Assembly: GCA_028714535.1 (NCBI GenBank)
Contig: JAQTME010000001.1
Coordinates: 1,270-65,269 of the forward strand
Source of the DNA: Candidatus Iainarchaeum sp.
Lineage (GTDB): Archaea > Micrarchaeota > Micrarchaeia > Anstonellales > Bilamarchaeaceae
Reading direction: 5' to 3'
Length of the DNA stretch: 64,000 bases
In this document: piece by piece, positions 1 through 64,000 of the stretch
How positions within the stretch are numbered: the first letter of the stretch is position 1
Layout: every line of letters starts with the position of its first letter
Translations under genes and position numbers: made by a program
The notes under the pieces: model-generated
Seen by the model: the letters and a program-made list of their open reading frames with translations, nothing else
Databases searched by the model: none
What the model was told of the DNA's origin: nothing

Positions 1-288
1 TTCTTCGAGTCGCGCACATCATTGGCCTCAAGGACTTCCGGGCTTGTCTGCCAGTCCATCAGTTTCCTTGACGACGTGCCTGCCTTGGGAGCAGGGCCTG
101 AATCAAAAAGCGTAAGGTGGTCAGTGGACGGCCGGTGCACGCGGGCGCTCGCGTTGCCTGCGCCTGTGGCGCCTGCAGCAACGCCGGTAAGGGCTGGTAC
201 CATGAATTCCGGCAGCACGAAATCTTTCGCCCTGCGGAACATCTCTTTCGCCTGCGCCATGATGCGCGACTGGCGGTTCGGCATATAC
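1..288 (-). CDS. hypothetical protein, N-terminal 96 codons; the gene runs off the window start
   Basis: On the minus strand an ATG at 286-288 opens a stop-free frame to position 1 (MYMPNRQSRIMAQAKEMFRRAKDFVLPEF...), mostly GC-rich at third positions. A TATA-like tatatata lies 45-55 nt upstream. It is absent from the ORF track because no stop falls inside the window. Confidence 0.3.
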
Positions 289-329
289 ATTACAAAGGAC
301 ATTCTATCCCTCCCACCCGTTTGTACAGT

Positions 330-357
330 ATTATATATAGACAAAACCCCTTTAAAA
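330..357. promoter_or_regulatory. TATA-box-like elements (ttatatatag and ctttaaaaacc) that could serve both strands
   Basis: AT-rich TATA-like octamers in a GC-rich context. They sit about 45 nt upstream of the minus-strand ATG at 288 and about 25 nt upstream of the ORF-poor region that starts near 365 on the plus strand. Confidence 0.3.
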
Positions 358-752
358 ACCACCACATAACGCATTTTGCGGCTGGCCTAAGCGTTATTTA
401 ATCTGTTATGACAGATATTCCTTTATGGGAAACATGGGATTGCATGCGGGTGCGGAAAAGCAGTCCGGCGGCATCATCAGGAGAGCAGGCCGGAAACTGC
501 TGCTGATTTTAAAGCTGAAAAAGCCTGGGCCGGATTCAGTAACGGCGCAGAAGAGACACACAGTGGTTCCCGATGCTCCAAAAGAGAAAAAGCCGGACGG
601 CGGGACTGGAGAGGGCCCCTGGGCATCGAGTGGTGTCCCACCTGGCACCCTTGATGCCTCCGACAGCGCCTGGACATTTGAGATGAATCGGCGCCGCTGA
701 ATCGAACCGTGCCGCCCTAATCGTTAAAAACATCCATCGGCAATAGCATCCC

Positions 753-2288
753 GTGGAACTGATCCCGCGCGCCTATCAGCTGGCGATATACAACTCAATC
801 ATGCAGAAAGGCAATACCCTAGTGGTATTGCCGACCGGGCTGGGCAAGACGCTCATAGGACTGATGCTCATCAAGGAGCGCATGGCCAAGGGCAGGTGCC
901 TGTTCATGACGCCCACGAAACCGTTGGGCAAGCAGCACCGCGACACCGTAATCAGCACCCTGGCGCTGGAGCAGGAGGAGGTCGCGCTGGTTAACGGTGA
1001 GATAGCGCCGAACAAGAGGAAGGAACTGTACAAGGCCAAGGTCGTGATAAGCACGCCCCAGACCATACGCAACGATTTGATGACCGGGCTGCTGGAACCG
1101 TCATTCTCATTGGTCATTTTCGACGAATGCCACAGGGCTGTGGGTGACTACGCCTACACTTATGTGGCAGAGAAGCTGGCCGGCAAGGACACGCTGTTCG
1201 TGGGGCTGACCGCCTCCCCTGGAGGGCGCAGGGACCGCATAAAGGAGGTCATGGCAGCGCTCCGCATAGAGAACGTGGAGATACGCGGCCACGACGACGC
1301 CGACGTCTCGCCGTACGTGCAGAAGAGCACGATAACGTGGATTCCAGTGGACCTGTCAGAGCACTTCAAGGAGATAAAGAAGAACCTGGACTCGATGACC
1401 GGAAAATACGCCCAGCGGCTCGCAGGCATGGGATTCCCGCCGCCGCTGAAGCACAAGGGGAATTTCCTCGCGCTGGGCGAACGCATACGAAACATACCGC
1501 ACAACATCAAATTCCCTGCGCTGGTGCAGTATTACGCCCTGCTCCACCTGCTCCACATGACCGAGCTGCTGGAGACCCAGGGCATCTACCCGCTTAGGGG
1601 ATACCTGAAGAAGCTGGGCGAGAAGGACAGCAAGTCAGCGAAACTTTTGCTGCACGAGCCTGCCATGGCCAGCATAGAGAAGCTGTGCGAGAAGGACGAG
1701 GACCATCCCAAGATGAAGGTGCTTATAGACACAGTGAAGAAGCTGTCCGGAGAGGGCAAGAAGATGATGGTGTTCGTGCAATACCGGTCGCAGATCGCGC
1801 GCATCGAAGACGTGCTGAATGCGAACGGAATAAGCGCGAAGCGTTTCGTGGGCAAGAAGGAGGGCGTGACCAGAAAGATACAGGAGGAGACCATCGCCGA
1901 ATTCAGGGAGGGCAAGTTCGACGTCATGGTCGCGTCAAGCATCGGTGAGGAAGGCCTGGACATACCGGCGGTTGACGCGGTCATATTCTACGAGCCTGTC
2001 CCCAGCGAGATAAGGAGCATCCAGAGGCGAGGGCGCGCCGCCCGCCTGAAGGAAGGCGAGGTGATCGTGCTGATGACCAGGGGCACAAGGGACGAATATT
2101 ACCATTACGCGTCGCAGAACCGCGAGAAGAAGATGAAGAGCATACTGCACGGCATGAAACGCACTGGCGTCGGCGGCATGGGAACGGCCGGCAGGGTCAA
2201 GAAGCGCGACGATTCGTTTGTAGTCGCCGACGAGCTGAAGAAGACGGCGAAGCAGAAACCCGGGCAAACGAAGATGACGGATTTCTAA
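753..2288 (+). CDS. hef: Hef/FANCM-like superfamily 2 helicase with DEAH/DECH box, helicase domain only
   Basis: The translation has a Walker A (VLPTGLGKT), a DECH box (IFDECHRAV), motif III (TASPG) and a C-terminal helicase domain (QRRGRAAR). It starts with GTG and has a TATA-like cgttaaaaaca centred about 27 nt upstream, so it is probably leaderless. Confidence 0.75.
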   Translation: MELIPRAYQLAIYNSIMQKGNTLVVLPTGLGKTLIGLMLIKERMAKGRCLFMTPTKPLGKQHRDTVISTLALEQEEVALVNGEIAPNKRKELYKAKVVISTPQTIRNDLMTGLLEPSFSLVIFDECHRAVGDYAYTYVAEKLAGKDTLFVGLTASPGGRRDRIKEVMAALRIENVEIRGHDDADVSPYVQKSTITWIPVDLSEHFKEIKKNLDSMTGKYAQRLAGMGFPPPLKHKGNFLALGERIRNIPHNIKFPALVQYYALLHLLHMTELLETQGIYPLRGYLKKLGEKDSKSAKLLLHEPAMASIEKLCEKDEDHPKMKVLIDTVKKLSGEGKKMMVFVQYRSQIARIEDVLNANGISAKRFVGKKEGVTRKIQEETIAEFREGKFDVMVASSIGEEGLDIPAVDAVIFYEPVPSEIRSIQRRGRAARLKEGEVIVLMTRGTRDEYYHYASQNREKKMKSILHGMKRTGVGGMGTAGRVKKRDDSFVVADELKKTAKQKPGQTKMTDF

Positions 2289-3463
2289 TCCCGTTTTACC
2301 CTGCTGACGCTCGTCTCCATTATGAACGCGAACTGCTCCTCGTCAAGGCCGTAGAAGTCCATGACCGCCTCGGGCTGCGCCTTCCCGTATTCCTTGATGA
2401 GCGGCAGGTAGTAGAGCGCCGCCTTCCTTCCCGTGTGCAGCCTTGCGCCCAGTTTCGCACCGATGGCCTTGAGCATGGCCCTGCGCTCCATGCTCCTGGA
2501 CATGTTCCTGAGGTAGGATGGGAAATTGTACCTGGTGAACTTGTGGTACGGCCGCGCCTTCGCAAGCGCGACGCCCGCCGTCGCAAGGTCTATGGAATAT
2601 TTCAGCAGCTGCCATTTCTGCTTCTTTATCCTGCCGTCGAAGATATCAGCCTTGGAAAGCGAATCGTAGGCAGCCGCTATGTCCGCCACGGTCTCGTATT
2701 CGAGCGGGATGTTCTCGTCTATCCACAGCTTTATGAAATCATAATCTATGTCGCCGCGCACGGCTTCCTTGGCCGCCGCGTAGGTCTCCGCCTTGAGTAT
2801 GTCCCTGACGATGGTGAAGATGTCCTTTTCAGTGTCGCGCACGGTAGGCGTGAGCGCCTGGAGGTCGTTCAGCGCGGCGCGCACGTCGCCGTGGGAGTTG
2901 TCTGCCATGGCGCCTATGGCTTCGGCCGAGAGCCCGAGCTTCTCATTGGAAGATATGTGCGCCAGCAGCTTCCGTATGGAGACCTTGCTAACACGCTTCA
3001 ACTCGACGATTTCGCATTCGTTGCGTATGGGCGCCAGCTTCTTGTCCCAGACATCAGTGGCAGTGACTATGGTCGGGCAGGGCGATTCGCGCAGGAAGTC
3101 GGTGATGGCGCCTGAGCCGCCGCTGTCCGCGCGCCCGGCCAATACGTCCGCGTCGTCGATGAGCACGAGCCTGCCGCGGCCGAAAAGCCCGCCTGCCAGC
3201 GACGCGCCGTGCGTTATCCGTTCAACACGCTCGCGGTTGCGCAATTCGCTCGCATTGAGCTCCAGCAGGTCCAAATCGAACTCCTGCTTTATGGCATATG
3301 CCATGGTCGTCTTGCCTATGCCGGGGGGACCCCAGAGGAGGAGGGGCTTCCTTTTCTTGCCGCTGAGCCACTGGAGAACCCAGTTTTTTACATGGGCGAC
3401 CCGGTCCTCGTTGCCCAGCAGCTCATCGAGCTTTTTCGGCGCGTATTTGACAGTATAAAGCAT
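2285..3463 (-). CDS. rfcL: replication factor C large subunit
   Basis: N-terminal KYAPKKLDELLGNED followed by the AAA+ Walker A LLLWGPPGIGKTT and the LVLIDDAD box. The C-terminal region is typical of archaeal RFC-L. Its stop overlaps the hef stop by 4 nt. Confidence 0.85.
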   Translation of the reverse strand: MLYTVKYAPKKLDELLGNEDRVAHVKNWVLQWLSGKKRKPLLLWGPPGIGKTTMAYAIKQEFDLDLLELNASELRNRERVERITHGASLAGGLFGRGRLVLIDDADVLAGRADSGGSGAITDFLRESPCPTIVTATDVWDKKLAPIRNECEIVELKRVSKVSIRKLLAHISSNEKLGLSAEAIGAMADNSHGDVRAALNDLQALTPTVRDTEKDIFTIVRDILKAETYAAAKEAVRGDIDYDFIKLWIDENIPLEYETVADIAAAYDSLSKADIFDGRIKKQKWQLLKYSIDLATAGVALAKARPYHKFTRYNFPSYLRNMSRSMERRAMLKAIGAKLGARLHTGRKAALYYLPLIKEYGKAQPEAVMDFYGLDEEQFAFIMETSVSRVKRD

Positions 3464-5314
3464 CTACACCCTCGCTTTCACGGCTTCTTTCCAGAAGTCC
3501 CCGACCTCGTCTTCCGGACGTTCCGACACAACGGTTTTCTCGTCCTTGTTTAAAATCCATGAGTACTTGCCCCACTGGAAGCGCTCGTCCATGTAGACCA
3601 CGGCGACGCGGTCGCCGTCCTTCCTGCGGGCCCGGCCTGCGGCCTGGAGCGCCTTTATGGTGCCGGGGTAGAGGTAGCCGTAGTCCCAGCCCCTGCCGAA
3701 CTTCCCGTCGTAATAGTCTATGAGCGCGCGCTTTTCCACGTCCATCTCGTCTAGGGCGACGCCGACGATGACAACCGTCTTTATCTCGCCAGCGCAATAA
3801 TCAACGCCCTCTGCCAGGGAGCCGCCCTGCACCCCGCACAGCACCTGCCCGCCGTGCCTGAACTCCTTGAGCATCTGCCTGACCTCGTGCGGCTTCATGC
3901 CGCTCTTCTGCACCAGCATGCTGCGCGGGCGCATGAGCGGAAGCACAGCGTCCATGACGACGTAGGACGGGAAGAAGATGGCGGTGCCGCCAGGCGTCGC
4001 TTCTATCACAGAGTCGAGCTTGCCTGCTATGGCTGCATAGCCCTCATCGTCGCGCCTGGAATACTTGGTCGTCACATCAGGCGTCACGATGTTGACTATA
4101 CTCTCGGTATTGAACGGCGAAGGGTAGCTCTTCATGGTGGTCCGCTGCGGGTCGAGGCCGAGCACGTCCCTGTGCATCTGCAACGGCAGCAGCGTGCCGC
4201 TCATGAGCACGGACGACGCGCATGCGTTCAGCGCTTTTGTGGCCGGCGAAGGGTCCAGCAGCCGCTTGGACAGGTAGAAATTGCCGTTCTTCCTCTTGAG
4301 CACGCGCACGGATTCCTCCTCACCCTCGCCCCAGGCGGTGAGGAAGCCGGCGAGATTCAGGCAGGCGCTCTTCTTCCCTGTCTTCTCCACGATATCGAAG
4401 CCGGCCTCTGCCAGCTTCGGCACTATCTCGTCGACCGTCAGGCCGAAGCCTGCGATGAAATCGTGCAGCGAATACGGGGAGACCAGGCGCTCCTCGTCCC
4501 TGGCGAGTATCCGCTCTGCCCAGAGCGCGAACACCTCGTCCACGGGGCCTGCGTCCATGCCGAGGGAGCGCATCTCCTTCCTCACGCGCATGAACGTGAA
4601 GCCGTTCACGGAGCTGGACATGCTCTCGCGCACCCGGGAGGCAAGGTTGTGTGCCTCGTCTATTATCACGATTGAGTCCTCGAGCCGCTTTTTCACCTTG
4701 GCGAGGAACACGTCGCGTATTTTCGGCACCATGAGGTGGTAGTAATCCGCGATTATCACGTTGGACGACTCGCCAAGCTTCAGCAGCCATTCATATGGGC
4801 AGCAGCCGTGCTGCATGCCGAGTGCGATGAGCTCGTCGTGGCTCTTTGCTGCGCCATAGCCTCCCATGGCTTTCCTGAACACCAGCTCCGCCTTCAGCTC
4901 GCCAAGGCGGCCGTAGCCCCGCGCGTTGCCGTAGAACTGGCACTCCTGCTTCTTCCGCCTCCGCGCGCACGCGTTCTGGAAGCTTTCGTTGTCGAGCTGG
5001 GAGAGCGACCTGTCTATGCAGCAGTGGAACCTGCCCACCATGTCCACCGCGCGGAGCTGGAGCGAATGCCTTTCTGCGATGCCGCGCACCACGTCGAGCG
5101 CGATGCGATGCTGCGATATCTTGGGCGTGAGGAAGAAGACTGTCTGCTTCCGCTCCAGGGCGCTGGTCACCGCCGCTGAGAGGGCCGCATCCGACTTCCC
5201 GCTGCCTGTCGGGGCCTGGGCCATGAAGTTCCTGCCGTCGCATATGGCAGAGTATATGTCGTCCATCAGCGCCTTCTGGTGGGGGCGTACATGGTCATGG
5301 CGGAAGTAGGGCAT
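3464..5314 (-). CDS. xpd: XPD/Rad3-family 5'-3' DNA helicase with Fe-S cluster
   Basis: Walker A AQAPTGSGKS, a DEAH box (IIDEAHNL) and Fe-S domain cysteines (CC...C...CCPYEW). It is 616 aa and sits directly downstream of rfcL with no spacer. Confidence 0.85.
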   Translation of the reverse strand: MPYFRHDHVRPHQKALMDDIYSAICDGRNFMAQAPTGSGKSDAALSAAVTSALERKQTVFFLTPKISQHRIALDVVRGIAERHSLQLRAVDMVGRFHCCIDRSLSQLDNESFQNACARRRKKQECQFYGNARGYGRLGELKAELVFRKAMGGYGAAKSHDELIALGMQHGCCPYEWLLKLGESSNVIIADYYHLMVPKIRDVFLAKVKKRLEDSIVIIDEAHNLASRVRESMSSSVNGFTFMRVRKEMRSLGMDAGPVDEVFALWAERILARDEERLVSPYSLHDFIAGFGLTVDEIVPKLAEAGFDIVEKTGKKSACLNLAGFLTAWGEGEEESVRVLKRKNGNFYLSKRLLDPSPATKALNACASSVLMSGTLLPLQMHRDVLGLDPQRTTMKSYPSPFNTESIVNIVTPDVTTKYSRRDDEGYAAIAGKLDSVIEATPGGTAIFFPSYVVMDAVLPLMRPRSMLVQKSGMKPHEVRQMLKEFRHGGQVLCGVQGGSLAEGVDYCAGEIKTVVIVGVALDEMDVEKRALIDYYDGKFGRGWDYGYLYPGTIKALQAAGRARRKDGDRVAVVYMDERFQWGKYSWILNKDEKTVVSERPEDEVGDFWKEAVKARV

Positions 5315-5507
5315 AGAGAAGGATTTGCGGGGTGGTATTTAAGCGGGTTTTTCCGGCTCATTTCCGCAGGGAACGTCGCAACGTTCCCTGGGCCCCTTGT
5401 TCCGTGAACAAGTGGGCCGCAGGGGAAACGCAGGGAGGGGGCGCCCTCCCTTCATTTCCCTCTACGTTTCTGATTCCCTCCCCACGGAGTTGGAAATGAG
5501 GGGACGC

Positions 5508-5522
5508 GGGTGGTTTTTATTT
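5508..5522 (+). promoter_or_regulatory. TATA box for the transglutaminase-like gene
   Basis: tttttattttatta lies about 25-30 nt upstream of the ATG at 5543. Confidence 0.35.
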
Positions 5523-5542
5523 TATTATGCTGATGTTGTTCC

Positions 5543-6793
5543 GTGCGGACATTGATTCTAGCGCTCGCGTGCGCGTCCATGGTGCTGGCAGGCTGCTGCG
5601 ACATCCTCAACCCCACGACCTGCGACCCGCCGTACATGAAGAGCGGCGGCGCGTGCTGCCTCGACGAGAACTACAACTTCATGTGCGACAGCGAAGAGTA
5701 CGTGTGCGGCGACGGCTCCGTAGTCACGGACGAGAATGATTGCCCGGAGCCGGTCTTCTGCGATGACGGCAGCGTGGTATACGACATAGGGGACTGCCCG
5801 CCTGCGCAGCTTGGGCCTGGCCATTTCAGCTGCAACGAGCGGACCGAGCCGCCCTGCGACTTCTTCAAGGAGGCATACTGCCCGAAGTTCACGCCGACAG
5901 ACCTGGAGGTCAGGGTCGCGGCCGCAGAGGCCATAGCAGAGCATCCCGGCGCATATTCGCTGAACCAGCTGTTTGACATATACGACTGGATGAATAGCAA
6001 GGTATTCTACCAGAACGTGCCGCTGGACATGTCAGAGCCGTACTACCCGAACGAGACCCTGAGGACGCGCTCGGGCGACTGCAAGAACCAGGCCGTCCTC
6101 CTAGCATCCATGGTGGAGGCCATAGGCGGCAGGGCCAACGTGCGCCTCGTGCCCGAATGCCACCACGCGTTCCCGGTGGTCTACATAGGCAATGACACTG
6201 ACAGCCTGAACGCGACGTTCAGGGCGATACGGGCGCATTACAAGGACGCGGCAGACGCCACCCTCCACTACCGCTACTGGACAGAAGGCGGCCAGACGCT
6301 GTACTGGCTGATTTTCGATACCGCAGGCGCGCACTATCCAGGGACCACGCTGGACGACTGCCTTAACGCATCGCAGACGTTCGAGGTCTACGACTGCAAC
6401 TACACGGGCACGCTGAACGCGCCGCAGATAAGCGGGACAGAATACGGGCCATGGGGCATCATAGACGACACGAGGATAATACAGGCCGGATGGTCGAACT
6501 ACCAGGAGATCCTCGGGGAGCGGGTGAAGGACTATGCCTGGTGCCGCTATAACGTGTCCATACAGTCGCTGTCAGGCCCGATAGACTGGTTCGTCACCGA
6601 CTACAAGGGATACGTCGATTACAGGGCGGACAACGCGTTCAGCTATTACTGCGGCGGGAAATGGGTGCAGAACGGCGTGTGCGAGCTCAGCAGGGACACG
6701 ACGGACAGCATATACATACTGATCCATAACCCCAATGCCCGTTCGCAGGCGACTGTGGAGAGGAAAGTCACCGTCACGTGCTATGCGGAGTAG
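5543..6793 (+). CDS. secreted transglutaminase-like cysteine protease-fold protein, possibly a lipoprotein
   Basis: N-terminal signal with a lipobox-like LAGC. A Cys-rich N-domain is followed by a transglutaminase-like core (RSGDCKNQAVLLASMVEAIG). Confidence 0.65.
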   Translation: MRTLILALACASMVLAGCCDILNPTTCDPPYMKSGGACCLDENYNFMCDSEEYVCGDGSVVTDENDCPEPVFCDDGSVVYDIGDCPPAQLGPGHFSCNERTEPPCDFFKEAYCPKFTPTDLEVRVAAAEAIAEHPGAYSLNQLFDIYDWMNSKVFYQNVPLDMSEPYYPNETLRTRSGDCKNQAVLLASMVEAIGGRANVRLVPECHHAFPVVYIGNDTDSLNATFRAIRAHYKDAADATLHYRYWTEGGQTLYWLIFDTAGAHYPGTTLDDCLNASQTFEVYDCNYTGTLNAPQISGTEYGPWGIIDDTRIIQAGWSNYQEILGERVKDYAWCRYNVSIQSLSGPIDWFVTDYKGYVDYRADNAFSYYCGGKWVQNGVCELSRDTTDSIYILIHNPNARSQATVERKVTVTCYAE

Positions 6794-6801
6794 TTGTATG
6801 C

Positions 6802-7518
6802 ATGAAATTCCTCTATAACGCCCCGGCCATACTGCACAGGGGCGCCATAATAGTCGGCGACACCCATTTCGGCATGGAATCCAAGCTCCGCAGGAAGGGC
6901 ATATTCGACGAGCAGTTCAGCCTGCGGCTTTTCGAGAAGCTGAAGGGGCTGATAACGGCGCACAAGGCGAAGCGGCTCATACTCCTTGGCGATGTGAAGG
7001 AGGACATAACCATGCTGGACGCGATGACCGCGGACGTGCTCGCGCGGCTGTCGCTGCTTTGCGAAGTGACGGTAGTGCGCGGCAACCATGACGGCGGCAT
7101 CGAGCGCTGCGGCAGCGCCAGGATAGTGCCTTCTGCCGGCTTCGTATATGCCGGCCTGGGCCTGATGCACGGCCAGTCCTGGCCTGCGAAGGAGCTGATG
7201 GGGTGCGACTACCTGGTCAGCGGCCACCAGCACCCCCTCATCACCATGACGGACACGCTCGGCAGGCGGCACAGCGAGGCGGCATGGGTCATCGCGCCCG
7301 CAAACCATGAAAAAATCGCCGAAAAGTACGAAACCGCCAGCAAAAAGATAAAGCTCGTGCTCATGCCGGCCTTCAACCCGCTGGTCGGCTCGCCCATAAA
7401 TTTCACGTCGGAGGAGCATCTTGGCCCCGTTCTTAACAACAATCTATTTAAACTCAACGATGCATTAGTATTCCGTCTGGACGGGACGCGTCTGGGAAAA
7501 CTCCACAGCATAAAGTGA
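6802..7518 (+). CDS. calcineurin-like metallophosphoesterase
   Basis: Motifs GDTHFG, LGDV, GNHD and GHQH. The ORF as listed begins at a GTG upstream; I chose the ATG at 6802, after the stop of the preceding gene. Confidence 0.7.
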   Translation: MKFLYNAPAILHRGAIIVGDTHFGMESKLRRKGIFDEQFSLRLFEKLKGLITAHKAKRLILLGDVKEDITMLDAMTADVLARLSLLCEVTVVRGNHDGGIERCGSARIVPSAGFVYAGLGLMHGQSWPAKELMGCDYLVSGHQHPLITMTDTLGRRHSEAAWVIAPANHEKIAEKYETASKKIKLVLMPAFNPLVGSPINFTSEEHLGPVLNNNLFKLNDALVFRLDGTRLGKLHSIK

Positions 7519-7524
7519 TTTCAC

Positions 7525-7770
7525 ATGGGCACGCGACGGGGAAGGGAAAGGCTTGAAAGGTGCGTTTCGTGCGGCAGGGCCGTCCCGCGTGACAAGGCAG
7601 TCGAATATTCAACCAGGACTCATTTTACCACGGACCTGAAAGAGGACAACGTGACCTACACGAATTTCAGCGACTCCTACTATTGCATAAGCTGCGCGAA
7701 GCACAGGGGGATTTTCGAGAAGCTCAAGCAGCAGGCGCAGCGCAGAAGGGAGAGGGACTCGTATGGATGA
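7525..7770 (+). CDS. rps26e: 30S ribosomal protein S26e
   Basis: Matches the S26e signature: C-x2-C-G-R-x-VP-x-DKA near the N-terminus and YYC-x-SCA-x-H near the C-terminus. It is 81 aa and basic. Confidence 0.7.
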   Translation: MGTRRGRERLERCVSCGRAVPRDKAVEYSTRTHFTTDLKEDNVTYTNFSDSYYCISCAKHRGIFEKLKQQAQRRRERDSYG

Positions 7771-8053
7771 GGTATCCTTCGAAGGCAAGAGGTACATCGC
7801 GCTGAAGCAGGATATCGGAAACCTACCGCTCATTGTCGTGAAGGCGAAGAAAGGGTACATCGCCTGCAGCTACATAGACAAGGAAACCGCCGAGAAGGTC
7901 GGCGACATAGCCGCGTTCGTGTCCGGCGTCAAATGCCTGGACGACCTGAAAAAGGCGAAGATAAGGTACACGACCACCTGGGCCGAGGACCTCGGCATAA
8001 GGGAAGGGATGAGCGTAAAGAAGGCCCTCGAGATAATGGACGCCGAAGTGTGA
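7763..8053 (+). CDS. DUF1805 (YunC-like) domain protein
   Basis: 96 aa. The pattern IALKQDIGNLPLIVVKAKKGYIAC is typical of the small DUF1805 family common in archaea. It overlaps the rps26e stop. Confidence 0.55.
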   Translation: MDEVSFEGKRYIALKQDIGNLPLIVVKAKKGYIACSYIDKETAEKVGDIAAFVSGVKCLDDLKKAKIRYTTTWAEDLGIREGMSVKKALEIMDAEV

Positions 8054-8059
8054 AGGGCC

Positions 8060-8593
8060 CTAATTTTTGCGGAGCAGCGACCCCAGGAGCACCAGCGGGA
8101 GTATGAACAGCGCGTTGCACATGCTGTTCGGGTTGTTCTTGAAGAAGTTCTCCGGCTTGAGGTTGGCCAGGTTGCCTGCCAGCTCCTCGCACATCGCCTG
8201 GCTGGTGCTGGCGCCGAAAAGCCCGGTTGATGACGTCTGCTGGCTTATGTAGCCGCAGGCCTCCGGGTCCCGCGTTATCCTGGCCACGTCAAAGAAGCAG
8301 TCGTTCGCCTCGAGCTCGGCCCGCAGCGCCATGTCCTTGGTCGGCGCGTTGAGGCCGAAATTGAACCAGATGTTCTCGCATATGGCCTGGGCGGGACGGT
8401 TGCCGCCTGGCATGTGCGCCGTGGTGATGGCTGCGATGTGGTAGCATTCGATCCGCTCGGACATCCGCTCCAGCTGGTCACATTCGCCCGTGGTCTTCAT
8501 GCCCAGTGCAGTGGTCGGGGATGCGTCGCCATTCTGCGAGGTGCATCCCATCAGCATGAGAAAAAGGATTGTTGGGAAAATGGCCCGCTTCAC
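8060..8593 (-). CDS. Cys-rich putative lipoprotein with a C-terminal hydrophobic tail
   Basis: Lipobox LMLMGCTSQ after an N-terminal hydrophobic stretch. It has 8 Cys and a C-terminal ALFILPLVLLGSLLRKN segment. Confidence 0.45.
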   Translation of the reverse strand: MKRAIFPTILFLMLMGCTSQNGDASPTTALGMKTTGECDQLERMSERIECYHIAAITTAHMPGGNRPAQAICENIWFNFGLNAPTKDMALRAELEANDCFFDVARITRDPEACGYISQQTSSTGLFGASTSQAMCEELAGNLANLKPENFFKNNPNSMCNALFILPLVLLGSLLRKN

Positions 8594-8601
8594 GCTGACC
8601 C

Positions 8602-9162
8602 CTACCTTGGCTTCTCAGCATATGGCTTGAGGAGCTTCTTGGCCTTGTCAAGCACGATGCGGATCTCCTTCTCGTTCTTGGCGCCGGCGCAGATGACCTT
8701 GCCGTTCTTGAAGAGCAGCAGGGATGCCTTGGGCTCCTTGAACTTGAGGATGGCGCCTGGGAACTGCTCGGGCTCGTATTCCACGTCCTTGAGCTTGTAG
8801 GCTATCTTGTAGAGGTCGAGCTCCAGGCCGAGGTTGGCGGATGCCACGATGTTGGTTATGTCGATTTTCGGCTTCTTGGTGTTGAGTATCTTCTTGGCGT
8901 AGGGCGTGAGCATCTTTATGGTCTTGTCGATGGTCCTCTCGATGAGGATGCGCTGCTTGCAGCCGACGCAGACGACCTTGCCGTTCTTGAAGAGCAGGAG
9001 TGACGCCTTCGGGTCCTTGAACTTGAGGATGGCGCCTGGGAACTGCTCGGGCTCGTATTCTATCTCCTTTATCTTGTTGGCCAACGCGTAAAGGTCGAGC
9101 TCAAGGCCGAGAGATGCGGAGGCTACCATGTTGGTGATTACAAAATCCGGTTTCTTGGACAA
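8602..9162 (-). CDS. tbp: TATA-box binding protein
   Basis: Two tandem TBP repeats (ITNMVASASLGLELDL... and ITNIVASANLGLELDL...) and a TTG start codon. The two repeats are unusually similar at both nucleotide and amino-acid level. Confidence 0.95.
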   Translation of the reverse strand: MSKKPDFVITNMVASASLGLELDLYALANKIKEIEYEPEQFPGAILKFKDPKASLLLFKNGKVVCVGCKQRILIERTIDKTIKMLTPYAKKILNTKKPKIDITNIVASANLGLELDLYKIAYKLKDVEYEPEQFPGAILKFKEPKASLLLFKNGKVICAGAKNEKEIRIVLDKAKKLLKPYAEKPR

Positions 9163-9183
9163 AAGACCACCCTCTTTAAAAAG

Positions 9184-9221
9184 TATTTATATATACAACG
9201 GGAGATAGTGTTTAAAAAGAC
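9184..9221. promoter_or_regulatory. divergent promoter region for tbp (minus) and rpl21e (plus)
   Basis: tatttatatata at 9184-9195 lies about 25-30 nt upstream of the tbp start. A second gtttaaaaag at 9210-9220 lies upstream of rpl21e. Confidence 0.4.
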
Positions 9222-9258
9222 TTTCTCACAACGAAACGTCAGGAAAAACTAATGCTTT

Positions 9259-9546
9259 GTGATTCATATGGTTAGAGCTTCAAAGGGTCCGATGAACAGG
9301 CAGACCAGGCGCTTGAAGGGCAAGAGCGTGGTCACAGTCGCAGAATACGTCAAGACGTTCAAGGTCGGCGACAAGGTAGTCATAAGGCCGAAGGCCAAAT
9401 GGATAGGCCAGCCGCACCTCAGGTACTCAAACAGGCACGGCATAGTCGTCGAGAAGAGGGGCAAGAGCTATGTTGTCGAGGTCAGGGACTACAGCACCAC
9501 GAAAAAGGTAGTGGTGAGCCCGATACACCTGGTCCTCAGCGTATAG
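9259..9546 (+). CDS. rpl21e: 50S ribosomal protein L21e
   Basis: KGPMNRQTRRL... FKVGDKVVI... resembles L21e. It sits in the conserved archaeal neighbourhood with RpoF and DUF655. Confidence 0.85.
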   Translation: MIHMVRASKGPMNRQTRRLKGKSVVTVAEYVKTFKVGDKVVIRPKAKWIGQPHLRYSNRHGIVVEKRGKSYVVEVRDYSTTKKVVVSPIHLVLSV

Positions 9547-9873
9547 GTGATTCTGATGGACATGAAATCGTCTAAGGCAGTTACCGCAGCCGAAGCCAAG
9601 GCCATACTGGCCGCCAGGAAGGATGGCGGCGAGCTCGGCTACGAGCAGACGCAGGCCCTTGAGAACCTCGAGGTTACGGTAAAGATTGAGGCGAAGAAGG
9701 CCGCAAGCCTGAAGGAAAAGCTTATTGACATAGGCAAAATCAGCAAGGACCTGGCATCAAAGCTCATAGACGTGCGCCCGGACAACGCTGCGACCGTCAG
9801 GGCGGTCCTGTCCAAGGACAAGGTCGAACTCACCGAAGAGCAGATAAACGAGATAATCAAGGAACTCGCGTAG
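9547..9873 (+). CDS. rpoF: DNA-directed RNA polymerase subunit F (Rpo4)
   Basis: 108 aa, alpha-helical and Lys/Glu-rich, at the conserved position between L21e and DUF655. Confidence 0.65.
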   Translation: MILMDMKSSKAVTAAEAKAILAARKDGGELGYEQTQALENLEVTVKIEAKKAASLKEKLIDIGKISKDLASKLIDVRPDNAATVRAVLSKDKVELTEEQINEIIKELA

Positions 9874-9885
9874 AGGGGGATAGGG

Positions 9886-10470
9886 ATGGAAGACTATGCA
9901 TGGGTCATCGAGTATTTGCCATCAGGCCATGCCGAGGCGCTCCGGAGGGAGCCTGCGGTCCAGCTCCTGGGCACCCGCTTCTTCACGCTTCTCGAAGCCA
10001 CAGTCACCCCGGCATCCAGCATAATGCTCAGCCAGAAGGTCAATGTCGGCAAGGAGGGCAGGACCGAGATAGTCCACATAAAGGGCAGGATAACCTACGA
10101 GGACCTGACCAACGGCGCAAGGGAATTCCTGCCGAGCATGCTCAAGAAGGCCGTGGAGGAGAGGGAACCGGAATTCATCGCGTTCATAAACAACGCCAGG
10201 CCCATCTCCATACGCGTGCACACGCTCGACCTGCTGCCCGGCATCGGCAAGAAGACCATGGAGGCCATAATCCACGAGAGGGAGGCGAAGCCGTTCGAGT
10301 CGTTCGCCGACCTGCACAAGCGCGTCCCGACGCTGACCGACCCGGTGGGCATATTCGTGCACCGCATACTCAGCGAGCTGCAGGGCCACGAGAAATACTA
10401 CCTGTTCACCAAGCCGCTCACGCACTTCAGGCCCGATGCCCCGTCGTACTACAGGCCGGGCGCCAGATAG
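9886..10470 (+). CDS. DUF655 family protein, predicted RNA-binding
   Basis: The N-terminal pattern EDYAWVIEYLPSGH is the DUF655 hallmark. It is the third member of the conserved L21e-RpoF-DUF655 triad. Confidence 0.75.
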   Translation: MEDYAWVIEYLPSGHAEALRREPAVQLLGTRFFTLLEATVTPASSIMLSQKVNVGKEGRTEIVHIKGRITYEDLTNGAREFLPSMLKKAVEEREPEFIAFINNARPISIRVHTLDLLPGIGKKTMEAIIHEREAKPFESFADLHKRVPTLTDPVGIFVHRILSELQGHEKYYLFTKPLTHFRPDAPSYYRPGAR

Positions 10471-10500
10471 CTTGATAATCCTTTTTTTCGTTAAACCTGC

Positions 10501-10773
10501 ATGAGATACGCGATATTGTTATTCGGACTGATGCTTGTTGCGGGCGGGTTCGCCGCCAGCTCGGATGCGAGCGCGCAATTGGAGCAGTGCGTCAGGAACT
10601 GCTGCAGCCAGGCAGATGGCGCATGGACAGGCGACGACTGCGTAAACTCCGATGAGGAGCTGTACAACCAGTGCTCAACCAACTGCATCAGCAGCGCATT
10701 CGGAAGCGTGGGCTGCTGCGGCCCTGCGGTTTTGCTGGCAGGCGTTGCGGCGCTGGCAGTGCTCAGGAGATGA
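10501..10773 (+). CDS. small secreted Cys-rich protein with a C-terminal hydrophobic anchor
   Basis: 90 aa with a signal peptide, 8 Cys, and a C-terminal GPAVLLAGVAALAVLRR segment (hydrophobic helix plus basic tail). Confidence 0.4.
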   Translation: MRYAILLFGLMLVAGGFAASSDASAQLEQCVRNCCSQADGAWTGDDCVNSDEELYNQCSTNCISSAFGSVGCCGPAVLLAGVAALAVLRR

Positions 10774-10774
10774 A

Positions 10775-10928
10775 TGGGCCCACCCAGGATCGAACTGGGG
10801 ATCTTCGCTGTGTAAGAGCGACGTCTTAACCATTGTCCGGCCGTCCGACTTGTTCCGCCCTCATGGCTTTTTCCAGGGTTTTTGCCATGAGAGAAACAGA
10901 AGTCAAAAAGCCTCTCGACTATGGGCCC
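10775..10928 (-). tRNA. tRNA-Val (anticodon TAC) with a putative ~87-nt non-canonical intron in the D-arm
   Basis: On the minus strand: T-arm CCCAG-TTCGATC-CTGGG, 3' acceptor strand TGGGCCC plus discriminator A (no encoded CCA), anticodon stem TCGCT/AGCGA with loop CTTACAC, and D-loop/3' D-stem AATGGTTA-AGAC. The matching 5' acceptor strand GGGCCCA followed by TA and the 5' D-stem GTCG is found only at 10916-10928, about 87 nt upstream of the D-loop. Confidence 0.5.
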
Positions 10929-10938
10929 TGGGGATAGG

Positions 10939-11484
10939 TTAGCCTGATTTGGTTTTTATTTCCTTCTTACAGCGTTCGCAGAAGGCGCGCCCCTTGGCAT
11001 CCACCTCTTCCAGCGAATTTGAGAAGGACATCACGCAATTCTTATCATCGCAGTGCCCCAGGCCTGACGTGTGCCCGAGCTCATGCAGGGTCTCCTTCTG
11101 TATGCGTTCCTTGAAGATGGCATTGGCCTTTGCAGGGCTGGAAACTGGCCCGTAGAACCTCGGGTCAAGCCTGGCGAGCGAGACGATGCAGTTCCTGCCG
11201 CTGGCCAGCCCGAACACGAAGTTGAGCCCGCCTGCGAAAAGGTCCTCGCGCGTGATGAATGCCGTCATGTCGGCGTGGTGCGACACCATGGGCGCGAGCT
11301 CCTTCAGGAACACCTCTGCGTCGTACTGGCCGCGCTGGCTCCGGAACGAGCGCGTGATTGGCATGTCCAGGAATTCCGTCGTGACCGTCGCCCCGAACTC
11401 CTTGCCGATGAGGTCCAGCAGCGGATGGAAGCCTGGCATCGTGCGCCCGATAAGTGCGACAAGTATGCGCATGGAAATCAACAA
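10939..11484 (-). CDS. amzA: archaemetzincin (zinc metallopeptidase)
   Basis: HELGHTSGLGHCDDKNCVMS motif followed by a C-terminal CERC cysteine pair. Confidence 0.85.
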   Translation of the reverse strand: MLISMRILVALIGRTMPGFHPLLDLIGKEFGATVTTEFLDMPITRSFRSQRGQYDAEVFLKELAPMVSHHADMTAFITREDLFAGGLNFVFGLASGRNCIVSLARLDPRFYGPVSSPAKANAIFKERIQKETLHELGHTSGLGHCDDKNCVMSFSNSLEEVDAKGRAFCERCKKEIKTKSG

Positions 11485-11502
11485 AAGGAAATAATGGAAA
11501 AA

Positions 11503-12957
11503 TCAGACGTTGTAGTATTTCTGGAGCTCCAGCGAGGTCACGCCCTTCAGCGATTCCCTGTGCTGCCTCTCCTTGAGCTCTATGAAGTCCCCCATGAGCT
11601 CCACGGGGACGACGCCCTTCAGGAACTTCACGTCGCTCTGCAGCGCCGCCGAAGCCTCGTGCAGGCTCATGGGCAGCTCCTTCGCCACCCTGGCCTTCTT
11701 GCCTTCGACTTCCACAGGGTCCCCTGGGTCTATCTTGTTCTTTATGCCGTCGAGGCCTGCGGCGACCACGGCCGAGTATGCCAGGTATGGGTTTGCGGAC
11801 GGGTCTCCGCCGGCGTACACCACGCGCTTTGTCTCCTTGATGTTCTTCTTCGCGTGCGGGACGAATACCAGGCAGTCGTGCCTTGTCGCGCTCCATCCGA
11901 CCTTCTTGCTGTCGGCAGCGAGCCTGCGATATGAGTTGGGCGTCGGCGCTGTGAAGAGCGAGAGCGCCGCGGCGTGCTCAAGCAGGCCGCCTATGTAGTA
12001 CCTGCCTGTCTGGCTGAGCTGGCCGTATTCCTCCTTGCCCTCGTAGAACACGTTCTGGTCGCTCGTCTTCCAGAGGCTCACCGCCATGTTGAGCGCGTTG
12101 CCCCGCTCCCCGTCGACCGGGTATGGCATGAACGTCGCGGATGCGTTAACCGCGGTGGCGAGGTTCTTGGTGATGAATTTCAATGTGTTGACCGCGTCGG
12201 CTGCGGATTTCAGGCCGCGCTCCGCGAGTTCAAAAGTCTGCTGCGCCGTCGGCGACCTGCCGTGCTTGTGCGAATCCACGAGCATGCCGAAGCTGTCCTC
12301 CATGGTCTCTGAGATCTGCGTCCGTGCGGCGTACATGGAGTCGTACGGCGTGGCCACGTATGCGCCTCTGTTCTCGTTGGAAAGCGGCGACGGGCCCCAC
12401 TTGGCCTCGCGCGAGTCCATCATAAGGCCTGTGCCCCTGCCACGGGTGGTCTTGTCCGCGGTCGCGGTGTCGAAGAGGTAGCAGTCCACCTCGGTGCCTA
12501 TGAGCGCGTTCTTTATGCCGGCTGCGCTGAGGTTCGTTTCCATCCTTTCTGCGACGTATCTCGGGTCCTTGAGGAAGCGCTCCTTCTTTATGGCCACGAG
12601 TATGTCGCACACCAGGCGCACCGTGGCAGGCTCCCACGGCAGGCGCGCGAGCGTGTCGGGGTCAGGGAGCAGGACGAGCTCGCCCTGGTCGTTCGGCCCG
12701 AAAACCTCTGCCAGGTCGGCCGCGTACATGCCGTTGCCGAATGAGGCCTCCTCGATTTTCCGGTTGGAGACGCTCACCCGGTGCATAAGGCCCTTGACGT
12801 CGAAGAACTGGAAATCAATCCACCTTATCTCGTTCGTGGCTATGTATTTCAGGACATCATCTATAGCGGACAAAGTTACCACCTGTGCTGGCTTAACCAT
12901 AGAAGTAATAAATACGTTTCGAAACCTAGTTCTTTCCATGTTCGGCACCTCCGGCAT
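11503..12957 (-). CDS. glnA: glutamine synthetase type I
   Basis: 484 aa with the GS beta-grasp and catalytic domains (for example ...GPSPLSNENRGAY... and NSYRRL). The start is uncertain: the ATG at 12957 overlaps the divergent glmM start, and the ATGs at 12939 and 12900 are alternatives. Confidence 0.85.
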   Translation of the reverse strand: MPEVPNMERTRFRNVFITSMVKPAQVVTLSAIDDVLKYIATNEIRWIDFQFFDVKGLMHRVSVSNRKIEEASFGNGMYAADLAEVFGPNDQGELVLLPDPDTLARLPWEPATVRLVCDILVAIKKERFLKDPRYVAERMETNLSAAGIKNALIGTEVDCYLFDTATADKTTRGRGTGLMMDSREAKWGPSPLSNENRGAYVATPYDSMYAARTQISETMEDSFGMLVDSHKHGRSPTAQQTFELAERGLKSAADAVNTLKFITKNLATAVNASATFMPYPVDGERGNALNMAVSLWKTSDQNVFYEGKEEYGQLSQTGRYYIGGLLEHAAALSLFTAPTPNSYRRLAADSKKVGWSATRHDCLVFVPHAKKNIKETKRVVYAGGDPSANPYLAYSAVVAAGLDGIKNKIDPGDPVEVEGKKARVAKELPMSLHEASAALQSDVKFLKGVVPVELMGDFIELKERQHRESLKGVTSLELQKYYNV

Positions 12958-14236
12958 CAGAGGAATCTACGGCACAGACATAACCGAAGGTCTGGCGCTG
13001 AAGATAGCCAACATCTTCGCCATGGGCCGGCTCGCGGTGGGCCGGGACATAAGGGAGAGCGGCGTCCAGCTGCTCCAGGCTGTTTCGGCAGGGGCGGTCT
13101 CGGCTGGCGTGGACGTCGTGGATTTGGGCATAGTCCCGACTCCCACGGTGGCGCTGGCAGGGGGGCGGGGCATCATGATAACCGCATCCCACAACCCGCC
13201 CGAATACAACGGCCTCAAGCTCATGGAGAACGGCAAGGAGATAGGCAAGGGGCTTGAGAAGGAGGTCACGCAGGCGTACAGGGAAAGCACGCTCAGGATG
13301 GGCAAGAAGCCGGGCAGGGCCAGCAGGGACAGTGGAATCATAGCAAGGCACAAGGCGCTTGCCACGGGTATGGTGGACGCCCAGGCGATAGCGAAGGGGA
13401 AGCCGAAGGTCGTCGTGGACTGCAACGGCGCCGCCGCAGTGATAACGCCGTCATTGCTCACCGGCCTGGGGTGCGAGGTGGTCGGCGTCAACATGTCATT
13501 GGAAAGGTTCGCGCGTGCATCGGAGCCGAACGAGAAGAACCTGGCGCACCTCGGCGGCATCGTGAGGGCCGAGCGCGCTGATTTCGCAATCGCCCATGAC
13601 GGCGACGGCGACCGGTGCGTGGTTTTCGACGAGACAGGGACGATGCTGCCGCTGGATGCGCAGCTGGCCATCATGATCGAGCACGAGCTCGCTTCCTCGA
13701 AAAACAGGAAAATAGTTTCCACGGTGGAGGCGTCGCTGATCATACGCGGCGTGGTGGAGAGGGCCGGAGGCGAAATAGCCATAACCCCGGTGGGCAGCAC
13801 GTTCGTGGCCGACGAGCTTGAGCGCAGCGGCGCACTGTTCGGCGGCGAGCCATGCGGCGAATACGTATATTCAAAAGGCGTCCATGTGCCTGACGCGGTT
13901 GTTGCGGCCGCGAAGTTCGCCGAGATATTCTGCTCAAAAGGCGCATTCTCAAAGCTGAAGGCGCTCTATCCGCAGCACTTCATGGCCAGGGAGAGGTTCC
14001 AGGCGAAGGACAGGAAGGCGGCCATGGCAAGGGTGAAGAAGGCCGTCGATGCATCTGGCATACGTGGAGAGATGAGAAGCGACGACGGCGTGCGTGTTGA
14101 CGAAGAAGATGGCTGGTTCCTCATACGGGCGTCCGGCACCGAGCCGATCGTCCGGCTGACAATGGAATACAAGACGAAGGAAAGGCTGGAAGCGAGGAAG
14201 AAGGAACTGGCTGCGCTGATCCAAAAGAGCCTCTGA
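12938..14236 (+). CDS. glmM: phosphoglucosamine mutase / phosphomannomutase (alpha-D-phosphohexomutase)
   Basis: N-terminal MFGTSGIRG, the active-site loop TASHNPPEYNGLK, and the metal site DGDGDR. A TATA-like taataaata is centred about 26 nt upstream. The ORF-track start at 12494 is read-through. Confidence 0.85.
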   Translation: MFGTSGIRGIYGTDITEGLALKIANIFAMGRLAVGRDIRESGVQLLQAVSAGAVSAGVDVVDLGIVPTPTVALAGGRGIMITASHNPPEYNGLKLMENGKEIGKGLEKEVTQAYRESTLRMGKKPGRASRDSGIIARHKALATGMVDAQAIAKGKPKVVVDCNGAAAVITPSLLTGLGCEVVGVNMSLERFARASEPNEKNLAHLGGIVRAERADFAIAHDGDGDRCVVFDETGTMLPLDAQLAIMIEHELASSKNRKIVSTVEASLIIRGVVERAGGEIAITPVGSTFVADELERSGALFGGEPCGEYVYSKGVHVPDAVVAAAKFAEIFCSKGAFSKLKALYPQHFMARERFQAKDRKAAMARVKKAVDASGIRGEMRSDDGVRVDEEDGWFLIRASGTEPIVRLTMEYKTKERLEARKKELAALIQKSL

Positions 14237-14320
14237 AAGCCCATCCCCGATGCGCATCCAGGGACATGCACCCGGCACAGGCTACGGGTTAAATTCTTTT
14301 CCGTCCAAATAAGCCCTGGG

Positions 14321-15205
14321 GTGGGATGCATGCTGGTTGCCGTATTATCGGACAAGCCGGAACTGCGGGAGCAATTCTGCAGACTGGCCGGGAAGGAAGC
14401 TGCCAAGGGAGACATAACTTTTTATCCGTGCGAAGCCGGCATAACGCTGGTTGAGCCGACGAATTACCCCGATAAGATACAGCCGCTGCTCTATTCGCTG
14501 TCCATGGCAGACTACGCCGTACTCCTGGTCGACGGGCTCAGCCCGAAGGTTGGCGAGCTCATAATCGCGCTGAACAGCATCAGGCTCGACAGGGGCATGA
14601 TAGTGTCCAACGTCCCGCTGCCAATCAGTGGCACGGTGCTGGACAAGTACGAGAAGCTGCCTGACATGGCGGCTGCCGCGGCGAAAGTGAAGGCGCTGCA
14701 GCCGGAAGCGGCTGGCGAGCAGTCAATCGCGCTTATCCACAGGGCAGAGCAGGTGAAATCGCTCGGCCACGTGGCGCACGGCGTAATCAAGTCAGGGAAA
14801 ATCAGGAAGCACGACAGGATGTTCGCGCTGCCCGAGAAGAAGGAGATAGAGGTCAGGAGCCTGCAGGTCGGCGGGCAGGATGCCGACGAAGCCGTGGCAG
14901 GCGCGGAGGTCTCCCTTGTCTTCAGCGGCGAGCCGTTCGAAAAGGGCATCCTGGCGCCAATGCGCAACGACTACGAGATAAGCAACGTTGTCAACGGCAG
15001 GTTCGCGAAAAGCCCGTTCTTCAGGGACGAGCTGAAGGGCAAGATACATGCCTACGCCAACATGCAGTACGTGGAAGGCACGCTGAACGACAGCGACATA
15101 ACGCTGTCGCAGCCGATGGCGTTCGAGAAGGGCGAGCAGATAGTCATAGTCGACGCGAGCAACCAGAAGCTGCGCATCGCCGGAATCTTCCAGAGCAAAT
15201 GGTAA
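14321..15205 (+). CDS. EF-Tu domain II-like beta-barrel protein with a degenerate N-terminal G-like domain
   Basis: The central region VAHGVIKSGKIRKHDRMFALP...VAGAEVSLVFSG resembles the EF-Tu/aIF2-gamma domain II barrel. I see no GxxxxGK(S/T) P-loop. Confidence 0.45.
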   Translation: MGCMLVAVLSDKPELREQFCRLAGKEAAKGDITFYPCEAGITLVEPTNYPDKIQPLLYSLSMADYAVLLVDGLSPKVGELIIALNSIRLDRGMIVSNVPLPISGTVLDKYEKLPDMAAAAAKVKALQPEAAGEQSIALIHRAEQVKSLGHVAHGVIKSGKIRKHDRMFALPEKKEIEVRSLQVGGQDADEAVAGAEVSLVFSGEPFEKGILAPMRNDYEISNVVNGRFAKSPFFRDELKGKIHAYANMQYVEGTLNDSDITLSQPMAFEKGEQIVIVDASNQKLRIAGIFQSKW

Positions 15206-15826
15206 TTAGAGCAATTCGCCGCGCGCCTGCTCTATCTGCATGCGGCCCACGTCCTGCTTCCTGCGGAATTCGGGCAGAATCGCGTTGGAGAAGCGCAGTG
15301 GCAATAATTCGTCGTAAATCTCTTCCATCATCTTGAAGTATTCGCCTGCCTCGTGCCTGTTTCCCCTGCGCAGCGATTCGTACATCTCCCTTTTCAGCTC
15401 GCCTATGGCGTCCAGCAGCCCGTTGATATACGGGACTTCAGGCACCTTGAGCTCGCCTATGGACGGGATTTTCTTCAGCTCTATTGCCGACATGACTATG
15501 CGCGCCTCCGAGTATTCCTGGTAGACATGGTCGAGCTGGCCCGGGAAGTGGTCGCGGTATTTCGCTATCTTGGCGAGCCCCTTCTCCGCGTCCGCCAGTG
15601 ATTTTTTCGCCTCAACGAGGTTGTAGGCGTGCAGCGCCTTTATGGCGTTTGAGCATGAGCGGACAATGAGCCGGTTCTCGGCCAGCACGGCGTCAAGCTC
15701 CTTTTCCATCGCAAAAAGCTTCTTTTCTATCCGGTCTACGCCTATGTGGAGTGCCATGGCGGTAACAGGGCGCTGCAGGATTATATGCCTTTCCTCAGCC
15801 AGGGGCCTTTTCCCAGGAGAAGGCAA
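15206..15826 (-). CDS. translin-family protein (putative)
   Basis: All-helical, about 200 aa, with a C-terminal YINGLLDAIGELKRE signature that resembles translin. Confidence 0.4.
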   Translation of the reverse strand: MPSPGKRPLAEERHIILQRPVTAMALHIGVDRIEKKLFAMEKELDAVLAENRLIVRSCSNAIKALHAYNLVEAKKSLADAEKGLAKIAKYRDHFPGQLDHVYQEYSEARIVMSAIELKKIPSIGELKVPEVPYINGLLDAIGELKREMYESLRRGNRHEAGEYFKMMEEIYDELLPLRFSNAILPEFRRKQDVGRMQIEQARGELL

Positions 15827-16223
15827 GGCAGCGCTCGAACGGCCTGCATGAGAAATCCGCCTTGCCGGCGTATACGAACGTCTTGACTTCTGCTGCGCCT
15901 TCTGAAAGGAGAAGGGACTTCACCGCGGCGAGGGTCCTGCCGGTGTTGCTGACGTCGTCCACCAGCAGCACGCGCTTTTTCCTGACGCAGAGCTGGCCGC
16001 AGGTCACGAGCGGCACCGGGCGGAGGGCGCGGGCTGGCTTTGAATCGTCGTATAGCGAGGCGCGGAGCGTGAGCAGTTCTGCATTCAGGCGGAATGCCGC
16101 CAGCGCGGCAAGCACGATACCGCCGCGCTCCACGCCGACGATGACGTCGGGCGAGAACGAGGCGAGGCGCTTCCATGGTATCGATGCGTGCAGCTCGCCG
16201 AACGAGACCTTCACGGGCTTCAT
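15795..16223 (-). CDS. phosphoribosyltransferase domain protein (type I PRTase)
   Basis: PRPP-binding motif VLLVDDVSNTGRTL. I placed the start at the internal Met (MKPVKV) because the upstream part of the listed ORF is Arg/Ala-rich junk. Confidence 0.65.
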   Translation of the reverse strand: MKPVKVSFGELHASIPWKRLASFSPDVIVGVERGGIVLAALAAFRLNAELLTLRASLYDDSKPARALRPVPLVTCGQLCVRKKRVLLVDDVSNTGRTLAAVKSLLLSEGAAEVKTFVYAGKADFSCRPFERCLAFSWEKAPG

Positions 16224-16729
16224 GCTGCACCAAGCAGTGCCTTCAGCCTTGGCGCCACTGACATCGCTATTGCGCCGCAGAGGAGGTTTTCCGCAAGCAG
16301 AGTGAGCGCGATGCCTGCGACAACCATGCCTGGCATGCCAATGAGGAAGATGTCCGTGGCGGCGAGCCAGGGCAGCTGGACGGCATATGCGGCCACGGCA
16401 GCCTTGACAGGGTGCATCCGCGTGTAGAAATACGCAGCGGCGAATCCAAGTATCGCGTTGCCGGCGAGCACGTACGGGTTGTGGAGCACGATGAGCCCGG
16501 ACCAGGACGATGCGAGCGCGCCGACGGCGGCGCCGGCGAACGGCCCGAAGACGAACGAGGCGGTGAAGACCGCTGCCTGGAAGAAGTGCAGCCGCCATTC
16601 CATGAACGGCACGACCGCAAAGGCGAGCGCGAACGCCACCACCGCAAGCGAGACGAGCGCAGTCGCGCTGGCGAAAGAATTGACCGGCAGGAATTTATTG
16701 TCGTAGAATTCCATCTCCACACCTCTCAT
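16220..16729 (-). CDS. polytopic membrane protein, possibly a small substrate-capture or ECF-S-like component
   Basis: Five or six predicted TM helices. Its stop overlaps the PRTase start by 4 nt (ATGA). Confidence 0.5.
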   Translation of the reverse strand: MRGVEMEFYDNKFLPVNSFASATALVSLAVVAFALAFAVVPFMEWRLHFFQAAVFTASFVFGPFAGAAVGALASSWSGLIVLHNPYVLAGNAILGFAAAYFYTRMHPVKAAVAAYAVQLPWLAATDIFLIGMPGMVVAGIALTLLAENLLCGAIAMSVAPRLKALLGAA

Positions 16730-16777
16730 GGGATAAGGAGGGGCATTATTTTAAAAGTAGCCGCACAAGCTCTAACC

Positions 16778-17458
16778 ATGCGCGTCGTACTTTCAATAGG
16801 CGGAAGCACAATAAATCCCGAGGGCAAGCCATCGCTGGAGTTCCTGCGGGCCATCTCCAAGATGATAAAGGAGAGCAGGAGCGAGTTCGGCATACTGACA
16901 GGCGGCGGCTCCATAGCGCGCGTATATGCGAACGCTGCGCGGGAATTGGGCGCGAACGAATACGAGGCCGACGCAATCGGCATAACCTCAACGCGGCAGA
17001 ACGCGCAGCTGCTCGTAACCGCGCTCTCAGGCGCGGGCGTGGACGTGTACAGGCACGTCCTCACTGATTTCGAGGAGGCCAAAGGCAGGAGGAACAAGGT
17101 CGTGGTCATGGGCGGGACCATACCGGGCATAACCACTGACACTGACGCGGTCCTTCTCGCAGAGGCGATGGGGGCGACAAGGCTCGTGAACATCAGCAAC
17201 GTGGAAGGGATCTACGACACGAATCCGAAGAAGAACCCCAAGGCGAAGAAATTCGCGAAGATGACATACAACGAGCTGATAAAGCTCGCCGCGGAGAACG
17301 ACAGCAGGTCAGCTGGCACGCACTTCGTGTTCGACATGCTCGCATGCAAGCTCATCGCGCGTTCCAAGGTGGAGACGCACTTCGTCTCCGGCGACAGCCT
17401 GGAGAACATAAAGAACGCCATAGAGGGGAAGAAGCACAACGGCACCGTAGTCCGCTAG
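16778..17458 (+). CDS. pyrH: uridylate kinase, archaeal type
   Basis: MRVVLSIGGS... amino-acid kinase fold typical of archaeal UMP kinase. The listed ORF start at 16412 is upstream read-through. Confidence 0.85.
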   Translation: MRVVLSIGGSTINPEGKPSLEFLRAISKMIKESRSEFGILTGGGSIARVYANAARELGANEYEADAIGITSTRQNAQLLVTALSGAGVDVYRHVLTDFEEAKGRRNKVVVMGGTIPGITTDTDAVLLAEAMGATRLVNISNVEGIYDTNPKKNPKAKKFAKMTYNELIKLAAENDSRSAGTHFVFDMLACKLIARSKVETHFVSGDSLENIKNAIEGKKHNGTVVR

Positions 17459-17488
17459 AAAAGGGCAGGTGCCGGAAAATAGAAAGAA

Positions 17489-18214
17489 TCATGCGCCCTT
17501 CAGGTATTTGGCGACTTCCTTGTCCGAGAGGGTGAGCGCCTTCTTGCCCTTGAGCGGGATGTATGATATCTCCACGTTCTCGGCCTGGAGCTTCTCCTCC
17601 TGGGTCGTGCGGATGGATTCCAGGGCTATCTTTATGGCCTCTTCGACCGTGAGCGTGTCCCGGTAGTTCTTCTCGAGGATGTCGTCGACTTCCTTCTTGT
17701 TCGCGCCGATTGAATCGGCCTTGTAGGCCGTCATCGCGCCGCTGGGCTCTGCCTCGAAGAGCTTCGGGCCCTGGCTGTCCACGCCTGCGATGAGCAGCGA
17801 CACGCCGAACGGCCTGATTCCGCCGTATTGGGTGTATACCTGCATCAGGTCGCAGACGCTGCGCGCTATCGATTCCACGCTGGGCATCTCGCTGTAGGTT
17901 ATCCTGTGCCTCTGCGCGTCCACACGCGCCACGTCGACGAGCCTTCTGGCATCGGCGATGAGGCCGCTGGCCGTCACGCAGATGTGCGAGTCGACCTGGA
18001 ATATCTTCTTGAGCGACTCAGGGACGACGAGCTTGGTGTGGATGGATTTGAAGGCGACGAGCGCCACTCCGTCCTTGGCAGTTATGCCGACGGCGGTCGC
18101 GCCGCGCTTGACTGCCTCCTTGGCATATTCCACCTGGAAAAGCCTGCCGTCAGGGCTGAATACCGTAATCGCTCTGTCATACGCTTGGGGGGAAACACCG
18201 TACATATCTTGCAC
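17489..18214 (-). CDS. psmA: proteasome alpha subunit
   Basis: YDRAITVFSPDGRLFQVEYA N-terminal motif, 241 aa. Confidence 0.95.
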   Translation of the reverse strand: MQDMYGVSPQAYDRAITVFSPDGRLFQVEYAKEAVKRGATAVGITAKDGVALVAFKSIHTKLVVPESLKKIFQVDSHICVTASGLIADARRLVDVARVDAQRHRITYSEMPSVESIARSVCDLMQVYTQYGGIRPFGVSLLIAGVDSQGPKLFEAEPSGAMTAYKADSIGANKKEVDDILEKNYRDTLTVEEAIKIALESIRTTQEEKLQAENVEISYIPLKGKKALTLSDKEVAKYLKGA

Positions 18215-18277
18215 CTCTAATGAGAATGGATAGATTATTCAGGTTGGATTTAAATAGTTGCGCCGGGCGCTGAGGCA

Positions 18278-18727
18278 CTAGGGTCGGGCAGCAGTCGGAT
18301 CCTTTAGGAGTTGCCCGGCTCCTTCGGAGTCGTACCTGTAATAAATAACGAAAAATTCAAGCATGTTAAGCCGGGGGCTCAGCAAGGACTTCAGCACGGT
18401 GTCGTCATCCTGCTTGCAGCGCGTGCAAATCTTGATTTCCATCTTTCCCCGCCTGACAAGATAGGCGAGCGGCGCGTCCTTTCCCTTGCAGCTCCCGGGG
18501 CCGGCACGGCAGTCCTGGCATTGGCAGCCCCATTCAACCAGTTTGGATTTGCGGGCTGCGCGGCATGGCTCCATGCACGCCGGCTCGGCCATATTTTTTC
18601 CTGCGAAACATTTGGCCGAACACCTGAGACTGGGGACCCCTCTGCAGTTTTTTCTTTGATTTGGGAAATGCCTGGTGTTCATCCGATCAGTGTTGTTAAG
18701 CATGGCTGAAACGGTATTTAAACACAC
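18278..18727 (-). CDS. Cys-rich hypothetical protein
   Basis: At least 12 Cys, including C-x-C-x2-C clusters. The true start may be the internal Met at about 18592 (MAEPACMEPC...). Confidence 0.3.
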   Translation of the reverse strand: MCLNTVSAMLNNTDRMNTRHFPNQRKNCRGVPSLRCSAKCFAGKNMAEPACMEPCRAARKSKLVEWGCQCQDCRAGPGSCKGKDAPLAYLVRRGKMEIKICTRCKQDDDTVLKSLLSPRLNMLEFFVIYYRYDSEGAGQLLKDPTAARP

Positions 18728-18733
18728 GCCTCG

Positions 18734-19618
18734 CTACATCGCCTTGAGGCGCTTTATCCTGTCGTCTATGGGCGGGTGCGTCGCCAGCAGCAGGCTCATC
18801 TTGCCCGGGAAGGGATTGGCGAAATACAGCGACGCGGTTGTGTCGGTAGCCCCTTTTGTAGGGATGTTGGCAGCGCGTATCTTCTCCAGCGCGCTCGCAA
18901 GGCCTGGCGGATACCTTGTCAGCTTCGCGCCGCTGGCGTCGGCCAGGTATTCGCGCTCGCGCGATATCGCGAAGCGCACCAGCTCGGCGAATATGGGCGC
19001 GAGTATCATGAACACGAGCGCGACGAGGATGAGGGCTCCGCCTCCCTTGCGGTCGCTGCGCCCGCCGCCGAAGAACATGGAGCGCCAGGCGAACTCGCCC
19101 AGGAGGGCTATCGCGCCTGCGAACACGACTGCCATCATGGAGAAGCGGATGTCGAAATTGGCGACGTGCGACATCTCGTGCGCCACCACGCCCTCCAGCT
19201 CCTCTCGCTTCATCATTGAGAGCAGCCCTGTCGTGACCGCGACCGACGCGTGCTGCGGGTCGCGGCCGGTCGCGAACGCGTTCGGGCTGGGGTCTTCGAC
19301 TATGTATACCTTCGGCGTGGGTATGGACGACGCTATGGCCATGCCCTCCACTATGTTATAGAGGAACGGCTGCTCCTTGGCCGTGACCTCCTTTGCGCCG
19401 CTGAGCGCCAGGATGACCCTGTCGCCCTGGTAATACACGACCAACGTATAGAAGAGCAGGAAGCCGAATCCGAGCGCAGGGCCGCAGACGCCAAGGTCGA
19501 AGACGTATGAAAGGGCCGCCATCATGCCGATGAAAAGCGCGAACATGATGGCGATGAAGATGAACGTGTTGCGCTTGTTAGCCTCTGCGGCATCGAAGAA
19601 GCTTACGTGCTCAGGCAT
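18734..19618 (-). CDS. htpX: zinc metalloprotease HtpX
   Basis: N-terminal TM helices and HEMSHV zincin motif, peptidase M48 family. Confidence 0.9.
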   Translation of the reverse strand: MPEHVSFFDAAEANKRNTFIFIAIMFALFIGMMAALSYVFDLGVCGPALGFGFLLFYTLVVYYQGDRVILALSGAKEVTAKEQPFLYNIVEGMAIASSIPTPKVYIVEDPSPNAFATGRDPQHASVAVTTGLLSMMKREELEGVVAHEMSHVANFDIRFSMMAVVFAGAIALLGEFAWRSMFFGGGRSDRKGGGALILVALVFMILAPIFAELVRFAISREREYLADASGAKLTRYPPGLASALEKIRAANIPTKGATDTTASLYFANPFPGKMSLLLATHPPIDDRIKRLKAM

Positions 19619-19624
19619 GCGCCG

Positions 19625-20194
19625 TCACTCGAACTTGACCTTCACTGCCGCCTTCTCGGCCTGCGGGACCTCGAAATACGGCTTCACCTTGAAGCCGAGC
19701 ATGCCGGCGATGATGTTGCTCGGGAACATCTGGATGGCGTTGTCGAAGTCAAGCACCGAGTCGTTGTAGGCGGTGCGGACGTAGGATATCTTGTTCTCTG
19801 TGCCTGCCAGCTCGTCCTGGAGCATCTTGAAGTTCTCGTTGGCCTTGAGGTTCGGGTAGTTCTCAGCGACCGCGAATATGGACTTGAGCGCCTGGCTGAG
19901 CTTGTTGTTCGCCTGCGCCTTCTCCTCCACGCTGCCGCTCACGAGCTGGGCGCGGAGCTTTGTGATGTCGGTGAGCGTGCCCCTCTCGTGCTTCATGTAG
20001 CCCTTGACCGTCTCGATGAGGTTGGGGATGAGGTCGTACCTCCTCTTGAGCTGTACGTCTATCTGCGCCCACATGTTGTCCACGCGGTTCCTCAGCGTGA
20101 TGAGCCTGTTATAGGTAAGCGCCACGTATGCCAGCACGAGCAGCACCAGGCCGCCTATGCACAATCCAGCTACCAATGCGAGTTCAAGAGCCAT
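19625..20194 (-). CDS. lemA: LemA family protein
   Basis: N-terminal TM helix plus the conserved LemA region (LTYNRLITLRNRVDNMWAQIDVQLKRRYDLIPNL). Confidence 0.8.
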   Translation of the reverse strand: MALELALVAGLCIGGLVLLVLAYVALTYNRLITLRNRVDNMWAQIDVQLKRRYDLIPNLIETVKGYMKHERGTLTDITKLRAQLVSGSVEEKAQANNKLSQALKSIFAVAENYPNLKANENFKMLQDELAGTENKISYVRTAYNDSVLDFDNAIQMFPSNIIAGMLGFKVKPYFEVPQAEKAAVKVKFE

Positions 20195-20246
20195 CAGAAT
20201 TCACCGTCAGCAATAGCCCAGACAGAATTTTTAAGCCTATTCCCGC

Positions 20247-20495
20247 CTACCTGCGTGTTTCGAGGAAAGCCGCCCAGTCGGGCTCGCTGATGCCGATTTC
20301 GATGCGCTTGCGGCGGGATGTGAGGCCTGAGGCGATGCGCACGGGAGCGCCGAGCAGCTTGGAGAGCTCTTTCACGAGCTCCAGGTTCGCCTTGTTGCCC
20401 TCGGCTGCGCTCTTCAGGAAGATTTTCACCTTGCCGTCCTTGAAGGAAACGGAAAAACGCCCGGATTTGGGCACAGCGGTGACGTCTGCGATCAT
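20247..20495 (-). CDS. DUF167 (YggU-like) protein
   Basis: EGNKANLELVKELSKLLG... resembles DUF167. I chose the start that overlaps the upstream stop by 4 nt (ATGA). Confidence 0.55.
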   Translation of the reverse strand: MIADVTAVPKSGRFSVSFKDGKVKIFLKSAAEGNKANLELVKELSKLLGAPVRIASGLTSRRKRIEIGISEPDWAAFLETRR

Positions 20496-21358
20496 ATGAG
20501 GATGAGGCTCCTTGCGAAGAGCAGCGACAGCACCATGCCGACGAGTATGAAGGGCAGGAATGGGGGCAGCTTGGTGTATACCCACAGGTCCGTCACCTTC
20601 GTCCTCTTCAGGCGCTCAAGCTCTGACGCGGTCACCACGCGCTGTATCTTGTAGCGCTCGATGAGGTCCTTGTTCATTATCTCCATGGCCAGGACGTCCT
20701 CGGGCTGTATCTGCGCCAGCGGGAGCTCCTCTGCCAGGAGCATGTTGAGCGACTCCCTGAACATCAGGAAGAATATCGTGGCGAACAACAGCGCCGATAT
20801 GAACGCGAAATAGACCGGCGAGAATATGAACGAATTGACGTAGACGTAGGCGAACAGGAGGTAGGGGATGAACATGAGCCCGTAGAGCAGGTTCGGCTTC
20901 ACCTCGGGCTCCTGGCTGAGCCTCCATCCGAACCAGCCCATGACGTAGAGCGCGAACAGCACGCCCGAGAATATGAACACAGAGAACACGAACGGCATGT
21001 TGAACGGCATGCCGACGAACGAGGGGTGCACAGGCAGGAGCAGCATCACCGACGCCAGGACGAACACGTCTGCGCCGCCGAGCTGGCCGACGCGGTAGAA
21101 CACGTATCCGACGGCTGAGAAGAACACGGCCACGGCCAGAGAGAACCAGAACAGGTCCTGTTGGTAGAATATGATGTTGACGAGCAGTGCGAGCACCAGG
21201 AACGCATAGAGGAACTCGTTTGGCACGTTCTTCTTGTTGAACAGGTCGTAGTAGGCCGCCACGCCAGTGCCTACGAAGGCGATAATAAGGCGTATGAGTT
21301 CTCCGGGCATCACAAGCTTGCCGAATATGACTTCCTCTAACATAGGCCTATACCTCAA
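20492..21358 (-). CDS. A24-family aspartic peptidase (archaeal prepilin/preflagellin peptidase-like, PibD/FlaK)
   Basis: Polytopic membrane protein with a first Asp context (AAYYDL) and a second catalytic-type motif GGADVFV. Confidence 0.6.
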   Translation of the reverse strand: MRYRPMLEEVIFGKLVMPGELIRLIIAFVGTGVAAYYDLFNKKNVPNEFLYAFLVLALLVNIIFYQQDLFWFSLAVAVFFSAVGYVFYRVGQLGGADVFVLASVMLLLPVHPSFVGMPFNMPFVFSVFIFSGVLFALYVMGWFGWRLSQEPEVKPNLLYGLMFIPYLLFAYVYVNSFIFSPVYFAFISALLFATIFFLMFRESLNMLLAEELPLAQIQPEDVLAMEIMNKDLIERYKIQRVVTASELERLKRTKVTDLWVYTKLPPFLPFILVGMVLSLLFARSLILI

Positions 21359-21395
21359 ACCGAAAAATAGAATAATGGCAACTGTTTAAAAAGCG

Positions 21396-23057
21396 CTATT
21401 TCGGCGCTGCGACGCCATAGGAGGCGATACGGAGCGCCAACGCCGCCAGGGGCGGAGGCACCATGGCGCGGCGCAGGATTTTGCCCAGCAGCGACACGTC
21501 CTCGCGCCTGAGGCATTTCATCAGGAGCGCAAGCAGGAAAAAGACGCCTGCGACAAACGCTGCCAGGAGGGCCAGGAACGAGAGGTAGACCGCCTTGTCG
21601 GCGATGGAGAACTGGACGCTGTCGGAAGGCTGCCAGAATATGCCGAGGGCGGAGAATGCGTGCGCCTTCAGCAGGGCCATGACAATGAAGGCTGCCGCGG
21701 CAGCAGCAAGCAGCTTCAGCGTCTCCGCAGGGAACTTGAAGCCGTACAGGACCCGGCCGTAATGGCGGTAGAGCAGCAGGAGCAGCGTGAAGCTGAGCAG
21801 GGACGCCAGGGCCGCGCCCTCCATGCCGAAGCCGGGGATGAGCAGGATGCAGAGGATGACGTTGGCTACCGCAGCCGCGGCTGAAATCCTGAGCTCAAGG
21901 CCCACCTGCCTGAGGGCTGCCAGCGCCATGGAGACCAGGTAGGCGAAGCCGTTCATCATTATGCCTAGGGTGAATATGAACATCACGAGCCAGCCTGCCT
22001 GGTAGGCCTGGCCATAGAAGGCGCCGAGCAGCTCGGACGGGAGCGAGATCATGACAACGGTGACCGGAAGTATGATGAACAGGAGCCAGCGCTGGGCCGT
22101 GTCCATGGTGGAGCGCATCTGGTCCGTGTCGTCCTTGCCTGCCAGCCTCGACATCACAGGCAGGAACACGGAGCCTATGGCTGCGGGGAACATCACGAGC
22201 ACGGTGGCCAGCGTCGTCGATATCGAATAGACTGCGATGAGCTGGGTGGCCTGCGAAGGCGGGGCCAGGTAGCCCAGCAGGATGCGGTCCGAGGAGACCA
22301 GCAGCAGGTTCAGCGAGTAGATGGCGGTGAGCATGAGGCCGAACGGCACCACTTCGGTGAGCACGAAATGGAAGGACGGCATCGCCTCCTTCCCCACTGG
22401 CAGCGAACGCTCCTTGCGGGAGACTAGTAAGAAGCCCACGAGGACCACGAGCAGGTGGGTTATCAGGAAGGGCATCGCGATTGTCATGAAGGAAGCGCCG
22501 AAAAAGAAGAAGAATGCGATGGTGAGCACGAACTTGAGCAGGTTGTCCATGTTCAGGAGGAACTGCATCTGCTTTATGTCGCTGAGGCCGTTGAGGAACG
22601 AGTAGTTTATCCTGAATATGTTGTTCAGCAGCAGGAACAGAGAGACTATGCGCAGCGCGCCCGGCAGGAGCGGGTTCTGGTACATGGAGCCCAGCGTGTC
22701 GGCGCACAGCCAGATGGCGCCCACGAAAAGCACGCTCAGGAGCGTAACGGTGAGGTAGGCGTACTTGAGCAGGGCCCGGACCTTCCCGTGCTCGCCCCTG
22801 CCCTCGTAATAAGGCGTATACCTTATGAGCGAGGCCGGCAGCCCGAGGTCGCTGATTACTATGAAGGTGGTGACGACTGCCAATGACAGGTAGAACAGCC
22901 CGATGTCGTCCTGGGACGCCATCCTGGCTATGATTACGACGTAGAGGAAGGAGATGAACTTGTAGAACAGCCCGCCGAAAAGGCTCCAGAAGCTGCCCCT
23001 TGCCACTTCCTTGGAATGGGCGGACACGTCTTCCGCAACCATGTCTTCGCCGTCCAT
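21396..23057 (-). CDS. MOP-superfamily oligosaccharide flippase (Wzx-like polysaccharide biosynthesis protein)
   Basis: About 12-14 TM helices, which is typical Wzx/MATE-like topology. It is the first gene of the glycosylation island. I took the ATG at 23057 as the start. Confidence 0.7.
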   Translation of the reverse strand: MDGEDMVAEDVSAHSKEVARGSFWSLFGGLFYKFISFLYVVIIARMASQDDIGLFYLSLAVVTTFIVISDLGLPASLIRYTPYYEGRGEHGKVRALLKYAYLTVTLLSVLFVGAIWLCADTLGSMYQNPLLPGALRIVSLFLLLNNIFRINYSFLNGLSDIKQMQFLLNMDNLLKFVLTIAFFFFFGASFMTIAMPFLITHLLVVLVGFLLVSRKERSLPVGKEAMPSFHFVLTEVVPFGLMLTAIYSLNLLLVSSDRILLGYLAPPSQATQLIAVYSISTTLATVLVMFPAAIGSVFLPVMSRLAGKDDTDQMRSTMDTAQRWLLFIILPVTVVMISLPSELLGAFYGQAYQAGWLVMFIFTLGIMMNGFAYLVSMALAALRQVGLELRISAAAAVANVILCILLIPGFGMEGAALASLLSFTLLLLLYRHYGRVLYGFKFPAETLKLLAAAAAAFIVMALLKAHAFSALGIFWQPSDSVQFSIADKAVYLSFLALLAAFVAGVFFLLALLMKCLRREDVSLLGKILRRAMVPPPLAALALRIASYGVAAPK

Positions 23058-23058
23058 G

Positions 23059-23967
23059 TCAGCCGGCCCTCCTGCGCTCGGACGCCACAAGGCGCCTGAC
23101 GCCGTCCTCAAGGGATACCGATGAGCGGAAGCCCAGCCGCCTTTCCGCCAGGGACGTGTCCGCCAGCGTGTGGGCGACATAGTTCCTTATCCGGTTCGGC
23201 TGGTACACCGGCCTTATGGACGTGCCCAGCTCCGCGTTGAGCAGCCCGACCACGCGGTTGAACGTGGCCGCCTTACCTGTGCCGATGTTGAATATGCCGT
23301 GCTCCATGCATCCCAGCGCGAGCGTGTTCGCCTTCACCACGTCGTCCACGTGGATGAAGTCGCGCGTCTGCATGCCGTCGCCGAACAGCACCGGGCTCTC
23401 CCCGGCCTCCATGGCCCACATGAACTGGCTGATGGGATTCGCATACCTGCCCTTGGGGCGCTCGCCGGGGCCGTAGACGCTGAAATAGCGCAGGCCTGCC
23501 GAAGGGAGCGAGTAGAGGGAGTGATAGAGCTCTGCCAGCCGCTCCATCGCATAGCGCGCCTCTGTGTAGAAATCCGTTACCGCGATTGGCATGCCCTCGC
23601 GGTGCGGAGGCTCATTGCCGTTGTAGAGGGAGCTGGATGACGCAAAAACCAGGCGGCTGTCGTTCCTGCGCGCGTAGTCGAGGACCGCGAGCCAGTCTGC
23701 CAGCGCCCTGGCGACGAGCTGCGGGTTTTCCAGGTACATCGGCGACGAGGAATAGGTGCCGAGATGGAGCACCGCCTCGAATTTCCCCTTCATGCCTGCG
23801 ATTTTGCCTGCATCGCCTTCAATGGCCTTCACCTTTGCCGCTGCGATGCTGCTGCGGCTGCCGGTGTGCAGGTTGTCAAGCACACTGACATCATGCCCTT
23901 CGGCGACAAGGCGCGCGGCCGTGTGTGAGCCGATGAAGCCGAGGCCGCCGGTAACGAGTATCTTCAT
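23059..23967 (-). CDS. NAD-dependent sugar epimerase/dehydratase (extended SDR family)
   Basis: TGGLGFIGSH Rossmann motif and a YxxxK catalytic motif. Confidence 0.8.
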   Translation of the reverse strand: MKILVTGGLGFIGSHTAARLVAEGHDVSVLDNLHTGSRSSIAAAKVKAIEGDAGKIAGMKGKFEAVLHLGTYSSSPMYLENPQLVARALADWLAVLDYARRNDSRLVFASSSSLYNGNEPPHREGMPIAVTDFYTEARYAMERLAELYHSLYSLPSAGLRYFSVYGPGERPKGRYANPISQFMWAMEAGESPVLFGDGMQTRDFIHVDDVVKANTLALGCMEHGIFNIGTGKAATFNRVVGLLNAELGTSIRPVYQPNRIRNYVAHTLADTSLAERRLGFRSSVSLEDGVRRLVASERRRAG

Positions 23968-24003
23968 GAGAATTCAAGTGAGTTTGGGGCTCGCATAATT
24001 AAA

Positions 24004-24990
24004 TCATTTGCCCCTGTGGAGCTCAAGCAGCTCCTCAGCGAGCCTGAAGCGGCCCATGCCGTCCACCAGCTCGCTCAGCCTCGCAGACATGCGGTCGCGG
24101 GCCTGCTTGTCAGAGAGGAGCGCTTCGAGGGACATGGCGCCCTGCGGATCAAGGCCGCCTGCTGCGCCCAGCGAGAGCGCAAGGCCGTTCTTGGCCGCGT
24201 AATCTGACGCTGGCGATTCGCCTATGAGCGCGGTGGGCAGCGCGAAAAGCGCCGGCTCGCAGAGGGACTCCGGGCCTGTGATTGCGAAATCGCAGGCCGC
24301 AAGGCGCCTGGCGAGGTTGCCCTCGTTACGCATTGAATTGAAGCGCGGGTCCAGCCCTATCTCGCGGGCCAGCTCCTCGCCATCGCTCAGGACCGTCGCT
24401 GAGAACTGGCCAGGGAGCGACTTGAGCAGGCGCACCGCATCAAGGGCATGGTCCTGCCCGCTGAAGTATACGAGCAGGCGCCTAGCTTTTTCAGGATTGG
24501 CGCAGCGGAACTCCTGGAATTCGTCGAATTCTGGGGGGAGCAGGGCGAACTCGGTGCCCAGGAACAGCGCGCCGTCGCATGGGTATTCGGCCAGGTGCGC
24601 GTGGATGCTTGGGTCTATGAGCGCATGGGCGGCGTAGGATTTGAGGCGCACCGAATCGCCGAAGGCCGCGAGCGTCTTCACCTTCCCTGCGAGGGAGCTG
24701 AGGAAACCCTCGTCGGCGGCAGGCCTGTCCACCACGAGCATGTCTGCGCCTAGCTCGCCCACCTTCTCCGCCGTCGCATCAAGGTCCCAGGATGTCAGGG
24801 TGAGGTCGCCGAGCTGGGCGTGGGCGAAGCCGCAGCGCGCTATGGCCTGCGCGTCGCGGGCGTGCGAAAGGAACGTGATTTCGCAGGACGGGTCGCTTTC
24901 CTTCAGGCCTGATGCGAGCGCGAGGCAGCGCTGCAGGCGCCACGCGCCGGTTTTCGGGTCTGATTCTGCACGGAAGGCGATTTTCGGCAT
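24004..24990 (-). CDS. pseG: PseG-like UDP-sugar hydrolase (GT28 C-terminal-like fold)
   Basis: N-terminal MPKIAFRAESDPKTGAWRLQRCLALA resembles PseG (MKI.FRAD.S..IG.GHVMRCL.LA). It lies in the nonulosonate gene neighbourhood. Confidence 0.55.
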   Translation of the reverse strand: MPKIAFRAESDPKTGAWRLQRCLALASGLKESDPSCEITFLSHARDAQAIARCGFAHAQLGDLTLTSWDLDATAEKVGELGADMLVVDRPAADEGFLSSLAGKVKTLAAFGDSVRLKSYAAHALIDPSIHAHLAEYPCDGALFLGTEFALLPPEFDEFQEFRCANPEKARRLLVYFSGQDHALDAVRLLKSLPGQFSATVLSDGEELAREIGLDPRFNSMRNEGNLARRLAACDFAITGPESLCEPALFALPTALIGESPASDYAAKNGLALSLGAAGGLDPQGAMSLEALLSDKQARDRMSARLSELVDGMGRFRLAEELLELHRGK

Positions 24991-25000
24991 GGGAAGCGCC

Positions 25001-26134
25001 TCAGTATGTCTTTCTCCTGCCCAGGACGCTGTCCGCGGCGGCAAAGACCTCGTCCACGGTTATCAGCTTCATGCACTCGCCGTCGCACGGCCTGAACTCG
25101 TTGATGTGGACGTTTATCACAGGATGGCCGGGCGTCGGATGGTATATTGCGGTGTTGCGCCCCGGTGGGAACGGGCCGAAGCGCTCGGGCGTGTTCGGGC
25201 CGAAAAGGCCGATGGCCGGCACGCCCTGGGCCGCTGCGATGTGCATCGGGCCGGTGTCGTTGGACACCATAAGGTCGTACTGGCTTATCAGGTAGAAGAG
25301 CGTCGATGCTGCCATGTCAGGGAAATTGTACACGCCCCCCTTCCGTTTCAGCATCGATATTATCTCCTCGTTGCCTGCCGCCTCTGCGCCTGAGCCCGTG
25401 AGTATCACCGTGCAGTCGTACCTCGCGGTTATCCGGTCTATCAGCTCCGCGAACCGTTCCTTGGGCCACGCGCGCCACGGGGCGGTCGGGCCGCAGAACG
25501 CATGGATGCCGATGATGGGCTTGCCTCCCTTGGGCCTGATATTGTTTGCCTCGAAACGGAGGTCGGCGGCCTTGCGCGCTGCCTCGCCGTACCTCAGCCT
25601 GACCAGCTCCGCAGGCCTTGCCGCGATGCCCAGCGGCGAGAGCAGGTCGCAGAACGTGTAGACCACGTGCTGGCGGTCGTTGTAATGGACGTTGGCATCG
25701 TACAGCTTCGCGCGCTCGCCGTAATCGAAGCCGATTGAGCGCTTCCCCATGAAGAACGCGAGGATTGCGGAAATCGCGAAGTGCGGCTCGGTGTCCATGG
25801 CCAGGTCGTACCTCCACAAGCTGGCCAGCACAATGATCGGAAGCTGCCAGGTCCACACCGTCCTGCACTCGTCTATGAACGGCTGGGCGAAGAACACGTC
25901 GTAGTTGCGCCGGGTGCACAGGACGGTTATTTTAGCGTCCGGCCTCGCGTCCTTGAGCGCCTTGAGCAGGGGTAATGTGAGTATGGTCTCGCCGAGGCCC
26001 CAGAAGCGCAGGACAAGGATGCTTTTCGGCTGCTGGTCGAGCGGCTTTTTTTTCTTGAATACTGAAAGCAGCCTGCAGAAGAATGGCAGGATATTTTTCT
26101 CGACAAAGCGCTCTGCGCCGTAGAACAGGCTCAC
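25001..26134 (-). CDS. glycosyltransferase family 9 (ADP-heptose:acceptor heptosyltransferase-like)
   Basis: N-terminal ILVLRFWGLGETILTLPLLKAL is the GT9 hallmark. Its start overlaps the stop of the downstream hldE-like genes. Confidence 0.7.
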   Translation of the reverse strand: MSLFYGAERFVEKNILPFFCRLLSVFKKKKPLDQQPKSILVLRFWGLGETILTLPLLKALKDARPDAKITVLCTRRNYDVFFAQPFIDECRTVWTWQLPIIVLASLWRYDLAMDTEPHFAISAILAFFMGKRSIGFDYGERAKLYDANVHYNDRQHVVYTFCDLLSPLGIAARPAELVRLRYGEAARKAADLRFEANNIRPKGGKPIIGIHAFCGPTAPWRAWPKERFAELIDRITARYDCTVILTGSGAEAAGNEEIISMLKRKGGVYNFPDMAASTLFYLISQYDLMVSNDTGPMHIAAAQGVPAIGLFGPNTPERFGPFPPGRNTAIYHPTPGHPVINVHINEFRPCDGECMKLITVDEVFAAADSVLGRRKTY

Positions 26135-26634
26135 CGCCTCCCGCCAGAGTAGGCCTCGATTATCTTCTTTATGAGCGACGTGGTGGTTATCTCTGACCCG
26201 GAGTCCTCTATGACCACCTTGCCGCCGTATGAGCGCACGAGCCCGGTCTCGGGCATCCTGTCAGCCTTCCAGTCGCCGCCCTTCACGTGGACGTCTGGCT
26301 GGAGCGCCTCGATAGTCTTTTCAGGGGTGCTTTCCTCGAAAATGACCACGTAATCAACGCACGGGAGCGCGCACAGCATCTCGGCGCGGTATTTCTGCGC
26401 GACGATAGGCCGCAGCGGGCCTTTTATCTTCCTGACGGACTCGTCGGAGTTGATGCCGACTATGAGCACGTCGCCGTGGGACTTGGCCTTGTTCAGGAAG
26501 CGCACGTGGCCCACGTGCATCAGGTCGAACACGCCGTTGGTGAAGACGAACTTCACCTTCTTGTCCTGGTCCCTGAGCTTCTGCCGAATGGATGCAAGCT
26601 TTTCAACCGTGATTAGTTCCCCCATGTCAATCAA
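26131..26634 (-). CDS. D-beta-D-heptose 1-phosphate adenylyltransferase (HldE domain II, stand-alone)
   Basis: FTNGVFDLMHVGHVRFLNKAKSHGDVLIVGINSD...VKGGDWK matches the RfaE/HldE C-terminal cytidylyltransferase-like domain. Confidence 0.85.
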   Translation of the reverse strand: MIDMGELITVEKLASIRQKLRDQDKKVKFVFTNGVFDLMHVGHVRFLNKAKSHGDVLIVGINSDESVRKIKGPLRPIVAQKYRAEMLCALPCVDYVVIFEESTPEKTIEALQPDVHVKGGDWKADRMPETGLVRSYGGKVVIEDSGSEITTTSLIKKIIEAYSGGRR

Positions 26635-27565
26635 GCCCCGGCAGCTCGGCCAGTGTTATCGCCGGATGCGGCTTTGCGATGGCCTTCGCGCAGCCGGCGT
26701 TGGCGAGCTTCACCGCATCGTCCATGCTTTTCCCCGATGCCAGCGCAAGCGTGAATATCGCGACGAAGATGTCGCCGGCGCCGGAGACGTTGACCACTTC
26801 TTTAGCCATGGACGGCCAGGTGCGGAACGCATTGGCTTTCGCATCTGCTATTGATGCGCCCTTCCCGCTCCGTTTCACGACCACCACGCTGCCGCTCGAT
26901 TTGGACAGTGCAAGCGCGCAGGCGCGGACTTCAGCCTCTTCATTTTTCATGCCGTCCTTGCCTGACGCTGCGCCGAGCTCGTGCAGGTTCGGCACGAGTA
27001 TGACGTTGCCGCCCCTGTAGGCGCCGATGTCGCCCTTGGTGTCCACGACGACCTTCTTTCCCTTCGCACGGGCGAATGCGAGCGCGCCTTCAATGAGTTT
27101 TTTGGTTAGCATGCCCTTCGCGTAATCGGAGATGATGATGAAGTCGGCGTCTTTCGCTGCGCTTTCAAGCCTTTCAAGCACCGCGCGCTCGGCAGCCGCG
27201 CTTATGGGCCGGCGCGTTTCGCTGTCAGCGCGCAGGAGCATCTGGAACAGCGGCTTTGTTTTCACGAAGCGCGTTTTCAGCGTGGTTTTCCTGTCCTCTT
27301 CGACCGGAAGGAAGTTTACGCCTGCCTCGGACAGCAGCTTCATGATGCCTGCTGCCGGCACGTCCATGCCGACGACAGAAAGGAAATGGACGTGGACGCC
27401 CAGGCCGGCCAGCGTCGATGCCACTATGCCTGCGCCGCCTGGGAAAAACTCCTCCCTTTCAACGTCAAGCACAGGCACGGGCGCCTCAGGCGACATCCGG
27501 TTCACCGAGCCGTAAACGTAATGGTCGAGCATCACGTCGCCGATGACAAGTATTTTCTTTGGCAT
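26627..27565 (-). CDS. D-beta-D-heptose 7-phosphate kinase (HldE domain I, stand-alone ribokinase-fold)
   Basis: ILVIGDVMLDHYVYGSVNRMSPEAPVPVL matches the HldE N-terminus, and a C-terminal GAGD motif is present. Confidence 0.85.
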   Translation of the reverse strand: MPKKILVIGDVMLDHYVYGSVNRMSPEAPVPVLDVEREEFFPGGAGIVASTLAGLGVHVHFLSVVGMDVPAAGIMKLLSEAGVNFLPVEEDRKTTLKTRFVKTKPLFQMLLRADSETRRPISAAAERAVLERLESAAKDADFIIISDYAKGMLTKKLIEGALAFARAKGKKVVVDTKGDIGAYRGGNVILVPNLHELGAASGKDGMKNEEAEVRACALALSKSSGSVVVVKRSGKGASIADAKANAFRTWPSMAKEVVNVSGAGDIFVAIFTLALASGKSMDDAVKLANAGCAKAIAKPHPAITLAELPGLD

Positions 27566-27572
27566 AGAACCG

Positions 27573-28163
27573 CTACCCGCTCCTGTGTGGCACTGGCCTG
27601 ATGGAGAACGCGTCGTCCACCAGCCCGCAGATGCAGTGGATTATGAGTATGTGCATCTCCTGTATCGTGGGCGTGCTGTCCGAGGCGACCACGAGCGATT
27701 TGTCGCACATCGGCTTCAGCCTTCCGCCGCCCTTGCCGAGCAGCGCGACCGTCTGGATGCCGATTGCCCTGGCTGCCTTCGCGGCCTCCAGCAGGTTCTC
27801 TGAGTCGCCGCTGGTGCTCAGGAGCACGAGCACGTCGCCCCTTTTCCCGAGCGCCTCGACCTGGCGCGCGAACACGCGCCCGAAGCCGTAGTCGTTTGAA
27901 ATCGCAGTGAGCGCGGATGTATCAGTCGTGAGCGCGATGCCGGGCAGCGCCTTCCTCTCCTTGATGTACCTGCCGCTGAGCTCTGCTGCGAAATGCTGGG
28001 CGTCGGCGGCGCTGCCGCCGTTGCCGCAGATGAGGACCTTGCCGCCTGCCTTGAGGGAAGCCAGGATTGGCGATGCCAATGCCTCTATGTCTGCCGCCTT
28101 GAGGCCCTGGCAGACTTTCGCATGCTCCAACAGCAAATCGGACGGTTTCATCACTCCCATCAT
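27573..28163 (-). CDS. gmhA: phosphoheptose (sedoheptulose-7-phosphate) isomerase, SIS domain
   Basis: [17 protein letters not shown] motif. Confidence 0.85.
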
Positions 28164-28219
28164 ATCGGGGACGGTTTTTATTCTTTTTTATCCCTAATAG
28201 GATATCTTCTGGTGTGTTT

Positions 28220-29206
28220 ATGGATGACGTTTTAGACGGCAAAGTGGTCCTGGTGACCGGTGGCACCGGCTCATTCGGCACGAAGTTCGCCGAGGTCCTG
28301 CTCAAGAGCCACAATCCCAAGTCCATAAGGGTCTATTCAAGGGGCGAGCTCAAGCAGGTCGAGATGGAGCGCAAGCTGGGCCAGCCGAAGGTCCGCTTCC
28401 TCGTCGGCGACGTGCGCGACAGGGAGCGGTTGTACCGCGCCATGAACGGCGTGGACATAGTGGTCCACGCGGCGGCGCTCAAGCACGTTCCGGTATGCGA
28501 GTACAATCCCATGGAGGCGGTGAAGACCAACGTCCATGGCGCGGAGAACGTCATCGACGCGGCCATAGACAACGGCGTGGAGAAGGTCATAGCGCTGAGC
28601 ACCGATAAGGCGGTCCAGCCGGTCAACCTTTATGGCGCTACGAAGCTCGTCGCTGAGAAGATGTTCGTCCAGGCGAATGCGTACGTGGGCATGAGGAAGA
28701 CGAGGTTCAGTTGCGTGCGCTACGGCAACGTCATCGGCAGCAGCGGCAGCGTGGTCCCGCTTTTCGCAAAGCAGAAGGAGAAGGGCGAGGTCACCATAAC
28801 CGACGAGCGCATGACAAGGTTCTGGATAACGCTTGAGGAAGGCGTGGCGCTGGTCCTCAAGTCCATAGAGCTCATGAAGGGTGGCGAGATATTCGTGCCG
28901 AGGATACCGAGCACTAAAATCACTGAGCTGGCGGACGTGATGGCGCCCGGCGCGAAAAAGAAGGTCATAGGCATAAGGCCTGGCGAGAAGCTCCACGAGG
29001 TGCTCATAACCCAGGACGAGGCACGCCACGCGAAGAAGGTGGATGGGACATTCATAATCGAGCCCGAGCATGCGTTCTGGGACGTGAAGAACCATGTGAA
29101 GGGGGTGCCGCTGCCCGAGGGATTCTCATATTCAAGCGACAACAACGACTGGTGGCTGGCCAAAGACGAATTGAAGAAGGTCCTCAAGAAAGAGGGGTGG
29201 CTCTAA
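28220..29206 (+). CDS. pseB: UDP-N-acetylglucosamine 4,6-dehydratase (inverting), PseB/FlmA/CapD-like
   Basis: VLVTGGTGSFG and the YGATK catalytic motif. I chose the ATG at 28220; the track lists a GTG at 28214. Confidence 0.8.
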   Translation: MDDVLDGKVVLVTGGTGSFGTKFAEVLLKSHNPKSIRVYSRGELKQVEMERKLGQPKVRFLVGDVRDRERLYRAMNGVDIVVHAAALKHVPVCEYNPMEAVKTNVHGAENVIDAAIDNGVEKVIALSTDKAVQPVNLYGATKLVAEKMFVQANAYVGMRKTRFSCVRYGNVIGSSGSVVPLFAKQKEKGEVTITDERMTRFWITLEEGVALVLKSIELMKGGEIFVPRIPSTKITELADVMAPGAKKKVIGIRPGEKLHEVLITQDEARHAKKVDGTFIIEPEHAFWDVKNHVKGVPLPEGFSYSSDNNDWWLAKDELKKVLKKEGWL

Positions 29207-29253
29207 CGGCTGACGGAGGCCGCCTTGCGGCCGAACGTCCTCGTGGTGGTTAT

Positions 29254-30414
29254 ATGGAGGAGAAGAAAGGCGTGAAGCAGCTTCCGTATGGCCGCCAGTT
29301 CATAGACGATGACGACATCAACGCGGTCATAGCAACCCTGAAAAGCGACTGGCTCACGACCGGTCCGAAGGTGGATGAGTTCGAGAAGGCGATATGCGAT
29401 TATACAGGGGCGAAATACGCGGTGGCGGTGAATTCAGGCACGAGCGCGCTTGACATCGCAGTGGCCGCGTTCGGCCTGCCTGCTGGAAGCGAAATCATAA
29501 CGACGCCGTTCTCATTCGCCGCATCGGCGAACTGCATCGCGTACAACGGCTGCAGGCCGGTTTTCGCGGACATCGACCCGAAAACCTACAATATAGACCC
29601 GGAGCAGGTGCGGAAAAAGATAACGAAGAAAACAAAGGCGATAATCTACGTCGATTACGCAGGCCAGCCCTGCGACATAAAGGCGCTGCAGGAGATAGCA
29701 GAAGAAAAAAACCTGTTCCTGATTGAGGACGCTGCGCACGCGCTTGGCGCGAAATACAATGGCAAAAAAATCGGCACGTTCGCCCATATGACCGAGTTCT
29801 CGTTCCATCCTGTCAAGCACATAACTACCGGCGAGGGCGGCGCGATAACAACGGACGACGGCGCACTGGCCGACAAGCTGCGCATGCTGCGCAACCACGG
29901 CCTGGACAAAAGCGCGCGGGAGCGGTTCGGGCCCGACGCGGGCTACGCATACGACATGAGGATGCTCGGGCGCAACTATCGCATAACGGACATGCAGTGC
30001 GCGCTCGGGATATCGCAGATGAAAAAGCTCGACAGGTTCATAAAAGGCAGGAGGGAGCTCGTTGCGGCATACGGCAGGGAACTCGCAACCCTGCCGCTGG
30101 CCATGCCATACGTCGCGCCGAACGTGGAAAGCGCCTGGCACCTGTATACGGTCCAGCTCGGCAGGGGCATAAGCAGGGATAAGGTGTTCGCGGCCATGCG
30201 CAAGAGAGGCGTAGGCGTCAACGTCCACTACATACCCACTTACAAATTCACATACTACAAGAAGAATTTCCCGGCTAACGATTCGGACTATCCAGCTACT
30301 GAGGACGTGTTCTCGCACATACTCACCCTCCCGCTTTTCTACGGCATGAAGGAGGCAGACGTGCAGTGGGTGGCGAAGGAGCTCAGCGAAAGCATCAGGG
30401 AGGCAGGGCAATGA
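29254..30414 (+). CDS. pseC: DegT/DnrJ/EryC1-family PLP aminotransferase (PseC-like)
   Basis: Pyridoxal-lysine context FSFHPVKHITTGEGG. I chose the ATG at 29254, downstream of the pseB stop. Confidence 0.8.
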   Translation: MEEKKGVKQLPYGRQFIDDDDINAVIATLKSDWLTTGPKVDEFEKAICDYTGAKYAVAVNSGTSALDIAVAAFGLPAGSEIITTPFSFAASANCIAYNGCRPVFADIDPKTYNIDPEQVRKKITKKTKAIIYVDYAGQPCDIKALQEIAEEKNLFLIEDAAHALGAKYNGKKIGTFAHMTEFSFHPVKHITTGEGGAITTDDGALADKLRMLRNHGLDKSARERFGPDAGYAYDMRMLGRNYRITDMQCALGISQMKKLDRFIKGRRELVAAYGRELATLPLAMPYVAPNVESAWHLYTVQLGRGISRDKVFAAMRKRGVGVNVHYIPTYKFTYYKKNFPANDSDYPATEDVFSHILTLPLFYGMKEADVQWVAKELSESIREAGQ

Positions 30415-31457
30415 GAACGGTTTCCATCGGCGGCAGGAAGGTCGGCGGCGACGCGCCGTGCCTCATCGTGGCGGAAATCTCATGCAACCACCTGCAGAAG
30501 AAGGAATACGCGCTCAGGCTCATAGACGAGGCGAAAAAGGCAGGTGCGGACGCGGTCAAGTTCCAGACCTACACGCCTGACACGATAACAATGAAATCGG
30601 ACAACGAATACTTCAGGATAAAGGGCACATTGTGGGCAGGAAAAACTCTCTATGACCTTTATCAGGAGGCGTACACGCCCTGGGACTGGTTTCCTGAGCT
30701 GAAGAAAAGGGCTGAAAAGCAGGGGCTCGTTTTCTTCTCATCGCCGTTTGACGAGAGCGCGGTCGATTTCCTTGAGAAGCTGGGCGTCCCTGCGTACAAG
30801 ATCGCCTCGTTCGAGATCAACCACATCCCGCTGCTGAAATACGTGGCCGCGAAAAAGAAGCCGGTCATCATATCGAGCGGCGTCGCTACACTGGAAGACC
30901 TGGAACTGGCCGTGAAGACCATCCGCGGCCAGGGCAACGATGAGATAATAATCCTTAAATGCACCAGTGCATACCCTGCGCCGCCCAACGAGATGAACCT
31001 GCGGACCATACCTGACATCGCCGAGCGGTTCGGCGTGGTGGCAGGGCTCTCTGACCACTCCACGGGCATCGCCGCGCCTGCCGCGGCCGTCGCGCTGGGC
31101 GCGAAACTGATAGAGAAGCACATCACGCTTGACAGGAAGCTTGGCGGGCCGGACGCCGAGTTCTCGCTGGAGCCCGCGGAGTTCGCAGCCATGGTAACGG
31201 CGGTCAGGGAAACCGAGCAGGCGCTGGGAAAAGTGACATACGAGGCCGGGAAGAAGACGAAGGAGCACCTGTTCGCCATGCGTTCCATCTTCGTGACCGA
31301 GGACATACCAAAGGGCGAGGCGCTCACCAGGAATAACGTACGGGTGATACGGCCCGGCTATGGCCTCCATCCGAAGCACTACGAAGAGGTTCTCGGCAGG
31401 AAGGCGAAGAAAGCGCTCAAGAAAGGCACTCCGCTTGGCCTGGACATGATAGAATAG
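30411..31457 (+). CDS. pseI: nonulosonic acid synthase (NeuB/PseI family)
   Basis: TIM-barrel NeuB signatures (GADAVKFQT and HITLD). Its start overlaps the pseC stop (ATGA). Confidence 0.8.
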   Translation: MRTVSIGGRKVGGDAPCLIVAEISCNHLQKKEYALRLIDEAKKAGADAVKFQTYTPDTITMKSDNEYFRIKGTLWAGKTLYDLYQEAYTPWDWFPELKKRAEKQGLVFFSSPFDESAVDFLEKLGVPAYKIASFEINHIPLLKYVAAKKKPVIISSGVATLEDLELAVKTIRGQGNDEIIILKCTSAYPAPPNEMNLRTIPDIAERFGVVAGLSDHSTGIAAPAAAVALGAKLIEKHITLDRKLGGPDAEFSLEPAEFAAMVTAVRETEQALGKVTYEAGKKTKEHLFAMRSIFVTEDIPKGEALTRNNVRVIRPGYGLHPKHYEEVLGRKAKKALKKGTPLGLDMIE

Positions 31458-31467
31458 GGTCGGTTTC

Positions 31468-31899
31468 ATGGACATCACGCTGAGGCCCGTGGAAAAGGGC
31501 GACATAGGGAAGATATTCGAATGGCGGAACCACCCTGCGGTGAGGAAGAACATGTTCAGCACCGCACCCATAACGAAAGAGGAGAACGCCGCATTCTGGG
31601 AGAAACGGCTCGCTGACCGGTCTGCGTTCTCGTTCATCGTAAGCGCAGGCGGCGCTGATGCGGGCATGGTCAGGCTGGACAGGCGGGAGGGCTCCTACGA
31701 GGTTGGCGTGCTCATAGACCCGAAGATGCAGGGGAAGGGGATTGGCAGCGGTGCACTGGCGCTCACAATCATACTGGCAAGGGGGAATGGCATGAAGAAG
31801 CTGACCGCCAGGATAAAAGAGGGGAACGAGGCGTCCATGCAGGCGTTCGAGAAAAACGGGTTCGTGAAGAAAGGCCAGCACTACGAGCTTGACCTGTAG
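31468..31899 (+). CDS. pseH: GNAT N-acetyltransferase (PseH-like)
   Basis: GNAT motif QGKGIGSGAL. It sits immediately after pseI. Confidence 0.5.
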   Translation: MDITLRPVEKGDIGKIFEWRNHPAVRKNMFSTAPITKEENAAFWEKRLADRSAFSFIVSAGGADAGMVRLDRREGSYEVGVLIDPKMQGKGIGSGALALTIILARGNGMKKLTARIKEGNEASMQAFEKNGFVKKGQHYELDL

Positions 31900-32666
31900 C
31901 GCTGCAGGAATCCCATCGTGTCGAAATGATACCAGAGATAGCGCAGGATTTTGCCCAGCGGCGGCTTCTTTATCCATCTGTCCTCGATAGGGGAAAGCTT
32001 CACGGCCGCCATCTTCTCGCCTGATTTTCTTGCGAGCGCGAGCAATGCCACGTCCATGGTCACCATGTCCTTTTTCGTCTTGTGCCTGAAGCCGGCCATC
32101 TCGGCCTCAAGTCGCGGCAGGAGCTTCCTGAGAAGGCCTGCCCGCACAGCGTGGAAGCCAGGGCAGAACTGAGGCATCGCAACGCCTGCGAACGCCCTTC
32201 CTTCGGCTTTTCCGGCCAATTCGTTGAACAGCCGGAAAATGAGGCCGTTGCGGTTGTCATACTCTATATAGCCCACTGAAATCCTGGCCTTGCCTGCCAC
32301 GAGCGGGCCTATCACCCTTTCTAGGTCCTCGGGCTGGTGCTCAAGGTCAGCGTCCATGCGGATTAGTATCGCATCCTCGTCGCCGGCTGCGCGCAGGGCA
32401 GAGTGCATGCCGTCCAGGAGCGCGGTGACCACGCCCTCGTTGTTTTTCTTGTGCACGACGCGCAGGAAAGGCGTCTTGCGGGCTTCTGCGTCCAAGAGCG
32501 CGGCGGTGCCATCTGTGCTGCCATCCTCCATCATGATGAACTGGTCGATGGTGATGCCCTTTTTGGCGAGGCCGGCTGCTGCCTGCCTCACTCTGGAGAA
32601 CAGCTCCGGGACAGATGAGGCGGCATTGTAGGCCGGTGAGTAGATTATAAGTCGGCATTTCCCCAT
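31881..32666 (-). CDS. family 2 glycosyltransferase
   Basis: GT2 fold with a DxD-type motif (IRMDADLEH). The real start is an internal Met; the upstream part of the listed ORF is noise. Confidence 0.7.
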   Translation of the reverse strand: MGKCRLIIYSPAYNAASSVPELFSRVRQAAAGLAKKGITIDQFIMMEDGSTDGTAALLDAEARKTPFLRVVHKKNNEGVVTALLDGMHSALRAAGDEDAILIRMDADLEHQPEDLERVIGPLVAGKARISVGYIEYDNRNGLIFRLFNELAGKAEGRAFAGVAMPQFCPGFHAVRAGLLRKLLPRLEAEMAGFRHKTKKDMVTMDVALLALARKSGEKMAAVKLSPIEDRWIKKPPLGKILRYLWYHFDTMGFLQRYRSSS

Positions 32667-32732
32667 GGATAACGCTCGGGAGAAAAATTTATAACACCGG
32701 ACAGGCAAAGGGATAGTACTTCTGGTGTGCAA

Positions 32733-33743
32733 ATGGATTTGCTCGTTATAGGCTGCGGCTCGATAGGCAGGAGGCATATCAAGAACCTGCTGGGGCTGGG
32801 CCACAAGGTCACTGCCACGGACGTCAGTGCCGATAGCAGGAAGGCTGCAGGGGCTGCGCTGGGCGTTGCTGTCGTGGAAACCACAGAGGCAGGGCTCGCG
32901 CTTAAGCCGCAGGCCGTGCTCGTCTGCACCCCGCCAAGCACGCATCTTGAGCTTGCTGCCAAGGCGATAAACGCAGGCGCGCACGTGTTCATAGAAAAGC
33001 CGGTCTCTGACACGCCCGACGGCATAGGCAGCCTGGAAAAACTGGCCGCCGGGAAGGGGAAGATGGTGCAGGTCGGCTACAATCTCAGGTACATACCTGC
33101 GCTTGCGAAGCTCAAGCAGGTGCTGGGCGCAGGAACGTATGGGAAGGCACTGTCTGCGCGCGTCATATTCGCGCAATACCTGCCCTACTGGAGGCCCGGC
33201 ACCGATTACAGGCAGGGCTACACGGGCAAGAAGAAGTTCGGCGGCGGCATAATACTTGAGGCGTCGCACGAGCTTGATTACATCTGCTGGCTCCTTGGAA
33301 AGCCTGTGAAGCTGTCGTGCGCAGCCAGGAAGGTCAGCTCGCTTGATGTCGACACAGAGGACACGGCCGACGTGCTTGTCGATTTTGAAGGCGGTGCGCT
33401 GGCGAACGTGCACCTGGATTTCGTGCGCCAGGAATACGAGCGCGGCTGCGAGATAGAATGCGAAAAGGCCACGCTCGTATGGAAGCTGGGGTGGCGCTCC
33501 GGAAGGAGCACGCTCGAGGCGCGCAGCTTCAATCCTGCGCATCCTGAAGCCATAAAATCAGAGACGCTGCTCGACGTACCCTGGGACACCAATGACATGT
33601 ATGTTGAAGAGATGAAATCCTTCATCAGCGCCATAGGCGCGGGCAGGAAGCCGTCGCCCGGCCTGCAGGAAGGCGGGCTTGCGCTCAGGCTCGCGCTGAA
33701 GGCGCTCGAATCCTCTGAAAAGGGCAAGGCGGTGAAGGTATGA
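32733..33743 (+). CDS. Gfo/Idh/MocA-family NAD(P)-dependent oxidoreductase
   Basis: N-terminal Rossmann VIGCGSIGRRH. I chose the ATG at 32733; the track lists a GTG at 32727. Confidence 0.75.
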   Translation: MDLLVIGCGSIGRRHIKNLLGLGHKVTATDVSADSRKAAGAALGVAVVETTEAGLALKPQAVLVCTPPSTHLELAAKAINAGAHVFIEKPVSDTPDGIGSLEKLAAGKGKMVQVGYNLRYIPALAKLKQVLGAGTYGKALSARVIFAQYLPYWRPGTDYRQGYTGKKKFGGGIILEASHELDYICWLLGKPVKLSCAARKVSSLDVDTEDTADVLVDFEGGALANVHLDFVRQEYERGCEIECEKATLVWKLGWRSGRSTLEARSFNPAHPEAIKSETLLDVPWDTNDMYVEEMKSFISAIGAGRKPSPGLQEGGLALRLALKALESSEKGKAVKV

Positions 33744-34507
33744 TAACCGCCATACTCCAGGCGCGCATGGGCTCCACAAGGCTCCCTGGAAAAAGCGCAA
33801 GGGAGATAGCCGGCAGGCCGATGCTGTGGCACGTCCTCCAGCAGCTGAAGAGGTCCATGATGGTGGAAACCATAGTGGTCGCCACGACAACCAACGCGGC
33901 GGATGACGAGATAGAGAAGCTGGCAAATGCCAGCGGGGTGAAATGCTTCAGGGGGAGCGAGGAGGACGTGCTTGGGCGCTACATAGGCGCGGTGCAGAAA
34001 TTCGGCGGCGACATAGTCGTCCGCGTGACAGCCGACTGCCCGCTGATGGACGCCGGGGTCATAGACAGGGTGATAGCCGATTTCAAGAAGGGGGGCGCTG
34101 ACTACGTGTCCAACGTGCATCCGCCGACATTCCCGGACGGGCTCGATGTCGAGGTGTTCTCGCGGGACGCGCTCATGCGCGCCGGGCTCGAGGCGAAACT
34201 GGGGTCAGAGCGCGAGCATGTCACACCGTACATCTGGAAAAACACTGGATTGTTCAGGCAGAGGAACGTGGCCAACGGCAAGGACCTTTCAGCGCTGAGA
34301 TGGACCGTGGACACGCCGGAAGGCCTGGAATTCGTTGAGTCTGCTTACCGCGCCCTGGGCAAAAAAGGCTCGGCGCACAGCTTCGGCATGCAGGACGTGC
34401 TTGAGGTGCTGGCCAAAAACCCGAAAATCGCTGAAATAAACAAGAAATCAGGCAGAAATGAAGGCTATGCCAAGTCGCTGAAGGAAGACAAGGAGGAAGG
34501 AGCATGA
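33740..34507 (+). CDS. pseF: acylneuraminate cytidylyltransferase-family CMP-nonulosonate synthetase (PseF/NeuA-like)
   Basis: MITAILQARMGSTRLPGK N-terminal motif. It overlaps the upstream stop (ATGA). Confidence 0.75.
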   Translation: MITAILQARMGSTRLPGKSAREIAGRPMLWHVLQQLKRSMMVETIVVATTTNAADDEIEKLANASGVKCFRGSEEDVLGRYIGAVQKFGGDIVVRVTADCPLMDAGVIDRVIADFKKGGADYVSNVHPPTFPDGLDVEVFSRDALMRAGLEAKLGSEREHVTPYIWKNTGLFRQRNVANGKDLSALRWTVDTPEGLEFVESAYRALGKKGSAHSFGMQDVLEVLAKNPKIAEINKKSGRNEGYAKSLKEDKEEGA

Positions 34508-35820
34508 ACAAGGGAGTGGAACTGTGGAACAGGGCGAAGAAGATCATGCCGGGCGGCAGCCAGCTGCTTTCAAAGCGCTCGGAGATGCTGCTTCCGGGCC
34601 AATGGCCGTCTTACTATTCCAGGGCCAAGGGCATAGAGGTCTGGGGCGTCGACGGGAAGAGATACACTGACATGACGACCATGAGCGTTGGCGCATGCAT
34701 ACTTGGCTATGCGGACGACGATGTCAACGCGGCTGTCATCAACGCGGTCAGGAACGGCAGCATATCCACGCTGAACTGCCCTGAGGAAGTTGAACTCGCT
34801 GAGAAACTGCTGAAGATTAATCCATGGGCCGGAGGCGTGAGATACGCACGCACCGCTGGCGAGGCGCTCACGGTCGCTGTGAGGATCGCGAGGGCGCACA
34901 CGAAAAAGGACAAGGTCGCTTTTTGCGGCTATCACGGCTGGCACGACTGGTATCTTGCAGCCAACCTCGCGGACGAGAAGGGCCTGGACGGCCACCTGCT
35001 GCCCGGGCTGCACCCGCTCGGCGTGCCGCGCGGCCTGAAAGGGACGTCGATACCTTTCGAATACGACAAGGCAGAACAATTGGAAGCGATAATGCAGAAG
35101 AACAAGGACGTGGGGACCATAGTCCTAGAGCCAATGCGCCACAATTTCCCGAAAAAAGGCTTCGTTGAGAAGGTCCAGAAGATAGCCGCTGACAATGGCG
35201 CTGTCCTGCTCATCGATGAGGTCACATCAGGCTGGAGGATGAGGGTGGGCGGCGTCTACGAGCTGGTCGGGATAACGCCTGACCTAGCGGTATACGGCAA
35301 GGCCATGAGCAATGGCTACCCGATGGCTGCCATTGTCGGCAAGGCAGAGGTCATGGACGCGGCGCAGGTGTCCTTCATAAGCAGCACGTACTGGACAGAG
35401 CGCGTCGGGCCGACCGCAGCGCTAGCCACCATAGCCAAGCTGGAGAAGGAGAACGTGCCCGCACACCTGCGCAGGATAGGCAGGAAGATAGGCGACGGCT
35501 GGGCAAGGCTGGCGAAGGAGAAGGAGCTTGACATAGAGGTGCTGTTCGACTTCGAACCGCTCATCACGTTCAACCTGGACTACAAGGAGAAATCCCAGGC
35601 GATATCAACACTCTTCACCCAGGAGATGCTTGAACGCGGATACCTGGCGTCAAAGAGTGTCTATGTGTCATACAGCCACAAGGACGCTGACGTGGAGAAG
35701 TACCTTGGGCATGCGGGCGAAGTGTTCGGCATCCTGAAAAAGGCCATAGACGAAAATAGCGTGGAAAAAAGGCTGAAGGGACCTGTGGCGCACGTGGGCT
35801 TCAAAAGGCTTACGGCGTGA
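34504..35820 (+). CDS. class III PLP aminotransferase (glutamate-1-semialdehyde aminomutase-like)
   Basis: Full-length HemL-like fold. It overlaps the pseF stop (ATGA). Confidence 0.75.
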   Translation: MNKGVELWNRAKKIMPGGSQLLSKRSEMLLPGQWPSYYSRAKGIEVWGVDGKRYTDMTTMSVGACILGYADDDVNAAVINAVRNGSISTLNCPEEVELAEKLLKINPWAGGVRYARTAGEALTVAVRIARAHTKKDKVAFCGYHGWHDWYLAANLADEKGLDGHLLPGLHPLGVPRGLKGTSIPFEYDKAEQLEAIMQKNKDVGTIVLEPMRHNFPKKGFVEKVQKIAADNGAVLLIDEVTSGWRMRVGGVYELVGITPDLAVYGKAMSNGYPMAAIVGKAEVMDAAQVSFISSTYWTERVGPTAALATIAKLEKENVPAHLRRIGRKIGDGWARLAKEKELDIEVLFDFEPLITFNLDYKEKSQAISTLFTQEMLERGYLASKSVYVSYSHKDADVEKYLGHAGEVFGILKKAIDENSVEKRLKGPVAHVGFKRLTA

Positions 35821-36500
35821 TTGGCATGAAAGACGCCTATTTCAACACCAAGGAAGGTATAGATGCCTACGAGGCCAGCGAGCCTGTCAACGCGCAGTAC
35901 AACCTTGACCTGCTCGCGCTTGGCGGAATCAGCCTGCAGGATGTGAGGGGCGTCAGGGTGCTCGACCTGGGCTGTGGTTGGGGGCTTCTCCTGAAGAAAT
36001 TCCATGATGCAGGCGCATCATGCTTCGGCACTGACATATCTGCGCTGTCTGTATCAAAATGTAGGGAAAGGTTCCCTGGCATAAGCGTGGAGCAGGCTGA
36101 CTGCACCAAGAACCCGTTCAGGGAAAAATTCTCGCTTGTCATGTCGTTCGGGGTGCTGGGGCTGGTAACCAAGAACAGGCACGCGCTTTTCCTGCAGAAT
36201 GCGGCCGGGGCGCTTGAGGACGGCGGGGTGCTTGTCGCTTCAGCGCCAAACGCAGCGCGCTCCGGCCTGATGGACGCCCTATCAGGCAGGAAGCGCTCGG
36301 CATCATACGGCAACGCGCGGACAGTGGCCGAGTGGAAGGACATGCTGGAAAAGGCAGGCTTCGCAGACATCTGCGTGGAGTCGGTGCTGAGGGTTCCAAA
36401 TGCCGAGAAGCTGCTGGGGCGCAACATCTTCCTGGCGGCCGGGGGAAGCGGCGACCCGATAGTCATTTTCGCGAGGAGGCAAGCTCTGAAACAGTCCTGA
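35817..36500 (+). CDS. class I SAM-dependent methyltransferase
   Basis: VLDLGCGWG motif I. It overlaps the upstream stop. Confidence 0.7.
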   Translation: MIGMKDAYFNTKEGIDAYEASEPVNAQYNLDLLALGGISLQDVRGVRVLDLGCGWGLLLKKFHDAGASCFGTDISALSVSKCRERFPGISVEQADCTKNPFREKFSLVMSFGVLGLVTKNRHALFLQNAAGALEDGGVLVASAPNAARSGLMDALSGRKRSASYGNARTVAEWKDMLEKAGFADICVESVLRVPNAEKLLGRNIFLAAGGSGDPIVIFARRQALKQS

Positions 36501-37413
36501 ACCTGAGCCTGAAAGATTTTTTGAGTTCTGCTATCGCATCTGCAAGCACGCTGAAGTTTTTCTCTGAGGAATAGCCGAAAAACTCGTTGTCAAAGCCGGG
36601 TTCTGGCGTGAAGAACTCCCATGGATGGCTAAGGAAGACGATGAACGGCTTCTGCCCCGCAGATGCCTGCGCCTTAGCCACGCGCATGGCCGCATCGGCG
36701 AAACTGTCCCTGAATTCGCGCCTGGCGAGGTTGTGCGTGTTGAAAACCAGGTAGCGCGCCATGAGGAACCTGCCGAACAGCGGCTTCGGGTCGAAGGAGA
36801 CCGGCAGCTCTGTAATGCCATCGCGCATCTGCATGAGCGGAAGCCCGCCGGCATAGGACGGGAACGACGAGTCGGCGGCGAAGCCGCTCTCTTTCAGCAG
36901 TTTCAGCGATGCGCTGTCTATGACCAGGTTGGGGGCGCGGAATGACCTTGGCCGTGGGAAGCCGGCACGTTCAAAAGCAGCGACAGATCTCACAAGCAGC
37001 TGCATGCGCTCCTCCTGCGAAGGCATAGGCTCGTCGATGAACCATGATGAGCCCCAGGGCTCGTGCGCGTAGCCATGAAGGCCGATGTCGTGGCCAAGGC
37101 CGAGCGTCCTCAGGCCATCGGCACACTTGCTGATGAGGTCGCCCTGCACGAAAAACGTCGCTCGTATGCCGTGCTCCCTGAAAAACGGCCCGGCTTTTTT
37201 CATGAACGGCAGCAGGAAGTTTGTGCCGCCAGAACCGCCTGAGCCATAGTCGTATTCCACATCGAACGTGAAAAGCACGTCGAGTTCCGGCAGGCTGCCC
37301 AACTCCACTGCGTCCATCCTCCGGCTGAGCGAGCTCCACCTGCCGCGGTTCAGAGGATAGAAGACTGGGAGGCGCGGGTCGGTCACCAGTGAGATGCCAC
37401 GGTCTAGGAGCAT
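36463..37413 (-). CDS. polysaccharide deacetylase (CE4-like)
   Basis: NodB-like motifs (TFDVEYDYG and HGYAHEPW). Confidence 0.6.
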   Translation of the reverse strand: MLLDRGISLVTDPRLPVFYPLNRGRWSSLSRRMDAVELGSLPELDVLFTFDVEYDYGSGGSGGTNFLLPFMKKAGPFFREHGIRATFFVQGDLISKCADGLRTLGLGHDIGLHGYAHEPWGSSWFIDEPMPSQEERMQLLVRSVAAFERAGFPRPRSFRAPNLVIDSASLKLLKESGFAADSSFPSYAGGLPLMQMRDGITELPVSFDPKPLFGRFLMARYLVFNTHNLARREFRDSFADAAMRVAKAQASAGQKPFIVFLSHPWEFFTPEPGFDNEFFGYSSEKNFSVLADAIAELKKSFRLRFRTVSELASSRK

Positions 37414-37466
37414 GAGGGTGATAAGGCAGTGGGATGATTTAAAAGAATGCCGGGGTTTTCCCTGAC

Positions 37467-38555
37467 ATGGGCAGAAGCGTATACCTGGTCGCGACGCAGT
37501 ATCATTTTCTGCTTGCCAGCGCCATAGCCGCTTACCTGGACAAATCAGCGGAAAAGCACCTGCTCATATCATCGCATTTCAACGATACCGACAGGCTCAT
37601 CAGGGCGCTCAACGGATGGAAAAAGAACCCGTTCGCCACCATAAAGGTCGTCAATAAACGCTGGAGGAGAGGAGGAGTCATCGACAAGATAACCACCATC
37701 TGGAGCGGGTTTCACAACATACGCAAATTCCTGGAGCGGCTGCCTGACGGTGGATTCGACGCATACATATTCAACATAGAGCAGCCCGAAGGTCAGTTTG
37801 TTGCTTATGCCAACCACGTCCGCAAAGGGAAAAACATATACGGCGAGGACGGCATAGGAGCCTACACCCAAAGGAGGTTCGGCGACTCCTTCCCGGTTAA
37901 ACTGATAAAAAAACGGCTCTACGGCGACTGGTACAGGAGAGTGGACACACAGATAAGCTATCCTTATTTCGACGAGATAATGGTCCTGAGGCCTGAGCTG
38001 ATAGAACGGAAGCCCGCTAAAACCGCGCTGAAACGGATACCTGCGGATGTTTTCGCCAGGCTTGACCGGGACGGCCTCATAGGGCGCATGCTTGCGGAGT
38101 ACGGCATAAAGAAGCTGGAGTGCGAGGCCATAGTACTCGTCCCGAATTCAAAACAGGCGGAAGCCATGGGTTACGGGCGGACGGTGGGCGCATATTCCCA
38201 GCTGCTTGACGCGCTCGTAAGGAAGAGGGTAAAGACCATAGTCAAGTACCATCCACGCGAGGAGAAGGGGGATTTCCTGGGCGCTGCCCACAGGAAACTG
38301 GAGATGATAGACCCGTTAGTCAGCTCTGAGATGCTGTTCCTGCGCTGGAAAGGTAGGAAGCGCATTGCGATAGGAGATGCGACCACCGCGCTGTGCAGCT
38401 GCAAGCTCATAGTGCCGGATTCCACGGCGCTCAGCATCATGGAGGCCATAGGATACAAGGGCGACGAAGGGCTGAAGAAAGTGTTCCGCAAATGGGGCGT
38501 GCTCTGCCCTAAAACCATAGAAGAAGCTGTAGGGCTCATCCGCGGTCGCGGCTGA
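37467..38555 (+). CDS. hypothetical protein, possibly a GT52-like nonulosonate transferase
   Basis: 362 aa and soluble. The N-terminal VYLVATQYHFLLASAIAAY resembles the start of GT52 sialyltransferases, but I cannot confirm this by eye. Confidence 0.4.
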   Translation: MGRSVYLVATQYHFLLASAIAAYLDKSAEKHLLISSHFNDTDRLIRALNGWKKNPFATIKVVNKRWRRGGVIDKITTIWSGFHNIRKFLERLPDGGFDAYIFNIEQPEGQFVAYANHVRKGKNIYGEDGIGAYTQRRFGDSFPVKLIKKRLYGDWYRRVDTQISYPYFDEIMVLRPELIERKPAKTALKRIPADVFARLDRDGLIGRMLAEYGIKKLECEAIVLVPNSKQAEAMGYGRTVGAYSQLLDALVRKRVKTIVKYHPREEKGDFLGAAHRKLEMIDPLVSSEMLFLRWKGRKRIAIGDATTALCSCKLIVPDSTALSIMEAIGYKGDEGLKKVFRKWGVLCPKTIEEAVGLIRGRG

Positions 38556-39093
38556 CTGGATTTACCTTCCCGAAAATGAGCGCATCCACGTATTTTCCGT
38601 CGCACAAATACTGGCTTTTCCTCACGCCTTCCTGCACGAATCCTGCGGCGAGGAATGCCTTGGCCGAGCCGACGTTGCCTGCATAGCAGCCTGCGGTAAT
38701 CTTGTGGAGCTTGAGCTTACCGAACGCGTAATCGGAGAGCAGCTTCAGCGCCTCGGTGGCGTAGCCCTTGCCCCAGCAGGCCTTCTCGCCGATGAGTATG
38801 CCGACTTCGCCGTAGCCGTGCTGGCGGTTTATCGGCCCTAGCTTGATGTTGCCTATGTGCCGGTCGCCATCCTTCAGGACTATGGCGAGGAAGACGACAT
38901 CCTTGTTTATCAGGGCGTCTTGCACGAATTTCTTCATGGACGCCTTGTCGTTCTTTGAGAAGCGCGCCTCAAGGAAGCGCGTCACCTCGTTGTCGTTCAT
39001 CCAGCCGTAGTACGGGCCGTCAACGTCTGAAACCGTGATTGGCCGCAGGAATATGCGCTCGCCTTCAATCCGCAGTTTCTCCATGGAAAACAC
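38536..39093 (-). CDS. GNAT family N-acetyltransferase (RimL-like)
   Basis: GNAT motifs (CWGKGYATEALKLL). Confidence 0.75.
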   Translation of the reverse strand: MFSMEKLRIEGERIFLRPITVSDVDGPYYGWMNDNEVTRFLEARFSKNDKASMKKFVQDALINKDVVFLAIVLKDGDRHIGNIKLGPINRQHGYGEVGILIGEKACWGKGYATEALKLLSDYAFGKLKLHKITAGCYAGNVGSAKAFLAAGFVQEGVRKSQYLCDGKYVDALIFGKVNPVSRDRG

Positions 39094-39137
39094 TTGCCCG
39101 CTCGCTGTTTTAAATACTAACGAGGATAGTAGAAACC

Positions 39138-40130
39138 ATGAACTGGAAATCCAGAAAGGTCCTGGTCACCGGCTCAGGCGGGTTCATAGGAAGCCACCTC
39201 ACAGAGGAGCTGGTGGCGCTGGGCGCTGACGTGCGGGCCATGGTGCACTACAACTCAGGCAACCACTGGGGCAACCTTGAGCTCCTGCCGAAGGAAACGC
39301 GCGATGCGCTGGACATCACCGCAGGCGACGTCCGCGACCCGTTTTTCGTGCGCCGCGCGGTGAAGGGCTGCGACACGGTGTTCCACCTGGCAGCGCTCAT
39401 AGCCATACCGTATTCATACATGGCACCAAGGGACTTCGTAGACACGAACGTCAACGGCACGCTCAATGTCATGCAGGCATGCCGCGACGAAAACGTGTCA
39501 AAGGTCGTGCACACGTCCACAAGTGAGGTCTATGGCACTGCGAAATACGTGCCGATAGACGAGAACCATCCGCTCCAGGGCCAGTCGCCCTATTCCGCAA
39601 GCAAAATCGGCGCGGACATGGTCGCCGAGAGCTTCTACAACTCATTCGACCTGCCCGTGGCTACGCTCAGGCCGTTCAACACGTTCGGCCCGCGGCAGTC
39701 CGCGCGCGCGGTTATTCCGGCGATAATAACGCAGATGGTCGCAGGAAAGAAAGAGATTTCACTCGGCTCGCTCGACCCGGTAAGGGACTTTACATACGTC
39801 AAGGACACCGTACGGGCGTTCATCAAAGTGGCCGAATCGCAGAAGACGGTCGGCACGGTGGTCAACTCAGGCACGGGCCAGGGCAGGGCCATAGGCGAGG
39901 TCGTGGAGCTGGCGAAAAGGCTCACCGGCAGCAAGGCGGCCATCGTGAAGGAGAAGGAGCGCGTGAGACCTGGCAAGAGCGAGGTCATGAGGCTCGTCTG
40001 CGGCAACAAGAAGATAGCTGAGCTCGCAGGCTGGAAGCCCGAGTACACGTTCGAGAAAGGGGTGGCGGAGACCGTGGAGCACATAAAGGCGAACCTGGCC
40101 CGCTACAAGCCGGACATATACAACATCTGA
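39138..40130 (+). CDS. NDP-sugar 4,6-dehydratase/epimerase (extended SDR)
   Basis: VLVTGSGGFIGSH and the YSASK catalytic motif. GGATAGTAG lies upstream of the ATG. Confidence 0.8.
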   Translation: MNWKSRKVLVTGSGGFIGSHLTEELVALGADVRAMVHYNSGNHWGNLELLPKETRDALDITAGDVRDPFFVRRAVKGCDTVFHLAALIAIPYSYMAPRDFVDTNVNGTLNVMQACRDENVSKVVHTSTSEVYGTAKYVPIDENHPLQGQSPYSASKIGADMVAESFYNSFDLPVATLRPFNTFGPRQSARAVIPAIITQMVAGKKEISLGSLDPVRDFTYVKDTVRAFIKVAESQKTVGTVVNSGTGQGRAIGEVVELAKRLTGSKAAIVKEKERVRPGKSEVMRLVCGNKKIAELAGWKPEYTFEKGVAETVEHIKANLARYKPDIYNI

Positions 40131-40138
40131 GTGGTATC

Positions 40139-40846
40139 ATGCAGGCAATACTTCTGGCAGGCGGAAAGGGCACCAGGCTCAGGCCCTATACCGCCGCATT
40201 CCCGAAGCCGCTCGTCCCGCTGGGCGAGAGGCCCATACTTGAAATCGTCATCCGCCAGCTGAAGAAGGCGGGATTCGACGACATCGTGATATCGACAGGC
40301 CACCTGGCTGAGCTCATAAGGACGTATTTCGGCAGTGGCGAAAAACTGGGCGTGAAGATACGCTACGTGCATGAGGAGAAGCCGCTCAGCACCGCCGGAC
40401 CGCTGGCGCTCATAGACGGCCTCGATGAGGACTTCCTTGTCATGAACGGTGACATACTCACAACGCTGGACTACAGGAAAATCATGAAGTTCCATAAGGA
40501 AAAGAAGGCTGCGGCCACCATAAGCGTGTGCGAACGCGTGCAGAAGGTGGATTACGGCGTCATAACCGCAGGCAGCGATTCGGCGCTGCAGGACTACGTG
40601 GAGAAGCCGGCCCTGCCGTTCCTTGTCAGCATGGGCGTGAACGTGCTCAACAGGCGGGCTGTGGCCCACATAAGGAAGGGCGAGGCGCTGGGCATGCCTG
40701 ACCTGATGATGAGGCTCAAGAAGAAGGGCGAGAGCGTGATGTGCTACAAGGAAAAATGCGAATGGCTCGACATAGGCAGGCCGGACGACTACGAACTGGC
40801 GCAGAAGGAGATGGCGGAACACCCGGAGAAGTATCTCGATGGCTGA
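40139..40846 (+). CDS. sugar-phosphate nucleotidyltransferase (glucose-1-phosphate cytidylyl/thymidylyltransferase-like)
   Basis: ILLAGGKGTRLRPYT N-terminal motif. Confidence 0.8.
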   Translation: MQAILLAGGKGTRLRPYTAAFPKPLVPLGERPILEIVIRQLKKAGFDDIVISTGHLAELIRTYFGSGEKLGVKIRYVHEEKPLSTAGPLALIDGLDEDFLVMNGDILTTLDYRKIMKFHKEKKAAATISVCERVQKVDYGVITAGSDSALQDYVEKPALPFLVSMGVNVLNRRAVAHIRKGEALGMPDLMMRLKKKGESVMCYKEKCEWLDIGRPDDYELAQKEMAEHPEKYLDG

Positions 40847-41747
40847 TTATCTTGTCACCGGCGCATGCGGATTCGTCGGCAGGAATTTCGTGGAGCTGCT
40901 AGCGAAGGAAAGGCCTGGCTCGCGCATAGTCGGCGCAGGGCTTGGCGACTGCACGCTTGGCGCACCTGGATTCGAATACAGGAAGGCGGATCTTTCCGAC
41001 TTCGCAGCCGCGGCGGCGCTCATTAGTGACGTCAGGCCTGATTTCATATTCCACTTCGCAGGCGCGCCAGGCGCTTCAGACTGGAACGACCTGCTGAAGG
41101 CGAACATCCATACCACGGTGGCAGTGCTAGAGGCTGCGCTGAAACTGGATAAGAAGCCGAAGGTCTTCGTGGTCGGCTCTGCCGCGGAATACGGCGCTGT
41201 TGGCACGAAGGAACTGCCGCTAAGGGAAACCAAGGCGCCCAGGCCGGTGACGCCATACGGGATATCGATGGCAGCGCGGACTGCCATAGCCACGGGCTAC
41301 GCGCAGCTCGGCTGCCACGTTACGGTCGGTCGGCTGTTCAACCCGCTCGGCCGCGGCGTGTCAGAGGCCATGGCGCCGGGCTCGTTCGCAAAACAGGTGG
41401 CTGAGATAGCGAATGGGAAGCGGCAGGGCCCGATTCTCGTTGGCAACCTTGACACGAAACGCGATTTCGTAGACATCGAGGACGCCTCGCGCGCCTTCCT
41501 TGCGATAGCGGAGAAGGGCAAGCCTGGCGAGATATACAACGTGTGCTCAGGCAAATCGCACAGGCTGGGCGAGCTGCTGGAACTCATGATGAAGCAGGCG
41601 TCAGTGCGCGCGGAGATAAGCGTGGACCAGTCGCGCATAAGGAAAAACGAGGTGCCTGACGTCTATGGGAGCACCTCCAAGATAGCGAAGGACATAGGAT
41701 GGAAGCCGAGGATAAGCTTTGCCGAGAGCATCGGGCAGATGCTCTAG
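40839..41747 (+). CDS. NAD-dependent sugar epimerase/reductase (GDP-6-deoxy-4-keto-hexose reductase-like)
   Basis: VTGACGFVGRN Rossmann motif. It overlaps the upstream stop. Confidence 0.7.
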   Translation: MADYLVTGACGFVGRNFVELLAKERPGSRIVGAGLGDCTLGAPGFEYRKADLSDFAAAAALISDVRPDFIFHFAGAPGASDWNDLLKANIHTTVAVLEAALKLDKKPKVFVVGSAAEYGAVGTKELPLRETKAPRPVTPYGISMAARTAIATGYAQLGCHVTVGRLFNPLGRGVSEAMAPGSFAKQVAEIANGKRQGPILVGNLDTKRDFVDIEDASRAFLAIAEKGKPGEIYNVCSGKSHRLGELLELMMKQASVRAEISVDQSRIRKNEVPDVYGSTSKIAKDIGWKPRISFAESIGQML

Positions 41748-42757
41748 ACGCGCTTTTCAAGCGCGGAGAGCTCTTTTTTGAACAGCGCGACCATGTCTTT
41801 CTCGTTGAAGAACGCCGCTGCCTTGCGCGAACGGTCCGACAGCGCCTTCTTTTCCTTCTGCGGCCTGTCGAAATACCCGATGATAGCGTCGGCGAGCCGG
41901 TCAGAGTCCACAGGCACGACCATGTCCTTGTCTATCTTCCCTGTGAACTCCTTCATGCCGTTCTCTTCAGAAACTATGCATGGCACGCCCGCGGCCATGG
42001 CCTCGATGCATGCCACAGGGAACATGTCGCCCCTTGTCGGCTGGACGTAAAGGGCCGCCTTCCTGAAAACGTCTGATATCGCAGGCACGTTGCGCTGGAC
42101 GCTCATGTAACCAGGCTCGAAACCAGCCACGCCCTCTATAACCCCTGGCTCCAGCCGGGTGATTATGCTGAGCGTCGCATCATCGAAATGCTCGCGAACC
42201 GTTTCCATCGCTGAGAAGAGCGCGTCAAGCCCCTTGTTGTACGGGTCGCTGGTCGCGATGATGGCTATCGAATGCGACTGTAGGGCGGGCTTCGACTTGG
42301 ACAGCGCTGCCATGGGGGCATCGCCCACGAATGGGTAGATTATGCCTGAAGGCTTCTTCTCGCCGAGGCGTGCGAGAAGCTCCATGCCGTAGGTGCCATA
42401 GACGAGATGGCCGTCCACGTCCTTCAGCAGGCTGAGCAGCATCTTCTTTTCAAGGCCGGATATGCGGCCGCTGAGCAGATGGTAGAGCAGGGGCCCGCAG
42501 CTCATGTTGATTATCTTCGCCTTTCCGAGCATGCCCATGCGCCTTTTCAGCGCAGGGTAGTAGTAGCAGGACTCGCACACGACGTAGTCGTAGCCGGCTG
42601 GCACTGAAAGCGACGAGCGCAGGAGGTTCAGGGCCTTGAGCGGCGCCAGCTGGCCCTTGGCAGCCAGGTCCCTGAGCCTGTAGCTCGCGTTGCACGACTC
42701 ACCGAAACGGCGGTGCACAGGGTGCGCGCCGGTCAGAAGCATGAGGTCCTTAGCCAT
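41744..42757 (-). CDS. glycosyltransferase family 4 (GT1/GT4 fold)
   Basis: C-terminal E-x7-E-like GT4 region (EAMAAGVPCIVSE). Confidence 0.8.
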   Translation of the reverse strand: MAKDLMLLTGAHPVHRRFGESCNASYRLRDLAAKGQLAPLKALNLLRSSLSVPAGYDYVVCESCYYYPALKRRMGMLGKAKIINMSCGPLLYHLLSGRISGLEKKMLLSLLKDVDGHLVYGTYGMELLARLGEKKPSGIIYPFVGDAPMAALSKSKPALQSHSIAIIATSDPYNKGLDALFSAMETVREHFDDATLSIITRLEPGVIEGVAGFEPGYMSVQRNVPAISDVFRKAALYVQPTRGDMFPVACIEAMAAGVPCIVSEENGMKEFTGKIDKDMVVPVDSDRLADAIIGYFDRPQKEKKALSDRSRKAAAFFNEKDMVALFKKELSALEKRV

Positions 42758-43661
42758 TCTTCTCCAACCACGCCAGGTATTTTTTCACGCCTTCTTCAAA
42801 CGAAACCTGTTCCTTCCAGCCCAGCCGCCCTATCTTTTCCGTGCTGAGGAGCATCACACGGACGTCGCCCGCCCACCCGCGCGGCGTGCCCGTGTATGAG
42901 AACTTCGGCCTCACCCTCATCAGCCGGCACATCAGCCCTGCGATTTCATCGACGCGGGCCTTGCCCCGGCTGCCCACGTTGAAGGCGTCATATGCGGCCT
43001 TCTGCTTTTTCCATGCTGTGAGCGTCGCTGATACGCAGTCGGAAACATGGAGGTAGGACTTGTCCTGCCTGCCGTCGCCCAAAATCTCCATCTCCTTCGG
43101 GTTGGCCCTGAGCTTGCGGTAGAAGTCAAGCATGACGCCGTGCGTGCTCCGCTCGCCGAAGATGTTCGCGAAGCGGAGCGACGTTCCTTTGATGCCATAG
43201 GAGCCTGAATACGCTGAAAGATACGCCTCGCAGGCGAGCTTGGACGCCCCGTAATTGCTTATGGGCGCGCACGGATACGTTTCCGGCGTGGGAATGACGT
43301 CGGCCTCGCCATAGACCGTGGATGTGGAGGCGAAAACGACGCGCTTCACGTCGGCCTTCCTGCATGATTCGAGCACTGCGAACGTCCCTGCGACGTTCTG
43401 CTCGAAGCTCTTGGTCGGGTTGGCCGCGCTGGAGCGGACGTCCGGGTCGGCGGCGAGATGGAAAACGGCGTCAGCGCCGCGCAGCTCTGCAGAAAGGTCC
43501 TGTCTGATGTCCTTGCGCACTAACGCAGCCCCAGGGCTGATGTTCTCCTTCTTCCCGCAGGACAGGTCGTCGATTACTGTTATGCCGGCGCCTTCGGAAA
43601 CGAGTCTATCCACCAGGTGGGAGCCTATAAATCCGGCTCCGCCTGTGACCGCGATCCTCAT
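42750..43661 (-). CDS. NAD-dependent epimerase/dehydratase (UDP-glucose 4-epimerase-like)
   Basis: VTGGAGFIGSH and the YGASK catalytic motif. Confidence 0.8.
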   Translation of the reverse strand: MRIAVTGGAGFIGSHLVDRLVSEGAGITVIDDLSCGKKENISPGAALVRKDIRQDLSAELRGADAVFHLAADPDVRSSAANPTKSFEQNVAGTFAVLESCRKADVKRVVFASTSTVYGEADVIPTPETYPCAPISNYGASKLACEAYLSAYSGSYGIKGTSLRFANIFGERSTHGVMLDFYRKLRANPKEMEILGDGRQDKSYLHVSDCVSATLTAWKKQKAAYDAFNVGSRGKARVDEIAGLMCRLMRVRPKFSYTGTPRGWAGDVRVMLLSTEKIGRLGWKEQVSFEEGVKKYLAWLEKNG

Positions 43662-43771
43662 CAGGAAACAATTGCTGTGCTATGTTTAAATATCCTGAAG
43701 ACGACAGATAAATGGAGTGAAGTGGAGGGGCGCAGGAAGGCGAATTTGCATGAATACCCGGTCATGAGCGA

Positions 43772-44815
43772 GTGATACCGGGGATTGCCAGGAGCATCGT
43801 GATAGGCATGAACATTTTCGACAGGTTGGGGGAAACGCGGGCGAACATAGCATTTGCAAGAGAATACACGCTGGAGCTGCAAGAGCAGGGCAGACGCCTC
43901 ATGAAGACGGGTAAGACAATAAGCCGGATTTGCGAGGTTTGCGGCTCGCCGCAACAAGAAGATAGGTTCATGGCCCCGGTATATGATTTTGTTGCATGCA
44001 GAAACTGCGGTTTCGTGTATGCGAAGAGCATACTTGGCGAGGAGGCCATGGATAAATTTTACAGGCATGATGAGGTAGCACAGCGTTCATGGAGCAAACA
44101 GCTTGAGAGGCTTGAGGCCAATCCGAATACGACCCAGTATCCCGGGCTCGTCACGAGGATAATGAAGAATGTCCGGGGCAGGGAAAGGGCGCTGGATTTC
44201 GGCTGTGGCCAGGGGGAGTTTTTGTACGAACTCAAAGGGCACTTTCGGAAGGTCATTGGCGTGGAACTCGGCAAGGAGCAAGCCGAAACCGCCAGGAGAA
44301 AATTCGGGGTGGAAGTGCTCGAGGGCGATATAGGCAGCCTTGGACTGCAAAAGGAGTCGTTTGACCTGATATGCATGAACCAGGTGATTGAGCACCTGCC
44401 GCGTGTGAATGATGTGCTGAAGAAACTTGTGCAGCTCCTCAAGCCAGAGGGAGTCCTGGCAATCACTTGCCCGAACCTCGATTCCTGGAGCATGCGGATA
44501 TTCAGGGAAAAACACTCGCACGTCAATACACAGGTTCACGTCAATATGTTCAGCCCAAAAACCATCGAAAAGCTTGCGCTAAGGCACGGCCTGAAAAAAA
44601 GGCAGGTTGGAACGTATATGCTCGATACGACGCTAATCGACCTTGCTTATCTCATATTCGCGAAAAAGAGCTTCATGCACCGGTGCAATTTCAACATTCT
44701 CCTCTATCCGCCTTCATGGCTGCTGGAGAAGGCAGTGAATAAGGCGAACGAGATTTCCAATAACGTCCTCATGGGCAGCTCAGGCTCGTATATAGAAGCG
44801 ATTTTCATGAAATGA
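43772..44815 (+). CDS. SAM-dependent methyltransferase with an N-terminal zinc-ribbon
   Basis: CEVCGS...CRNCGF zinc ribbon followed by methyltransferase motif I LDFGCGQG. The start is uncertain; Met residues lie at about 43772, 43808 and 43903. Confidence 0.65.
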   Translation: MIPGIARSIVIGMNIFDRLGETRANIAFAREYTLELQEQGRRLMKTGKTISRICEVCGSPQQEDRFMAPVYDFVACRNCGFVYAKSILGEEAMDKFYRHDEVAQRSWSKQLERLEANPNTTQYPGLVTRIMKNVRGRERALDFGCGQGEFLYELKGHFRKVIGVELGKEQAETARRKFGVEVLEGDIGSLGLQKESFDLICMNQVIEHLPRVNDVLKKLVQLLKPEGVLAITCPNLDSWSMRIFREKHSHVNTQVHVNMFSPKTIEKLALRHGLKKRQVGTYMLDTTLIDLAYLIFAKKSFMHRCNFNILLYPPSWLLEKAVNKANEISNNVLMGSSGSYIEAIFMK

Positions 44816-44877
44816 ACTGCTGGATTGTCAGGCGGTAGGGTTAAACTGCACGACCGCTAGAAGTTCACAAATTTACT

Positions 44878-44933
44878 GAAGTTCTGTTTTAACTAGAAAT
44901 TATGTCTCTTGAAAAATAAGGAAACAGAACTTT
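44878..44933. terminator. 12-bp stem / 32-nt loop hairpin in the AT-rich region between two convergent genes
   Basis: gaagttctgttt at 44878-44889 pairs with aaacagaacttt at 44922-44933 (11 Watson-Crick pairs plus one G-U). T-runs are nearby. Confidence 0.3.
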
Positions 44934-45036
44934 GGTAGAGATGTTGGTGTGGACCCTATTTGTTTCATCTGTGGGGTTTTCACACTGAGCAAGTGAGTTC
45001 CGCTTGGATCTCAAACTCATTGCCAATGGCCATTCT

Positions 45037-48000
45037 TTATGTATTTTGATAATAGAGTTTGTAGTTGAACGCGCTGATGGAACTGATCCAGCTACTCCGG
45101 TCCGTTCTATAAACATTGGTTCCGTCACGTTGCCAATAGACGCCAACATTGTTTCCTGAAGGCTCGTTGGTATTCAACACAATCCAATAAGTTCCTGCAT
45201 TCAGAGAGAAAGGCGTGAAGTTGAAATCAGCATATGCAACTGAATCGGGAACTGATGAGGTCGTTATGTTGGCGTACGCACTCTCGTTCACAAGAGTTCC
45301 TGAAGGAGCGCCGCTTGCATCTGTTTCTATTCTCAGGTTGAGGTTGCCTGAAGGCGAACCTACTTTCTGGAGGGCCAGTTGAACTCGTGTTATGTTGTTT
45401 GTTCCACTGGTCGTTATCTGAGTGGCCCGTTCAGCCAGAGCACCTTCAGACCAACGCCCGATTATTGCGTCAAGTATTGTTCCTGTAGTATAGCTCAGGC
45501 CAATATAATCAGTGGAGGCAGTGTAGTTCACTTCCGGCCCGAGGGCTACTGATTGTGTCTGATTGAGCGCATGGCCGCATTTGAGCTGCCCTAACGCAAG
45601 TTTATCCACCCCTTTGCCGTATTCTCCTACTGAAAAGCCGAAAGCAGTAATGTTTGCGAGAGAGTAGGACTGGTTGGCACCTCGTTCCGTGCCATTAACC
45701 AGCAGGAGTTCCGTGCGGTTGTTTATGTAGATTGCCTGGACTATCGTCAGATTTCCCTGCGCCATAGTCACGCCGGTATAAGGGTGATAAGAACCGCCAG
45801 TGTTTATGCTCCAACTCATTGCTCCGGTAGTGTATTGATTCTGCCCGTCGAGCATATTGTAGAAACCAAGTGGATAGTTGCCGCAGATGCCATTGGTGAC
45901 GTTTCCTATTCCATAACTCGCTCCGCAGAACTGGGCATAGTATGGATTGGACATCGGTATTATCGCCGCCTCGCATTCCCAGGTGGTCTTGTTGTTCGAA
46001 GGGAGCGCATAGCCGAGGTCTGCGGAAGTTGGGTAAGTGCTGGAGGTTGTATCGTTCAGGTAGAATAGGGTGTCTCCAAGGAAGGAGTATGGATACGTAT
46101 TCGTCATCACTCCAGCTTGCTGATTTGCAAAAGCGCCGTTAATTCCATTCGAACTGTTCTGATAGACTTCATATACCTGTGTCGGATCGGATACGTAGGG
46201 AGCGCCCGGATTTCGGTAGCAAAGTCTTGCCTGGAGTGCGCCATCAGTCATGTTTGCACAGATAAGGGAGGAGTTGTTGTCCGCAAGCGGATAGAGGTCG
46301 GTAAGGTTGGCATGGCAGTATTGAACGAAGCTCGGGTAGGCCGAGGAGTTGTCTGATTTGACTATGCGAAGGTCAGTACAATTGAGGTTGTGATGGACGG
46401 ACGAATTGGCGATGGCACAAAGAGCGTATGACGCATTGCCTAGGTTTGTGGCGCCAGTTGTATTTAAATCTCTGCAACTCAGCCAATTTTCACCCAACCA
46501 CAAAGATGAGTTGGGGTTATATTGAAGGATACCGAAGTTGCTGAACGAGGCGAGATTTGAAAGCGAGAGAGTATTTCCTACCGTATCGGGCGTGCTGTTC
46601 AAATCGGTCCAAGTTCCATTGTATTTGAAAAGGCGGAATTGGGATTCGTTATAACTGGATAAATCGCTGTCAACCCAGTTAAAAGACACATGGTCTATAG
46701 AGGGAGAACCGGTGGTGGTTGAGACATAGATGAAATTCTGGTTGAATGAAGTAGACCCAGAGGGTAAAGCTGAGGCATTGGCTGCCCAGTTTATTGAATA
46801 CGATTCGCTTGTTGCACTATCATTTACCGAAAGGTTGGTGAAATTCTGGTAGTTGCCCGCGGGATTGTCAAAAATGATAGCGGAAAGGTTGATGGTTATT
46901 GGGGAAGCATTGGCATTTATCTGGAAGTCGGCGGTGTTATTGTAGTAGTGGTCACTAATAAAGTAGTTATTGCCATCGCCAATCAAAACCCCTGCTTTGT
47001 GATTATTGTATAACGTATTGCCGATGAGAATATTGCCAGAGCTAGGCCCGACTTCATAGCTATTACTGGTAACAAAATAGATTCCATCGAGATTATCGTA
47101 TAGGGTGTTATTTTGGATAGTACTATTGAAAACAGAATCGAGCCAGATGCTTCCATTATCCCAATGATAACCGGGGTTGGCAGTATTGTTGTAGGCAATA
47201 TTGTCAATGATACTGATGTTGTAATTGTTGTAGAAATAAAACCCCCACCAGCAGTTGAAGACGGTGTTATTTATGAACGAGTTGTTATACCCCTGATTGG
47301 AGTTTATACCAACGGTGTGGACGCACTCGGTACCACTAGCATAGTTGGGGCAGGTGGTATTAGGCTTGGAGTTATTCGTGTCATAAATCACACAATTTTT
47401 GATTGTAACATTACTAAATAGACTGCCGCGATGAAATTGAATGCCCCACGCATCAATGTCATTATAGCTAGGGGGTGTCGAAACACCGCTGAGACTTATA
47501 TTGTGGCCATTACAATCAAGCACAAGATTGGAGGAGTTAATCAGAAAACAGGCAAATCCCCAATCCGTTGCCGGTGCTCCAATGTCCCATAATGGCGCTC
47601 CTGTGACATTGCCCAGAAGCATTGCATTTCCATTCACATATCCGCATCCGTAATAAGGAATCGAACGATTGGTCTCATTGGTAACTAAGTAACCGATACC
47701 AGAAATGTTTGCATAGCCTTTGATTGAATAAGTATGATTGAGGACAGTCAGGCTATCTGGGATCGAATAGTTGCATGATAGATTGTCCGGGGCAAGTGAA
47801 CACGAATAGTTCACACCGTCTACCTCGATTTGACTGCCAATGCTCAGGGCTACGCTCGCACCCATGTTGATGTTTATTGGGAAGGTGAAGTAGTTGGTAT
47901 CGTTGAGGGGGGTTGGGGAAATGAAATAAACGTTTGGGGAAGATATGACCGTGAACGTCACCAGCGACGAATTTTGGTAAGTTCCATTCCAGCAGGTTGC

Positions 48001-49272
48001 ATTGAGGACGTATACATCAGGGGAGAAGGTCGTATTAGAAAAGGAAAAGAGGGTGTTGTTAGTTACATCTTGATTCGCAAGTATAAGTCCGGCTCCGGTC
48101 GAAACGTTCAGGAAGTAACTGAGGTTGTCACCACTACAAGTCACGTTTATGTCTAGGGGGGTTATTGCGTAGGTAGAATTGGTTGGACTTGAAGTGTAAA
48201 CATTTAGGGTACCAGCTACGTCAGGGATTGTATAGTTCACCTCAACTCCGAGCGTCACGTTGAAGCTCTGATTGAGTGTATTGAAGCACTTGACCTGTCC
48301 AACTGCCATTCTGTCCACATTTGTTCCAGACGAACCAGCGCTGAACCCCACTGCGGTTATGTTGGCGGGGGAGTATGCAGTGATGTTGTATCCAACTTCA
48401 GAACCATTTATCAGCTCGTTGTGGGTGCGATTGAGCATAAAGGTGGTCTGAACAATTGTAAGGTTGCCGATGTAGAATTTCGGGTTGAGTCTTGAGTATG
48501 TAACGTACGAACCGCCCGGGTTGTAGAGCCAGCTCATAACTCCTTTTCCAATTTGGTTTTGCCCATCAAGGAAACCAAAAAAGCCCACGGGGTAGTTGCC
48601 GCACACACCGTTGGTGACATTTCCAGTAGCGTAGCTAGCTCCACAGAATTGGAAGTAGTAGGGCTGGGTGATTGGAATGACCGCGACCTCGCATCCTATC
48701 GTACTCTTGTTGTCGGTGTTCAGCTTCCAGCCGAGCGATGCTTGTGAAGCACCGGTGTCATTCAGATAGAACAATTTCGCGCCAAGGAAGGAGTATTGTG
48801 GGTATGCGTTCGTCATGGTACCGCTCATGAAATTTGCAAAGGCACCCTGGGTGGTCCCATCTGCTGCGTCCTTGTAGATCATGAACACTGTGCCATTATC
48901 TGATACGTTTGCTGCGTCAAGGTTGCGGTAGCACAGTCTTGCCTGGAGCGCACCGTCGGTCATGTTCGCGCAAATGAGGGACGAGTTGCTGTCCGCTAGT
49001 GGATAAAGGTTGGTTAGATTGGCATGGCAGTATTGGACGAAGCTCGGGTAGGCCGAGGAATTGTCCGATTTTATGATACGGAGGTCTGAGCAGTTGAGAT
49101 TGTACTGGACGGACGAGTTGATGATGGCACACAGAGTGTAGGGTGCATTGCCACTATTTGATGCTCCAGACGTGTTCAAGTCACGACAGGAAGTCCAGCT
49201 GGGGCCATACCAGTCTGCAGAAGCAAAAGTCATCATAAAAAGGATGATAATGAGACCGAGTTTGTTTCGCAT
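45037..49272 (-). CDS. giant secreted surface protein (1411 aa from the signal-peptide Met): two copies of a ~330-aa Cys-containing domain, a central right-handed parallel beta-helix (PbH1-like) region, and very many N-x-S/T sequons
   Basis: Signal peptide MRNKLGLIIILFMMTFASA. Beta-helix repeats such as NNTLYDNLDGIYF and GNTLYNNHKAGVLIG. More than 100 N-x-S/T sequons. GC content is about 40-45% against about 60% for the rest of the window, with AAT/TAT/ATT-type codons. Confidence 0.8.
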   Translation of the reverse strand: MRNKLGLIIILFMMTFASADWYGPSWTSCRDLNTSGASNSGNAPYTLCAIINSSVQYNLNCSDLRIIKSDNSSAYPSFVQYCHANLTNLYPLADSNSSLICANMTDGALQARLCYRNLDAANVSDNGTVFMIYKDAADGTTQGAFANFMSGTMTNAYPQYSFLGAKLFYLNDTGASQASLGWKLNTDNKSTIGCEVAVIPITQPYYFQFCGASYATGNVTNGVCGNYPVGFFGFLDGQNQIGKGVMSWLYNPGGSYVTYSRLNPKFYIGNLTIVQTTFMLNRTHNELINGSEVGYNITAYSPANITAVGFSAGSSGTNVDRMAVGQVKCFNTLNQSFNVTLGVEVNYTIPDVAGTLNVYTSSPTNSTYAITPLDINVTCSGDNLSYFLNVSTGAGLILANQDVTNNTLFSFSNTTFSPDVYVLNATCWNGTYQNSSLVTFTVISSPNVYFISPTPLNDTNYFTFPININMGASVALSIGSQIEVDGVNYSCSLAPDNLSCNYSIPDSLTVLNHTYSIKGYANISGIGYLVTNETNRSIPYYGCGYVNGNAMLLGNVTGAPLWDIGAPATDWGFACFLINSSNLVLDCNGHNISLSGVSTPPSYNDIDAWGIQFHRGSLFSNVTIKNCVIYDTNNSKPNTTCPNYASGTECVHTVGINSNQGYNNSFINNTVFNCWWGFYFYNNYNISIIDNIAYNNTANPGYHWDNGSIWLDSVFNSTIQNNTLYDNLDGIYFVTSNSYEVGPSSGNILIGNTLYNNHKAGVLIGDGNNYFISDHYYNNTADFQINANASPITINLSAIIFDNPAGNYQNFTNLSVNDSATSESYSINWAANASALPSGSTSFNQNFIYVSTTTGSPSIDHVSFNWVDSDLSSYNESQFRLFKYNGTWTDLNSTPDTVGNTLSLSNLASFSNFGILQYNPNSSLWLGENWLSCRDLNTTGATNLGNASYALCAIANSSVHHNLNCTDLRIVKSDNSSAYPSFVQYCHANLTDLYPLADNNSSLICANMTDGALQARLCYRNPGAPYVSDPTQVYEVYQNSSNGINGAFANQQAGVMTNTYPYSFLGDTLFYLNDTTSSTYPTSADLGYALPSNNKTTWECEAAIIPMSNPYYAQFCGASYGIGNVTNGICGNYPLGFYNMLDGQNQYTTGAMSWSINTGGSYHPYTGVTMAQGNLTIVQAIYINNRTELLLVNGTERGANQSYSLANITAFGFSVGEYGKGVDKLALGQLKCGHALNQTQSVALGPEVNYTASTDYIGLSYTTGTILDAIIGRWSEGALAERATQITTSGTNNITRVQLALQKVGSPSGNLNLRIETDASGAPSGTLVNESAYANITTSSVPDSVAYADFNFTPFSLNAGTYWIVLNTNEPSGNNVGVYWQRDGTNVYRTDRSSWISSISAFNYKLYYQNT
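45520..46503 (-). repeat. intragenic tandem duplication, copy 2 (aa ~933-1260 of the giant protein)
   Basis: SCRDLNTTGATN...ICANMTDGALQARLCYRN...EVNYT is repeated near the N-terminus. Nucleotide stretches of 100-150 nt are roughly 85-90% identical between copies (for example 46340-46440 against 49040-49150). Confidence 0.75.
48229..49212 (-). repeat. intragenic tandem duplication, copy 1 (aa ~30-357)
   Basis: See copy 2. The two copies are direct repeats separated by about 2.7 kb. Confidence 0.75.
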
Positions 49273-49300
49273 TGCCCGCACCTCCGAACAAAACCACATG

Positions 49301-49323
49301 GTGAGGGTCTAGTTTGTCCTCAC
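49301..49323. promoter_or_regulatory. inverted repeat GTGAGG-N11-CCTCAC in the 5' leader of the giant gene, next to a shared divergent TATA box
   Basis: A perfect 6-bp inverted repeat at 49301-49306 and 49318-49323. The TATA box gtatataatt lies at about 49346-49355, between the divergent genes. Confidence 0.3.
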
Positions 49324-49411
49324 ATGCATTCAACAGGCCTGCACAGTATATAATTCTTGCCTTACAGGAATCAAAAGAGAAACTTGTTACTGGCGGGAGT
49401 TGTAGATTGCC

Positions 49412-51259
49412 ATGATAGTGATGCTCGCGTATTTTCTTGTTGTGATGCTCGCCATGGGATTCGCAGCCTGGCGGCTTCTCGGCGCTCAAGAGGATGACGA
49501 CTGCACGAAGGCATTCATCTGGCTGGCGACAGGCATCGTGCTTTTTGTGATGGCGACCGCCGTTCTCGGATTCATCGGTCAGGCGAACTGGGCCGCATAC
49601 CTCGTTATCGCCGCTGCGCTTCTTGGCGCCGCATACTGGAAAGACAGCAAGGCCGGCATCAGATACAATCTAAGGCTGCCTGTGCTGGGCCTGGAATGGA
49701 AGCTGGTCTGCCTCATCTTTCTTGTCCATCTCTATGTGTACGCGAGCGGTGCGTTCTCCTACCCATGGCTCGAGGACGACGACCCGTGGGAGCATGCCGC
49801 GGCAGCGCATTACGTGTCGCTGTACGGCAGCTACATCCAGCCCACTGGCCTGCCCCTCCACTACCTCGTGCCATACACGCCATTCTACGACGTGCTCCTG
49901 GGAGTGCTTTTCCAGCTCGACAATTCATCGATGCAGGCTGTGCTGAAATTCTTCAATGCCCTGCTGGTCAGCCTCGCCATACCGTTGTTCTTCTGCTGGG
50001 CGAAGGAAAGGCTCGGCGGCCGCACGGCCCTCTGGGCCACGTTCGCGCTCGCTGTGCTGCCCTGCTTCATGAGCCATTTCATATGGTCGCAGACGCTCGC
50101 GCTCATGCTCGTGTTCCCTGCATTATATTTCATCGAGAAGTTCTCCAAGGCTGATGCCCACAAGAAGGCTTTCGGGGTTCTAGCGGCCTTTGCGGTCGCA
50201 TCCGTATTCATGACGCAACCCTCCACCGGAGCCATGTTCGGCGGCCTGGCGGTTGTCTACATAGCCGCGCTCGCGCTACCGGACATCATTACATCGCGCA
50301 CGCTCATTCTCTCTAAGCTGAAGCCGCCCGCAATCGCGCTCGGCGCAGGCCTCCTCATCTCAATCGTGCTTTTCTGGGGCCCGGTTTTCGCCATGTATCC
50401 TGTCGAGCAGGTGTTCGCGCAGAACAGCCTGAGCGCAAAATTGCTCACAGACGTCCAGGGGGATACGGGCGGCGGGCTTGTTTACAGCATAAGCGACTTC
50501 ATCGACGCACCGTCCTCATCAAAGATGGACCAGCCGATAGGCTTCGGCCCGGCGATGGCCCTGTTGATGATTATCGGTGTGATTGCGGCCATATACGCGC
50601 TGCGTTCCCAGGAAAACAGGGATTCCGCAGCCGTCATGCTGCTGTGGCTTGCCTACGGCCTCATCGGCACAGAAGGCAACCTGCTGCCTGTGAAGCTCGT
50701 GCCCCACCGCTTCTGGGTTTTCCTTGCCATACCGGTCGCGATCCTGGCCGGATACGGCGCAGTCAAGGCGCTGGAGTACATAGAGAAGAACCGCAAGGGC
50801 ATGGAACTGATAGCCAAGGCGCTTATAGTGGCTGCGCTGCTGTTCACGTCAGCGTATCCGAAGGGCGTGGTGGAGACGTCCCAATGGCCGCCGGGCGCCA
50901 AGTGGGTTTCAGATGCGCAGATTTCAGGCTACGTCGGCCTCAAGGGCCTGCCGGCGAACACGCCGGTATTCGGCTTCTGTTTCGGCGAGGAGTTCGCAGA
51001 CGGCATGGACAAGGCGGGCTACGCCTGGATAAAGGAAGTGCGCGATTACAAAACGCGCTCCATCACCGACAGCATGGACGGCAACTACGCATTCCTGAAA
51101 AAATACGGCTACCAATACGCTGTGATCGACCAGAGCTGCCTGAATGCATTCACCGCAGACCAGATAAACGCCAAGCTCAACGGATTGGGCGGCGACGGCA
51201 GATTCACTGTGGCGGAGCAATATTCGAACCAGGCGTTCATCACGCTCAAGGTGAATTAG
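49412..51259 (+). CDS. GT-C-fold polytopic membrane glycosyltransferase-like protein (not a canonical AglB/STT3)
   Basis: About 13 TM helices plus a C-terminal soluble domain of about 150 aa. An acidic first-loop motif YPWLEDDDPWEH resembles the GT-C catalytic loop. No WWDYG motif is present. Confidence 0.55.
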   Translation: MIVMLAYFLVVMLAMGFAAWRLLGAQEDDDCTKAFIWLATGIVLFVMATAVLGFIGQANWAAYLVIAAALLGAAYWKDSKAGIRYNLRLPVLGLEWKLVCLIFLVHLYVYASGAFSYPWLEDDDPWEHAAAAHYVSLYGSYIQPTGLPLHYLVPYTPFYDVLLGVLFQLDNSSMQAVLKFFNALLVSLAIPLFFCWAKERLGGRTALWATFALAVLPCFMSHFIWSQTLALMLVFPALYFIEKFSKADAHKKAFGVLAAFAVASVFMTQPSTGAMFGGLAVVYIAALALPDIITSRTLILSKLKPPAIALGAGLLISIVLFWGPVFAMYPVEQVFAQNSLSAKLLTDVQGDTGGGLVYSISDFIDAPSSSKMDQPIGFGPAMALLMIIGVIAAIYALRSQENRDSAAVMLLWLAYGLIGTEGNLLPVKLVPHRFWVFLAIPVAILAGYGAVKALEYIEKNRKGMELIAKALIVAALLFTSAYPKGVVETSQWPPGAKWVSDAQISGYVGLKGLPANTPVFGFCFGEEFADGMDKAGYAWIKEVRDYKTRSITDSMDGNYAFLKKYGYQYAVIDQSCLNAFTADQINAKLNGLGGDGRFTVAEQYSNQAFITLKVN

Positions 51260-52202
51260 TTTCGATGAGGTAGCGTATCGTCCTTCTGACGCCGTCTTCT
51301 ATGCTGACCTTCGGCTTCCAGCCGAGCGCCTCCATGCGCTTCGTGGAAAGCAGGACGACCGGCTGGTCCCCGACCCATCCGCCTGCGCCGCCCGTATGAC
51401 GGTATTCTACGTCATTAAGACGCATCTCCTGCACTATCATGTCAGCGACAGTGTCCACGCCGATGGTGTAGCCCTGCCCGAGATTGTAGATTGAAGTGGC
51501 ACCTGCTTTCGCTGCCCTGGCCCCTGCCATCATCCCCGCCACGCAGTCCTTGACATAAAGGTAGGACTTCTTCTGCTTCCCGTCGCCGAGGATTTCCAGC
51601 CGCCGGGGATTTTTTTTCAGCTTGCGGTAGAAGTCTATCACAACGCCGTGCGGATAGCGCTCGCCGACTATGGAGACGAACCTGTAGATGGAATTCGCTA
51701 TGCCGTAATACTCTGAATAGGCCTCGATGAGCGCCTCCCCTGCGAGTTTGGACGCGCCGTAGAGCGAGTTCTGTATCATCGGCGCATCCTCTGGCACAGG
51801 GAAAGCCTTCTGGATGCCATAGACGGCCCCTGACGAGCTGAATGCGATGCCCTTTATGTCGTTGAGCCGCATCGCCTCGAGCACGTTGTGCGTCGCGATG
51901 GTATTCTGCTCCAGGTCTATTGAGGTATTTGCCATTCCGCCGCGGATGTCTGCATTGGCGGCCAGGTGGAATATGAACTCGGCGCCTGCGCATGCCTTGA
52001 TGAGTGCGTCCTTCTTCAGCAGGTCGAGCTTCTGGAACGAGTAGTTCTTTGCCTTTTTGTGCGCTTCGACAATTTTTGGCTGGCCTGTGCGCATGCTGTC
52101 CAGGACGAGCACGTTCGCGCCCTGCAACAGGAGCTCGTCGACCACATGGGAGCCTATGAATCCTGCGCCACCAGTGACAACAACGCTCTTTCCGGAGAAC
52201 AT
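51246..52202 (-). CDS. NAD-dependent epimerase/dehydratase
   Basis: VVVTGGAGFIGSH and the YGASK catalytic motif. Confidence 0.8.
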   Translation of the reverse strand: MFSGKSVVVTGGAGFIGSHVVDELLLQGANVLVLDSMRTGQPKIVEAHKKAKNYSFQKLDLLKKDALIKACAGAEFIFHLAANADIRGGMANTSIDLEQNTIATHNVLEAMRLNDIKGIAFSSSGAVYGIQKAFPVPEDAPMIQNSLYGASKLAGEALIEAYSEYYGIANSIYRFVSIVGERYPHGVVIDFYRKLKKNPRRLEILGDGKQKKSYLYVKDCVAGMMAGARAAKAGATSIYNLGQGYTIGVDTVADMIVQEMRLNDVEYRHTGGAGGWVGDQPVVLLSTKRMEALGWKPKVSIEDGVRRTIRYLIETNSP

Positions 52203-53185
52203 CAGCGCACCGCCCTGTCGTTGAAGACGATGCGCGAGCCCTCGCTCGGGAAGCCGAACTTCACCTCGCGCATTGGGGCGAGCGCCTTGCGCACCGCGGC
52301 CTGCTTCTCCTCTTCGCAGTAGAACATGAAGAACCCGCCGCCGCCTGCGCCAAGGACCTTGCCGCCGGTTGCGCCCGCCTCCTTAGCCGCCGAGTAGTAG
52401 TTGTCTATGAGCTCTGTGCTGACGCCGGAAGCGAACGTGCGCTTCATCTGCCAGGACTCGTCGAGCATCTCGCCGAACGAGCTGAGGTCCCCTTTCTCCA
52501 GCTTGGACTTCGCCTGCTCTGCCATGGAACGGAGGCGGTTGAGGTATTCGGTCTTGTCGCCTATCTTCTCCTTCTGCTCCTTGAGCACCCTCCCTGAGCT
52601 CCTGCTCACGCCGGTGTGGAAGAACAATAGTTTTTTCCTGAAGGCTGCCAGCGTGCTCGGCTTTATCTTAACCGGCTCAACTGAAACCGTGTCGTCCTTG
52701 TTGAAGCGTATGAGGTTGAAGCCGCCGAAGGCCGCGATGTACTGGTCCTGCTTGCCTATGGGCTCGCTGAGCACGCCTATCTCTATCCTGCAGGCCGCCT
52801 TGGCCAGTTTGTCAGCATCAGCAGGCTCGCCGCGGAATGCGTAGAGCGCGTTTAATACGCCGACAAGGAAGCTGCTGGAAGAGCCGAGGCCGGTGCCGTG
52901 GGAAGGGAAATCGGCGAGGGCGCTGAGCTCTATGGCATGGTCCACGCCGGTGAAGCGCAGGGCCTCGCGCAGCGTGGGATGGAGTATCTGGTCCACAGAC
53001 TCGACTATCTCGGTGAGCCGGTAGTTGAGCTGGATGGCATTGTCGAACTTGGGGTTGGCCATTATGTAGACGTACTTGTCTATGGCCGCGCTGAGGACGC
53101 AACCGTGGTCCAGCTCGTAATATTTCCTGAAGTCGGTCCCCCCTCCGAAGAAGGATATGCGGAACGGCGTCCTTGATGTAAGCAT
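52202..53185 (-). CDS. hddA: GHMP-family sugar kinase, D-glycero-alpha-D-manno-heptose 7-phosphate kinase-like (HddA)
   Basis: GHMP motif PSHGTGLGSSSSF. It sits with gmhA, hddC and gmhB. Confidence 0.7.
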   Translation of the reverse strand: MLTSRTPFRISFFGGGTDFRKYYELDHGCVLSAAIDKYVYIMANPKFDNAIQLNYRLTEIVESVDQILHPTLREALRFTGVDHAIELSALADFPSHGTGLGSSSSFLVGVLNALYAFRGEPADADKLAKAACRIEIGVLSEPIGKQDQYIAAFGGFNLIRFNKDDTVSVEPVKIKPSTLAAFRKKLLFFHTGVSRSSGRVLKEQKEKIGDKTEYLNRLRSMAEQAKSKLEKGDLSSFGEMLDESWQMKRTFASGVSTELIDNYYSAAKEAGATGGKVLGAGGGGFFMFYCEEEKQAAVRKALAPMREVKFGFPSEGSRIVFNDRAVR

Positions 53186-53189
53186 GGCA

Positions 53190-53762
53190 TCAGGCCTCTC
53201 CCATTTGTTTTCTCACAATGTGTATCTTGAGCAGGTGGCCGATGACGAAATGCACGTCCTCGGCAATCTCCACGTTGTCTGTCTTGGCTATTATGCAGTG
53301 TTTCGCGGTGCTGGCGAGCTTTCCGCCCTTGAAAGCGGCCAGGCCGGCTGTGTGCGCCCCTGCGCCGTTAGCATATTCGATGGCGCGCAGGACGTTGGGT
53401 GAATTCCCGCTGGTGCTTATGCCGATTGCCAGGTCGCCCGGCCTCAGCAGGTTCTCCAGCTGCTCCTTGAATATCATGTCGTATGACGTGTCGTTGCCCC
53501 AGGCCGTCATCAGCGGCACGTTCTCGTTGAGGCAGATGATCCTGAGGCGCTTCTTGCCAGGGACTATCGTGCCCTTTGACAGGTCGGCTGCGAAATGGAC
53601 CGCGTTAGTGGCGCTGTCGCCGTTGCCGAAAACATATATCGTGCCGCCGCGCGCGTTCGTTTCAAGCAGGAGATTTGCGAGGGACGCCACGTCCTCCTCG
53701 TCTATGGCGTCTAGGCATTGTTTCAGCATTTTCACGTAGGAATTCAAATCAGGCACGTTCAT
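53190..53762 (-). CDS. gmhA: phosphoheptose isomerase, second paralog
   Basis: SIS motif VFGNGDSATNAVHFAADL. Confidence 0.85.
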   Translation of the reverse strand: MNVPDLNSYVKMLKQCLDAIDEEDVASLANLLLETNARGGTIYVFGNGDSATNAVHFAADLSKGTIVPGKKRLRIICLNENVPLMTAWGNDTSYDMIFKEQLENLLRPGDLAIGISTSGNSPNVLRAIEYANGAGAHTAGLAAFKGGKLASTAKHCIIAKTDNVEIAEDVHFVIGHLLKIHIVRKQMGEA

Positions 53763-54457
53763 GCTATCCCCCCGCCGAGCGATTTTTTCAGGCGCTCTGG
53801 CGTGCCGATGTCAAGTATGTTCTCCCGGGTCATGTAAGCGTAAAGCTTCCCGCCTTTCCTGAGGATCCCGGGCAGGGCGTCCTTGTCCAGCATAGATTTA
53901 CCATCAGGAAAATACTTTAAGATTGCCTTCTCGAAGCAGTAGACCCCCGCATTGGATATGTTGTCGAATTTGTCGCCTGGCTTCGGCTTCCCCAGGAACC
54001 TGACGACCTCCCAATCCGGCGTGACCTCTAGTATGTCTGAGTCGTAGGGATGGTCGCTCTCATGCACAGTGAGCGTGCCCAGCCCGCCCTTTGCGGTGTG
54101 GAACCCGACCAGCTTGCGGAGGTCCATGCCGCCGAGCAGGTCGCCATACATCATGACGAACCTGTCGCTGAGCAGGGGCGCTGCCTTTTTCAGTGCGCCG
54201 CCTGTGCCGAGAAGCTCCGTCTCTATGGAATATTCGATGTGCACGCCGAGCCCGCTGCCGTCGCCGAAATGCGCCTGCACCAGCTCCGCCAGGTGGCCTG
54301 CGCAGATGACGATGTCCTTCATGCCATAGCGCGCCAGCCAGAGTATCTGATGCTCCAGCACGGGTTTTCCGTTCACCATGACAAGGCCTTTCGGCAGGGC
54401 TTTTGTCAGCTTGCCGAGCCTGGTGCCAAGGCCGCCTGCGACTATGACGCCCTTCAT
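53759..54457 (-). CDS. hddC: heptose 1-phosphate guanylyltransferase-like nucleotidyltransferase (HddC)
   Basis: KGVIVAGGLGTRLGKLT and 232 aa. It overlaps the flanking genes by 4 nt. Confidence 0.7.
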   Translation of the reverse strand: MKGVIVAGGLGTRLGKLTKALPKGLVMVNGKPVLEHQILWLARYGMKDIVICAGHLAELVQAHFGDGSGLGVHIEYSIETELLGTGGALKKAAPLLSDRFVMMYGDLLGGMDLRKLVGFHTAKGGLGTLTVHESDHPYDSDILEVTPDWEVVRFLGKPKPGDKFDNISNAGVYCFEKAILKYFPDGKSMLDKDALPGILRKGGKLYAYMTRENILDIGTPERLKKSLGGGIA

Positions 54458-55023
54458 ATCCTGCCCACCACCAGCTTCGCTGCTTCGTAGAGGCTGCCGC
54501 AGGTGTGGTCAGGGGCTGCCTCGTACCTTCCGTCCTTTCCGCCGTATCCTGTCCTGACGAGGATCGTAGTGCAGCCGAAGCTTTTTCCGGCGGCCACGTC
54601 CCTTGTGCTGTCGCCTATCATGAAGCACCGTTCCGGCGGCACGTTGAACTTTTTCGACGCCTCCTCCAGCATGCCTGTCTTCGGCTTCCTGCAGTAGCAG
54701 TCCACGCGGTATTTGGGGTCGCCTTCGGGGTGCTGCTCGGGATGGTGCGGGCAGTAGTAGATGGCATCCACGTGCGCGCCTTCCCTGGCCAGGAGCTCCT
54801 CCAGCTTCCTGTTGATCTGTTGGACGTCCTCCTCTGTGCACAGGCCGCGCGCCACAACCGGCTGGTTGGTGACCACCGCCACCTTGACGCCATGCGAGTT
54901 GAGCAGCTTTATGCCTTTGGCAGCACCTGGGATGAGGGCAAGCCTGCTTTCGTGGTGGAGAAGGTCTACCTCCTCGTTTATGGTGCCGTCTCTGTCAACC
55001 AGCGCCAGAAAACCAGGTTTCAT
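54454..55023 (-). CDS. gmhB: D,D-heptose 1,7-bisphosphate phosphatase (HAD IIIA)
   Basis: ALVDRDGTIN HAD motif I followed by VVTNQ. Confidence 0.8.
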   Translation of the reverse strand: MKPGFLALVDRDGTINEEVDLLHHESRLALIPGAAKGIKLLNSHGVKVAVVTNQPVVARGLCTEEDVQQINRKLEELLAREGAHVDAIYYCPHHPEQHPEGDPKYRVDCYCRKPKTGMLEEASKKFNVPPERCFMIGDSTRDVAAGKSFGCTTILVRTGYGGKDGRYEAAPDHTCGSLYEAAKLVVGRI

Positions 55024-55066
55024 ACGTGTATAATCTGTCTTGCGCGGCTTAAAAACAGTGCGGAAA

Positions 55067-55729
55067 CTAAGGCCTGAACCGTTCCTTGAGCAGGAATATG
55101 CAGTCCTTCACGCCGTCCATGAGCTGGACCTTTGATGTGCCGCCCCTGCGCGCGTAATCGATGGGCACCTCGGTCATCCTGAGCCCCTTCTTCACGGACT
55201 GGGCGAAGAGGTTGCACTCAAGCTCGAATGTGTGCGCCGTGACATCTATGGCCTTGTAGGCGTTTTTCCTGAACGCCCACATGCCCGTGCACACGTCGCT
55301 GACCGGCTTCAGGTAAAGCACGGTCGCCACCAGGGAGATCATCTGGTTGCCAAAGCCGTTTATGGGAGGCATCGCGCCCTCCTCGAAATGGCCCTTGAAG
55401 CGCGAACCGAGCACGACGTCGTAATCCTTGAGCAGGGAGAGGAATTTCTGTATGTCCTTGACCGGGTAGGTCAGGTCTGCGTCAATCATGACGGCATAAT
55501 CAGAGTCTATCTCCCTGAAGGCTGCCTTTATGGCGAACGCCTTGCCCTTCCTTTTCTCAAGCAGGATGCGCGCACCGAGCGATTTGGCGATCTCCACGGT
55601 CCTGTCAGTGCTCAGGCCGTCTATGACGACTATTTCCGCCTGTGGCACGGCTGCCCGGACCTCCGTTATGGTCCTGCCGATGCTCTCAGCCTCGTTGAGC
55701 GTGGGGAGTAGTATGGAAACAGAAGGCAT
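55067..55729 (-). CDS. dolichol-phosphate hexosyltransferase-like GT2 (Dpm1-like)
   Basis: VSILLPTLNEAESI...VIDGLSTD...IDADLTYP DxD region. It is short and soluble, like Dpm1. Confidence 0.75.
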   Translation of the reverse strand: MPSVSILLPTLNEAESIGRTITEVRAAVPQAEIVVIDGLSTDRTVEIAKSLGARILLEKRKGKAFAIKAAFREIDSDYAVMIDADLTYPVKDIQKFLSLLKDYDVVLGSRFKGHFEEGAMPPINGFGNQMISLVATVLYLKPVSDVCTGMWAFRKNAYKAIDVTAHTFELECNLFAQSVKKGLRMTEVPIDYARRGGTSKVQLMDGVKDCIFLLKERFRP

Positions 55730-55775
55730 AGGAAGACAGTTGGGCGGAAAACATTATTAATGAAGTGCCCGGGGC

Positions 55776-56780
55776 CTAGCTTTCCATCCCTGATATGCGT
55801 TTCAGGACGCTCTCCAGGCTGTGCTTATGGAGGTAGGCGGCTATCACCGGCACGGAGAATGAATCCACAACAATCATGCTGACGCGGGTAAGGAAGCCGA
55901 ACGCAACGCTGGACTCGAAAGGCACGCCGAAGGGCAGCAGCACGGCGGCAAAGGCCGCTTCGCTTGCGCCGGCTCCGGCCAGTGTCGGGGTGGGAACGAA
56001 TTGTATTATGGTTATGGCGGCCTGGAACACCATCATGAAAAGCAGGTCGGTGGTGATGGCGCCGGTGACGGATATGCCAAGGGCGTAGGAGATGCACAGC
56101 CATTCCACGGCTTTCAGGAACCAGGTGACCGTCGTGATCCCCATGACTCCCCATTTCAGTGTCAGTATCTTGCCTGAATGCGCGTGCATGCGCCGCAGGA
56201 AGGAGAATATGGTCGGGGCGAGAGGCAGTCTCTCTGCGAATGAGAAATGCTTCAGGAACGGCGGGTGGAAAACCAGCAGGCCTGCGAACAGAACTGCGGC
56301 AAGGGCGGCACAGACAACCACTGCGTTAATCGCCATGCCTCCAGCTCCCACCTTGGATATTATCAGGAGGGTAAGCACGATGGCTGAAAGGGCCTTTATC
56401 AGGAAATCGAAAAGCTGCGGGCCGAATATGGCTGTAAGCGTCTTGTCCGTGCTTATGCCGAATTTGGAGGAAAGCGAGAATGCGGTGAAGAAATAGCCTG
56501 CCCGCGCTGGCGTGAAGTCAGAGGCCAGGAGCCCGGCCAGGTTGGATGGGGCGACCTGCATGACGCTGAGGCGCTCCCCCATGCCGGCAAGGACGAAGTT
56601 TATCCTGTAGGCCATCACGAACGTGACTGCGGCGTATGCGATGAGCGCCAGCGCAAGAAGCTCCGGCCTGGCGCCGAGCAGCGTGCCGTATATCCGGCCA
56701 GCCCCGACCAGACAGAACACCGCCACGAAAATGGCGAGCGATATCAGGAGGTTGAGCAGGAGCTGCATGCGTTTGTCCAA
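55776..56780 (-). CDS. UPF0104 / lysylphosphatidylglycerol-synthase-TM-region-like polytopic membrane protein
   Basis: About 8 TM helices. This family is frequently found with GT2 polyprenol-phosphate glycosyltransferases. Confidence 0.55.
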   Translation of the reverse strand: MDKRMQLLLNLLISLAIFVAVFCLVGAGRIYGTLLGARPELLALALIAYAAVTFVMAYRINFVLAGMGERLSVMQVAPSNLAGLLASDFTPARAGYFFTAFSLSSKFGISTDKTLTAIFGPQLFDFLIKALSAIVLTLLIISKVGAGGMAINAVVVCAALAAVLFAGLLVFHPPFLKHFSFAERLPLAPTIFSFLRRMHAHSGKILTLKWGVMGITTVTWFLKAVEWLCISYALGISVTGAITTDLLFMMVFQAAITIIQFVPTPTLAGAGASEAAFAAVLLPFGVPFESSVAFGFLTRVSMIVVDSFSVPVIAAYLHKHSLESVLKRISGMES

Positions 56781-56851
56781 GGGAACACCAGGGCTGCCGT
56801 ACGGCTGCCGTTCGACTTATTCTGCCCGGCAACCGAATAAAAAGATATTGC

Positions 56852-57397
56852 ATGGCCCTGCGCATTCCATTTTATATGTTTAACACAGAGAATCCACTGA
56901 TGGACACGATTGCAGCCCTTGCGCTTTCCATAGACAACCCCATAGTGAAAGCTGTTGGGGAGATCATAGCCAACGAATTCATCTACGTGGGGATAATCAT
57001 AGCGCTGACTGTGCTCGGCGAAAGCAGGAACGAGAAGAGGCTCAAGATACTGGTGACGTTCGTTGCTGTCATGGTGGTGTGCGCGGCCATAAAGCAGGGC
57101 CTGGCGTACCCCAGGCCGTGCGCAGGCGAGGACTGGTGCCCAACGGACTATGCCTTCCCGAGCATGCATGCCGCGGCAGCGTTCACGCTGATGATAGCGT
57201 TCCTGGACAGCGGGGCCTATCCGCTCTACCTGCTTTTCGCGCTGTTTGTGTCTTTCACCAGGCTGAACCTGGGGGTGCATGCGTTCGCTGACGTGGCAGC
57301 CGCGCTGCCCATCGCGGCGATAGGCTACTACGCGGTCGATATGGCATGGAATGCGGGGAAAAGGAAGGGAGGGAAAAGGCATGGACCACGAGGTTGA
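56852..57397 (+). CDS. PAP2-family phosphatase (candidate polyprenyl/dolichyl diphosphate phosphatase)
   Basis: PAP2 motifs K-x6-RP (KQGLAYPRP), PSMH, and TRLNLGVHAFAD. The start may instead be the Met at 56900. Confidence 0.7.
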   Translation: MALRIPFYMFNTENPLMDTIAALALSIDNPIVKAVGEIIANEFIYVGIIIALTVLGESRNEKRLKILVTFVAVMVVCAAIKQGLAYPRPCAGEDWCPTDYAFPSMHAAAAFTLMIAFLDSGAYPLYLLFALFVSFTRLNLGVHAFADVAAALPIAAIGYYAVDMAWNAGKRKGGKRHGPRG

Positions 57398-57932
57398 ACG
57401 CCAGCTCTTCCATTTCCTGCTGGGCGTGGCAGCCCTGCTGCTCCTGCTGCAGTTCGGCAGGGGCTTCATGATAGCCCTTGTCTTCTTCATAACGATAATT
57501 GGCACCCTGCTGATGAACATAAGGCTCCGTGGCGGGAAGATATTCTTCGTCCAGTGGTTCGAGAAGAGGCTTGAGCGGCCTGACGCACCGCTTCCGGGCT
57601 GGGGCTCGGCCTGCTACGCCGTCGGCGTGCTCCTGCTGCTCACGTTCCTCACAAACACAAACGAGATAGCCGCGTCGCTTGTGGCGCTGGGCCTGGCAGA
57701 CGCCCTTTCCACAGTAATCGGCAGGAAAGGGAAGGTGAAACTGCCGCATAACAGGAACAAGACCGTCGAGGGCGCTGCTGTGTTTTTCCTATCGTCGCTG
57801 GCTGGATGGTATTTCATAGGGCCTGCGACGCTCCCGCTCGCCTTCGTCGCAACCATCGCAGAGAGCCTGCCCATCCTTGAGGACAACCTGACGATACCGA
57901 TTGCCTGCGTGCTGTTTTTCCTGGTCGTGTGA
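57381..57932 (+). CDS. dolichol kinase / polyprenol kinase-family membrane protein
   Basis: Four to five TM helices and a C-terminal GRKGKVKLPHNRNKTVEGAAVFF matching the CTP-dependent polyprenol kinase motif (KT-x-EG). Confidence 0.55.
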   Translation: MDHEVERQLFHFLLGVAALLLLLQFGRGFMIALVFFITIIGTLLMNIRLRGGKIFFVQWFEKRLERPDAPLPGWGSACYAVGVLLLLTFLTNTNEIAASLVALGLADALSTVIGRKGKVKLPHNRNKTVEGAAVFFLSSLAGWYFIGPATLPLAFVATIAESLPILEDNLTIPIACVLFFLVV

Positions 57933-57935
57933 GCT

Positions 57936-58715
57936 ATGATGCTGCTTTTCACGTCTCAAAACCCTGCGAGTGTGAACATAGCCAGGAGGCTGGTCGCCGG
58001 CCATGGGTTCATCAAGGCCGGGGACGGATGGGAACGCAAAGGCGTGCGGCTCATCGACACTAAAGCACCGACGGTGCTGGACGTACCGACGGATTTCGAA
58101 ACTGACTGCCTTCTGGTGCTGAGCACGCACCGGAGCAAGGTGCCTGGCAAAATGCTCACAGCACACGTGCCGGGCAACTGGGGCGGCGCTGAGATGGGAG
58201 GTCAGCCGCGCACGCTGAACATCGCGGCCGCGAGCACGCTGAAAATCCTGCTGCAGGAGCTGAAAGGGGCGGGCGACCACATCGGGTGGCCGGTCTCGCT
58301 TGAGGCGGACCACCACGGCCCCACCTGCAAAACGCCCATCCTGTTCGTGGAGATAGGCAACGGCGAGGCTGAGTGGGCTGATGAAAAGGCAGCGGAGGCT
58401 GTCGCAGGCGCGGTTGCGGCTGCCCTGGACAGGATGGCGAAGCATGAAACGTTCGAAACTGTGTTCGGCGTCGGGGGCGGCCACTACTCCAAAACATTCA
58501 CGCACATCGTGCTTGAAACGCCGCTGGCTGTCGGACATATACTCCCGAAATACGCCATAGAGCAGCTTGATGAGGATACGTTCCGCCAGGCAATAGAGAA
58601 GAACGTGGAAAAAGTGGCGAAGGTGCTCGTGGCCAAGGACGAGACAAATGCCGCGCAGCGGGAGAGGGTTGGCGCCCTTGCTGCAAAGTTTGGAATTCCT
58701 GTTGAAAGGGCCTAG
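57936..58715 (+). CDS. dtdA: D-aminoacyl-tRNA deacylase, archaeal type
   Basis: Conserved blocks HVPGNWGG, ADHHGPT, GVGGGHY and GHILPKYA. Confidence 0.85.
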   Translation: MMLLFTSQNPASVNIARRLVAGHGFIKAGDGWERKGVRLIDTKAPTVLDVPTDFETDCLLVLSTHRSKVPGKMLTAHVPGNWGGAEMGGQPRTLNIAAASTLKILLQELKGAGDHIGWPVSLEADHHGPTCKTPILFVEIGNGEAEWADEKAAEAVAGAVAAALDRMAKHETFETVFGVGGGHYSKTFTHIVLETPLAVGHILPKYAIEQLDEDTFRQAIEKNVEKVAKVLVAKDETNAAQRERVGALAAKFGIPVERA

Positions 58716-59068
58716 GCGAGCTTCTCCAAGTATTTGGTTATGGACCTGCTTCCGATAAATGCGCTGGGGAGCTTGTCCACAACTGCTATGGAAGCAGACG
58801 CGCTGGGCGCGGTGTCTCTGTTGAGCAGCACGTTGCTCGTGGTGGCGCGGGTATTCTCCACGGCCTGTTTCAGGATGTTGAACTTGTTCTCGTCAGGCTT
58901 CTCATTCCTGAGCCGGACGTATTCCTGGGCCAGCTCGGTCATGAAGTTGCCCACGTAGACCCCTGCAACAGGGAGTTTGATGAATCCCTGGTTGACAAGT
59001 TCGGTCAATGTCGCCTTGGTGCTCTCGAGTCCGGTTGTTTCAGGTTTTTCTCCAAATTTCTGGGCCAT
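58712..59068 (-). CDS. hypothetical protein
   Basis: 118 aa, acidic, with no motif I can recognise. Its stop overlaps the dtdA end. Confidence 0.4.
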   Translation of the reverse strand: MAQKFGEKPETTGLESTKATLTELVNQGFIKLPVAGVYVGNFMTELAQEYVRLRNEKPDENKFNILKQAVENTRATTSNVLLNRDTAPSASASIAVVDKLPSAFIGSRSITKYLEKLA

Positions 59069-59104
59069 GAGATCATCCTGGATAATAGATGCTGCAGAGA
59101 GGAT

Positions 59105-59704
59105 TTATTCCTTTCGGGAAGGGAGCAGCAGTCCCCTCAGTTTCCGTATGTCGCCTTCGTCGTTAGGCCGCACATGGAAATGCGCCATGCCTGCTGCTTT
59201 CGCAGCGCCGGCGTCATTGATGGAATCGCCCACGAATATGGCATCCTTGGCGCCCAGGCCGGCCTTTCCAAGTATGACGAGGAGCTGGTCCGGGGCTGGT
59301 TTGTTGTGCGCAACCATGTCCCTGCCGCACACGAACTCGAAAAGCCCGGCTTCGTTCAGCTCTGCCAGTATGCGCCGTATGTTGTCCGTGTGGTTGCCAC
59401 TGGCCATGCCCAGCCTGAAGCCATTGGCCTTCAGGTCCTTGGCCAGCGCGAGCATCTGTGGGAACACCACGTAGTTCGCCTTTGCGATGCAGTCGGCCTC
59501 ATGCCTGAGGTATATGGCGTCAATCGCCTTCTTGCGCGCAGGCGCATTGGAAAGCAGGTTGCCCATGGGCACCAGGTGCTGTTTGGGGTCCACTGCCACG
59601 CCCTCCTTCCGTGCCAGCGCGATAACGTCGTTCCTTACCGCATCCCATCGCACATTGAGGTGCAGCAGCGTGTCGTCGAAATCGAAAATCACCAGTTTTG
59701 GCAT
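59105..59704 (-). CDS. HAD-superfamily hydrolase
   Basis: LVIFDFDDTL motif I and a C-terminal VGDSINDAGAAKAAG motif. Confidence 0.7.
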   Translation of the reverse strand: MPKLVIFDFDDTLLHLNVRWDAVRNDVIALARKEGVAVDPKQHLVPMGNLLSNAPARKKAIDAIYLRHEADCIAKANYVVFPQMLALAKDLKANGFRLGMASGNHTDNIRRILAELNEAGLFEFVCGRDMVAHNKPAPDQLLVILGKAGLGAKDAIFVGDSINDAGAAKAAGMAHFHVRPNDEGDIRKLRGLLLPSRKE

Positions 59705-59850
59705 GGATGCACTTCGCTGCGCTATATTTTTAATCCTGCAATGGGTTATTTCCACATGGAAGAGATCGGGAGGACTCCGGAGATACTTGGCGTGGTGGTT
59801 GCCAGGGGGCAGCTCGCCAGGGACAGCGCGGATTCTGTGTAGGTGGAAGC

Positions 59851-60069
59851 ATGGAAGGGGAAAGGGCGAAAAGGTTCGATGTGCCTAAGCCGGTCGCCGT
59901 GGGGGACACGGTGGACGTGGTCGTGGAGAGCCAGGGCGGCCAGGGTGACGGCATAGCCAAGGTCGGCGGCTTCGTCGTATTCGTCAAAGGGGCGAAGAAG
60001 GGGGACAACTGCAAGGTCAGGATAACAGATGTCAAGAGGACCTATGCGGTTGGCGAACGGCAGCAGTGA
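59851..60069 (+). CDS. TRAM domain protein
   Basis: 72-aa OB-fold TRAM signature (GDTVDVVVESQGGQGDGIAKVGGFVVFVKGAKKGDNCKVRI). Confidence 0.7.
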   Translation: MEGERAKRFDVPKPVAVGDTVDVVVESQGGQGDGIAKVGGFVVFVKGAKKGDNCKVRITDVKRTYAVGERQQ

Positions 60070-61353
60070 CTATTTCAGCAGCCAAAGGTTCACGAATGAA
60101 AGGAGGAAGAGCAGCGCGAGAAGCCCCAGGACCAGTTCCATGGACGCCATATAGTCCTGCTGGAAGGCAGCGCTCGGCCTGGACGGCACCGATGATGCGG
60201 GTTCGCCGGTCTCTGCTGTAGCCCCGTTGTAGGAAAGCGCCCGGCTCAATATGACCTCGTCGTGGCGTTCGTCGTCCAGCGCGGGGCCCTTGACGGCTAT
60301 TGAGAGCACGTTCTGGCCCAGCCCTTCATAGCCGTAACTGAACTCGTACGTGTAGGCGAACGAGTAGTTCCGGCTTTCCAGTTGCGTCGGCGTGGCGAGG
60401 CCGATGCGCTCGGACCAGCCATCAGGGCTTGCCGGGTATGAGATTATCTCCTGGATACCGTAGGGGCCTGTGCGCGTGTCGAACGTGCGCAATGTGAGGT
60501 TGCGTGTGCGGTTGCCATTGAGGTATATGTCGGCATGGTAGAGCGGGCCCTGGGAGAGGATGATGGTGTCGAAGCGGTTGTCGCGGAACCACTGCTCGCG
60601 CAGCACTGGCGCGCGCAGGAAGTAGAGCTTGTTGGCGCCGAAGACGGTGAAGTCTCGGCTCGTGGAAAACGAGACGTTCTTGGTGAAATAGTGGTAGTTG
60701 TCGGCGCAGCCGGCGTCCTCGCGGTCGTTGATGTAATAGATGAAACGCATCGTGCCCACGATGCTTGCGTTCAGCAGGTCAGCGCCCGATGAGGTTTTCA
60801 TCTGGGCCAGTATTCCAGGCGGCGTGCTCATACTCAGCGGCAGGATGCTGGAAGTGAACGGCGTGGAATATGTGGCATTCTTGAATGTGAATGCCACGGT
60901 GCCTGTATAGAGCACCTGGGCCAGGAGCTCGTATTCCACGCAGCCGTCCTGGTCGAAATCGCAGCGCTGGGCGCGCGTTGTATCAAGGGAGCCGTCAGGG
61001 TAGAGCGACGAGTAGTTGCAGATGAATTCCGGGCTGCCTGGACTCGCCCACATGTGCCCCTGGCGGGCCCCTTTGGCCACGAGCAGGGAGAGGCCGCTGG
61101 CCGGATACGTCGCATTGTCCAGCATGAGCGACATACCAGCCACGTTCACGCTGGCGTCTACGGGCAGCGGAAGCAAACGGCCATTATTGAACTGAATTTG
61201 GACAGTGGAATGGAGCGCCGTGGCGTCGTCATATCGGTTGTCCAGGAACTGGCCGAGCGCCCCATTGTAATCCATCACGCTTTCGACAGGCGGTTCATAG
61301 AGCTGCGCGGCTGCGAGGCCGATGAGAAGGGCCAGAAGAAGCATCTGCCTCAT
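60070..61353 (-). CDS. secreted protein with signal peptide, C-terminal TM anchor and many sequons
   Basis: N-terminal MRQMLLLALLIGLAAAQ and C-terminal MELVLGLLALLFLLSFVNLWLLK, with about 14 N-x-S/T sites. Confidence 0.55.
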   Translation of the reverse strand: MRQMLLLALLIGLAAAQLYEPPVESVMDYNGALGQFLDNRYDDATALHSTVQIQFNNGRLLPLPVDASVNVAGMSLMLDNATYPASGLSLLVAKGARQGHMWASPGSPEFICNYSSLYPDGSLDTTRAQRCDFDQDGCVEYELLAQVLYTGTVAFTFKNATYSTPFTSSILPLSMSTPPGILAQMKTSSGADLLNASIVGTMRFIYYINDREDAGCADNYHYFTKNVSFSTSRDFTVFGANKLYFLRAPVLREQWFRDNRFDTIILSQGPLYHADIYLNGNRTRNLTLRTFDTRTGPYGIQEIISYPASPDGWSERIGLATPTQLESRNYSFAYTYEFSYGYEGLGQNVLSIAVKGPALDDERHDEVILSRALSYNGATAETGEPASSVPSRPSAAFQQDYMASMELVLGLLALLFLLSFVNLWLLK

Positions 61354-63275
61354 AATGCACCGCCAAGCCGGTCGATGGGGACGAAGACGAGCAGGTCATT
61401 GGCCTGCCTTATCCTGAGCACCGCCCTCTCCGAATCGCTCAGGCGGGCGAGGAGCTGCTTTATTTCGCTCTCGTTGTCCACAACGATTATTGCCTTCTTG
61501 GTGAAATTGTCGCCGAAGAACCCTATCTCGTAATCCTTGGTCACGAACTTGCGGCCAGCCTCCCTGAACTGGACGCCGTTCTCTATGAGCCTTTCCTTTA
61601 TCATGCGCCTGAGGGTGTTCAGCTTCACGTCGCCCTCGCCCTTGGGCTGGTAATATTCGCGGTGCGTCTCGAGCCTGCCGGCCGTGACAAGGCTCTTGAG
61701 TATGCCTTCGACGTTCCCTTCGGTCACATCCGCGCCGTTGGTGATGCGGCGCTTGAGCTCGACCCCGAACTCATGCGGGGTTATGGGCTCGTTTGACAGG
61801 TGGAGGTCCTCCCTGGCGTTTTTGAACGTCTCGAGGGCTTCTGCGGTCGGCACGCGGACCTCCTCGCGTATGTAGGTTGCGCTGTCGCCGACCCTGAGCG
61901 TATACATGGGCTTCTTTGATACGCGCATGCTGAAGTACACCAGGAGCACGATGCCGAGGCCTGGGATGCCGAATTTTATGTAGAAGTCAAGCAGCGGGTC
62001 GGAATTGTTCTCCACTGGGATCTGTATCACTGTTCCGAACAGGTCCATGTTGAACACGTTGGTCCCACGGTCCAGCTTGGCGTTGACTGTCAGCAGCCCG
62101 TCGCTCACGTAGAATTTCCTCTTGGTTGACGAATTGCCCAGCCAAACCAGGGCCTCGGTATCGCTGAGCGGTGCGCCGTCCACGATGACCGAGAAGACAA
62201 AAGTCGTGCCCCTGCGCTCCTGCAGCGCCACCTGCAGGTCGCTCACATGCAGCATGCCGCTGGCGATGGTGCCGGAATTGTCGCTCACGTCGAGCACGTA
62301 TTCGCCGGGCTCGGAGAACTGGAGCTTCTGCAGGAAGACGTTCTCGTCGGTCACCCTCCGCAGCATGTCGCGGCGGACCTCCTTGCCGTCCTTGTTTATT
62401 GAGATGAATGCCGTGCCGTTGGTGCGCTTGAGCGAGAACTCCAGGGTGGATTTCTCCCATGGGAACACGGATGCCGGCTTCGGCGCGAGGACCTTGCGGG
62501 TGGCCGGCACGGGCAGGGTTTGCAGCGGCGCCGAATCGTAGATGCCGTAAAGGCCGTCGAACTCCGCTATGAGGCGCAGGCGCGTGGCATTTGACATGTC
62601 TATGGTTGCGGTCTTCAGGCTGCTGCCGGAAACATGGATCGTGGCGTTGCGTTGCCTGCTGGCCGTATTGAACAGAATGTCCAGGGGTATGGAACGGTCG
62701 CCCTTGTCCAGGAATTCGTCCAGCGTGCTGTTGTAGACCATGATGTGCATGCGCTGGGGCTGCGTGAGCGCGCCGTACCAGTCGTTCTTCTTCATGCCGC
62801 TGCTGAGCAGGAGGTCTGTGGACCCCACGTATACCAGGGTGACGTTGGGATTGTTCTGGTAGAGGTTGAAAAGGACGTAGGAGGGCATGGCGCCTGAAGG
62901 CAGCACATAGATGCCGTTGCTCATCTTCGTGCTGTTGCTCATGGAGACAGTGTAGCCGTATTTCTCCAGCGTCTTCAGCTGGGCGATGAGCTCGGGGAGG
63001 CGCGTGGCCTCGATGGCCTGGCTGTCGTTTATGATGTATATGTCCTTGGATGGCTCTGAATTGTAGCTGAGTATGGTGATGTTGCCGGTGCCGCGGTAGT
63101 TGAAGATAGCGTAGCCGTTGTTGCCTGCCATCCCGGTCTGGAGGACCTGGAACAGGGGCTGGACGCGCTCTTTCTGGGCCTCTGGCACCTGCATCAGAAG
63201 CGCGGCTATGAGCGACACCAGGGCTATGACCAGCAGCACCGCAAACACGCCGAGCAGTATGTATCTCCGTCTCAT
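61350..63275 (-). CDS. bitopic membrane protein with an extracellular sequon-rich domain and a ~190-aa cytoplasmic C-terminal domain
   Basis: TM helices at aa ~7-27 and ~430-450. Its stop overlaps the downstream gene by 4 nt. Confidence 0.55.
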   Translation of the reverse strand: MRRRYILLGVFAVLLVIALVSLIAALLMQVPEAQKERVQPLFQVLQTGMAGNNGYAIFNYRGTGNITILSYNSEPSKDIYIINDSQAIEATRLPELIAQLKTLEKYGYTVSMSNSTKMSNGIYVLPSGAMPSYVLFNLYQNNPNVTLVYVGSTDLLLSSGMKKNDWYGALTQPQRMHIMVYNSTLDEFLDKGDRSIPLDILFNTASRQRNATIHVSGSSLKTATIDMSNATRLRLIAEFDGLYGIYDSAPLQTLPVPATRKVLAPKPASVFPWEKSTLEFSLKRTNGTAFISINKDGKEVRRDMLRRVTDENVFLQKLQFSEPGEYVLDVSDNSGTIASGMLHVSDLQVALQERRGTTFVFSVIVDGAPLSDTEALVWLGNSSTKRKFYVSDGLLTVNAKLDRGTNVFNMDLFGTVIQIPVENNSDPLLDFYIKFGIPGLGIVLLVYFSMRVSKKPMYTLRVGDSATYIREEVRVPTAEALETFKNAREDLHLSNEPITPHEFGVELKRRITNGADVTEGNVEGILKSLVTAGRLETHREYYQPKGEGDVKLNTLRRMIKERLIENGVQFREAGRKFVTKDYEIGFFGDNFTKKAIIVVDNESEIKQLLARLSDSERAVLRIRQANDLLVFVPIDRLGGAL

Positions 63276-63281
63276 CGCATC

Positions 63282-64000
63282 TCACATCTGTACGCGCGCC
63301 GATTTCAGGAAGTCCACGTCGTTCCTGTAAGGCGTCCTTATGTCCTCTATGCCCATGTTGAGCATGAGCGGCCGCTCCAGGCTGAGGCCCCACGCCAGGA
63401 CAGGATAGACTCCTGCCAGCGGGATGCTGACCTCGGGCCTGAATATGCCTGCCCCGCCGAGCTCCAGCCACTGCTTCCTCTTCTCGAAATAAACCTCAAT
63501 CTCCAGGCTCGGCTCCGTGTACGGGAAGAAGCTCGGGCGGAAACGGATCTTTTCGAAGCCGAGCTTCCTGTAGAACTCCTTCAGAATGCCGAGCAGGTCC
63601 GTGAATTTCGCGCCTTCCCAGACTATTATGCCTTCGACCTGGTGGAACTCCGCGAGGTGCTTGTAGTCCGTGGCCTCGTTGCGGAACACGCGGCCTATGG
63701 CGAAATATTTCCTTGGCCTCTTGTCCTTTATGGATGCCACGTAGCGGGCCGAGAGCGCCGTCGTGTGCGTGCGGAGGACGGCCCTGGACGCCTCCTTCGG
63801 ATCCCAGGCGTATTTCCAACCGGCCTCGTGCGCCTTCTTCACCCGCTCAACCAGCTGCTTGTCGGCTGGAAGCGGCGCGCCTTCCTTGAGATAGAACGTG
63901 TCCGCCAGCTCCCTTGCCGGGTGGTCCTGGGGCTGGAAAAGGGCGTCGAAGTTCCAGAACGAGCTTTCGATGATGCCGCCTTCCATCTCCTCGAAACCGA
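63282..64000 (-). CDS. pheS: phenylalanine--tRNA ligase alpha subunit, C-terminal catalytic part; the gene continues beyond the window end
   Basis: Class II aaRS motifs (FQPQDHPARE, and FRPSFFPYTEPS...). The open frame continues to position 64000. Confidence 0.85.
   Translation of the reverse strand, partial: GFEEMEGGIIESSFWNFDALFQPQDHPARELADTFYLKEGAPLPADKQLVERVKKAHEAGWKYAWDPKEASRAVLRTHTTALSARYVASIKDKRPRKYFAIGRVFRNEATDYKHLAEFHQVEGIIVWEGAKFTDLLGILKEFYRKLGFEKIRFRPSFFPYTEPSLEIEVYFEKRKQWLELGGAGIFRPEVSIPLAGVYPVLAWGLSLERPLMLNMGIEDIRTPYRNDVDFLKSARVQM

Follow-up and report, generated by a model that had tools for sequence, protein, structure and literature searches.

[quoted passage not shown] In ARMAN-2 (Ca. 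Micrarchaeum), 56% of the tRNA genes are disrupted, and the epsilon2 endonuclease of this organism cleaves both strict and relaxed BHB motifs in vitro (PMC3239211). Our comparisons with ARMAN-2 draw on Fujishima et al. (2011; PMC3239211), Hirata et al. (2012; PMC3488258) and PMC12397907; those with the introns of Thermoproteales draw on Sugahara et al. (2008) and Fujishima et al. (2010), to the extent that they are summarised in PMC4033280 and PMC4090602, and those with the canonical 37/38 intron and with split tRNA genes on Marck and Grosjean (2003) and Randau et al. (2005), respectively, as cited in PMC4033280.

Here we analyse an interrupted tRNA locus in a 64-kb stretch of DNA (the window, by which we mean the whole stretch). 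The locus is very probably a functional tRNA-Val(UAC) gene with an 81-nt, protein-spliced archaeal intron at position 15/16, cut by an endonuclease of broad specificity. The first-pass annotation, made from the window alone, had guessed at Thermoproteales or DPANN as the setting of such a gene; the neighbouring genes, the labels of their homologues and 40 related loci all place the window in the DPANN, and more precisely with the Micrarchaeota type.

Results

Layout of the tRNA-Val(UAC) gene

On the minus strand, positions 10928 to 10916 read GGGCCCA-TA-GTCG, and GGGCCCA exactly complements the 3′ acceptor strand (TGGGCCC, followed by discriminator A) of a tRNA 3′ part that also contains an anticodon arm (TCGCT CTTACAC AGCGA) and a T-arm (CCCAG TTCGATC CTGGG). 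Directly 5′ of this 3′ part there is no complementary acceptor strand; both its absence and the distant partner had been seen in the first-pass annotation, and both are confirmed by the sequence. The gene, on the minus strand, consists of a 15-nt 5′ exon, an 81-nt insert and a 58-nt 3′ exon, and the features around it are the following.

10914–10928, minus strand: 5′ exon GGGCCCAUAGUCGAG, tRNA positions 1–15 (GGGCCCA UA GUCG AG), from the sequence and orthologues; from 10928 to 10914 it holds the 5′ acceptor strand, U8 A9, the 5′ D-stem strand and A14 G15
10833–10913, minus strand: intron AGGCUUUUUGACUUCUGUUUCUCUCAUGGCAAAAACCCUGGAAAAAGCCAUGAGGGCGGAACAAGUCGGACGGCCGGACAA, 81 nt, Sprinzl position 15/16; missing from the intronless locus L032, which has identical exons
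10775–10832, minus strand: 3′ exon, tRNA positions 16–73 (UGGUUA AGAC G onward), from the sequence, Rfam and ARAGORN; it holds the anticodon arm, variable loop, T-arm, 3′ acceptor strand and discriminator A, and CCA is not encoded
10812–10814, minus strand: anticodon UAC (Val), from ARAGORN on the spliced product and from the Rfam alignment of the identical L032 gene
10953–10961, minus strand: A/T-rich box AAATAAAAA, positions −33 to −25, inside the last archaemetzincin codons
10939–11472, minus strand: archaemetzincin gene, just upstream of the tRNA

The 3′ exon reads UGGUUAAGACG UCGCU CUUACAC AGCGA AGAUC CCCAG UUCGAUC CUGGG UGGGCCC A. When the exons are joined, ...GUCGAG meets UGGUUAAGAC... 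at the predicted G15–U16 junction, and the result is a 73-nt tRNA with an 8-nt D-loop (AGUGGUUA) that ARAGORN calls tRNA-Val(tac). In precursor numbering the cleavage points, taken from the intronless orthologue, fall between G15 and A16 and between A96 and U97. The junction is placed at 15/16 because the intronless L032 gene is identical to the joined exons, and in the window it is unambiguous, since the first intron base is A and the mature base after G15 is U. In those genes whose intron starts in U, the comparison alone equally permits 16/17, and 15/16 is assigned there from the bulge rule.

These boundaries amend the first-pass annotation. The tRNA 3′ part that it placed at 10775–10840 does hold the anticodon arm, T-arm, acceptor strand and discriminator, but 10833–10840 is intron and not D-loop; its 5′ piece of 13 nt is a 15-nt exon, and its intron of ~87 nt is 81 nt long, both as fixed by the intronless orthologue. 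Taken literally (13-nt 5′ piece, 87 nt removed, joined to position 101 of the pre-tRNA), the earlier boundaries give a product in which ARAGORN calls no tRNA. The site, which had been put at ~13–15 in the D-stem/loop, is indeed a non-canonical one in the D-arm, but the exact position is Sprinzl 15/16, in the D-loop.

The A/T-rich box is likely to be a TATA box, judging by its sequence and position. Across 40 distinct upstream regions the A+T fraction is 0.70–0.82 at −33 to −27, with additional peaks of 0.78 at −37 and −35. The window also encodes other archaeal proteins (TBP, XPD helicase, DUF655, archaemetzincin and glutamine synthetase). Homologues of the archaemetzincin down to ~45% identity are labelled Micrarchaeota or Micrarchaeia wherever their source names them, and the protein itself is 100% identical to an NCBI MAG protein. 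Elsewhere in the window, a low-GC island at 44001–50000 (0.45–0.51, vs ~0.59 in the remainder) contains an ORF of 1420 aa (45037–49299, minus strand) that has matches to right-handed beta-helix and DUF2341 and probably encodes a surface protein, which may have been acquired horizontally. Three long ORFs have no Pfam match at E <= 0.001: 49412–51259 (plus strand, 615 aa), 60070–61353 (minus strand, 427 aa) and 61350–63275 (minus strand, 641 aa).

tRNA finders at the locus

In its default mode ARAGORN reports no tRNA anywhere in the 64-kb window, and the Rfam tRNA model (RF00005) matches the window only at 10775–10839, with 30.3 bits against a threshold of 29 and at the cost of a bad acceptor stem. 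With introns allowed (ARAGORN -i), a check that the first-pass annotation had proposed, an intron-containing tRNA is called at 10775–10928, but it is given as ‘tRNA-Arg (tct)’ i(32,66), i.e., with the wrong identity and an intron of 66 nt. A permissive Rfam scan of the window found no further broken tRNAs, and none of the Rfam scans, permissive ones included, matched an intron family at the insert. A group I intron was discarded, as it needs a ribozyme core of >200 nt and usually sits in the anticodon loop, and the insert is 81 nt in the D-loop; a C/D-box sRNA within the intron was likewise discarded, as inspection by eye showed no consistent C and D boxes and Rfam gave no match. Outside the tRNA gene, two sub-threshold matches to archaeal C/D-box sRNAs, sR28 (21.6 bits, 22047–22097, plus strand) and sR38 (21.5 bits, 19703–19761, plus strand), are well under their gathering scores, overlap long ORFs and probably arise by chance.

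Orthologous loci with and without the intron

When 185,579 species, each represented by one genome, were searched for a 28-nt pattern taken from the 3′ exon, 40 loci were obtained, all from Micrarchaeota-type DPANN species genomes, and the Val anticodon arm is unchanged in every one. Seventeen of the genes are intronless and read GGGCC[C/U][G/A]UAGUCGA[G/A]UGGUUAAGACG; 22 carry an intron of 19–113 nt at the D-loop site 15/16 (by the bulge rule), with the insert placed between A[G/A] and UGGUUA; and one is unreadable (Ns). The 5′ 15-mer of the window is found unaltered in L001–L009, L011, L032 and L045, and the other loci vary only at position 5, 6, 7 or 15. The intronless L032 gene, which lies downstream of an archaemetzincin 54% identical to that of the window, matches the joined exons of the window at 73/73 positions and reaches 68.5 bits against the Rfam tRNA model. 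Relatives carry the same split gene at the same position, and this, together with the 73/73 match, excludes the possibility that the gene is a chance assembly of tRNA-like pieces.

In the contigs that encode the closest archaemetzincins (70–74% identity), L002–L009, the gene order PGM, GlnA, archaemetzincin, split tRNA-Val, DUF655, Rpb4, L21e, TBP is kept, and the exons are identical or nearly so to those of the window, with a single change, G26 to A, in L002. The flanking archaemetzincins of the hosts are 54–81% identical, yet the exons are identical, and it is the insert and the spacers that diverge. The intron is 87–95% identical to that of the window in L002, L003 and L008; in L005–L007 its place is taken by a 55-nt intron with an unrelated interior. 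The window's intron family comprises six genes, and within it acceptor pair 7:66 has changed from A-U to G-C, and three T-stem pairs are altered on both sides. The exons are therefore under purifying selection, with changes that preserve structure, and the insert evolves freely, as is to be found in a functional gene. When all introns were compared by BLAST with the window and 49 loci, only orthologous introns were matched and no second copy was found, and intron transposition was rejected for this reason.

Several of the loci show further rearrangements. The 101-nt intron of L011 (upstream of 6395) equals the 55-nt intron of L005 (3088–3142) plus a 46-nt insertion, which consists of two perfect hairpins and lies inside the first hairpin loop; this pair of sequences suggests that introns at this site grow by insertion of small palindromic pieces. 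In L012 and L044 the promoter region and the first 21 nt of tRNA-Val (GGGCCCGTAGTCGAATGGTTA) are duplicated ~100–130 nt upstream of the complete gene. Unrelated GC-rich sequence follows the duplicate, which may be what is left of an integration or duplication event, or a 5′ fragment gene. The gene departs from the tRNA sequence after the variable loop in L041 and within the T-loop in L028 and L040, which suggests further introns in these three loci, i.e., multi-intron forms of tRNA-Val. At the other end of the gene, a DNA_alkylation repair gene stands between the tRNA 3′ end and the next genes in L002–L009 (in L002 at 3022–3992, before a small Cys-rich ORF), and tblastn finds no trace of it in the 10471–10774 region of the window, so that a gene loss or gain has taken place directly at the 3′ end of the tRNA. 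The small ORF of the window that abuts the tRNA (10501–10773, plus strand) is 79% identical in amino acid sequence to that of L002.

A relaxed BHB motif predicted at the splice junctions

In the canonical geometry the 5′ strand runs through an outer helix, a 4-nt central helix and a bulge made of two exon bases and one intron base; the 3′ strand runs through the inner helix, 4 nt of the central helix and then two intron bases and one exon base. We applied here the junction geometry of the canonical 37/38 case and the anticodon-intron pair, which assigns the following elements.

10916–10919, minus strand: central helix H, 5′ strand, exon G10 U11 C12 G13 (the mature 5′ D-stem strand)
10835–10838, minus strand: central helix H, 3′ strand, intron GGAC, two bases before the 3′ splice site
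10913–10915, minus strand: bulge B1, A14 G15 and, after the 5′ splice site, A16; closed by H and h′
10832–10834, minus strand: B2 position, A95 A96 and, after the 3′ splice site, U97 (tRNA U16); the cut is two bases past H, with no outer-helix closure
10909–10912, minus strand: inner helix h′, 5′ strand GGCU; pair probabilities 0.81–0.84 in the ensemble
10839–10842, minus strand: inner helix h′, 3′ strand GGCC; from covariation and the ensemble

In the window, G10-C94, U11-A93 and C12-G92 of helix H are paired and G13 is mismatched with the opposing G91 (3/4), and h′ is formed by G17-C90, G18-C89, C19-G88 and U20.G87. Among the 26 distinct intron-bearing genes, the base opposite G10 is always C or U and that opposite U11 always A or G; C12 faces G in 24 and G13 faces C in 21. 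The base right before the 3′ cut is A in all 26, and the first base of B2 is A in 23. In an alignment of 22 distinct genes the cells of H and h′ are 88.6% paired (93.2% for H, 84.1% for h′), against 23–51% when the partners are slid by 1–3 columns, and in each of the four h′ pairs both partners vary among genes. Covariation scores 0.544 vs 0.250 in shuffles, with none of 500 shuffles reaching 0.544; such shuffle-based statistics are inflated by the relatedness of the sequences, to which the slid-register control is immune.

An outer helix would need A9:G, U8:G and A7:U, and the adjacent A9:G is unpaired in all six genes examined. The strict hBHBh′ arrangement is consequently lacking, and what is found is the relaxed combination of a central helix, cut sites and at least one flanking helix: as predicted from the sequences, the junction motif is a relaxed BHB of the HBh′, or bulge-helix-loop, class. 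A BHB-compatible structure at the junction, the absence of which the first-pass annotation would have taken as a refutation, does therefore exist, in the relaxed rather than the strict form. In the minimum free energy (MFE) fold of the 154-nt precursor, H (3 bp) and h′ are both formed, the acceptor, anticodon and T arms are retained, and the intron projects as a long, imperfect hairpin from the place of the D-loop. Across intron families the interiors are unrelated and the junction structure is constant.

An inner motif of the intron

The interior of the intron contains a second, strict-looking BHB: a 6-bp helix, a 3-nt bulge, 4 bp (two of them G.U), a 3-nt bulge and a helix of 6 or more bp. 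It would delimit a 41-nt piece at 10853–10893 on the minus strand (precursor 35/36 and 76/77), with flanking helices within 10846–10905. If this motif were also cut, splicing would be nested and the 41-nt piece would be released, either in a two-step removal of the intron or as a small (circular) RNA. We consider this unlikely; it would in any case be compatible with the splicing proposed for the whole intron and would not replace it. The motif is in the correct orientation, with helices of 6, 4 and 6 bp and two 3-nt bulges, its conformer lies 2.5 kcal/mol above the MFE-like one (pair probability ~0.17), an equally good motif appears in only 1.8% of shuffles, and it is kept in L003 and L008. 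However, the carriers are so similar (88–95%) that retention says little, L002, a close relative with 92.6% intron identity, has a weakened form of the motif and no other intron family has it at all, two of the four central pairs are G.U, and the favoured fold has 2-nt bulges in the mirror arrangement.

The 41-nt piece bears a hairpin with a 16-nt A-rich loop (AAAAACCCUGGAAAAA), which L029 and L045 keep almost intact although their introns have diverged in other respects. A 30-nt intron core (AUGGCAAAAACCCUGGAAAAAGCCAUGAGG, window 10859–10888) is identical at 29/30 positions in L029 (4648–4677), the rest of whose intron is diverged; L045 retains the loop of the core with a changed stem, and the closer relative L008 has a more altered loop. 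It is improbable, on present sequences, that these features mark a nested intron or an intron-borne small (circular) RNA and that 15/16 is a hot spot at which unrelated introns have repeatedly been gained and lost in Micrarchaeota; were it so, the turnover of archaeal tRNA introns would be directly traceable at the D-loop site 15/16 of tRNA-Val(UAC).

Alternative interpretations

Between the two options of the first-pass annotation, an intron or a disrupted pseudo-tRNA, the evidence sides with the intron: exon sequence does not vary while the insert diverges or gives way to another, the stems change in compensatory fashion, the junction covaries as a relaxed BHB and L032 is identical to the joined exons. 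It would be very surprising if the gene were a dead pseudogene, into which 81 bp of foreign or mobile DNA had inserted and whose function was left to an intact tRNA-Val copy elsewhere. The copy number is read from one 64-kb window, and the failure of ARAGORN in default mode and of Rfam to call a full tRNA is also what such a reading would lead one to expect; yet it does not account for exons that stay identical in relatives whose neighbouring protein has drifted and whose insert and spacers diverge, for the compensatory changes within those exons, or for the 22 of 39 readable species that carry an insert at this very D-loop site with a covarying junction of BHB type. Moreover, the insert in the window has neither target-site duplication nor terminal repeats, and no second copy in the window or the 49 loci.

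Were the intron real but its junction elsewhere (14/15 to C94, or 15/16 to A95), the product would be a 75-nt tRNA with a 10-nt D-loop, ACAAUGGUUA or AGAAUGGUUA. ARAGORN accepts both products as tRNA-Val(tac), and CAA ahead of UGG is conserved in most genes; however, the 17 intronless orthologues all have GUCGA[G/A]UGGUUA, without additional bases, the conserved C ends helix H and the AA are bulge bases, and no 4-bp helix with symmetric bulges fits the junctions 14/94 and 15/95, so that we regard either product as highly improbable. A strict BHB at 14/94 or 15/95 was itself discarded once the intronless orthologues had fixed the junction. Hardly credible is the tRNA-Arg(UCU) with a 66-nt intron at the anticodon loop that ARAGORN -i proposes, its i(32,66) call for 10775–10928 notwithstanding: the intronless orthologues lack altogether the sequence that supplies its D-arm and anticodon, L005 and other intron families have unrelated sequence there, and the model overlooks a perfect Val anticodon arm that is invariant at all 40 loci. 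Two further arrangements were rejected outright. A second D-arm in the 5′ part of the insert (GUCG AGAGGCUUUU UGAC, junction 27/107) uses sequence that the orthologues are without, and its product is returned by ARAGORN as a malformed tRNA with a 4-base anticodon; trans-spliced split halves do not agree with exons that lie 81 nt apart on the same strand behind one upstream A/T-rich box.

Proposed splicing pathway

The 81-nt intron at 15/16 is probably removed along the following lines, in which expression, the order of events and the enzyme steps are deduced from established archaeal splicing (PMC3239211, PMC4090602, PMC4033280, PMC12397907). The gene is probably transcribed as a single precursor of ~154 nt from the A/T-rich box ~30 nt upstream. 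In this precursor G10–G13 would pair with the intron GGAC rather than with their mature D-stem partner, forming the central helix of the BHB, and a splicing endonuclease of broad specificity would cut both sites: the 5′ site, between G15 and A16, in the closed 3-nt bulge between the central helix and the inner intron helix, and the 3′ site, between A and U16, in an open strand two bases past the central helix. Since H is 3/4 paired and the outer helix is missing, an endonuclease of strict specificity would not be expected to cut. An RtcB-type ligase would join the exons, the intron probably being circularised, and the D-stem, the 5′ strand of which is occupied by helix H, would form only after cutting and ligation to give the 73-nt tRNA.

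Neither an endonuclease nor RtcB or another ligase was found by Pfam among 20 ORFs of the 64-kb window, and M. jannaschii EndA, used as a phmmer query, had no match in the window better than E 0.89; the same query matches 1a79 at E 7.9e-111 and the ARMAN-2 EndA 4fz2 at 2.9e-34. ARMAN-2-like alpha + beta-C endonuclease pieces do occur in public metagenome/MAG data, on unrelated contigs, and two of the pieces are labelled Micrarchaeota or Micrarchaeia. Three of these proteins (P0121, P0126 and P0132) are ~70–76% identical to the ARMAN-2 catalytic unit and are called as alpha + beta-C pieces of 184–204 aa, even on long contigs. In L050 (1879–3055), a 104-aa ORF with a weak tRNA_int_endo_N match lies 300 nt upstream of the endonuclease piece. 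The pieces may be either broken gene calls or parts of a three-unit enzyme that is encoded in pieces.

Discussion

An apparently indispensable decoder, tRNA-Val(UAC), escapes the default tRNA finders in a window where GUA codons are in use (26 of the 356 Val codons in 12 genes), and the misidentification of the gene by ARAGORN -i as tRNA-Arg(UCU) could spread through automated annotation. Because the gene is missed or mislabelled in this way, statements of a ‘missing tRNA’ and annotations for Micrarchaeota MAGs can be wrong. In the 39 readable species the intron is either absent or, at 19–113 nt, always at one D-loop site, its junction fixed and its interior free to vary, and these species offer a clean natural series for studying what an endonuclease of broad specificity needs in its substrate and how archaeal tRNA introns arise, grow and disappear. 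None of this alters the present view of archaeal tRNA splicing.

The intron resembles those of ARMAN-2 in that it occurs in the same group (Micrarchaeota/DPANN), is short, would be spliced by proteins and lies outside 37/38, in that its relaxed motif closes one bulge and leaves the second cut site on an open strand (the hBH/HBh′/BHL class), and in that standard tRNA finders are blind to the gene. It differs from the ARMAN-2 examples that we take from PMC3239211, which are at 59/60 in tRNA-Cys and at 53/54 and 59/60 in tRNA-Pro and measure 13–25 nt, in being 81 nt long and at 15/16, in the D-loop of tRNA-Val(UAC). With the non-canonical and multiple tRNA introns of Thermoproteales and other Crenarchaeota, which are served by an (alpha-beta)2 endonuclease, it shares relaxed HBh′/hBH motifs and a presence that differs between related species; those introns, however, belong to a different phylum, and similar introns recur there in different tRNA genes through transposition, whereas the window and 49 related loci yielded no second copy. 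As with the canonical 37/38 intron and its strict hBHBh′ motif, a 4-bp central helix is built from bases of the 5′ exon and the 3′ end of the intron, and the cuts fall after the second base of each 3-nt position; unlike it, the intron described here occupies a D-loop site, lacks the outer helix and uses the D-stem strand for its central helix. The split tRNAs of Nanoarchaeum equitans and some Crenarchaeota also have a tRNA body in pieces joined at a BHB-like structure, but here a single promoter-like box precedes both pieces, which share a strand and are separated by 81 nt, and the interruption is a cis intron. New here are the site 15/16 in tRNA-Val(UAC), although the ARMAN-2 list of Fujishima et al. 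(2011) may already include it, the spread of the 15/16 intron across Micrarchaeota, its presence or absence between close relatives, and the wide range of lengths that it takes at one site.

Follow-up and report, generated by a model that had tools for sequence, protein, structure and literature searches.

A predicted glycan biosynthesis island in an uncultured DPANN archaeon is one form of a modular, hypervariable locus shared by related genomes

The genome of an uncultured DPANN (Micrarchaeota-type) archaeon, known only as a metagenome-assembled genome (MAG), carries an uninterrupted 36.5-kb island of 36 genes, at positions 21396-57932 of the 64-kb stretch of DNA that we analysed (the window). 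Pfam and NCBIfam scans predict glycan or carrier-lipid functions for 35 consecutive genes, besides one giant protein. Tiny DPANN archaea are commonly assumed to take their sugar precursors from a host, and we know of no characterised glycan from any of them. The island matters for both reasons, as it would mean that such an archaeon synthesizes its own pseudaminic acid and two activated heptoses, and possesses machinery for assembling, flipping and attaching a surface glycan. Its edges coincide exactly with gene ends (the stop codon of a Wzx-like gene at 21396 and that of the last small membrane protein at 57932), and the NCBI locus tags PHV13_00235 and PHV13_00280 are consistent with a numbering of 36 genes. 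The flanks are archaeal housekeeping genes, encoding A24 prepilin peptidase, LemA, M48, proteasome alpha, TBP, RFC and XPD upstream and DTD2 and PheRS downstream. The initial annotation's proposal that an archaeal island directs surface-glycan biosynthesis is borne out. The host, however, is a DPANN/Micrarchaeota-type MAG and not one of the Thermoplasmata or Methanomassiliicoccales, with which a synteny comparison had been suggested. Its counts were too high: at least 38 consecutive glycan genes, about 7 extended SDRs and 3 methyltransferases became 36, 6 and 2, respectively. Among the transferases, the GT2, GT4, GT9 and GT-C families that it listed were recovered, and two GT-B proteins had gone unnamed; the tally is 2 GT2, 1 GT4, 1 GT9, 1 GT-C and 1 sialyltransferase-like GT-B, with a PseG-like GT-B protein besides. 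Six proteins passed NCBIfam equivalog cut-offs: PseB, PseC, PseI, GmhA, the HldE adenylyltransferase half and a LegB-type dehydratase.

Three of these six belong to the pseudaminic acid (Pse) route and are encoded on the plus strand: the inverting UDP-GlcNAc 4,6-dehydratase PseB (28214..29206; TIGR03589, 495.7 bits vs a cut-off of 407.75), the aminotransferase PseC (29254..30414; TIGR03588, 467.5 vs 423.5) and the synthase PseI, with NeuB and SAF domains (30411..31457; TIGR03586, 483 vs 340.25). A public contig carries an identical gene call of 348 aa, which confirms the start of PseI at 30411. The NeuB_NnaB score of this protein is below cut-off (331 vs 399.65 bits). Its equivalog match identifies the NeuB homologue as PseI and not as the non-nonulosonate aldolase that the initial annotation had named as a refuting case. 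The PseG, PseH and PseF steps rest on sub-threshold matches. A PseH-like GNAT N-acetyltransferase (31468..31899, plus strand; Pfam Acetyltransf_3) reached 51.5 bits against a PseH (TIGR03585) cut-off of 93.1, and is replaced in the relative L010 by a formyltransferase-family gene with a weak Formyl_trans_N match. The candidate UDP-sugar hydrolase of the route is the PseG-like GT-B protein (24004..24990, minus strand), for which PseG (TIGR03590) was the sole NCBIfam match (E 5e-18, 65.6 bits vs 153.55) and no Pfam match or PDB sequence match was found; its gene is present in L003 and L010 and absent in L002. A candidate CMP-nonulosonate synthetase (33740..34507, plus strand) matched Pfam CTP_transf_3 at 105.6 bits and the PseF equivalog at just 29, with the cytidylyltransferase 6oew as its top PDB match (E 1.7e-44). 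By family assignment, these six enzymes would make CMP-pseudaminic acid de novo. A previously unannotated 362-aa GT-B protein (37467..38555, plus strand) adopts a sialyltransferase fold, carries both motifs of the sialyltransferases and is likely the pseudaminic-acid (nonulosonate) transferase.

The first heptose route lies in a minus-strand operon with tight or overlapping gene ends, in the order GmhA1-HldE_N-HldE_C-GT9-PseG-like-SDR-Wzx. It encodes the sedoheptulose-7-phosphate isomerase GmhA (copy 1, 27573..28163; TIGR00441, 213.7 bits vs 209.45) and HldE as two stand-alone halves, a PfkB-family heptose-7-phosphate kinase (26627..27565; Pfam PfkB) and a heptose-1-phosphate adenylyltransferase (26131..26634). 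The halves had been called bacterial LPS type; the adenylyltransferase passes its equivalog cut-off (TIGR02199, rfaE_dom_II, 182.9 vs 181.5 bits), whereas the kinase falls short (TIGR02198, rfaE_dom_I, 259 bits, E 5e-77, vs 345). The candidate ADP-heptose 6-epimerase is an HldD-like extended SDR (23059..23967), whose top NCBIfam match, over the full length, is heptose_epim (TIGR02197; 156 bits, under the 274.6 cut-off) and which is absent in L010. A similar call of LPS type for the GT9 protein (25001..26134) stands for family membership (Pfam Glyco_transf_9, 101 bits) but not for orthology to any LPS heptosyltransferase, every such equivalog scoring under cut-off (70.9 bits vs 170); its PDB similarity (3tov, WaaF) is confined to aa 193-323, the nucleotide-sugar domain. 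GmhA1, the split HldE, the island's single GmhB and the HldD-like SDR are predicted from their families to make ADP-glycero-manno-heptose de novo.

A second minus-strand operon with equally tight gene ends, LPGsynTM-GT2-GmhB-HddC-GmhA2-HddA-SDR5, would similarly provide a GDP-type heptose de novo, through GmhA2, HddA, GmhB, HddC and a GalE-like SDR. The HddA-like D-glycero-D-manno-heptose-7-phosphate kinase (52202..53185; GHMP) has NF049969 as its top match at 153.5 bits, under the cut-off of 600. Its top PDB matches, 4usm, 3k85 and 4n3o, are all heptose kinases (E 8e-45 to 9e-37, the next group following at 8e-16), so that its closest solved relatives are heptose-7-phosphate kinases and not the unrelated GHMP kinases that had been envisioned as an alternative. 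GmhA2 (53190..53762; Pfam SIS_2) is a GmhA-like SIS isomerase with 104 bits against the TIGR00441 cut-off of 209. The HddC-like sugar-1-phosphate (guanylyl)transferase (53759..54457; Pfam NTP_transferase) scored 142 bits with man1P_GTase and 87.5 with HddC, in each case under the threshold, and the GmhB-like heptose-1,7-bisphosphate phosphatase (54454..55023; HAD-IIIA) reached 159.5 bits vs 178 for NF006506, while passing the HAD-IIIA and histidinol-phosphatase domain models. The HldD, HddC, GmhB and GmhA2 steps rest on sub-threshold matches. In L011, the HddC and GmhB homologues are fused. The final gene of the operon encodes the GalE-like extended SDR (51246..52202; Pfam), with A. fulgidus GalE-1 as its top PDB match (3ehe, E 1e-76).

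Further glycan genes lie between the two operons. A LegB-type NAD-dependent hexosamine 4,6-dehydratase (39138..40130, plus strand; TIGR04180, 475.7 bits vs 475), a sugar-1-phosphate nucleotidyltransferase (40139..40846, plus; Pfam NTP_transferase, 146.7 bits; top NCBIfam match mannose-1-P guanylyltransferase, sub-threshold), an extended SDR, either epimerase or reductase (40839..41747, plus; Pfam GDP_Man_Dehyd and Epimerase), an aminotransferase and a GNAT could together make a LegB-type 6-deoxy-hexosamine de novo, judging from their families. The aminotransferase is of class III and GSA-aminomutase-like (34504..35820, plus; Pfam Aminotran_3; NF004856 at 247 bits, under cut-off), with PDB matches to GSAM and sugar C-6' aminotransferases; the second GNAT acetyltransferase is at 38536..39093 (minus; Pfam Acetyltransf_3, 93.8 bits). 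The others are a GT4 glycosyltransferase (41744..42757, minus; Pfam Glyco_trans_1_4 and Glycos_transf_1), a GalE-like extended SDR (42750..43661, minus; Pfam Epimerase, 181.8 bits; NCBIfam galE, 150 bits, sub-threshold), a GFO/IDH/MocA oxidoreductase (32727..33743, plus; Pfam; 92% identical in L010), SAM methyltransferase 1 (35817..36500, plus; Pfam Methyltransf_25/11/23) and a polysaccharide deacetylase family protein (36463..37413, minus; Pfam Polysacc_deac_1, 49 bits). A soluble GT2 of ~261 aa (31881..32666, minus) was recognized by Glycos_transf_2 on aa 302-474 of an over-extended 553-aa ORF and has weak ArnC/PpgS-type matches.

The membrane components begin with a Wzx/MOP-type lipid-linked oligosaccharide flippase (21396..23057, minus; Pfam Polysacc_synt at 79 bits, Polysacc_synt_3 and MurJ), which is 553 aa long if started at the ATG at 23057, has ~14 TM helices and is 81% identical in L002 and L010. 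At the other end, the Dpm1/AglJ-like soluble GT2 polyprenyl-phosphate glycosyltransferase (55067..55729, minus; Pfam GT2) matched AglJ (TIGR04182, 163.9 bits, top NCBIfam match) and Dol-P-hexose transferase (126 bits), both sub-threshold; among PDB entries, the Dol-P-Man synthase of P. furiosus ranks first (E 2.7e-15) and ArnC next. Upstream of it on that strand is a UPF0104/LPG_synthase_TM protein (55776..56780, minus; PF03706, 86.6 bits) that passes the TIGR00374 'flippase-like domain' cut-off (43.7 vs 43.2 bits). A PAP2 lipid phosphatase (56852..57397, plus; Pfam PAP2, 36 bits) is a candidate dolichyl-(pyro)phosphate phosphatase, and the adjoining 183-aa 5-TM protein (57381..57932, plus), with no Pfam or NCBIfam match and 1020 homologues, is functionally tied to it; PAP2 fusions were seen in 12 of 33 homologues sampled, long forms having been picked deliberately. 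A dolichol kinase that had been listed here found no profile support in the Pfam and NCBIfam scans.

The giant gene (45037..49272, minus) encodes a secreted surface protein with a signal peptide and an internal duplication, of 1411 aa if the start is the ATG at 49272, which is preceded by GGAGG. Its description as low-GC and sequon-saturated was correct. The protein has 85 N-x-S/T sequons, or 6.0 per 100 aa, compared with 0.34 in other window proteins; composition-preserving shuffles gave 33±5, with a maximum of 49. GC across the gene is 0.45-0.49 vs ~0.59 elsewhere, and because four-fold degenerate sites show the same drop (0.53 vs 0.79), this exceeds an amino-acid effect alone. The gene contains a 285-nt direct repeat with copies 2712 nt apart. 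The Pfam/NCBIfam scan gave weak Beta_helix and DUF2341 matches and no S-layer domains, and there is one partial homologue (P0281). Together with the adjoining SAM methyltransferase 2 (43772..44815, plus; Pfam Methyltransf_23/11), which has an N-terminal CxxC...CxxC segment and atypical codon use, it forms a compositionally foreign cassette. Methyltransferase 2 accompanies the giant gene in L010, where the cassette lies elsewhere in the locus, between pseB and gmhA; in the locus stretches read in other relatives, including beside the GT-C gene in L009, L011 and L012, it was not seen. The sequon excess makes the protein a plausible glycan target. The case for it as the dedicated substrate, the earlier view, is nevertheless weak: the cassette is foreign in composition and not stably linked to the locus, and the protein has no S-layer domains.

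In the model that we favour, with moderate confidence, a lipid-linked oligosaccharide containing heptose and Pse is assembled in the cytoplasm, flipped by Wzx and decorated outside. Soluble transferases would build it up on dolichyl phosphate, on the cytoplasmic side of the membrane: GT4, GT2, GT9 with ADP-heptose as donor, and the sialyltransferase-like GT-B with CMP-Pse. The Wzx-type protein, operon partner of GT9 and the ADP-heptose genes, would flip it. Its transfer to Asn sequons of surface proteins, for instance the 1411-aa protein, would then fall to an AglB whose gene lies beyond the window or, with lower probability, to an STT3-like 615-aa GT-C. A conserved three-part system would act outside the membrane: the Dpm1-like GT2 would load a monosaccharide onto dolichyl phosphate, most likely heptose or a derivative because its gene shares an operon with the GDP-heptose genes; the UPF0104 flippase-like protein would move the Dol-P-sugar across; and the GT-C would transfer the sugar to glycan or protein. 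PAP2 and its 183-aa partner, fused elsewhere, would recycle the carrier lipid. No AglB/STT3 (WWDxG) gene was found in the 64-kb window, and the scans revealed no initiating phosphoglycosyltransferase in island or window. We therefore assume that initiation and protein attachment are encoded elsewhere, unless the AglJ-like GT2 initiates rather than decorates. Other points against the model are the sub-threshold matches at several pathway steps, the unstable placement of the giant gene and the gene content of L009. For the same lack of AglB in the window, the N-linkage of the system originally proposed is something that we infer, whereas the surface-glycan island itself stands.

One could envision instead that the GT-C (49412..51259, plus) is itself the locus oligosaccharyltransferase (OST), a divergent minimal STT3/AglB-type enzyme that, with altered acceptor recognition, delivers the flipped heptose/Pse oligosaccharide to surface proteins, the GT2 initiating as does Haloferax AglJ, which puts the first sugar on dolichyl phosphate. 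The predicted structure (pLDDT 92.6) bears out the GT-C call, and among its structural neighbours (OST, ArnT and PMT-type) oligosaccharyltransferases are closest. The family carries a conserved TSxWPPG directly behind the last TM helix, the position at which AglB carries WWDYG; an acidic EDDD motif in EL1 is conserved, with invariant His and Arg, JGI labels two homologues 'Stt3', AglJ is the top NCBIfam match of the GT2, and the window contains no canonical AglB. However, WWDxG is missing from the protein and all 120 homologues, Pfam gave no STT3 match at a limit as loose as E<=5, and the family profile retrieved no OST from PDB sequences at E<=10. Moreover, the conserved placement of its gene beside those for a polyprenyl-P GT2 and a flippase-like protein is the signature of GT-Cs of the ArnT, PMT and AglS types, which use Dol-P-monosaccharides, and a canonical AglB may lie elsewhere in the genome, its absence covering the window only. 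We consider this unlikely.

Slightly less probable still is that the product is a non-protein glycoconjugate (a capsule-, EPS- or lipoglycan-like polymer, or a glycolipid), with the giant gene an unrelated passenger. Bacterial LPS/polysaccharide loci are typified by Wzx, GT9 and ADP-heptose, the locus has no AglB, its modular variability resembles that of O-antigen and capsule loci, and the giant gene is a mobile cassette of foreign composition, not seen in the locus stretches read in five related assemblies. Yet the Pfam/NCBIfam scans found neither a Wzy-type polymerase nor a chain-length regulator nor an ABC exporter in the island, the roughly six transferases fit an oligosaccharide, and a Dpm1/AglJ-like GT2 with an OST-like GT-C is typical of protein glycosylation systems. 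Furthermore, the S-layer protein of a cultured Micrarchaeon is glycosylated (bioRxiv 10.1101/2021.04.28.441871). That the GT9, HldE halves and pse genes are bacterial DNA joined to an archaeal contig by assembly or binning might be suspected from a MAG with families best known from bacteria, but is effectively refuted: the same contig carries archaeal housekeeping genes on both sides, the sampled island genes have uniform GC at four-fold sites (0.76-0.87), the giant/methyltransferase 2 cassette excepted, and gene order and housekeeping neighbours recur in independent assemblies from different projects.

Comparison with six related assemblies showed that a glycan locus, modular and hypervariable, occupies a single chromosomal site, fixed between the prepilin-peptidase and DTD2 genes. 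The island is the local version of this locus, common to related DPANN genomes, and no one-off. The GT9/ADP-heptose/Wzx arm occurs in L002-L004 and L010 with 63-88% aa identity and the same housekeeping neighbours, and the module that runs from the aminotransferase to SDR4 and contains the sialyltransferase-like gene is 52-92% conserved in L005 and L007. L012 and L011 share the block GT-C / SDR-HddA-GmhA-HddC-GmhB-GT2-(UPF0104)-PAP2-unknown-DTD2, of which L009 has a reduced form. Because HddA and GmhA2 are missing from the HddC/GmhB/GT2 operon of L009, the donor of the L009 GT2 cannot be GDP-heptose by that route and may be GDP-mannose instead, which counts against the heptose donor of our model. 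In the more distant L008, the UPF0104, GT-C and GT2 genes lie within 5 kb of one another. The glycan is probably strain-variable, since modules appear to have been exchanged between related genomes in the same style as in O-antigen loci.

Gene calling relied on a codon log-odds model that had been trained on the window itself, and the called genes were then scanned with Pfam and NCBIfam profiles. The results showed that 36 back-to-back genes span 21396-57932, with a gene end at each of these coordinates, and that 35 of them encode nucleotide-sugar enzymes, glycosyltransferases, or proteins with flippase-type or carrier-lipid functions; the remaining gene encodes a 1411-aa secreted protein. The glycan-function island proposed in the initial annotation was thus borne out in extent and content, with its counts of at least 38 genes, about seven extended SDRs, and three methyltransferases corrected to 36, six, and two, respectively. 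Both flanks consist of common archaeal housekeeping genes: those for TBP, RFC, XPD, archaemetzincin, glutamine synthetase, proteasome alpha, M48/LemA, and an A24 prepilin peptidase upstream, and those for the archaeal D-aminoacyl-tRNA deacylase DTD2, a HAD hydrolase, and PheRS alpha downstream. From the predicted functions, we interpret the locus as an archaeal protein-glycosylation or surface-glycan island that would unite an unusual sugar set for an archaeon with two uncharacterised transferase families.

The 615-aa GT-C protein (49412..51259, plus strand) is 100% identical to the NCBI protein PHV13_00280, and the 362-aa sialyltransferase-like protein (37467-38555, plus strand) is PHV13_00235. 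A search of genome contigs with the GT9 protein, which gave three close loci and is not a survey of archaeal GT9, identified 'Candidatus Micrarchaeota archaeon' MAGs as the closest genomes, and homologues of the GT-C occur in Micrarchaeota, Aenigmarchaeota, Woesearchaeota, and Nanoarchaeota. Because of these matches, we place the host among the DPANN archaea (kingdom Nanobdellati in current taxonomy) and not, as had been supposed, within Thermoplasmata or Methanomassiliicoccales.

Three other parts of the window deserve mention. Seven kb upstream of the island (~12900-14236, plus strand) lies a phosphoglucomutase/phosphomannomutase gene with four PGM_PMM domains, listed as a 580-aa ORF that starts too far upstream and overlaps glnA on the opposite strand; its product could supply sugar 1-phosphates to the island nucleotidyltransferases. 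A match to the Rfam tRNA model at 10775-10839 on the minus strand (30.3 bits, gathering score 29) may represent an atypical or degenerate tRNA or have arisen by chance; ARAGORN found no tRNA in the window. Downstream, two adjacent minus-strand genes (60070-61353 and 61350-63275) encode proteins of 427 and 641 aa, each with an N-terminal signal or anchor, one later TM segment, and about 1.9 sequons per 100 aa. Neither matched a Pfam family at E<=5, and unannotated genes of comparable size (335 and 645 aa) occupy the same position in the related locus L012; they are possibly conserved surface proteins.

Comparison with loci from six other assemblies resolved the island into five modules. The first (Wzx, HldD-like SDR, PseG-like, GT9, HldE_C, HldE_N, and GmhA1, the HldE kinase and adenylyltransferase being split) is found in L002, L003, L004, and L010 at 63-88% amino acid identity, beside the same set of housekeeping genes, with the PseG-like gene lacking from L002 and the SDR from L010. 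The second (PseB, PseC, PseI, GNAT, GT2, GFO, and cytidylyltransferase) recurs in L010 (60-95% identical), where a formyltransferase-family gene replaces the GNAT, and its place in MAG co91_498 (L009) is taken by a different set of NeuB, transketolase-like, aldehyde dehydrogenase, and CTP_transf_3 genes. The third (aminotransferase, methyltransferase MT1, deacetylase, sialyltransferase-like, GNAT, LegB, nucleotidyltransferase, SDR, GT4, and SDR) is shared with L005 and L007/L008 (52-92%), where it adjoins a different NeuB-containing set. Methyltransferase MT2 and the giant 1411-aa protein make up the fourth, present among the relatives only in L010, between pseB and gmhA, and not seen in the stretches read of the other loci. 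The fifth consists of the GT-C; the GalE-like SDR5 (51246..52202), HddA, GmhA2, HddC, GmhB, GT2, and UPF0104; PAP2 and a 183-aa protein; and DTD2. L012 has all of it. L011 differs in carrying an HddC-GmhB fusion, in having no called UPF0104 gene, and in the pilus-type T2SSE/T2SSF genes that precede PAP2; SDR5, HddA, and GmhA2 are missing from L009, and L008 has part of the module.

We read this arrangement as a hypervariable glycan locus that occupies one fixed site, with conserved arms and exchangeable cargo, a pattern comparable to that of bacterial O-antigen loci. The module-by-module swapping between close relatives suggests that diversifying selection acts strongly at the cell surface, where the organism meets hosts and viruses. 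The T2SSE and T2SSF genes (a type-IV-pilus-type ATPase and platform) lie between the glycan genes and PAP2 at 18241-21155 of L008 and 13448-16385 of L011, and the A24 prepilin peptidase of the window borders the opposite end of the island, which hints at a link between a pilus- or archaellum-like filament and the glycan locus.

Three enzymes of the pseudaminic acid (Pse) pathway passed NCBIfam equivalog cut-offs: PseB (TIGR03589, 495.7 versus 407.75), PseC (TIGR03588, 467.5 versus 423.5), and PseI (TIGR03586, 483 versus 340.25). PseI, for which the listed 363-aa ORF is over-long and the real start is the ATG at 30411, scored below the cut-off of the sialic-acid synthase model, and the NeuB homologue of the initial annotation thus remains a nonulosonate synthase after a test for reassignment. 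The candidates for the other steps are more distant. The PseH-like protein is a GNAT at the Pfam level (PseH model, 51.5 versus 93.1), and PseG was the sole match of the PseG-like protein (65.6 versus 153.55), which had no match among PDB sequences; both models were top matches that ran the full length. The cytidylyltransferase scored 29.3 on the PseF model, far below the cut-off of 205.7; we rejected it as a PseF equivalog and regard it as a CTP_transf_3 member (105.6 bits) nearer its best solved relative, PDB 6oew (E 1.7e-44). The LegB-type 4,6-dehydratase passed its equivalog model (475.7 versus 475).

In L010, which of the pse-bearing relatives is the closest, the formyltransferase-family gene (4794-5453, a weak Formyl_trans_N match) stands between pseI and GT2 in the place of the PseH-like GNAT. 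The swap suggests a nonulosonate variant with an N-formyl rather than an N-acetyl group; legionaminic acid in N-formylated form has been described in Halorubrum (PMC6137143). The same locus (1-2162) encodes a 773-aa class-III aminotransferase, homologous to the 438-aa product of window 34504-35820, with a faint LAGLIDADG_3 match between two Aminotran_3 segments. The insert, which the window copy lacks, looks like an intein.

The 362-aa protein aligned with positions 3-311 of the 316 in the PF07388 polysialyltransferase model, at 17.8 bits versus a gathering score of 23.3, and two of its homologues carry precomputed PF07388 matches. The family comprises 10 proteins, with Micrarchaeota the only named taxon. 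Fold comparison gave a GT-B fold with sialyltransferases nearest, and the D/E-D/E-G and HP motifs, reportedly defined as sialyltransferase motifs by Freiberger et al. in 2007, are present. This protein is the best candidate for the nonulosonate transferase of the island.

The heptose genes fall into two sets. GmhA1 (TIGR00441, 213.7 versus 209.45) and the heptose-1-phosphate adenylyltransferase HldE_C (TIGR02199, 182.9 versus 181.5) passed equivalog cut-offs. The HldE-type heptose-7-phosphate kinase (rfaE_dom_I, 259 versus 345), GmhB (NF006506, 159.5 versus 178), and the HldD-like SDR (heptose_epim, 156 versus 274.6) fell below theirs, each model being the top match over the full length. The STTR5 nucleotide-promiscuity motif described for heptose nucleotidyltransferases (PMC11461863) could not be mapped with confidence to the C-terminus ('...IEDSGSEITTT...'), and we make no claim for ADP- as opposed to CDP- or UDP-heptose. 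In the second set, which is contiguous and kept in L011 and L012, the HddA-like kinase scored 153.5 versus 600, the HddC-like protein 87.5 versus 300 (man1P-GTase scored higher, at 142), and GmhA2 104 versus 209; these matches, too, run the full length. The four best solved relatives of the HddA-like kinase are heptose-7-phosphate kinases (E 8e-45 to 9e-37), followed by fucokinases (8e-16), so that the assignment as a heptose kinase withstood the test that could have moved it to another family. The heptose kinases matched include 3k85, 4n3o, and 4usm/4usk, the last deposited as 'putative sugar kinase' and presumably the Burkholderia capsule kinase WcbL. In L011 (10271-11641), a 456-aa fusion protein joins the HddC-like nucleotidyltransferase to the GmhB-like phosphatase, which supports a common pathway; GmhB is single in the island and is probably common to both heptose routes.

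The initial annotation had described the GT9 transferase as being of bacterial LPS type. It is a clear member of the family (PF01075, 101.4 bits versus 22), but orthology to WaaC/WaaF/WaaQ was not upheld: the best LPS heptosyltransferase equivalog scored 70.9 versus 170.2, and its similarity to PDB sequences covers the donor-binding half only (aa 193-323), the acceptor domain being unrelated.

The secreted 1411-aa protein (45037..49272, minus strand) has a signal peptide, no TM segment or membrane anchor that we could find, and a composition of 12.4% Asn, 10.6% Ser, and 8.9% Thr. It contains 85 sequons, compared with 33±5 (maximum 49) in shuffled sequences, and an internal duplication (a 285-nt repeat, 2712 nt apart). 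Pfam gave weak Beta_helix and DUF2341 matches only, and a set of 5.8 billion proteins contained one, partial homologue. At four-fold degenerate sites, the GC fraction is 0.53 in this gene, 0.74 in the adjacent MT2, and 0.79 in all other genes, and L010 shows the same pattern. The proposal that it is an S-layer-type glycoprotein holds for the signal peptide and the dense sequons and fails for recognisable S-layer domains, an anchor, and conservation in relatives. The protein is more like the long beta-helix, sequon-rich 'pectin-lyase-like' surface proteins of the DPANN archaeon Nanobdella (bioRxiv 10.1101/2023.10.27.564410) than a lattice-forming S-layer protein.

The carrier-lipid genes lie at the downstream end. 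Dolichol-phosphate-mannose synthase of Pyrococcus (5mlz, E 2.7e-15) is the nearest PDB relative of the soluble 220-aa GT2 (55067..55729, minus strand), with ArnC next, and its best NCBIfam matches are AglJ and the haloarchaeal Dol-P-hexose transferase. The adjoining UPF0104 protein passed TIGR00374, 'flippase-like domain' (43.7 versus 43.2), and had no match in the PDB. The polyprenyl-phosphate GT2, the flippase candidate, and the GT-C are co-located in the window, L008, L009, and L012. The operon context of the GT2 points to GDP-heptose as its donor, and the sugar handled by the trio may be heptose. Since the GT2 and UPF0104 genes head the GDP-heptose enzyme operon and the block is kept in three assemblies (one of which, L011, has no called UPF0104 gene), the trio's donor is plausibly dolichyl-phosphate heptose, which, if true, would be new. 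L009 calls for caution on this point: it lacks HddA and GmhA2, and its GT2 may therefore use GDP-mannose.

PAP2 and the 183-aa protein that follows it (together 56852-57932, plus strand; the latter 57381..57932) form an uncharacterised, widespread two-domain lipid-phosphate module. The 183-aa protein has 1020 homologues, and 12 of 33 sampled, deliberately from the long forms, are fused to PAP2 (e.g., P0132, P0133, and P0142), which argues that the protein works with PAP2. Its earlier label of dolichol kinase found no profile support, as neither the protein nor the 33 homologues matched any Pfam or NCBIfam model, including polyprenol kinase and CTP_transf_1; the motif GDGxAT..G..GK..KTxEG offers a resemblance to dolichol kinase (Sec59/DolK), which does not establish the label.

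The 615-aa protein had no significant Pfam match (PMT_2, E 0.0027; no STT3 at E<=5), and the profile of its family found no oligosaccharyltransferase among PDB sequences at E<=10, leaving the fold comparison as the informative one. This comparison agreed with the GT-C call of the initial annotation: the protein has a GT-C fold and an AglB-like C-terminal globular domain, and oligosaccharyltransferases are nearest, with scores of 21.9 for human STT3B and 21.4 for Archaeoglobus AglB, followed by ArnT (19.4), AftA (18.1), ALG12 (17.8), Pmt4 (16.5), and PglB (16.1). Alignment of 43 homologues revealed invariant motifs, namely YP(W/Y)LEDDDPWxHA in the first external loop, PxFMSHFIWxQ, KLxPHRFW, and TSxWPPG immediately past the last TM helix. 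The WWDxG motif is absent from the protein, from 120 homologues, and from the six frames of the window. The protein is thus a GT-C enzyme whose modelled structure is nearest to oligosaccharyltransferases, and it is not a canonical AglB.

By family assignment, with several steps resting on sub-threshold matches, the island would supply de novo CMP-Pse, ADP-heptose, a second, GDP-type heptose, and a LegB-type deoxy-hexosamine. In the model that we favour, the GT4, GT2, GT9, and sialyltransferase-like enzymes would assemble a heptose- and Pse-containing oligosaccharide on dolichyl phosphate in the cytoplasm. It would be flipped by Wzx, whose gene is in one operon with those for GT9 and the ADP-heptose enzymes, and joined to Asn by an AglB encoded elsewhere. 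The GT2, UPF0104, and GT-C trio would then decorate the glycan or the protein on the external side of the membrane. A more specific and tentative hypothesis, which we consider rather unlikely, is that the conserved block of GT-C, GalE-like SDR, HddA, GmhA, HddC, GmhB, Dpm1-like GT2, and UPF0104 is an undescribed pathway that turns GDP-heptose into dolichyl-phosphate-heptose and flips this donor for use on the outer side by a new DPANN-wide GT-C family, derived from or sister to STT3/AglB with the sequon-reading WWDxG lost, that heptosylates surface glycoproteins. If so, the donor would be the first in which heptose is linked to a lipid phosphate, and the GT-C family would add a functional class to the oligosaccharyltransferase-like enzymes.

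Alternatively, the GT-C itself might be a minimal divergent oligosaccharyltransferase and the GT2 an AglJ-like initiator. The AglJ match of the GT2 is in keeping with this, the absence of WWDxG from the protein and its 120 homologues is not, and we consider the idea rather unlikely. That the product is a non-protein polymer or a glycolipid seems more doubtful. We set aside a Wzx/Wzy polymer pathway, as Pfam scans of the island found neither a polymerase nor a chain-length regulator. An assembly artefact or MAG chimerism is hardly credible in view of the archaeal flanks, the codon usage, and the synteny replicated in other assemblies.

The genomes of DPANN archaea are very small, and these archaea are commonly regarded as relying on hosts for building blocks. 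The island, in a Micrarchaeon relative, spends 36.5 kb on predicted complete routes to three unusual activated sugars and on assembling these, and such self-sufficiency is unexpected in this lineage; a study of the one Micrarchaeon in culture demonstrated that its S-layer is glycosylated and identified no activated-sugar genes (bioRxiv 10.1101/2021.04.28.441871). Of 122 archaeal genomes, fewer than 20% were predicted to carry nonulosonate genes and only six to have complete pathways, and Pse was detected in Archaea solely in an extract of Methanobrevibacter smithii, its linkage not established (PMC6137143). The island supplies a candidate transferase for this sugar in Archaea, as well as a candidate from an uncharacterised oligosaccharyltransferase-like GT-C family. 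Functional heptose enzymes have been reported in archaea (Tang et al. 2024, as summarised in PMC11461863), and the island offers candidates that bear on the role of archaeal NDP-heptoses, a question to which that cross-kingdom heptose study gave rise (PMC11461863). Precedents for both sugars on archaeal N-glycans exist in the legionaminic acid of Halorubrum sp. PV6, the sole nonulosonate shown there (PMC6137143), and in the heptose of Thermoplasma acidophilum (PMC11407970). However, each has one of the two sugars only, the genes of the pathway are of another kind (Leg rather than Pse), and neither organism belongs to DPANN.

Compared with the CMP-Pse pathway of Campylobacter and Helicobacter (PseB, C, H, G, I, and F), the island has PseB, PseC, and PseI at the equivalog level and candidates for the other three steps, but its PseG, PseH, and PseF candidates are divergent, its PseG-like gene lies inside the heptose/GT9 operon, and its likely transferase is sialyltransferase-like (GT38/GT80 fold) instead of a Maf-type flagellin glycosyltransferase. 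With the ADP-heptose system of the bacterial LPS inner core (GmhA, HldE, GmhB, HldD, and WaaC/WaaF), it shares enzyme families and pathway logic, whereas its HldE is encoded by two genes, its operon terminates in a Wzx flippase, and neither Kdo nor lipid A genes turned up in the window. The GDP-D-glycero-alpha-D-manno-heptose pathway (GmhA, HddA, GmhB, and HddC) serves the S-layer glycan of Aneurinibacillus and the capsules of Campylobacter and Burkholderia. All four families are contiguous in the island, but every member falls below its NCBIfam equivalog cut-off, and the operon runs on into a Dol-P-sugar synthase and a flippase-like gene, a continuation for which we know of no precedent.

The trio resembles the ArnC/ArnEF/ArnT, GtrA/GtrB/GtrC, and DPMS with PMT/ALG systems in having a GT2 near DPMS/ArnC and a flippase-like protein and GT-C kept as a set; it differs in that the flippase candidate is of the UPF0104/MprF type and the GT-C has an AglB-like C-terminal domain. 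The N-glycosylation pathway of Haloferax volcanii comprises AglJ/G/I/E, AglD, AglR, AglS, and AglB (for a review, see PMC11407970). Common to it and the island are a Dol-P-based GT2 (AglJ/AglD-like), a Wzx-like flippase, a GT-C that would add sugar externally from a Dol-P-monosaccharide, following AglS-like logic, and a sequon-rich surface protein as the target. The island locus has no AglB, and its predicted sugars (pseudaminic acid, two heptoses, and a LegB-type deoxy-hexosamine) are wholly different. Its GT-C belongs to an uncharacterised family structurally closer to STT3 than to AglS, a UPF0104 protein would act as a second flippase, and the host is a DPANN archaeon.

Follow-up and report, generated by a model that had tools for sequence, protein, structure and literature searches.

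A block of heptose genes in a DPANN archaeon appears to make up the variable first part of a conserved operon for a surface glycan, and we put the probability that heptose is made, transferred and flipped as proposed below at roughly 0.6. The window (the whole 64,000-nucleotide stretch that was analysed) comes from a DPANN archaeal MAG. Its archaeal origin, already assumed in an earlier note on this DNA, is confirmed by genes for the RFC large subunit, an XPD helicase and the proteasome alpha subunit within it; the GT9 glycosyltransferase of the block matches NCBI MDD5339645.1 ('Candidatus ainarchaeum sp.') at 100% identity. The same heptose module has been reported in other archaea, and the DPANN operon is one more example of it, not a new kind of system.

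Four minus-strand genes, co-directional and tightly packed, occupy positions 25001-28163, and the best solved relative of each product is the matching heptose enzyme. The operon opens with gmhA (27573..28163), encoding a sedoheptulose-7-phosphate isomerase (TIGR00441, 213.7 bits, cutoff 209.45) whose best PDB match is C. jejuni GmhA 1TK9 (215.8 bits). It is followed by a stand-alone HldA-type kinase (26627..27565; PfkB, 128 bits), for which rfaE_dom_I is the top NCBIfam match (259 bits, under the cutoff of 345) and B. cenocepacia HldA 4E84 the best PDB match at 145 bits, the next family reaching just 48 bits. The third gene (26131..26634, with a TTG start and an alternative ATG at 26625) encodes a stand-alone hldC-type heptose-1-phosphate nucleotidyltransferase (rfaE_dom_II, 182.9 bits, cutoff 181.5), matched best in the PDB by chain 5X9Q (131 bits), a 'putative cytidylyltransferase' which we take to be B. 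pseudomallei HldC. At the STTR5 position this protein carries Ile (SGSEITTT vs FEHDRSTT), and since it lacks the Arg characteristic of NTP-promiscuous enzymes, ADP-heptose is its most likely product. The last gene of the block (25001..26134) encodes a putative heptosyltransferase of family GT9 (PF01075, 101 bits, cutoff 22). The earlier note had placed and identified all four ORFs correctly. Its description of 4-8 nt overlaps holds for hldC and GT9 (4 nt) and, with the TTG start only, for hldA and hldC (8 nt, or a 1-nt gap from the ATG at 26625), but gmhA and hldA are separated by a 7-nt gap.

The heptose block opens a longer minus-strand operon, with the close co-directional packing running from gmhA through to a flippase. 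The next gene, an ORF in the range 24004-25044, encodes a PseG-like GT-B protein (24004..24990, the ATG start being chosen to agree with the called gene in the locus L087) that scores 65.6 bits against the PseG model TIGR03590 (cutoff 153.55). Full-length homologues at 25-29% are PseG proteins or PseG-PseH fusions, and an AF2 model (pLDDT 92) gives its best TMt, 0.77, with C. jejuni PseG 3HBM. Where PseG has its catalytic His this protein has Arg, GxGH reading GAWR; the position is Q in the nearest relatives, and the His is kept in the homologues P0252, P0254 and P0255. Adjoining this gene is an HldD-like extended SDR (23059..23967), a candidate ADP-heptose 6-epimerase with heptose_epim as its top NCBIfam match (156 bits, cutoff 274.6). 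By phmmer it lies closer to the GalE-type 4ZRM (139 bits) than to HldD (3SXP, 97 bits; 1EQ2, 79 bits), and it keeps the Lys corresponding to E. coli K178, while YxxxK reads YxxxR. Among the SDRs of the window it is the closest to those of heptose cassettes in other archaea. An hldD gene had previously been suggested for a search elsewhere; one was thus found next door, but as a candidate only. The operon continues with a MOP (Wzx/MurJ-like) flippase (21396..23057; Polysacc_synt 79 bits, Polysacc_synt_3 and MurJ), its start chosen to agree with the 553-aa called gene in L087, and the downstream neighbour is a prepilin/preflagellin peptidase-like Peptidase_A24 (20492..21358, minus strand; PF01478, 30.7 bits).

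On the plus strand, divergent from the heptose operon, are pseB, pseC, pseI and a pseH-like GNAT gene of the pseudaminic acid pathway (28214..31899). PseB (495.7 bits), PseC (467.5 bits) and PseI (483 bits) each exceed their cutoffs and PseH (51.5 bits) falls under its own. Judging from the sequence, the 50-bp, A/T-rich region between gmhA and pseB (28164..28213) is presumed to be a bidirectional promoter. We did not find gmhB inside the heptose block. The only copy in the window, for heptose 1,7-bisphosphate 7-phosphatase, is unlinked to it, 27 kb away on the minus strand (54454..55023). This protein scores 159.5 bits against PRK08942 (cutoff 178), passes HAD-IIIA models and is called merely 'HAD family hydrolase' in NCBI (MDD5339673.1), and its three named top PDB matches are D,D-heptose 1,7-bisphosphate phosphatases. 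None of HldA, GmhB, the operon's SDR and the PseG-like protein reaches its NCBIfam equivalog cutoff. The gmhB gene sits inside a second heptose cluster, of the GDP-D-glycero-alpha-D-manno-heptose type, whose four other genes (51246..54457, minus strand) encode an SDR (51246-52202), an hddA-like GHMP kinase (52202-53185; HddA is the top NCBIfam match, 153.5 bits), a second GmhA, gmhA2 (53190-53762; NCBIfam gmhA is the top match, 104 bits), and an hddC-like NDP-sugar pyrophosphorylase (53759-54457; HddC model 87.5 bits, mannose-1-P guanylyltransferase model 142 bits). Its PDB matches include chains named heptose kinases, 3K85 and 4N3O. The GDP-heptose pathway (GmhA, HddA, GmhB, HddC) supplies the S-layer glycan of Aneurinibacillus and the capsules of Campylobacter and Burkholderia. 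The cluster in the window (51246-55023) has exactly this gene set and, unlike the pathway elsewhere, shares its sole GmhB with the ADP-type block. The earlier note had left out the second cluster, the distant gmhB and the PseG-like ORF.

The order of the operon is conserved among relatives. In L002, whose HldA is 72% identical, the genes follow in the same order SIS-PfkB-CTP_transf-GT9-PseG-like-SDR-flippase-A24, and the contig P0253 keeps this order from SIS to A24 with gmhB inside the cassette. A third syntenic locus, L088, retains the backbone of pseH-I-C-B, PseG-like gene, SDR, flippase, A24, LemA, M48 and proteasome, so that in all three the flippase follows the SDR and the A24 peptidase holds its position. 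In L088 a single GT4 gene stands in place of gmhA-hldA-hldC-GT9, and the SDR is kept without heptose genes nearby. The cassette therefore fills a glycosyltransferase slot of a flippase-dependent glycan. The earlier suggestion of heptose on a protein- or lipid-linked glycan fits this context of a GT4 slot in a relative, a same-operon MOP flippase and divergent pse genes.

The GT9 protein resembles LPS heptosyltransferases in fold and in its donor site. The AF2 model (pLDDT 91) finds its best matches, with TM 0.66-0.83, in Veillonella GT9 3TOV, WaaF (1PSW) and WaaC (2H1H), all CAZy GT9 enzymes of GT-B fold. It shares with them the D(T/S)GxxH donor motif, present here as NDTGPMH and invariant across the archaeal clade, and a carboxylate at the catalytic-base position, with Glu for the Asp of the GD motif, presumably WaaC Asp13. 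Sequence identity to WaaC, WaaF and 3TOV is just 18-21% and the window protein, unlike WaaC/WaaF, belongs to an archaeal/CPR subclade; their acceptor, Kdo2-lipid A, cannot exist in this host. We consider the addition of heptose to a lipid-linked surface glycan the most likely role of GT9.

The proposed pathway would start with the conversion of sedoheptulose-7-P to D-glycero-D-manno-heptose-7-P by GmhA, from which the stand-alone HldA kinase would make the beta-1,7-bisphosphate. GmhB, encoded in the GDP-heptose-type cluster, would remove the 7-phosphate and the stand-alone HldC would form an NDP-heptose, most likely ADP-heptose. The adjacent HldD-like SDR may then invert C6 to give the L,D form. 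At the cytoplasmic face, GT9 would move heptose onto a polyprenol- or dolichol-linked oligosaccharide, which is probably given pseudaminic acid too, and the same-operon flippase would translocate the glycan for attachment to surface proteins. A possible target, encoded in the island at 45037-49299, is a protein of 1420 aa with a signal peptide and 85 N-x-S/T sequons, vs 32.7 +/- 4.9 in shuffles. Several observations weigh against this pathway: the operon has no gmhB of its own, four of the proteins stay under their equivalog cutoffs, the SDR has GalE-type traits and YxxxR and persists in L088, the PseG-like protein has lost the catalytic His, and the window yielded no AglB/STT3. To our knowledge, heptose has been chemically demonstrated in no DPANN glycan. 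Commentaries on Tang et al., Science 2024 (PMC11573728, PMC11461863) describe the heptose enzymes of M. maripaludis and report that archaeal heptose enzymes made ADP-heptose in vitro.

The earlier note had read the block as a bacterial LPS-type ADP-heptose route acquired laterally together with its GT9, had taken the split of HldE as a notable derived feature and had expected bacterial nearest neighbours. We think this quite unlikely. Past the close split kinases, the next-best kinase matches are fused bacterial HldE proteins (40-45% identity, slightly more than the 31-37% of Woesearchaeota/Nanoarchaeia HldA), and the best solved relatives of the kinase, HldC and GmhA are bacterial. However, HldA groups with other split kinases at 99% bootstrap, in a Micrarchaeota/Iainarchaeota clade where every named member belongs to Micrarchaeota; the deeper nodes lack resolution and show no bacterial sister. 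The nearest GT9 relatives (34-88% identity) come from Micrarchaeota, Woesearchaeota, Nanoarchaeia, Aenigmatarchaeota, Altiarchaeota, Methanococcales and a few CPR, nearly all remaining bacterial loci stand at 25-33% (the exceptions are a CPR protein at 45% and a Bacteroidales MAG contig at 34%), and the module occurs widely in DPANN as well as in Methanococcus. On these phylogenetic grounds a recent transfer from bacteria is not supported. Nor does the split set the block apart, since 4E84 and 5X9Q are single-domain bacterial chains and the archaeal Hld relatives come split (M. maripaludis), as fused HldE (L018) or as a GmhA-HldA fusion (L030).

Two other readings accept the pathway and differ on GT9. 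The enzyme could attach heptose straight to a protein in the cytoplasm, as TibC/Aah do, or build a membrane glycolipid or lipoglycan, which we regard as unlikely but conceivable: the model can also be aligned with TibC, a protein heptosyltransferase, no AglB/STT3 was found within the window, the N-domain that binds the acceptor shares only ~20% identity with the LPS enzymes, and lipoglycans are made by Thermoplasma-type archaea. The TM of about 0.57 with TibC, however, is far below that of the LPS-type GT9s, which use lipid-linked acceptors, and both the conserved, co-transcribed flippase behind the cassette and the swap with GT4 in an otherwise identical flippase locus argue for a flipped, lipid-linked glycan. 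We give very little credence to GT9 using another donor while NDP-heptose serves as a soluble metabolite or as a modified-heptose precursor shared with the GDP-heptose cluster. That cluster does have its own SDR, in one locus (L004) hldC-gmhA-hldA stands without a GT9 within 10 kb, and PMC11573728 describes what heptose does physiologically in archaea as unknown. Against this, hldC and GT9 overlap, ADP-heptose-using enzymes share the nucleotide-sugar motif and supply the best structural matches, and GT9 has hldA or hldC no more than 10 kb away in 12/20 archaeal loci, as also in Methanococcus, vs 7/44 bacterial loci (Fisher p = 0.0008). An archaeal clade with a non-heptose function had been raised as the counter-case; the clade is indeed archaeal, but this flanking by hldA/hldC speaks against the non-heptose part.

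Compared with the bacterial ADP-heptose route (cited in PMC12667266) with Burkholderia HldA 4E84 and 5X9Q, the window encodes specific homologues for all four biosynthetic activities and, in addition, the candidate epimerase, and as in Burkholderia the kinase and nucleotidyltransferase are separate polypeptides. Unlike that route, the window has an archaeal host without LPS, gmhB outside the operon, a divergent HldC motif, an SDR with YxxxR and a cassette embedded in a pse/flippase glycan locus. A close parallel in gene content is M. maripaludis, where ADP-heptose clusters lie in glycan islands (PMC12667266) and the genes run GmhA-HldC-HldA-GmhB-GT9-GT9-SDR-GT4-GT9...flippase. In both, a variable glycan island adjoining nonulosonic-acid genes holds split hldA/hldC, gmhA, GT9 (40% identical), an HldD-like SDR and a MOP flippase. 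The window differs in phylum (DPANN), in having one GT9 instead of three and no gmhB in the cassette, and in the PseG-like gene between GT9 and SDR. Finally, the N-glycan of Thermoplasma acidophilum contains D-glycero-D-galacto-heptose (PMC11407970, PMC12448462), a precedent for heptose on archaeal surface proteins, albeit with a different heptose isomer and in a different phylum.

The four genes described in the earlier note lie on the minus strand, and independent evidence assigns each product to the enzyme family proposed for it there; that observation is confirmed, and its interpretation is supported in part. GmhA (27573-28163), a sedoheptulose-7-phosphate isomerase, scored 213.7 bits against TIGR00441, above the equivalog cutoff of 209.45, and its best solved relative is GmhA of C. 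jejuni (1TK9, 215.8 bits). The HldA-type PfkB kinase (26627-27565) scored 259.2 bits against rfaE_dom_I (TIGR02198), which is under the equivalog-domain cutoff of 345 and is still the top family by far (next best, 86 bits). The kinase adjoins gmhA and hldC, and its best solved relative is the heptose-7-phosphate kinase HldA of B. cenocepacia (4E84, 145 bits; next family, 48), as expected of a heptose-7-phosphate kinase. The HldC-type cytidylyltransferase-like protein (26131-26634) passed rfaE_dom_II (TIGR02199) by a narrow margin (182.9 bits, cutoff 181.5), with chain 5X9Q, which we take to be B. pseudomallei HldC, as its closest solved relative (131 bits), and the GT9 glycosyltransferase (25001-26134) scored 101.4 bits against PF01075 (gathering threshold 22). 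The block is indeed tight, but the 4-8 nt overlaps ascribed to it hold only approximately: gmhA and hldA are separated by 7 nt, hldA and hldC overlap by 8 nt (or are 1 nt apart if hldC starts at the ATG at 26625), and hldC and the GT9 gene overlap by 4 nt.

In a commentary on Tang et al. 2024 (PMC11573728), the STTR5 motif, (F/L)XXGRSTT with Arg at position 5, is described as a mark of NTP-promiscuous enzymes, and the motif is also said to be not strictly needed. The window HldC departs from this motif, reading SGSEITTT where 5X9Q has FEHDRSTT, with Ile aligned at the Arg position, and the Arg was absent from every archaeal HldC examined. With this residue lacking, ADP-heptose is the default prediction for the product of HldC.

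The host is a DPANN archaeon, in agreement with the archaeal assignment of the earlier note: the window carries genes for the large subunit of RFC, for an XPD helicase and for the alpha subunit of a proteasome. The GT9 protein, a PseG-like protein and a GmhB homologue encoded in the window are 100% identical to MDD5339645.1, MDD5339644.1 and MDD5339673.1, from a MAG named "Candidatus ainarchaeum sp." at NCBI, and close homologues carry the Micrarchaeota label. The GT9 protein belongs to CAZy GT9/PF01075 by its score, by a GT-B fold nearest WaaC/WaaF and by its D(T/S)GxxH donor motif. Its AlphaFold model (pLDDT 91) has as top Foldseek matches the Veillonella GT9 3TOV and the LPS heptosyltransferases WaaF (1PSW) and WaaC (2H1H), with TM scores of 0.66-0.83. 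The donor motif (NDTGPMH) is kept, and is invariant in the archaeal clade, and Glu occupies the site where 3TOV has the Asp of its GD motif. Against the equivalogs for LPS heptosyltransferases I, II and III (TIGR02193, TIGR02195, TIGR02201) the protein reached 62-71 bits, short of the cutoffs of 135-185, and since the host is an archaeon, Kdo2-lipid A is not expected as its acceptor.

The earlier note suggested that the block was acquired from bacteria and expected the nearest neighbours of its proteins to be bacterial. For GT9, the nearest relatives proved archaeal: Micrarchaeota at 47-88% identity, then Woesearchaeota, Nanoarchaeia, Aenigmatarchaeota, Altiarchaeota and Undinarchaeota at 34-45%, with M. 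maripaludis at 40% and Methanocaldococcus villosus at 41%. Some sequences from CPR come close as well, and nearly all other bacterial GT9 loci show only 25-33% identity. The window HldA, in turn, falls in a clade of split kinases with 99% support whose named members are all Micrarchaeota, and the deeper nodes have less than 50% support. Acquisition from bacteria is thus not supported as a recent event. The trees were bootstrapped, distance-based neighbour-joining trees (numpy implementation) that support shallow clades only, and we therefore make no claim on the ultimate origin of the genes. The splitting of HldE, which had been put forward as a distinguishing feature, loses that standing. The closest solved relatives of both the kinase and the transferase are also stand-alone single-domain chains, and M. 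maripaludis has split hldA and hldC; HldE is fused at a Woesearchaeote locus (L018, 8395+), and at an Aenigmatarchaeote locus (L030, 6112+) one ORF contains both the GmhA and the HldA match. DPANN differ in how the heptose enzymes are fused, and since split, fused and GmhA-fused forms all occur among archaea, and single-domain chains among solved structures, the split arrangement does not set this locus apart.

What does tie the archaeal GT9 genes to heptose is their neighbourhood. HldA or HldC flanks GT9 in 12 of 20 archaeal loci, compared with 7 of 44 bacterial loci (Fisher p = 0.0008), a comparison in which four of the eight archaeal loci scored negative have less than 4 kb of sequence on the side where heptose genes usually sit. 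On this genomic linkage we regard the window protein as a putative heptosyltransferase.

The block is part of a longer operon. Downstream of GT9, four further co-directional and almost abutting genes follow on the minus strand, encoding the PseG-like protein (24004-24990; assigned by profile, alignment and structure model), an extended, HldD-like SDR (23059-23967), a MOP flippase (21396-23057) and an A24 peptidase (20492-21358). Upstream of gmhA is a 50-bp A/T-rich gap, beyond which pseB, pseC, pseI and a pseH-like GNAT gene diverge on the plus strand. The order SIS-PfkB-CTP_transf-GT9-PseG-like-SDR-flippase-A24 recurs in a related locus on a 658-kb contig (L002; HldA 72% identical) and on the P0253 contig, there with gmhB added between hldA and GT9. 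A further related locus, L088 (GCA_902386555.1), keeps the backbone (pseH-I-C-B, then PseG-like, SDR, flippase, A24, LemA, M48 and proteasome genes) and has one GT4 gene at the position of gmhA-hldA-hldC-GT9, with heptose genes absent within 10 kb. The heptose genes therefore behave as a cassette, occupying a slot for glycosyltransferases in a glycan locus that depends on a flippase.

The glycan region as a whole extends over ~21-57 kb of the window. Two stretches of it (32727-36500 and 39138-43661) hold genes for a Gfo/Idh/MocA oxidoreductase, a CTP_transf_3 protein (PseF/KdsB-like), a class-III aminotransferase, a methyltransferase, RmlA/RmlB-like proteins, two more SDRs, a GT4 and a GT2. 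Within the pse island, an ORF (37467-38555, plus strand) gives a weak (E = 0.0025), full-length match to the alpha-2,8-polysialyltransferase family PF07388 (residues 6-320 aligned to positions 3-311 of the 316 in the profile), and is a candidate pseudaminic-acid transferase.

Two products of the operon resist a simple name. The top NCBIfam family of the SDR is heptose_epim (TIGR02197), at 156 bits against a cutoff of 274.6. This score, the higher phmmer scores of GalE-type structures than of HldD, the presence of YxxxR instead of the canonical SDR YxxxK, and the retention of an orthologue in L088, a locus without heptose genes, rule out its assignment as a certain HldD. The Lys equivalent to K178, the second catalytic Lys of E. 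coli HldD, is kept in an alignment with an E. coli sequence, and among the SDRs of the window this one is the closest to the heptose-cassette SDRs of other archaea (180-199 bits, compared with at most 114). Its identity is ambiguous, and we consider it a candidate ADP-glyceromanno-heptose 6-epimerase. The L002 orthologue (70% identical) also reads YxxxR, unlike the SDRs in the heptose cassettes of Woesearchaeota, of Nanoarchaeia and of M. maripaludis.

The PseG-like protein has a GT-B fold (model pLDDT 92) that matches C. jejuni PseG (3HBM) best when TM is normalised to the target (0.77), and its distant full-length homologues are PseG or PseG-PseH fusions; a PDB sequence search with the protein returned no match. 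The catalytic His of its GxGH loop, which we take to correspond to His17 of C. jejuni PseG, is replaced by Arg (by Gln in the nearest relatives, and kept as His by more distant archaeal relatives), and its 65.6 bits against TIGR03590 are below the cutoff of 153.55. We reject its designation as a certain hydrolase, and its activity is uncertain. The protein, "hypothetical" at NCBI, is the only PseG candidate in a pse set that is otherwise complete.

Pfam scans of ~30 ORFs found no HAD phosphatase in the block or the surrounding island. A GmhB homologue was located by tblastn at 54454-55023 (with an E. coli GmhB query) and was then supported by NCBIfam and the PDB: it scored 159.5 bits against PRK08942 (cutoff 178), passed the HAD-IIIA families TIGR01662 and TIGR01656, and its three named top PDB matches are all D,D-heptose 1,7-bisphosphate phosphatases. 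This gene lies in a second cluster, whose other members, all on the minus strand, encode an SDR (51246-52202), an HddA-like GHMP kinase (52202-53185), a second GmhA (53190-53762) and an HddC-like pyrophosphorylase (53759-54457). HddA is the top family of the kinase at 153.5 bits, below the 600 cutoff, and among its solved relatives are 3K85 and 4N3O, which bear the name of heptose kinases. Adjoining the cluster are genes for an AglJ-like Dol-P glycosyltransferase (55067-55729, minus strand) and an LPG_synthase_TM/flippase-like protein (55776-56780). The GDP-D-glycero-alpha-D-manno-heptose route uses GmhA, HddA, GmhB and HddC, and here the four are adjacent (52202-55023). With this set in the second cluster, the window is predicted to encode two heptose-activation routes, one of beta/ADP type and one of alpha/GDP type, with one visible GmhB.

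The same island also holds a plausible destination for the glycan. Between 44.8 and 49.4 kb, where the GC content is low (45-51%, compared with ~59% elsewhere), is a single 1420-aa ORF (45037-49299, minus strand); an rRNA operon was ruled out here, as Rfam finds no rRNA and the stretch is occupied by this ORF. The protein is rich in Asn, Ser and Thr, with a signal-like segment at its N terminus and a beta-helix region, and contains 85 N-x-S/T sequons, compared with 32.7 +/- 4.9 in shuffles. We consider it a probable surface protein with heavy N-glycosylation. By eye, its N-terminal and central regions resemble internal duplicates. Beside it, a 615-aa polytopic membrane protein (49412-51259, plus strand) has a weak PMT_2 (GT-C) match (E = 0.0027) and no STT3/AglB match, and is a candidate Dol-P-sugar-dependent glycosyltransferase. 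AglB was not found within the 64-kb window.

On the observed gene identities, synteny and phyletic position a pathway can be drawn, for which we infer the nucleotide, C6 configuration, acceptor and carrier. GmhA would convert sedoheptulose-7-phosphate to heptose-7-phosphate, HldA would phosphorylate it, the unlinked GmhB would remove the 7-phosphate, and HldC would activate the sugar, probably to ADP-heptose, which the SDR may epimerise at C6. GT9 could then move the heptose onto a lipid-linked oligosaccharide at the cytoplasmic face, and the co-transcribed MOP flippase would translocate the glycan, which probably bears pseudaminic acid too; the 1420-aa beta-helix protein is a plausible final acceptor. 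We put at roughly one in three (about 0.35) the probability of the full proposal, namely that the archaeal/CPR GT9 subclade found beside hldA-gmhB-hldC in DPANN and Methanococcales is the missing archaeal consumer of NDP-heptose, that it is carried here on a GT4-swappable cassette altering the surface glycan, and that a single GmhB serves the beta (ADP) route as well as the alpha (GDP) one.

Functional NDP-heptose enzymes were reported in archaea, including M. maripaludis, by Tang et al. 2024, as relayed in two commentaries (PMC11573728, PMC11461863), the first of which calls the role of heptose in archaea unknown and the reason for its presence one that "remains elusive" (PMC11573728). Heptose is chemically known from the N-glycan of Thermoplasma acidophilum (PMC11407970, PMC12448462). 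In M. maripaludis strains, a 2025 comparative study described ADP-heptose clusters beside sialic-acid-like clusters within variable glycan islands (PMC12667266), a pattern now extended to another phylum. The M. maripaludis locus has the same module as the window, with three GT9 genes. Features of the window's own are the cassette in a slot, a GmhB that is unlinked and may be shared, and the presence of two heptose routes together. The locus is a further example, from a DPANN lineage, of an already reported archaeal heptose module, and does not reveal a new mechanism. The window locus and its relatives do suggest a testable reason for archaeal NDP-heptose, in that a dedicated archaeal clade of GT9 enzymes is found beside nonulosonic-acid genes, in surface-glycan operons that depend on a flippase. 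DPANN archaea live attached to hosts, and variable glycans on their surface could plausibly determine contact with the host.

Elsewhere in the window, Rfam gives a borderline tRNA at 10775-10839 (minus strand; 30.3 bits, gathering threshold 29), and ARAGORN finds zero tRNAs across the whole window. The longest ORFs for glutamine synthetase (11503-12957, minus strand) and phosphoglucomutase (12494-14236, plus strand) overlap by ~460 nt on opposite strands; the phosphoglucomutase domain starts only at residue 149, so the true start of this protein is probably much later than that of the longest ORF.
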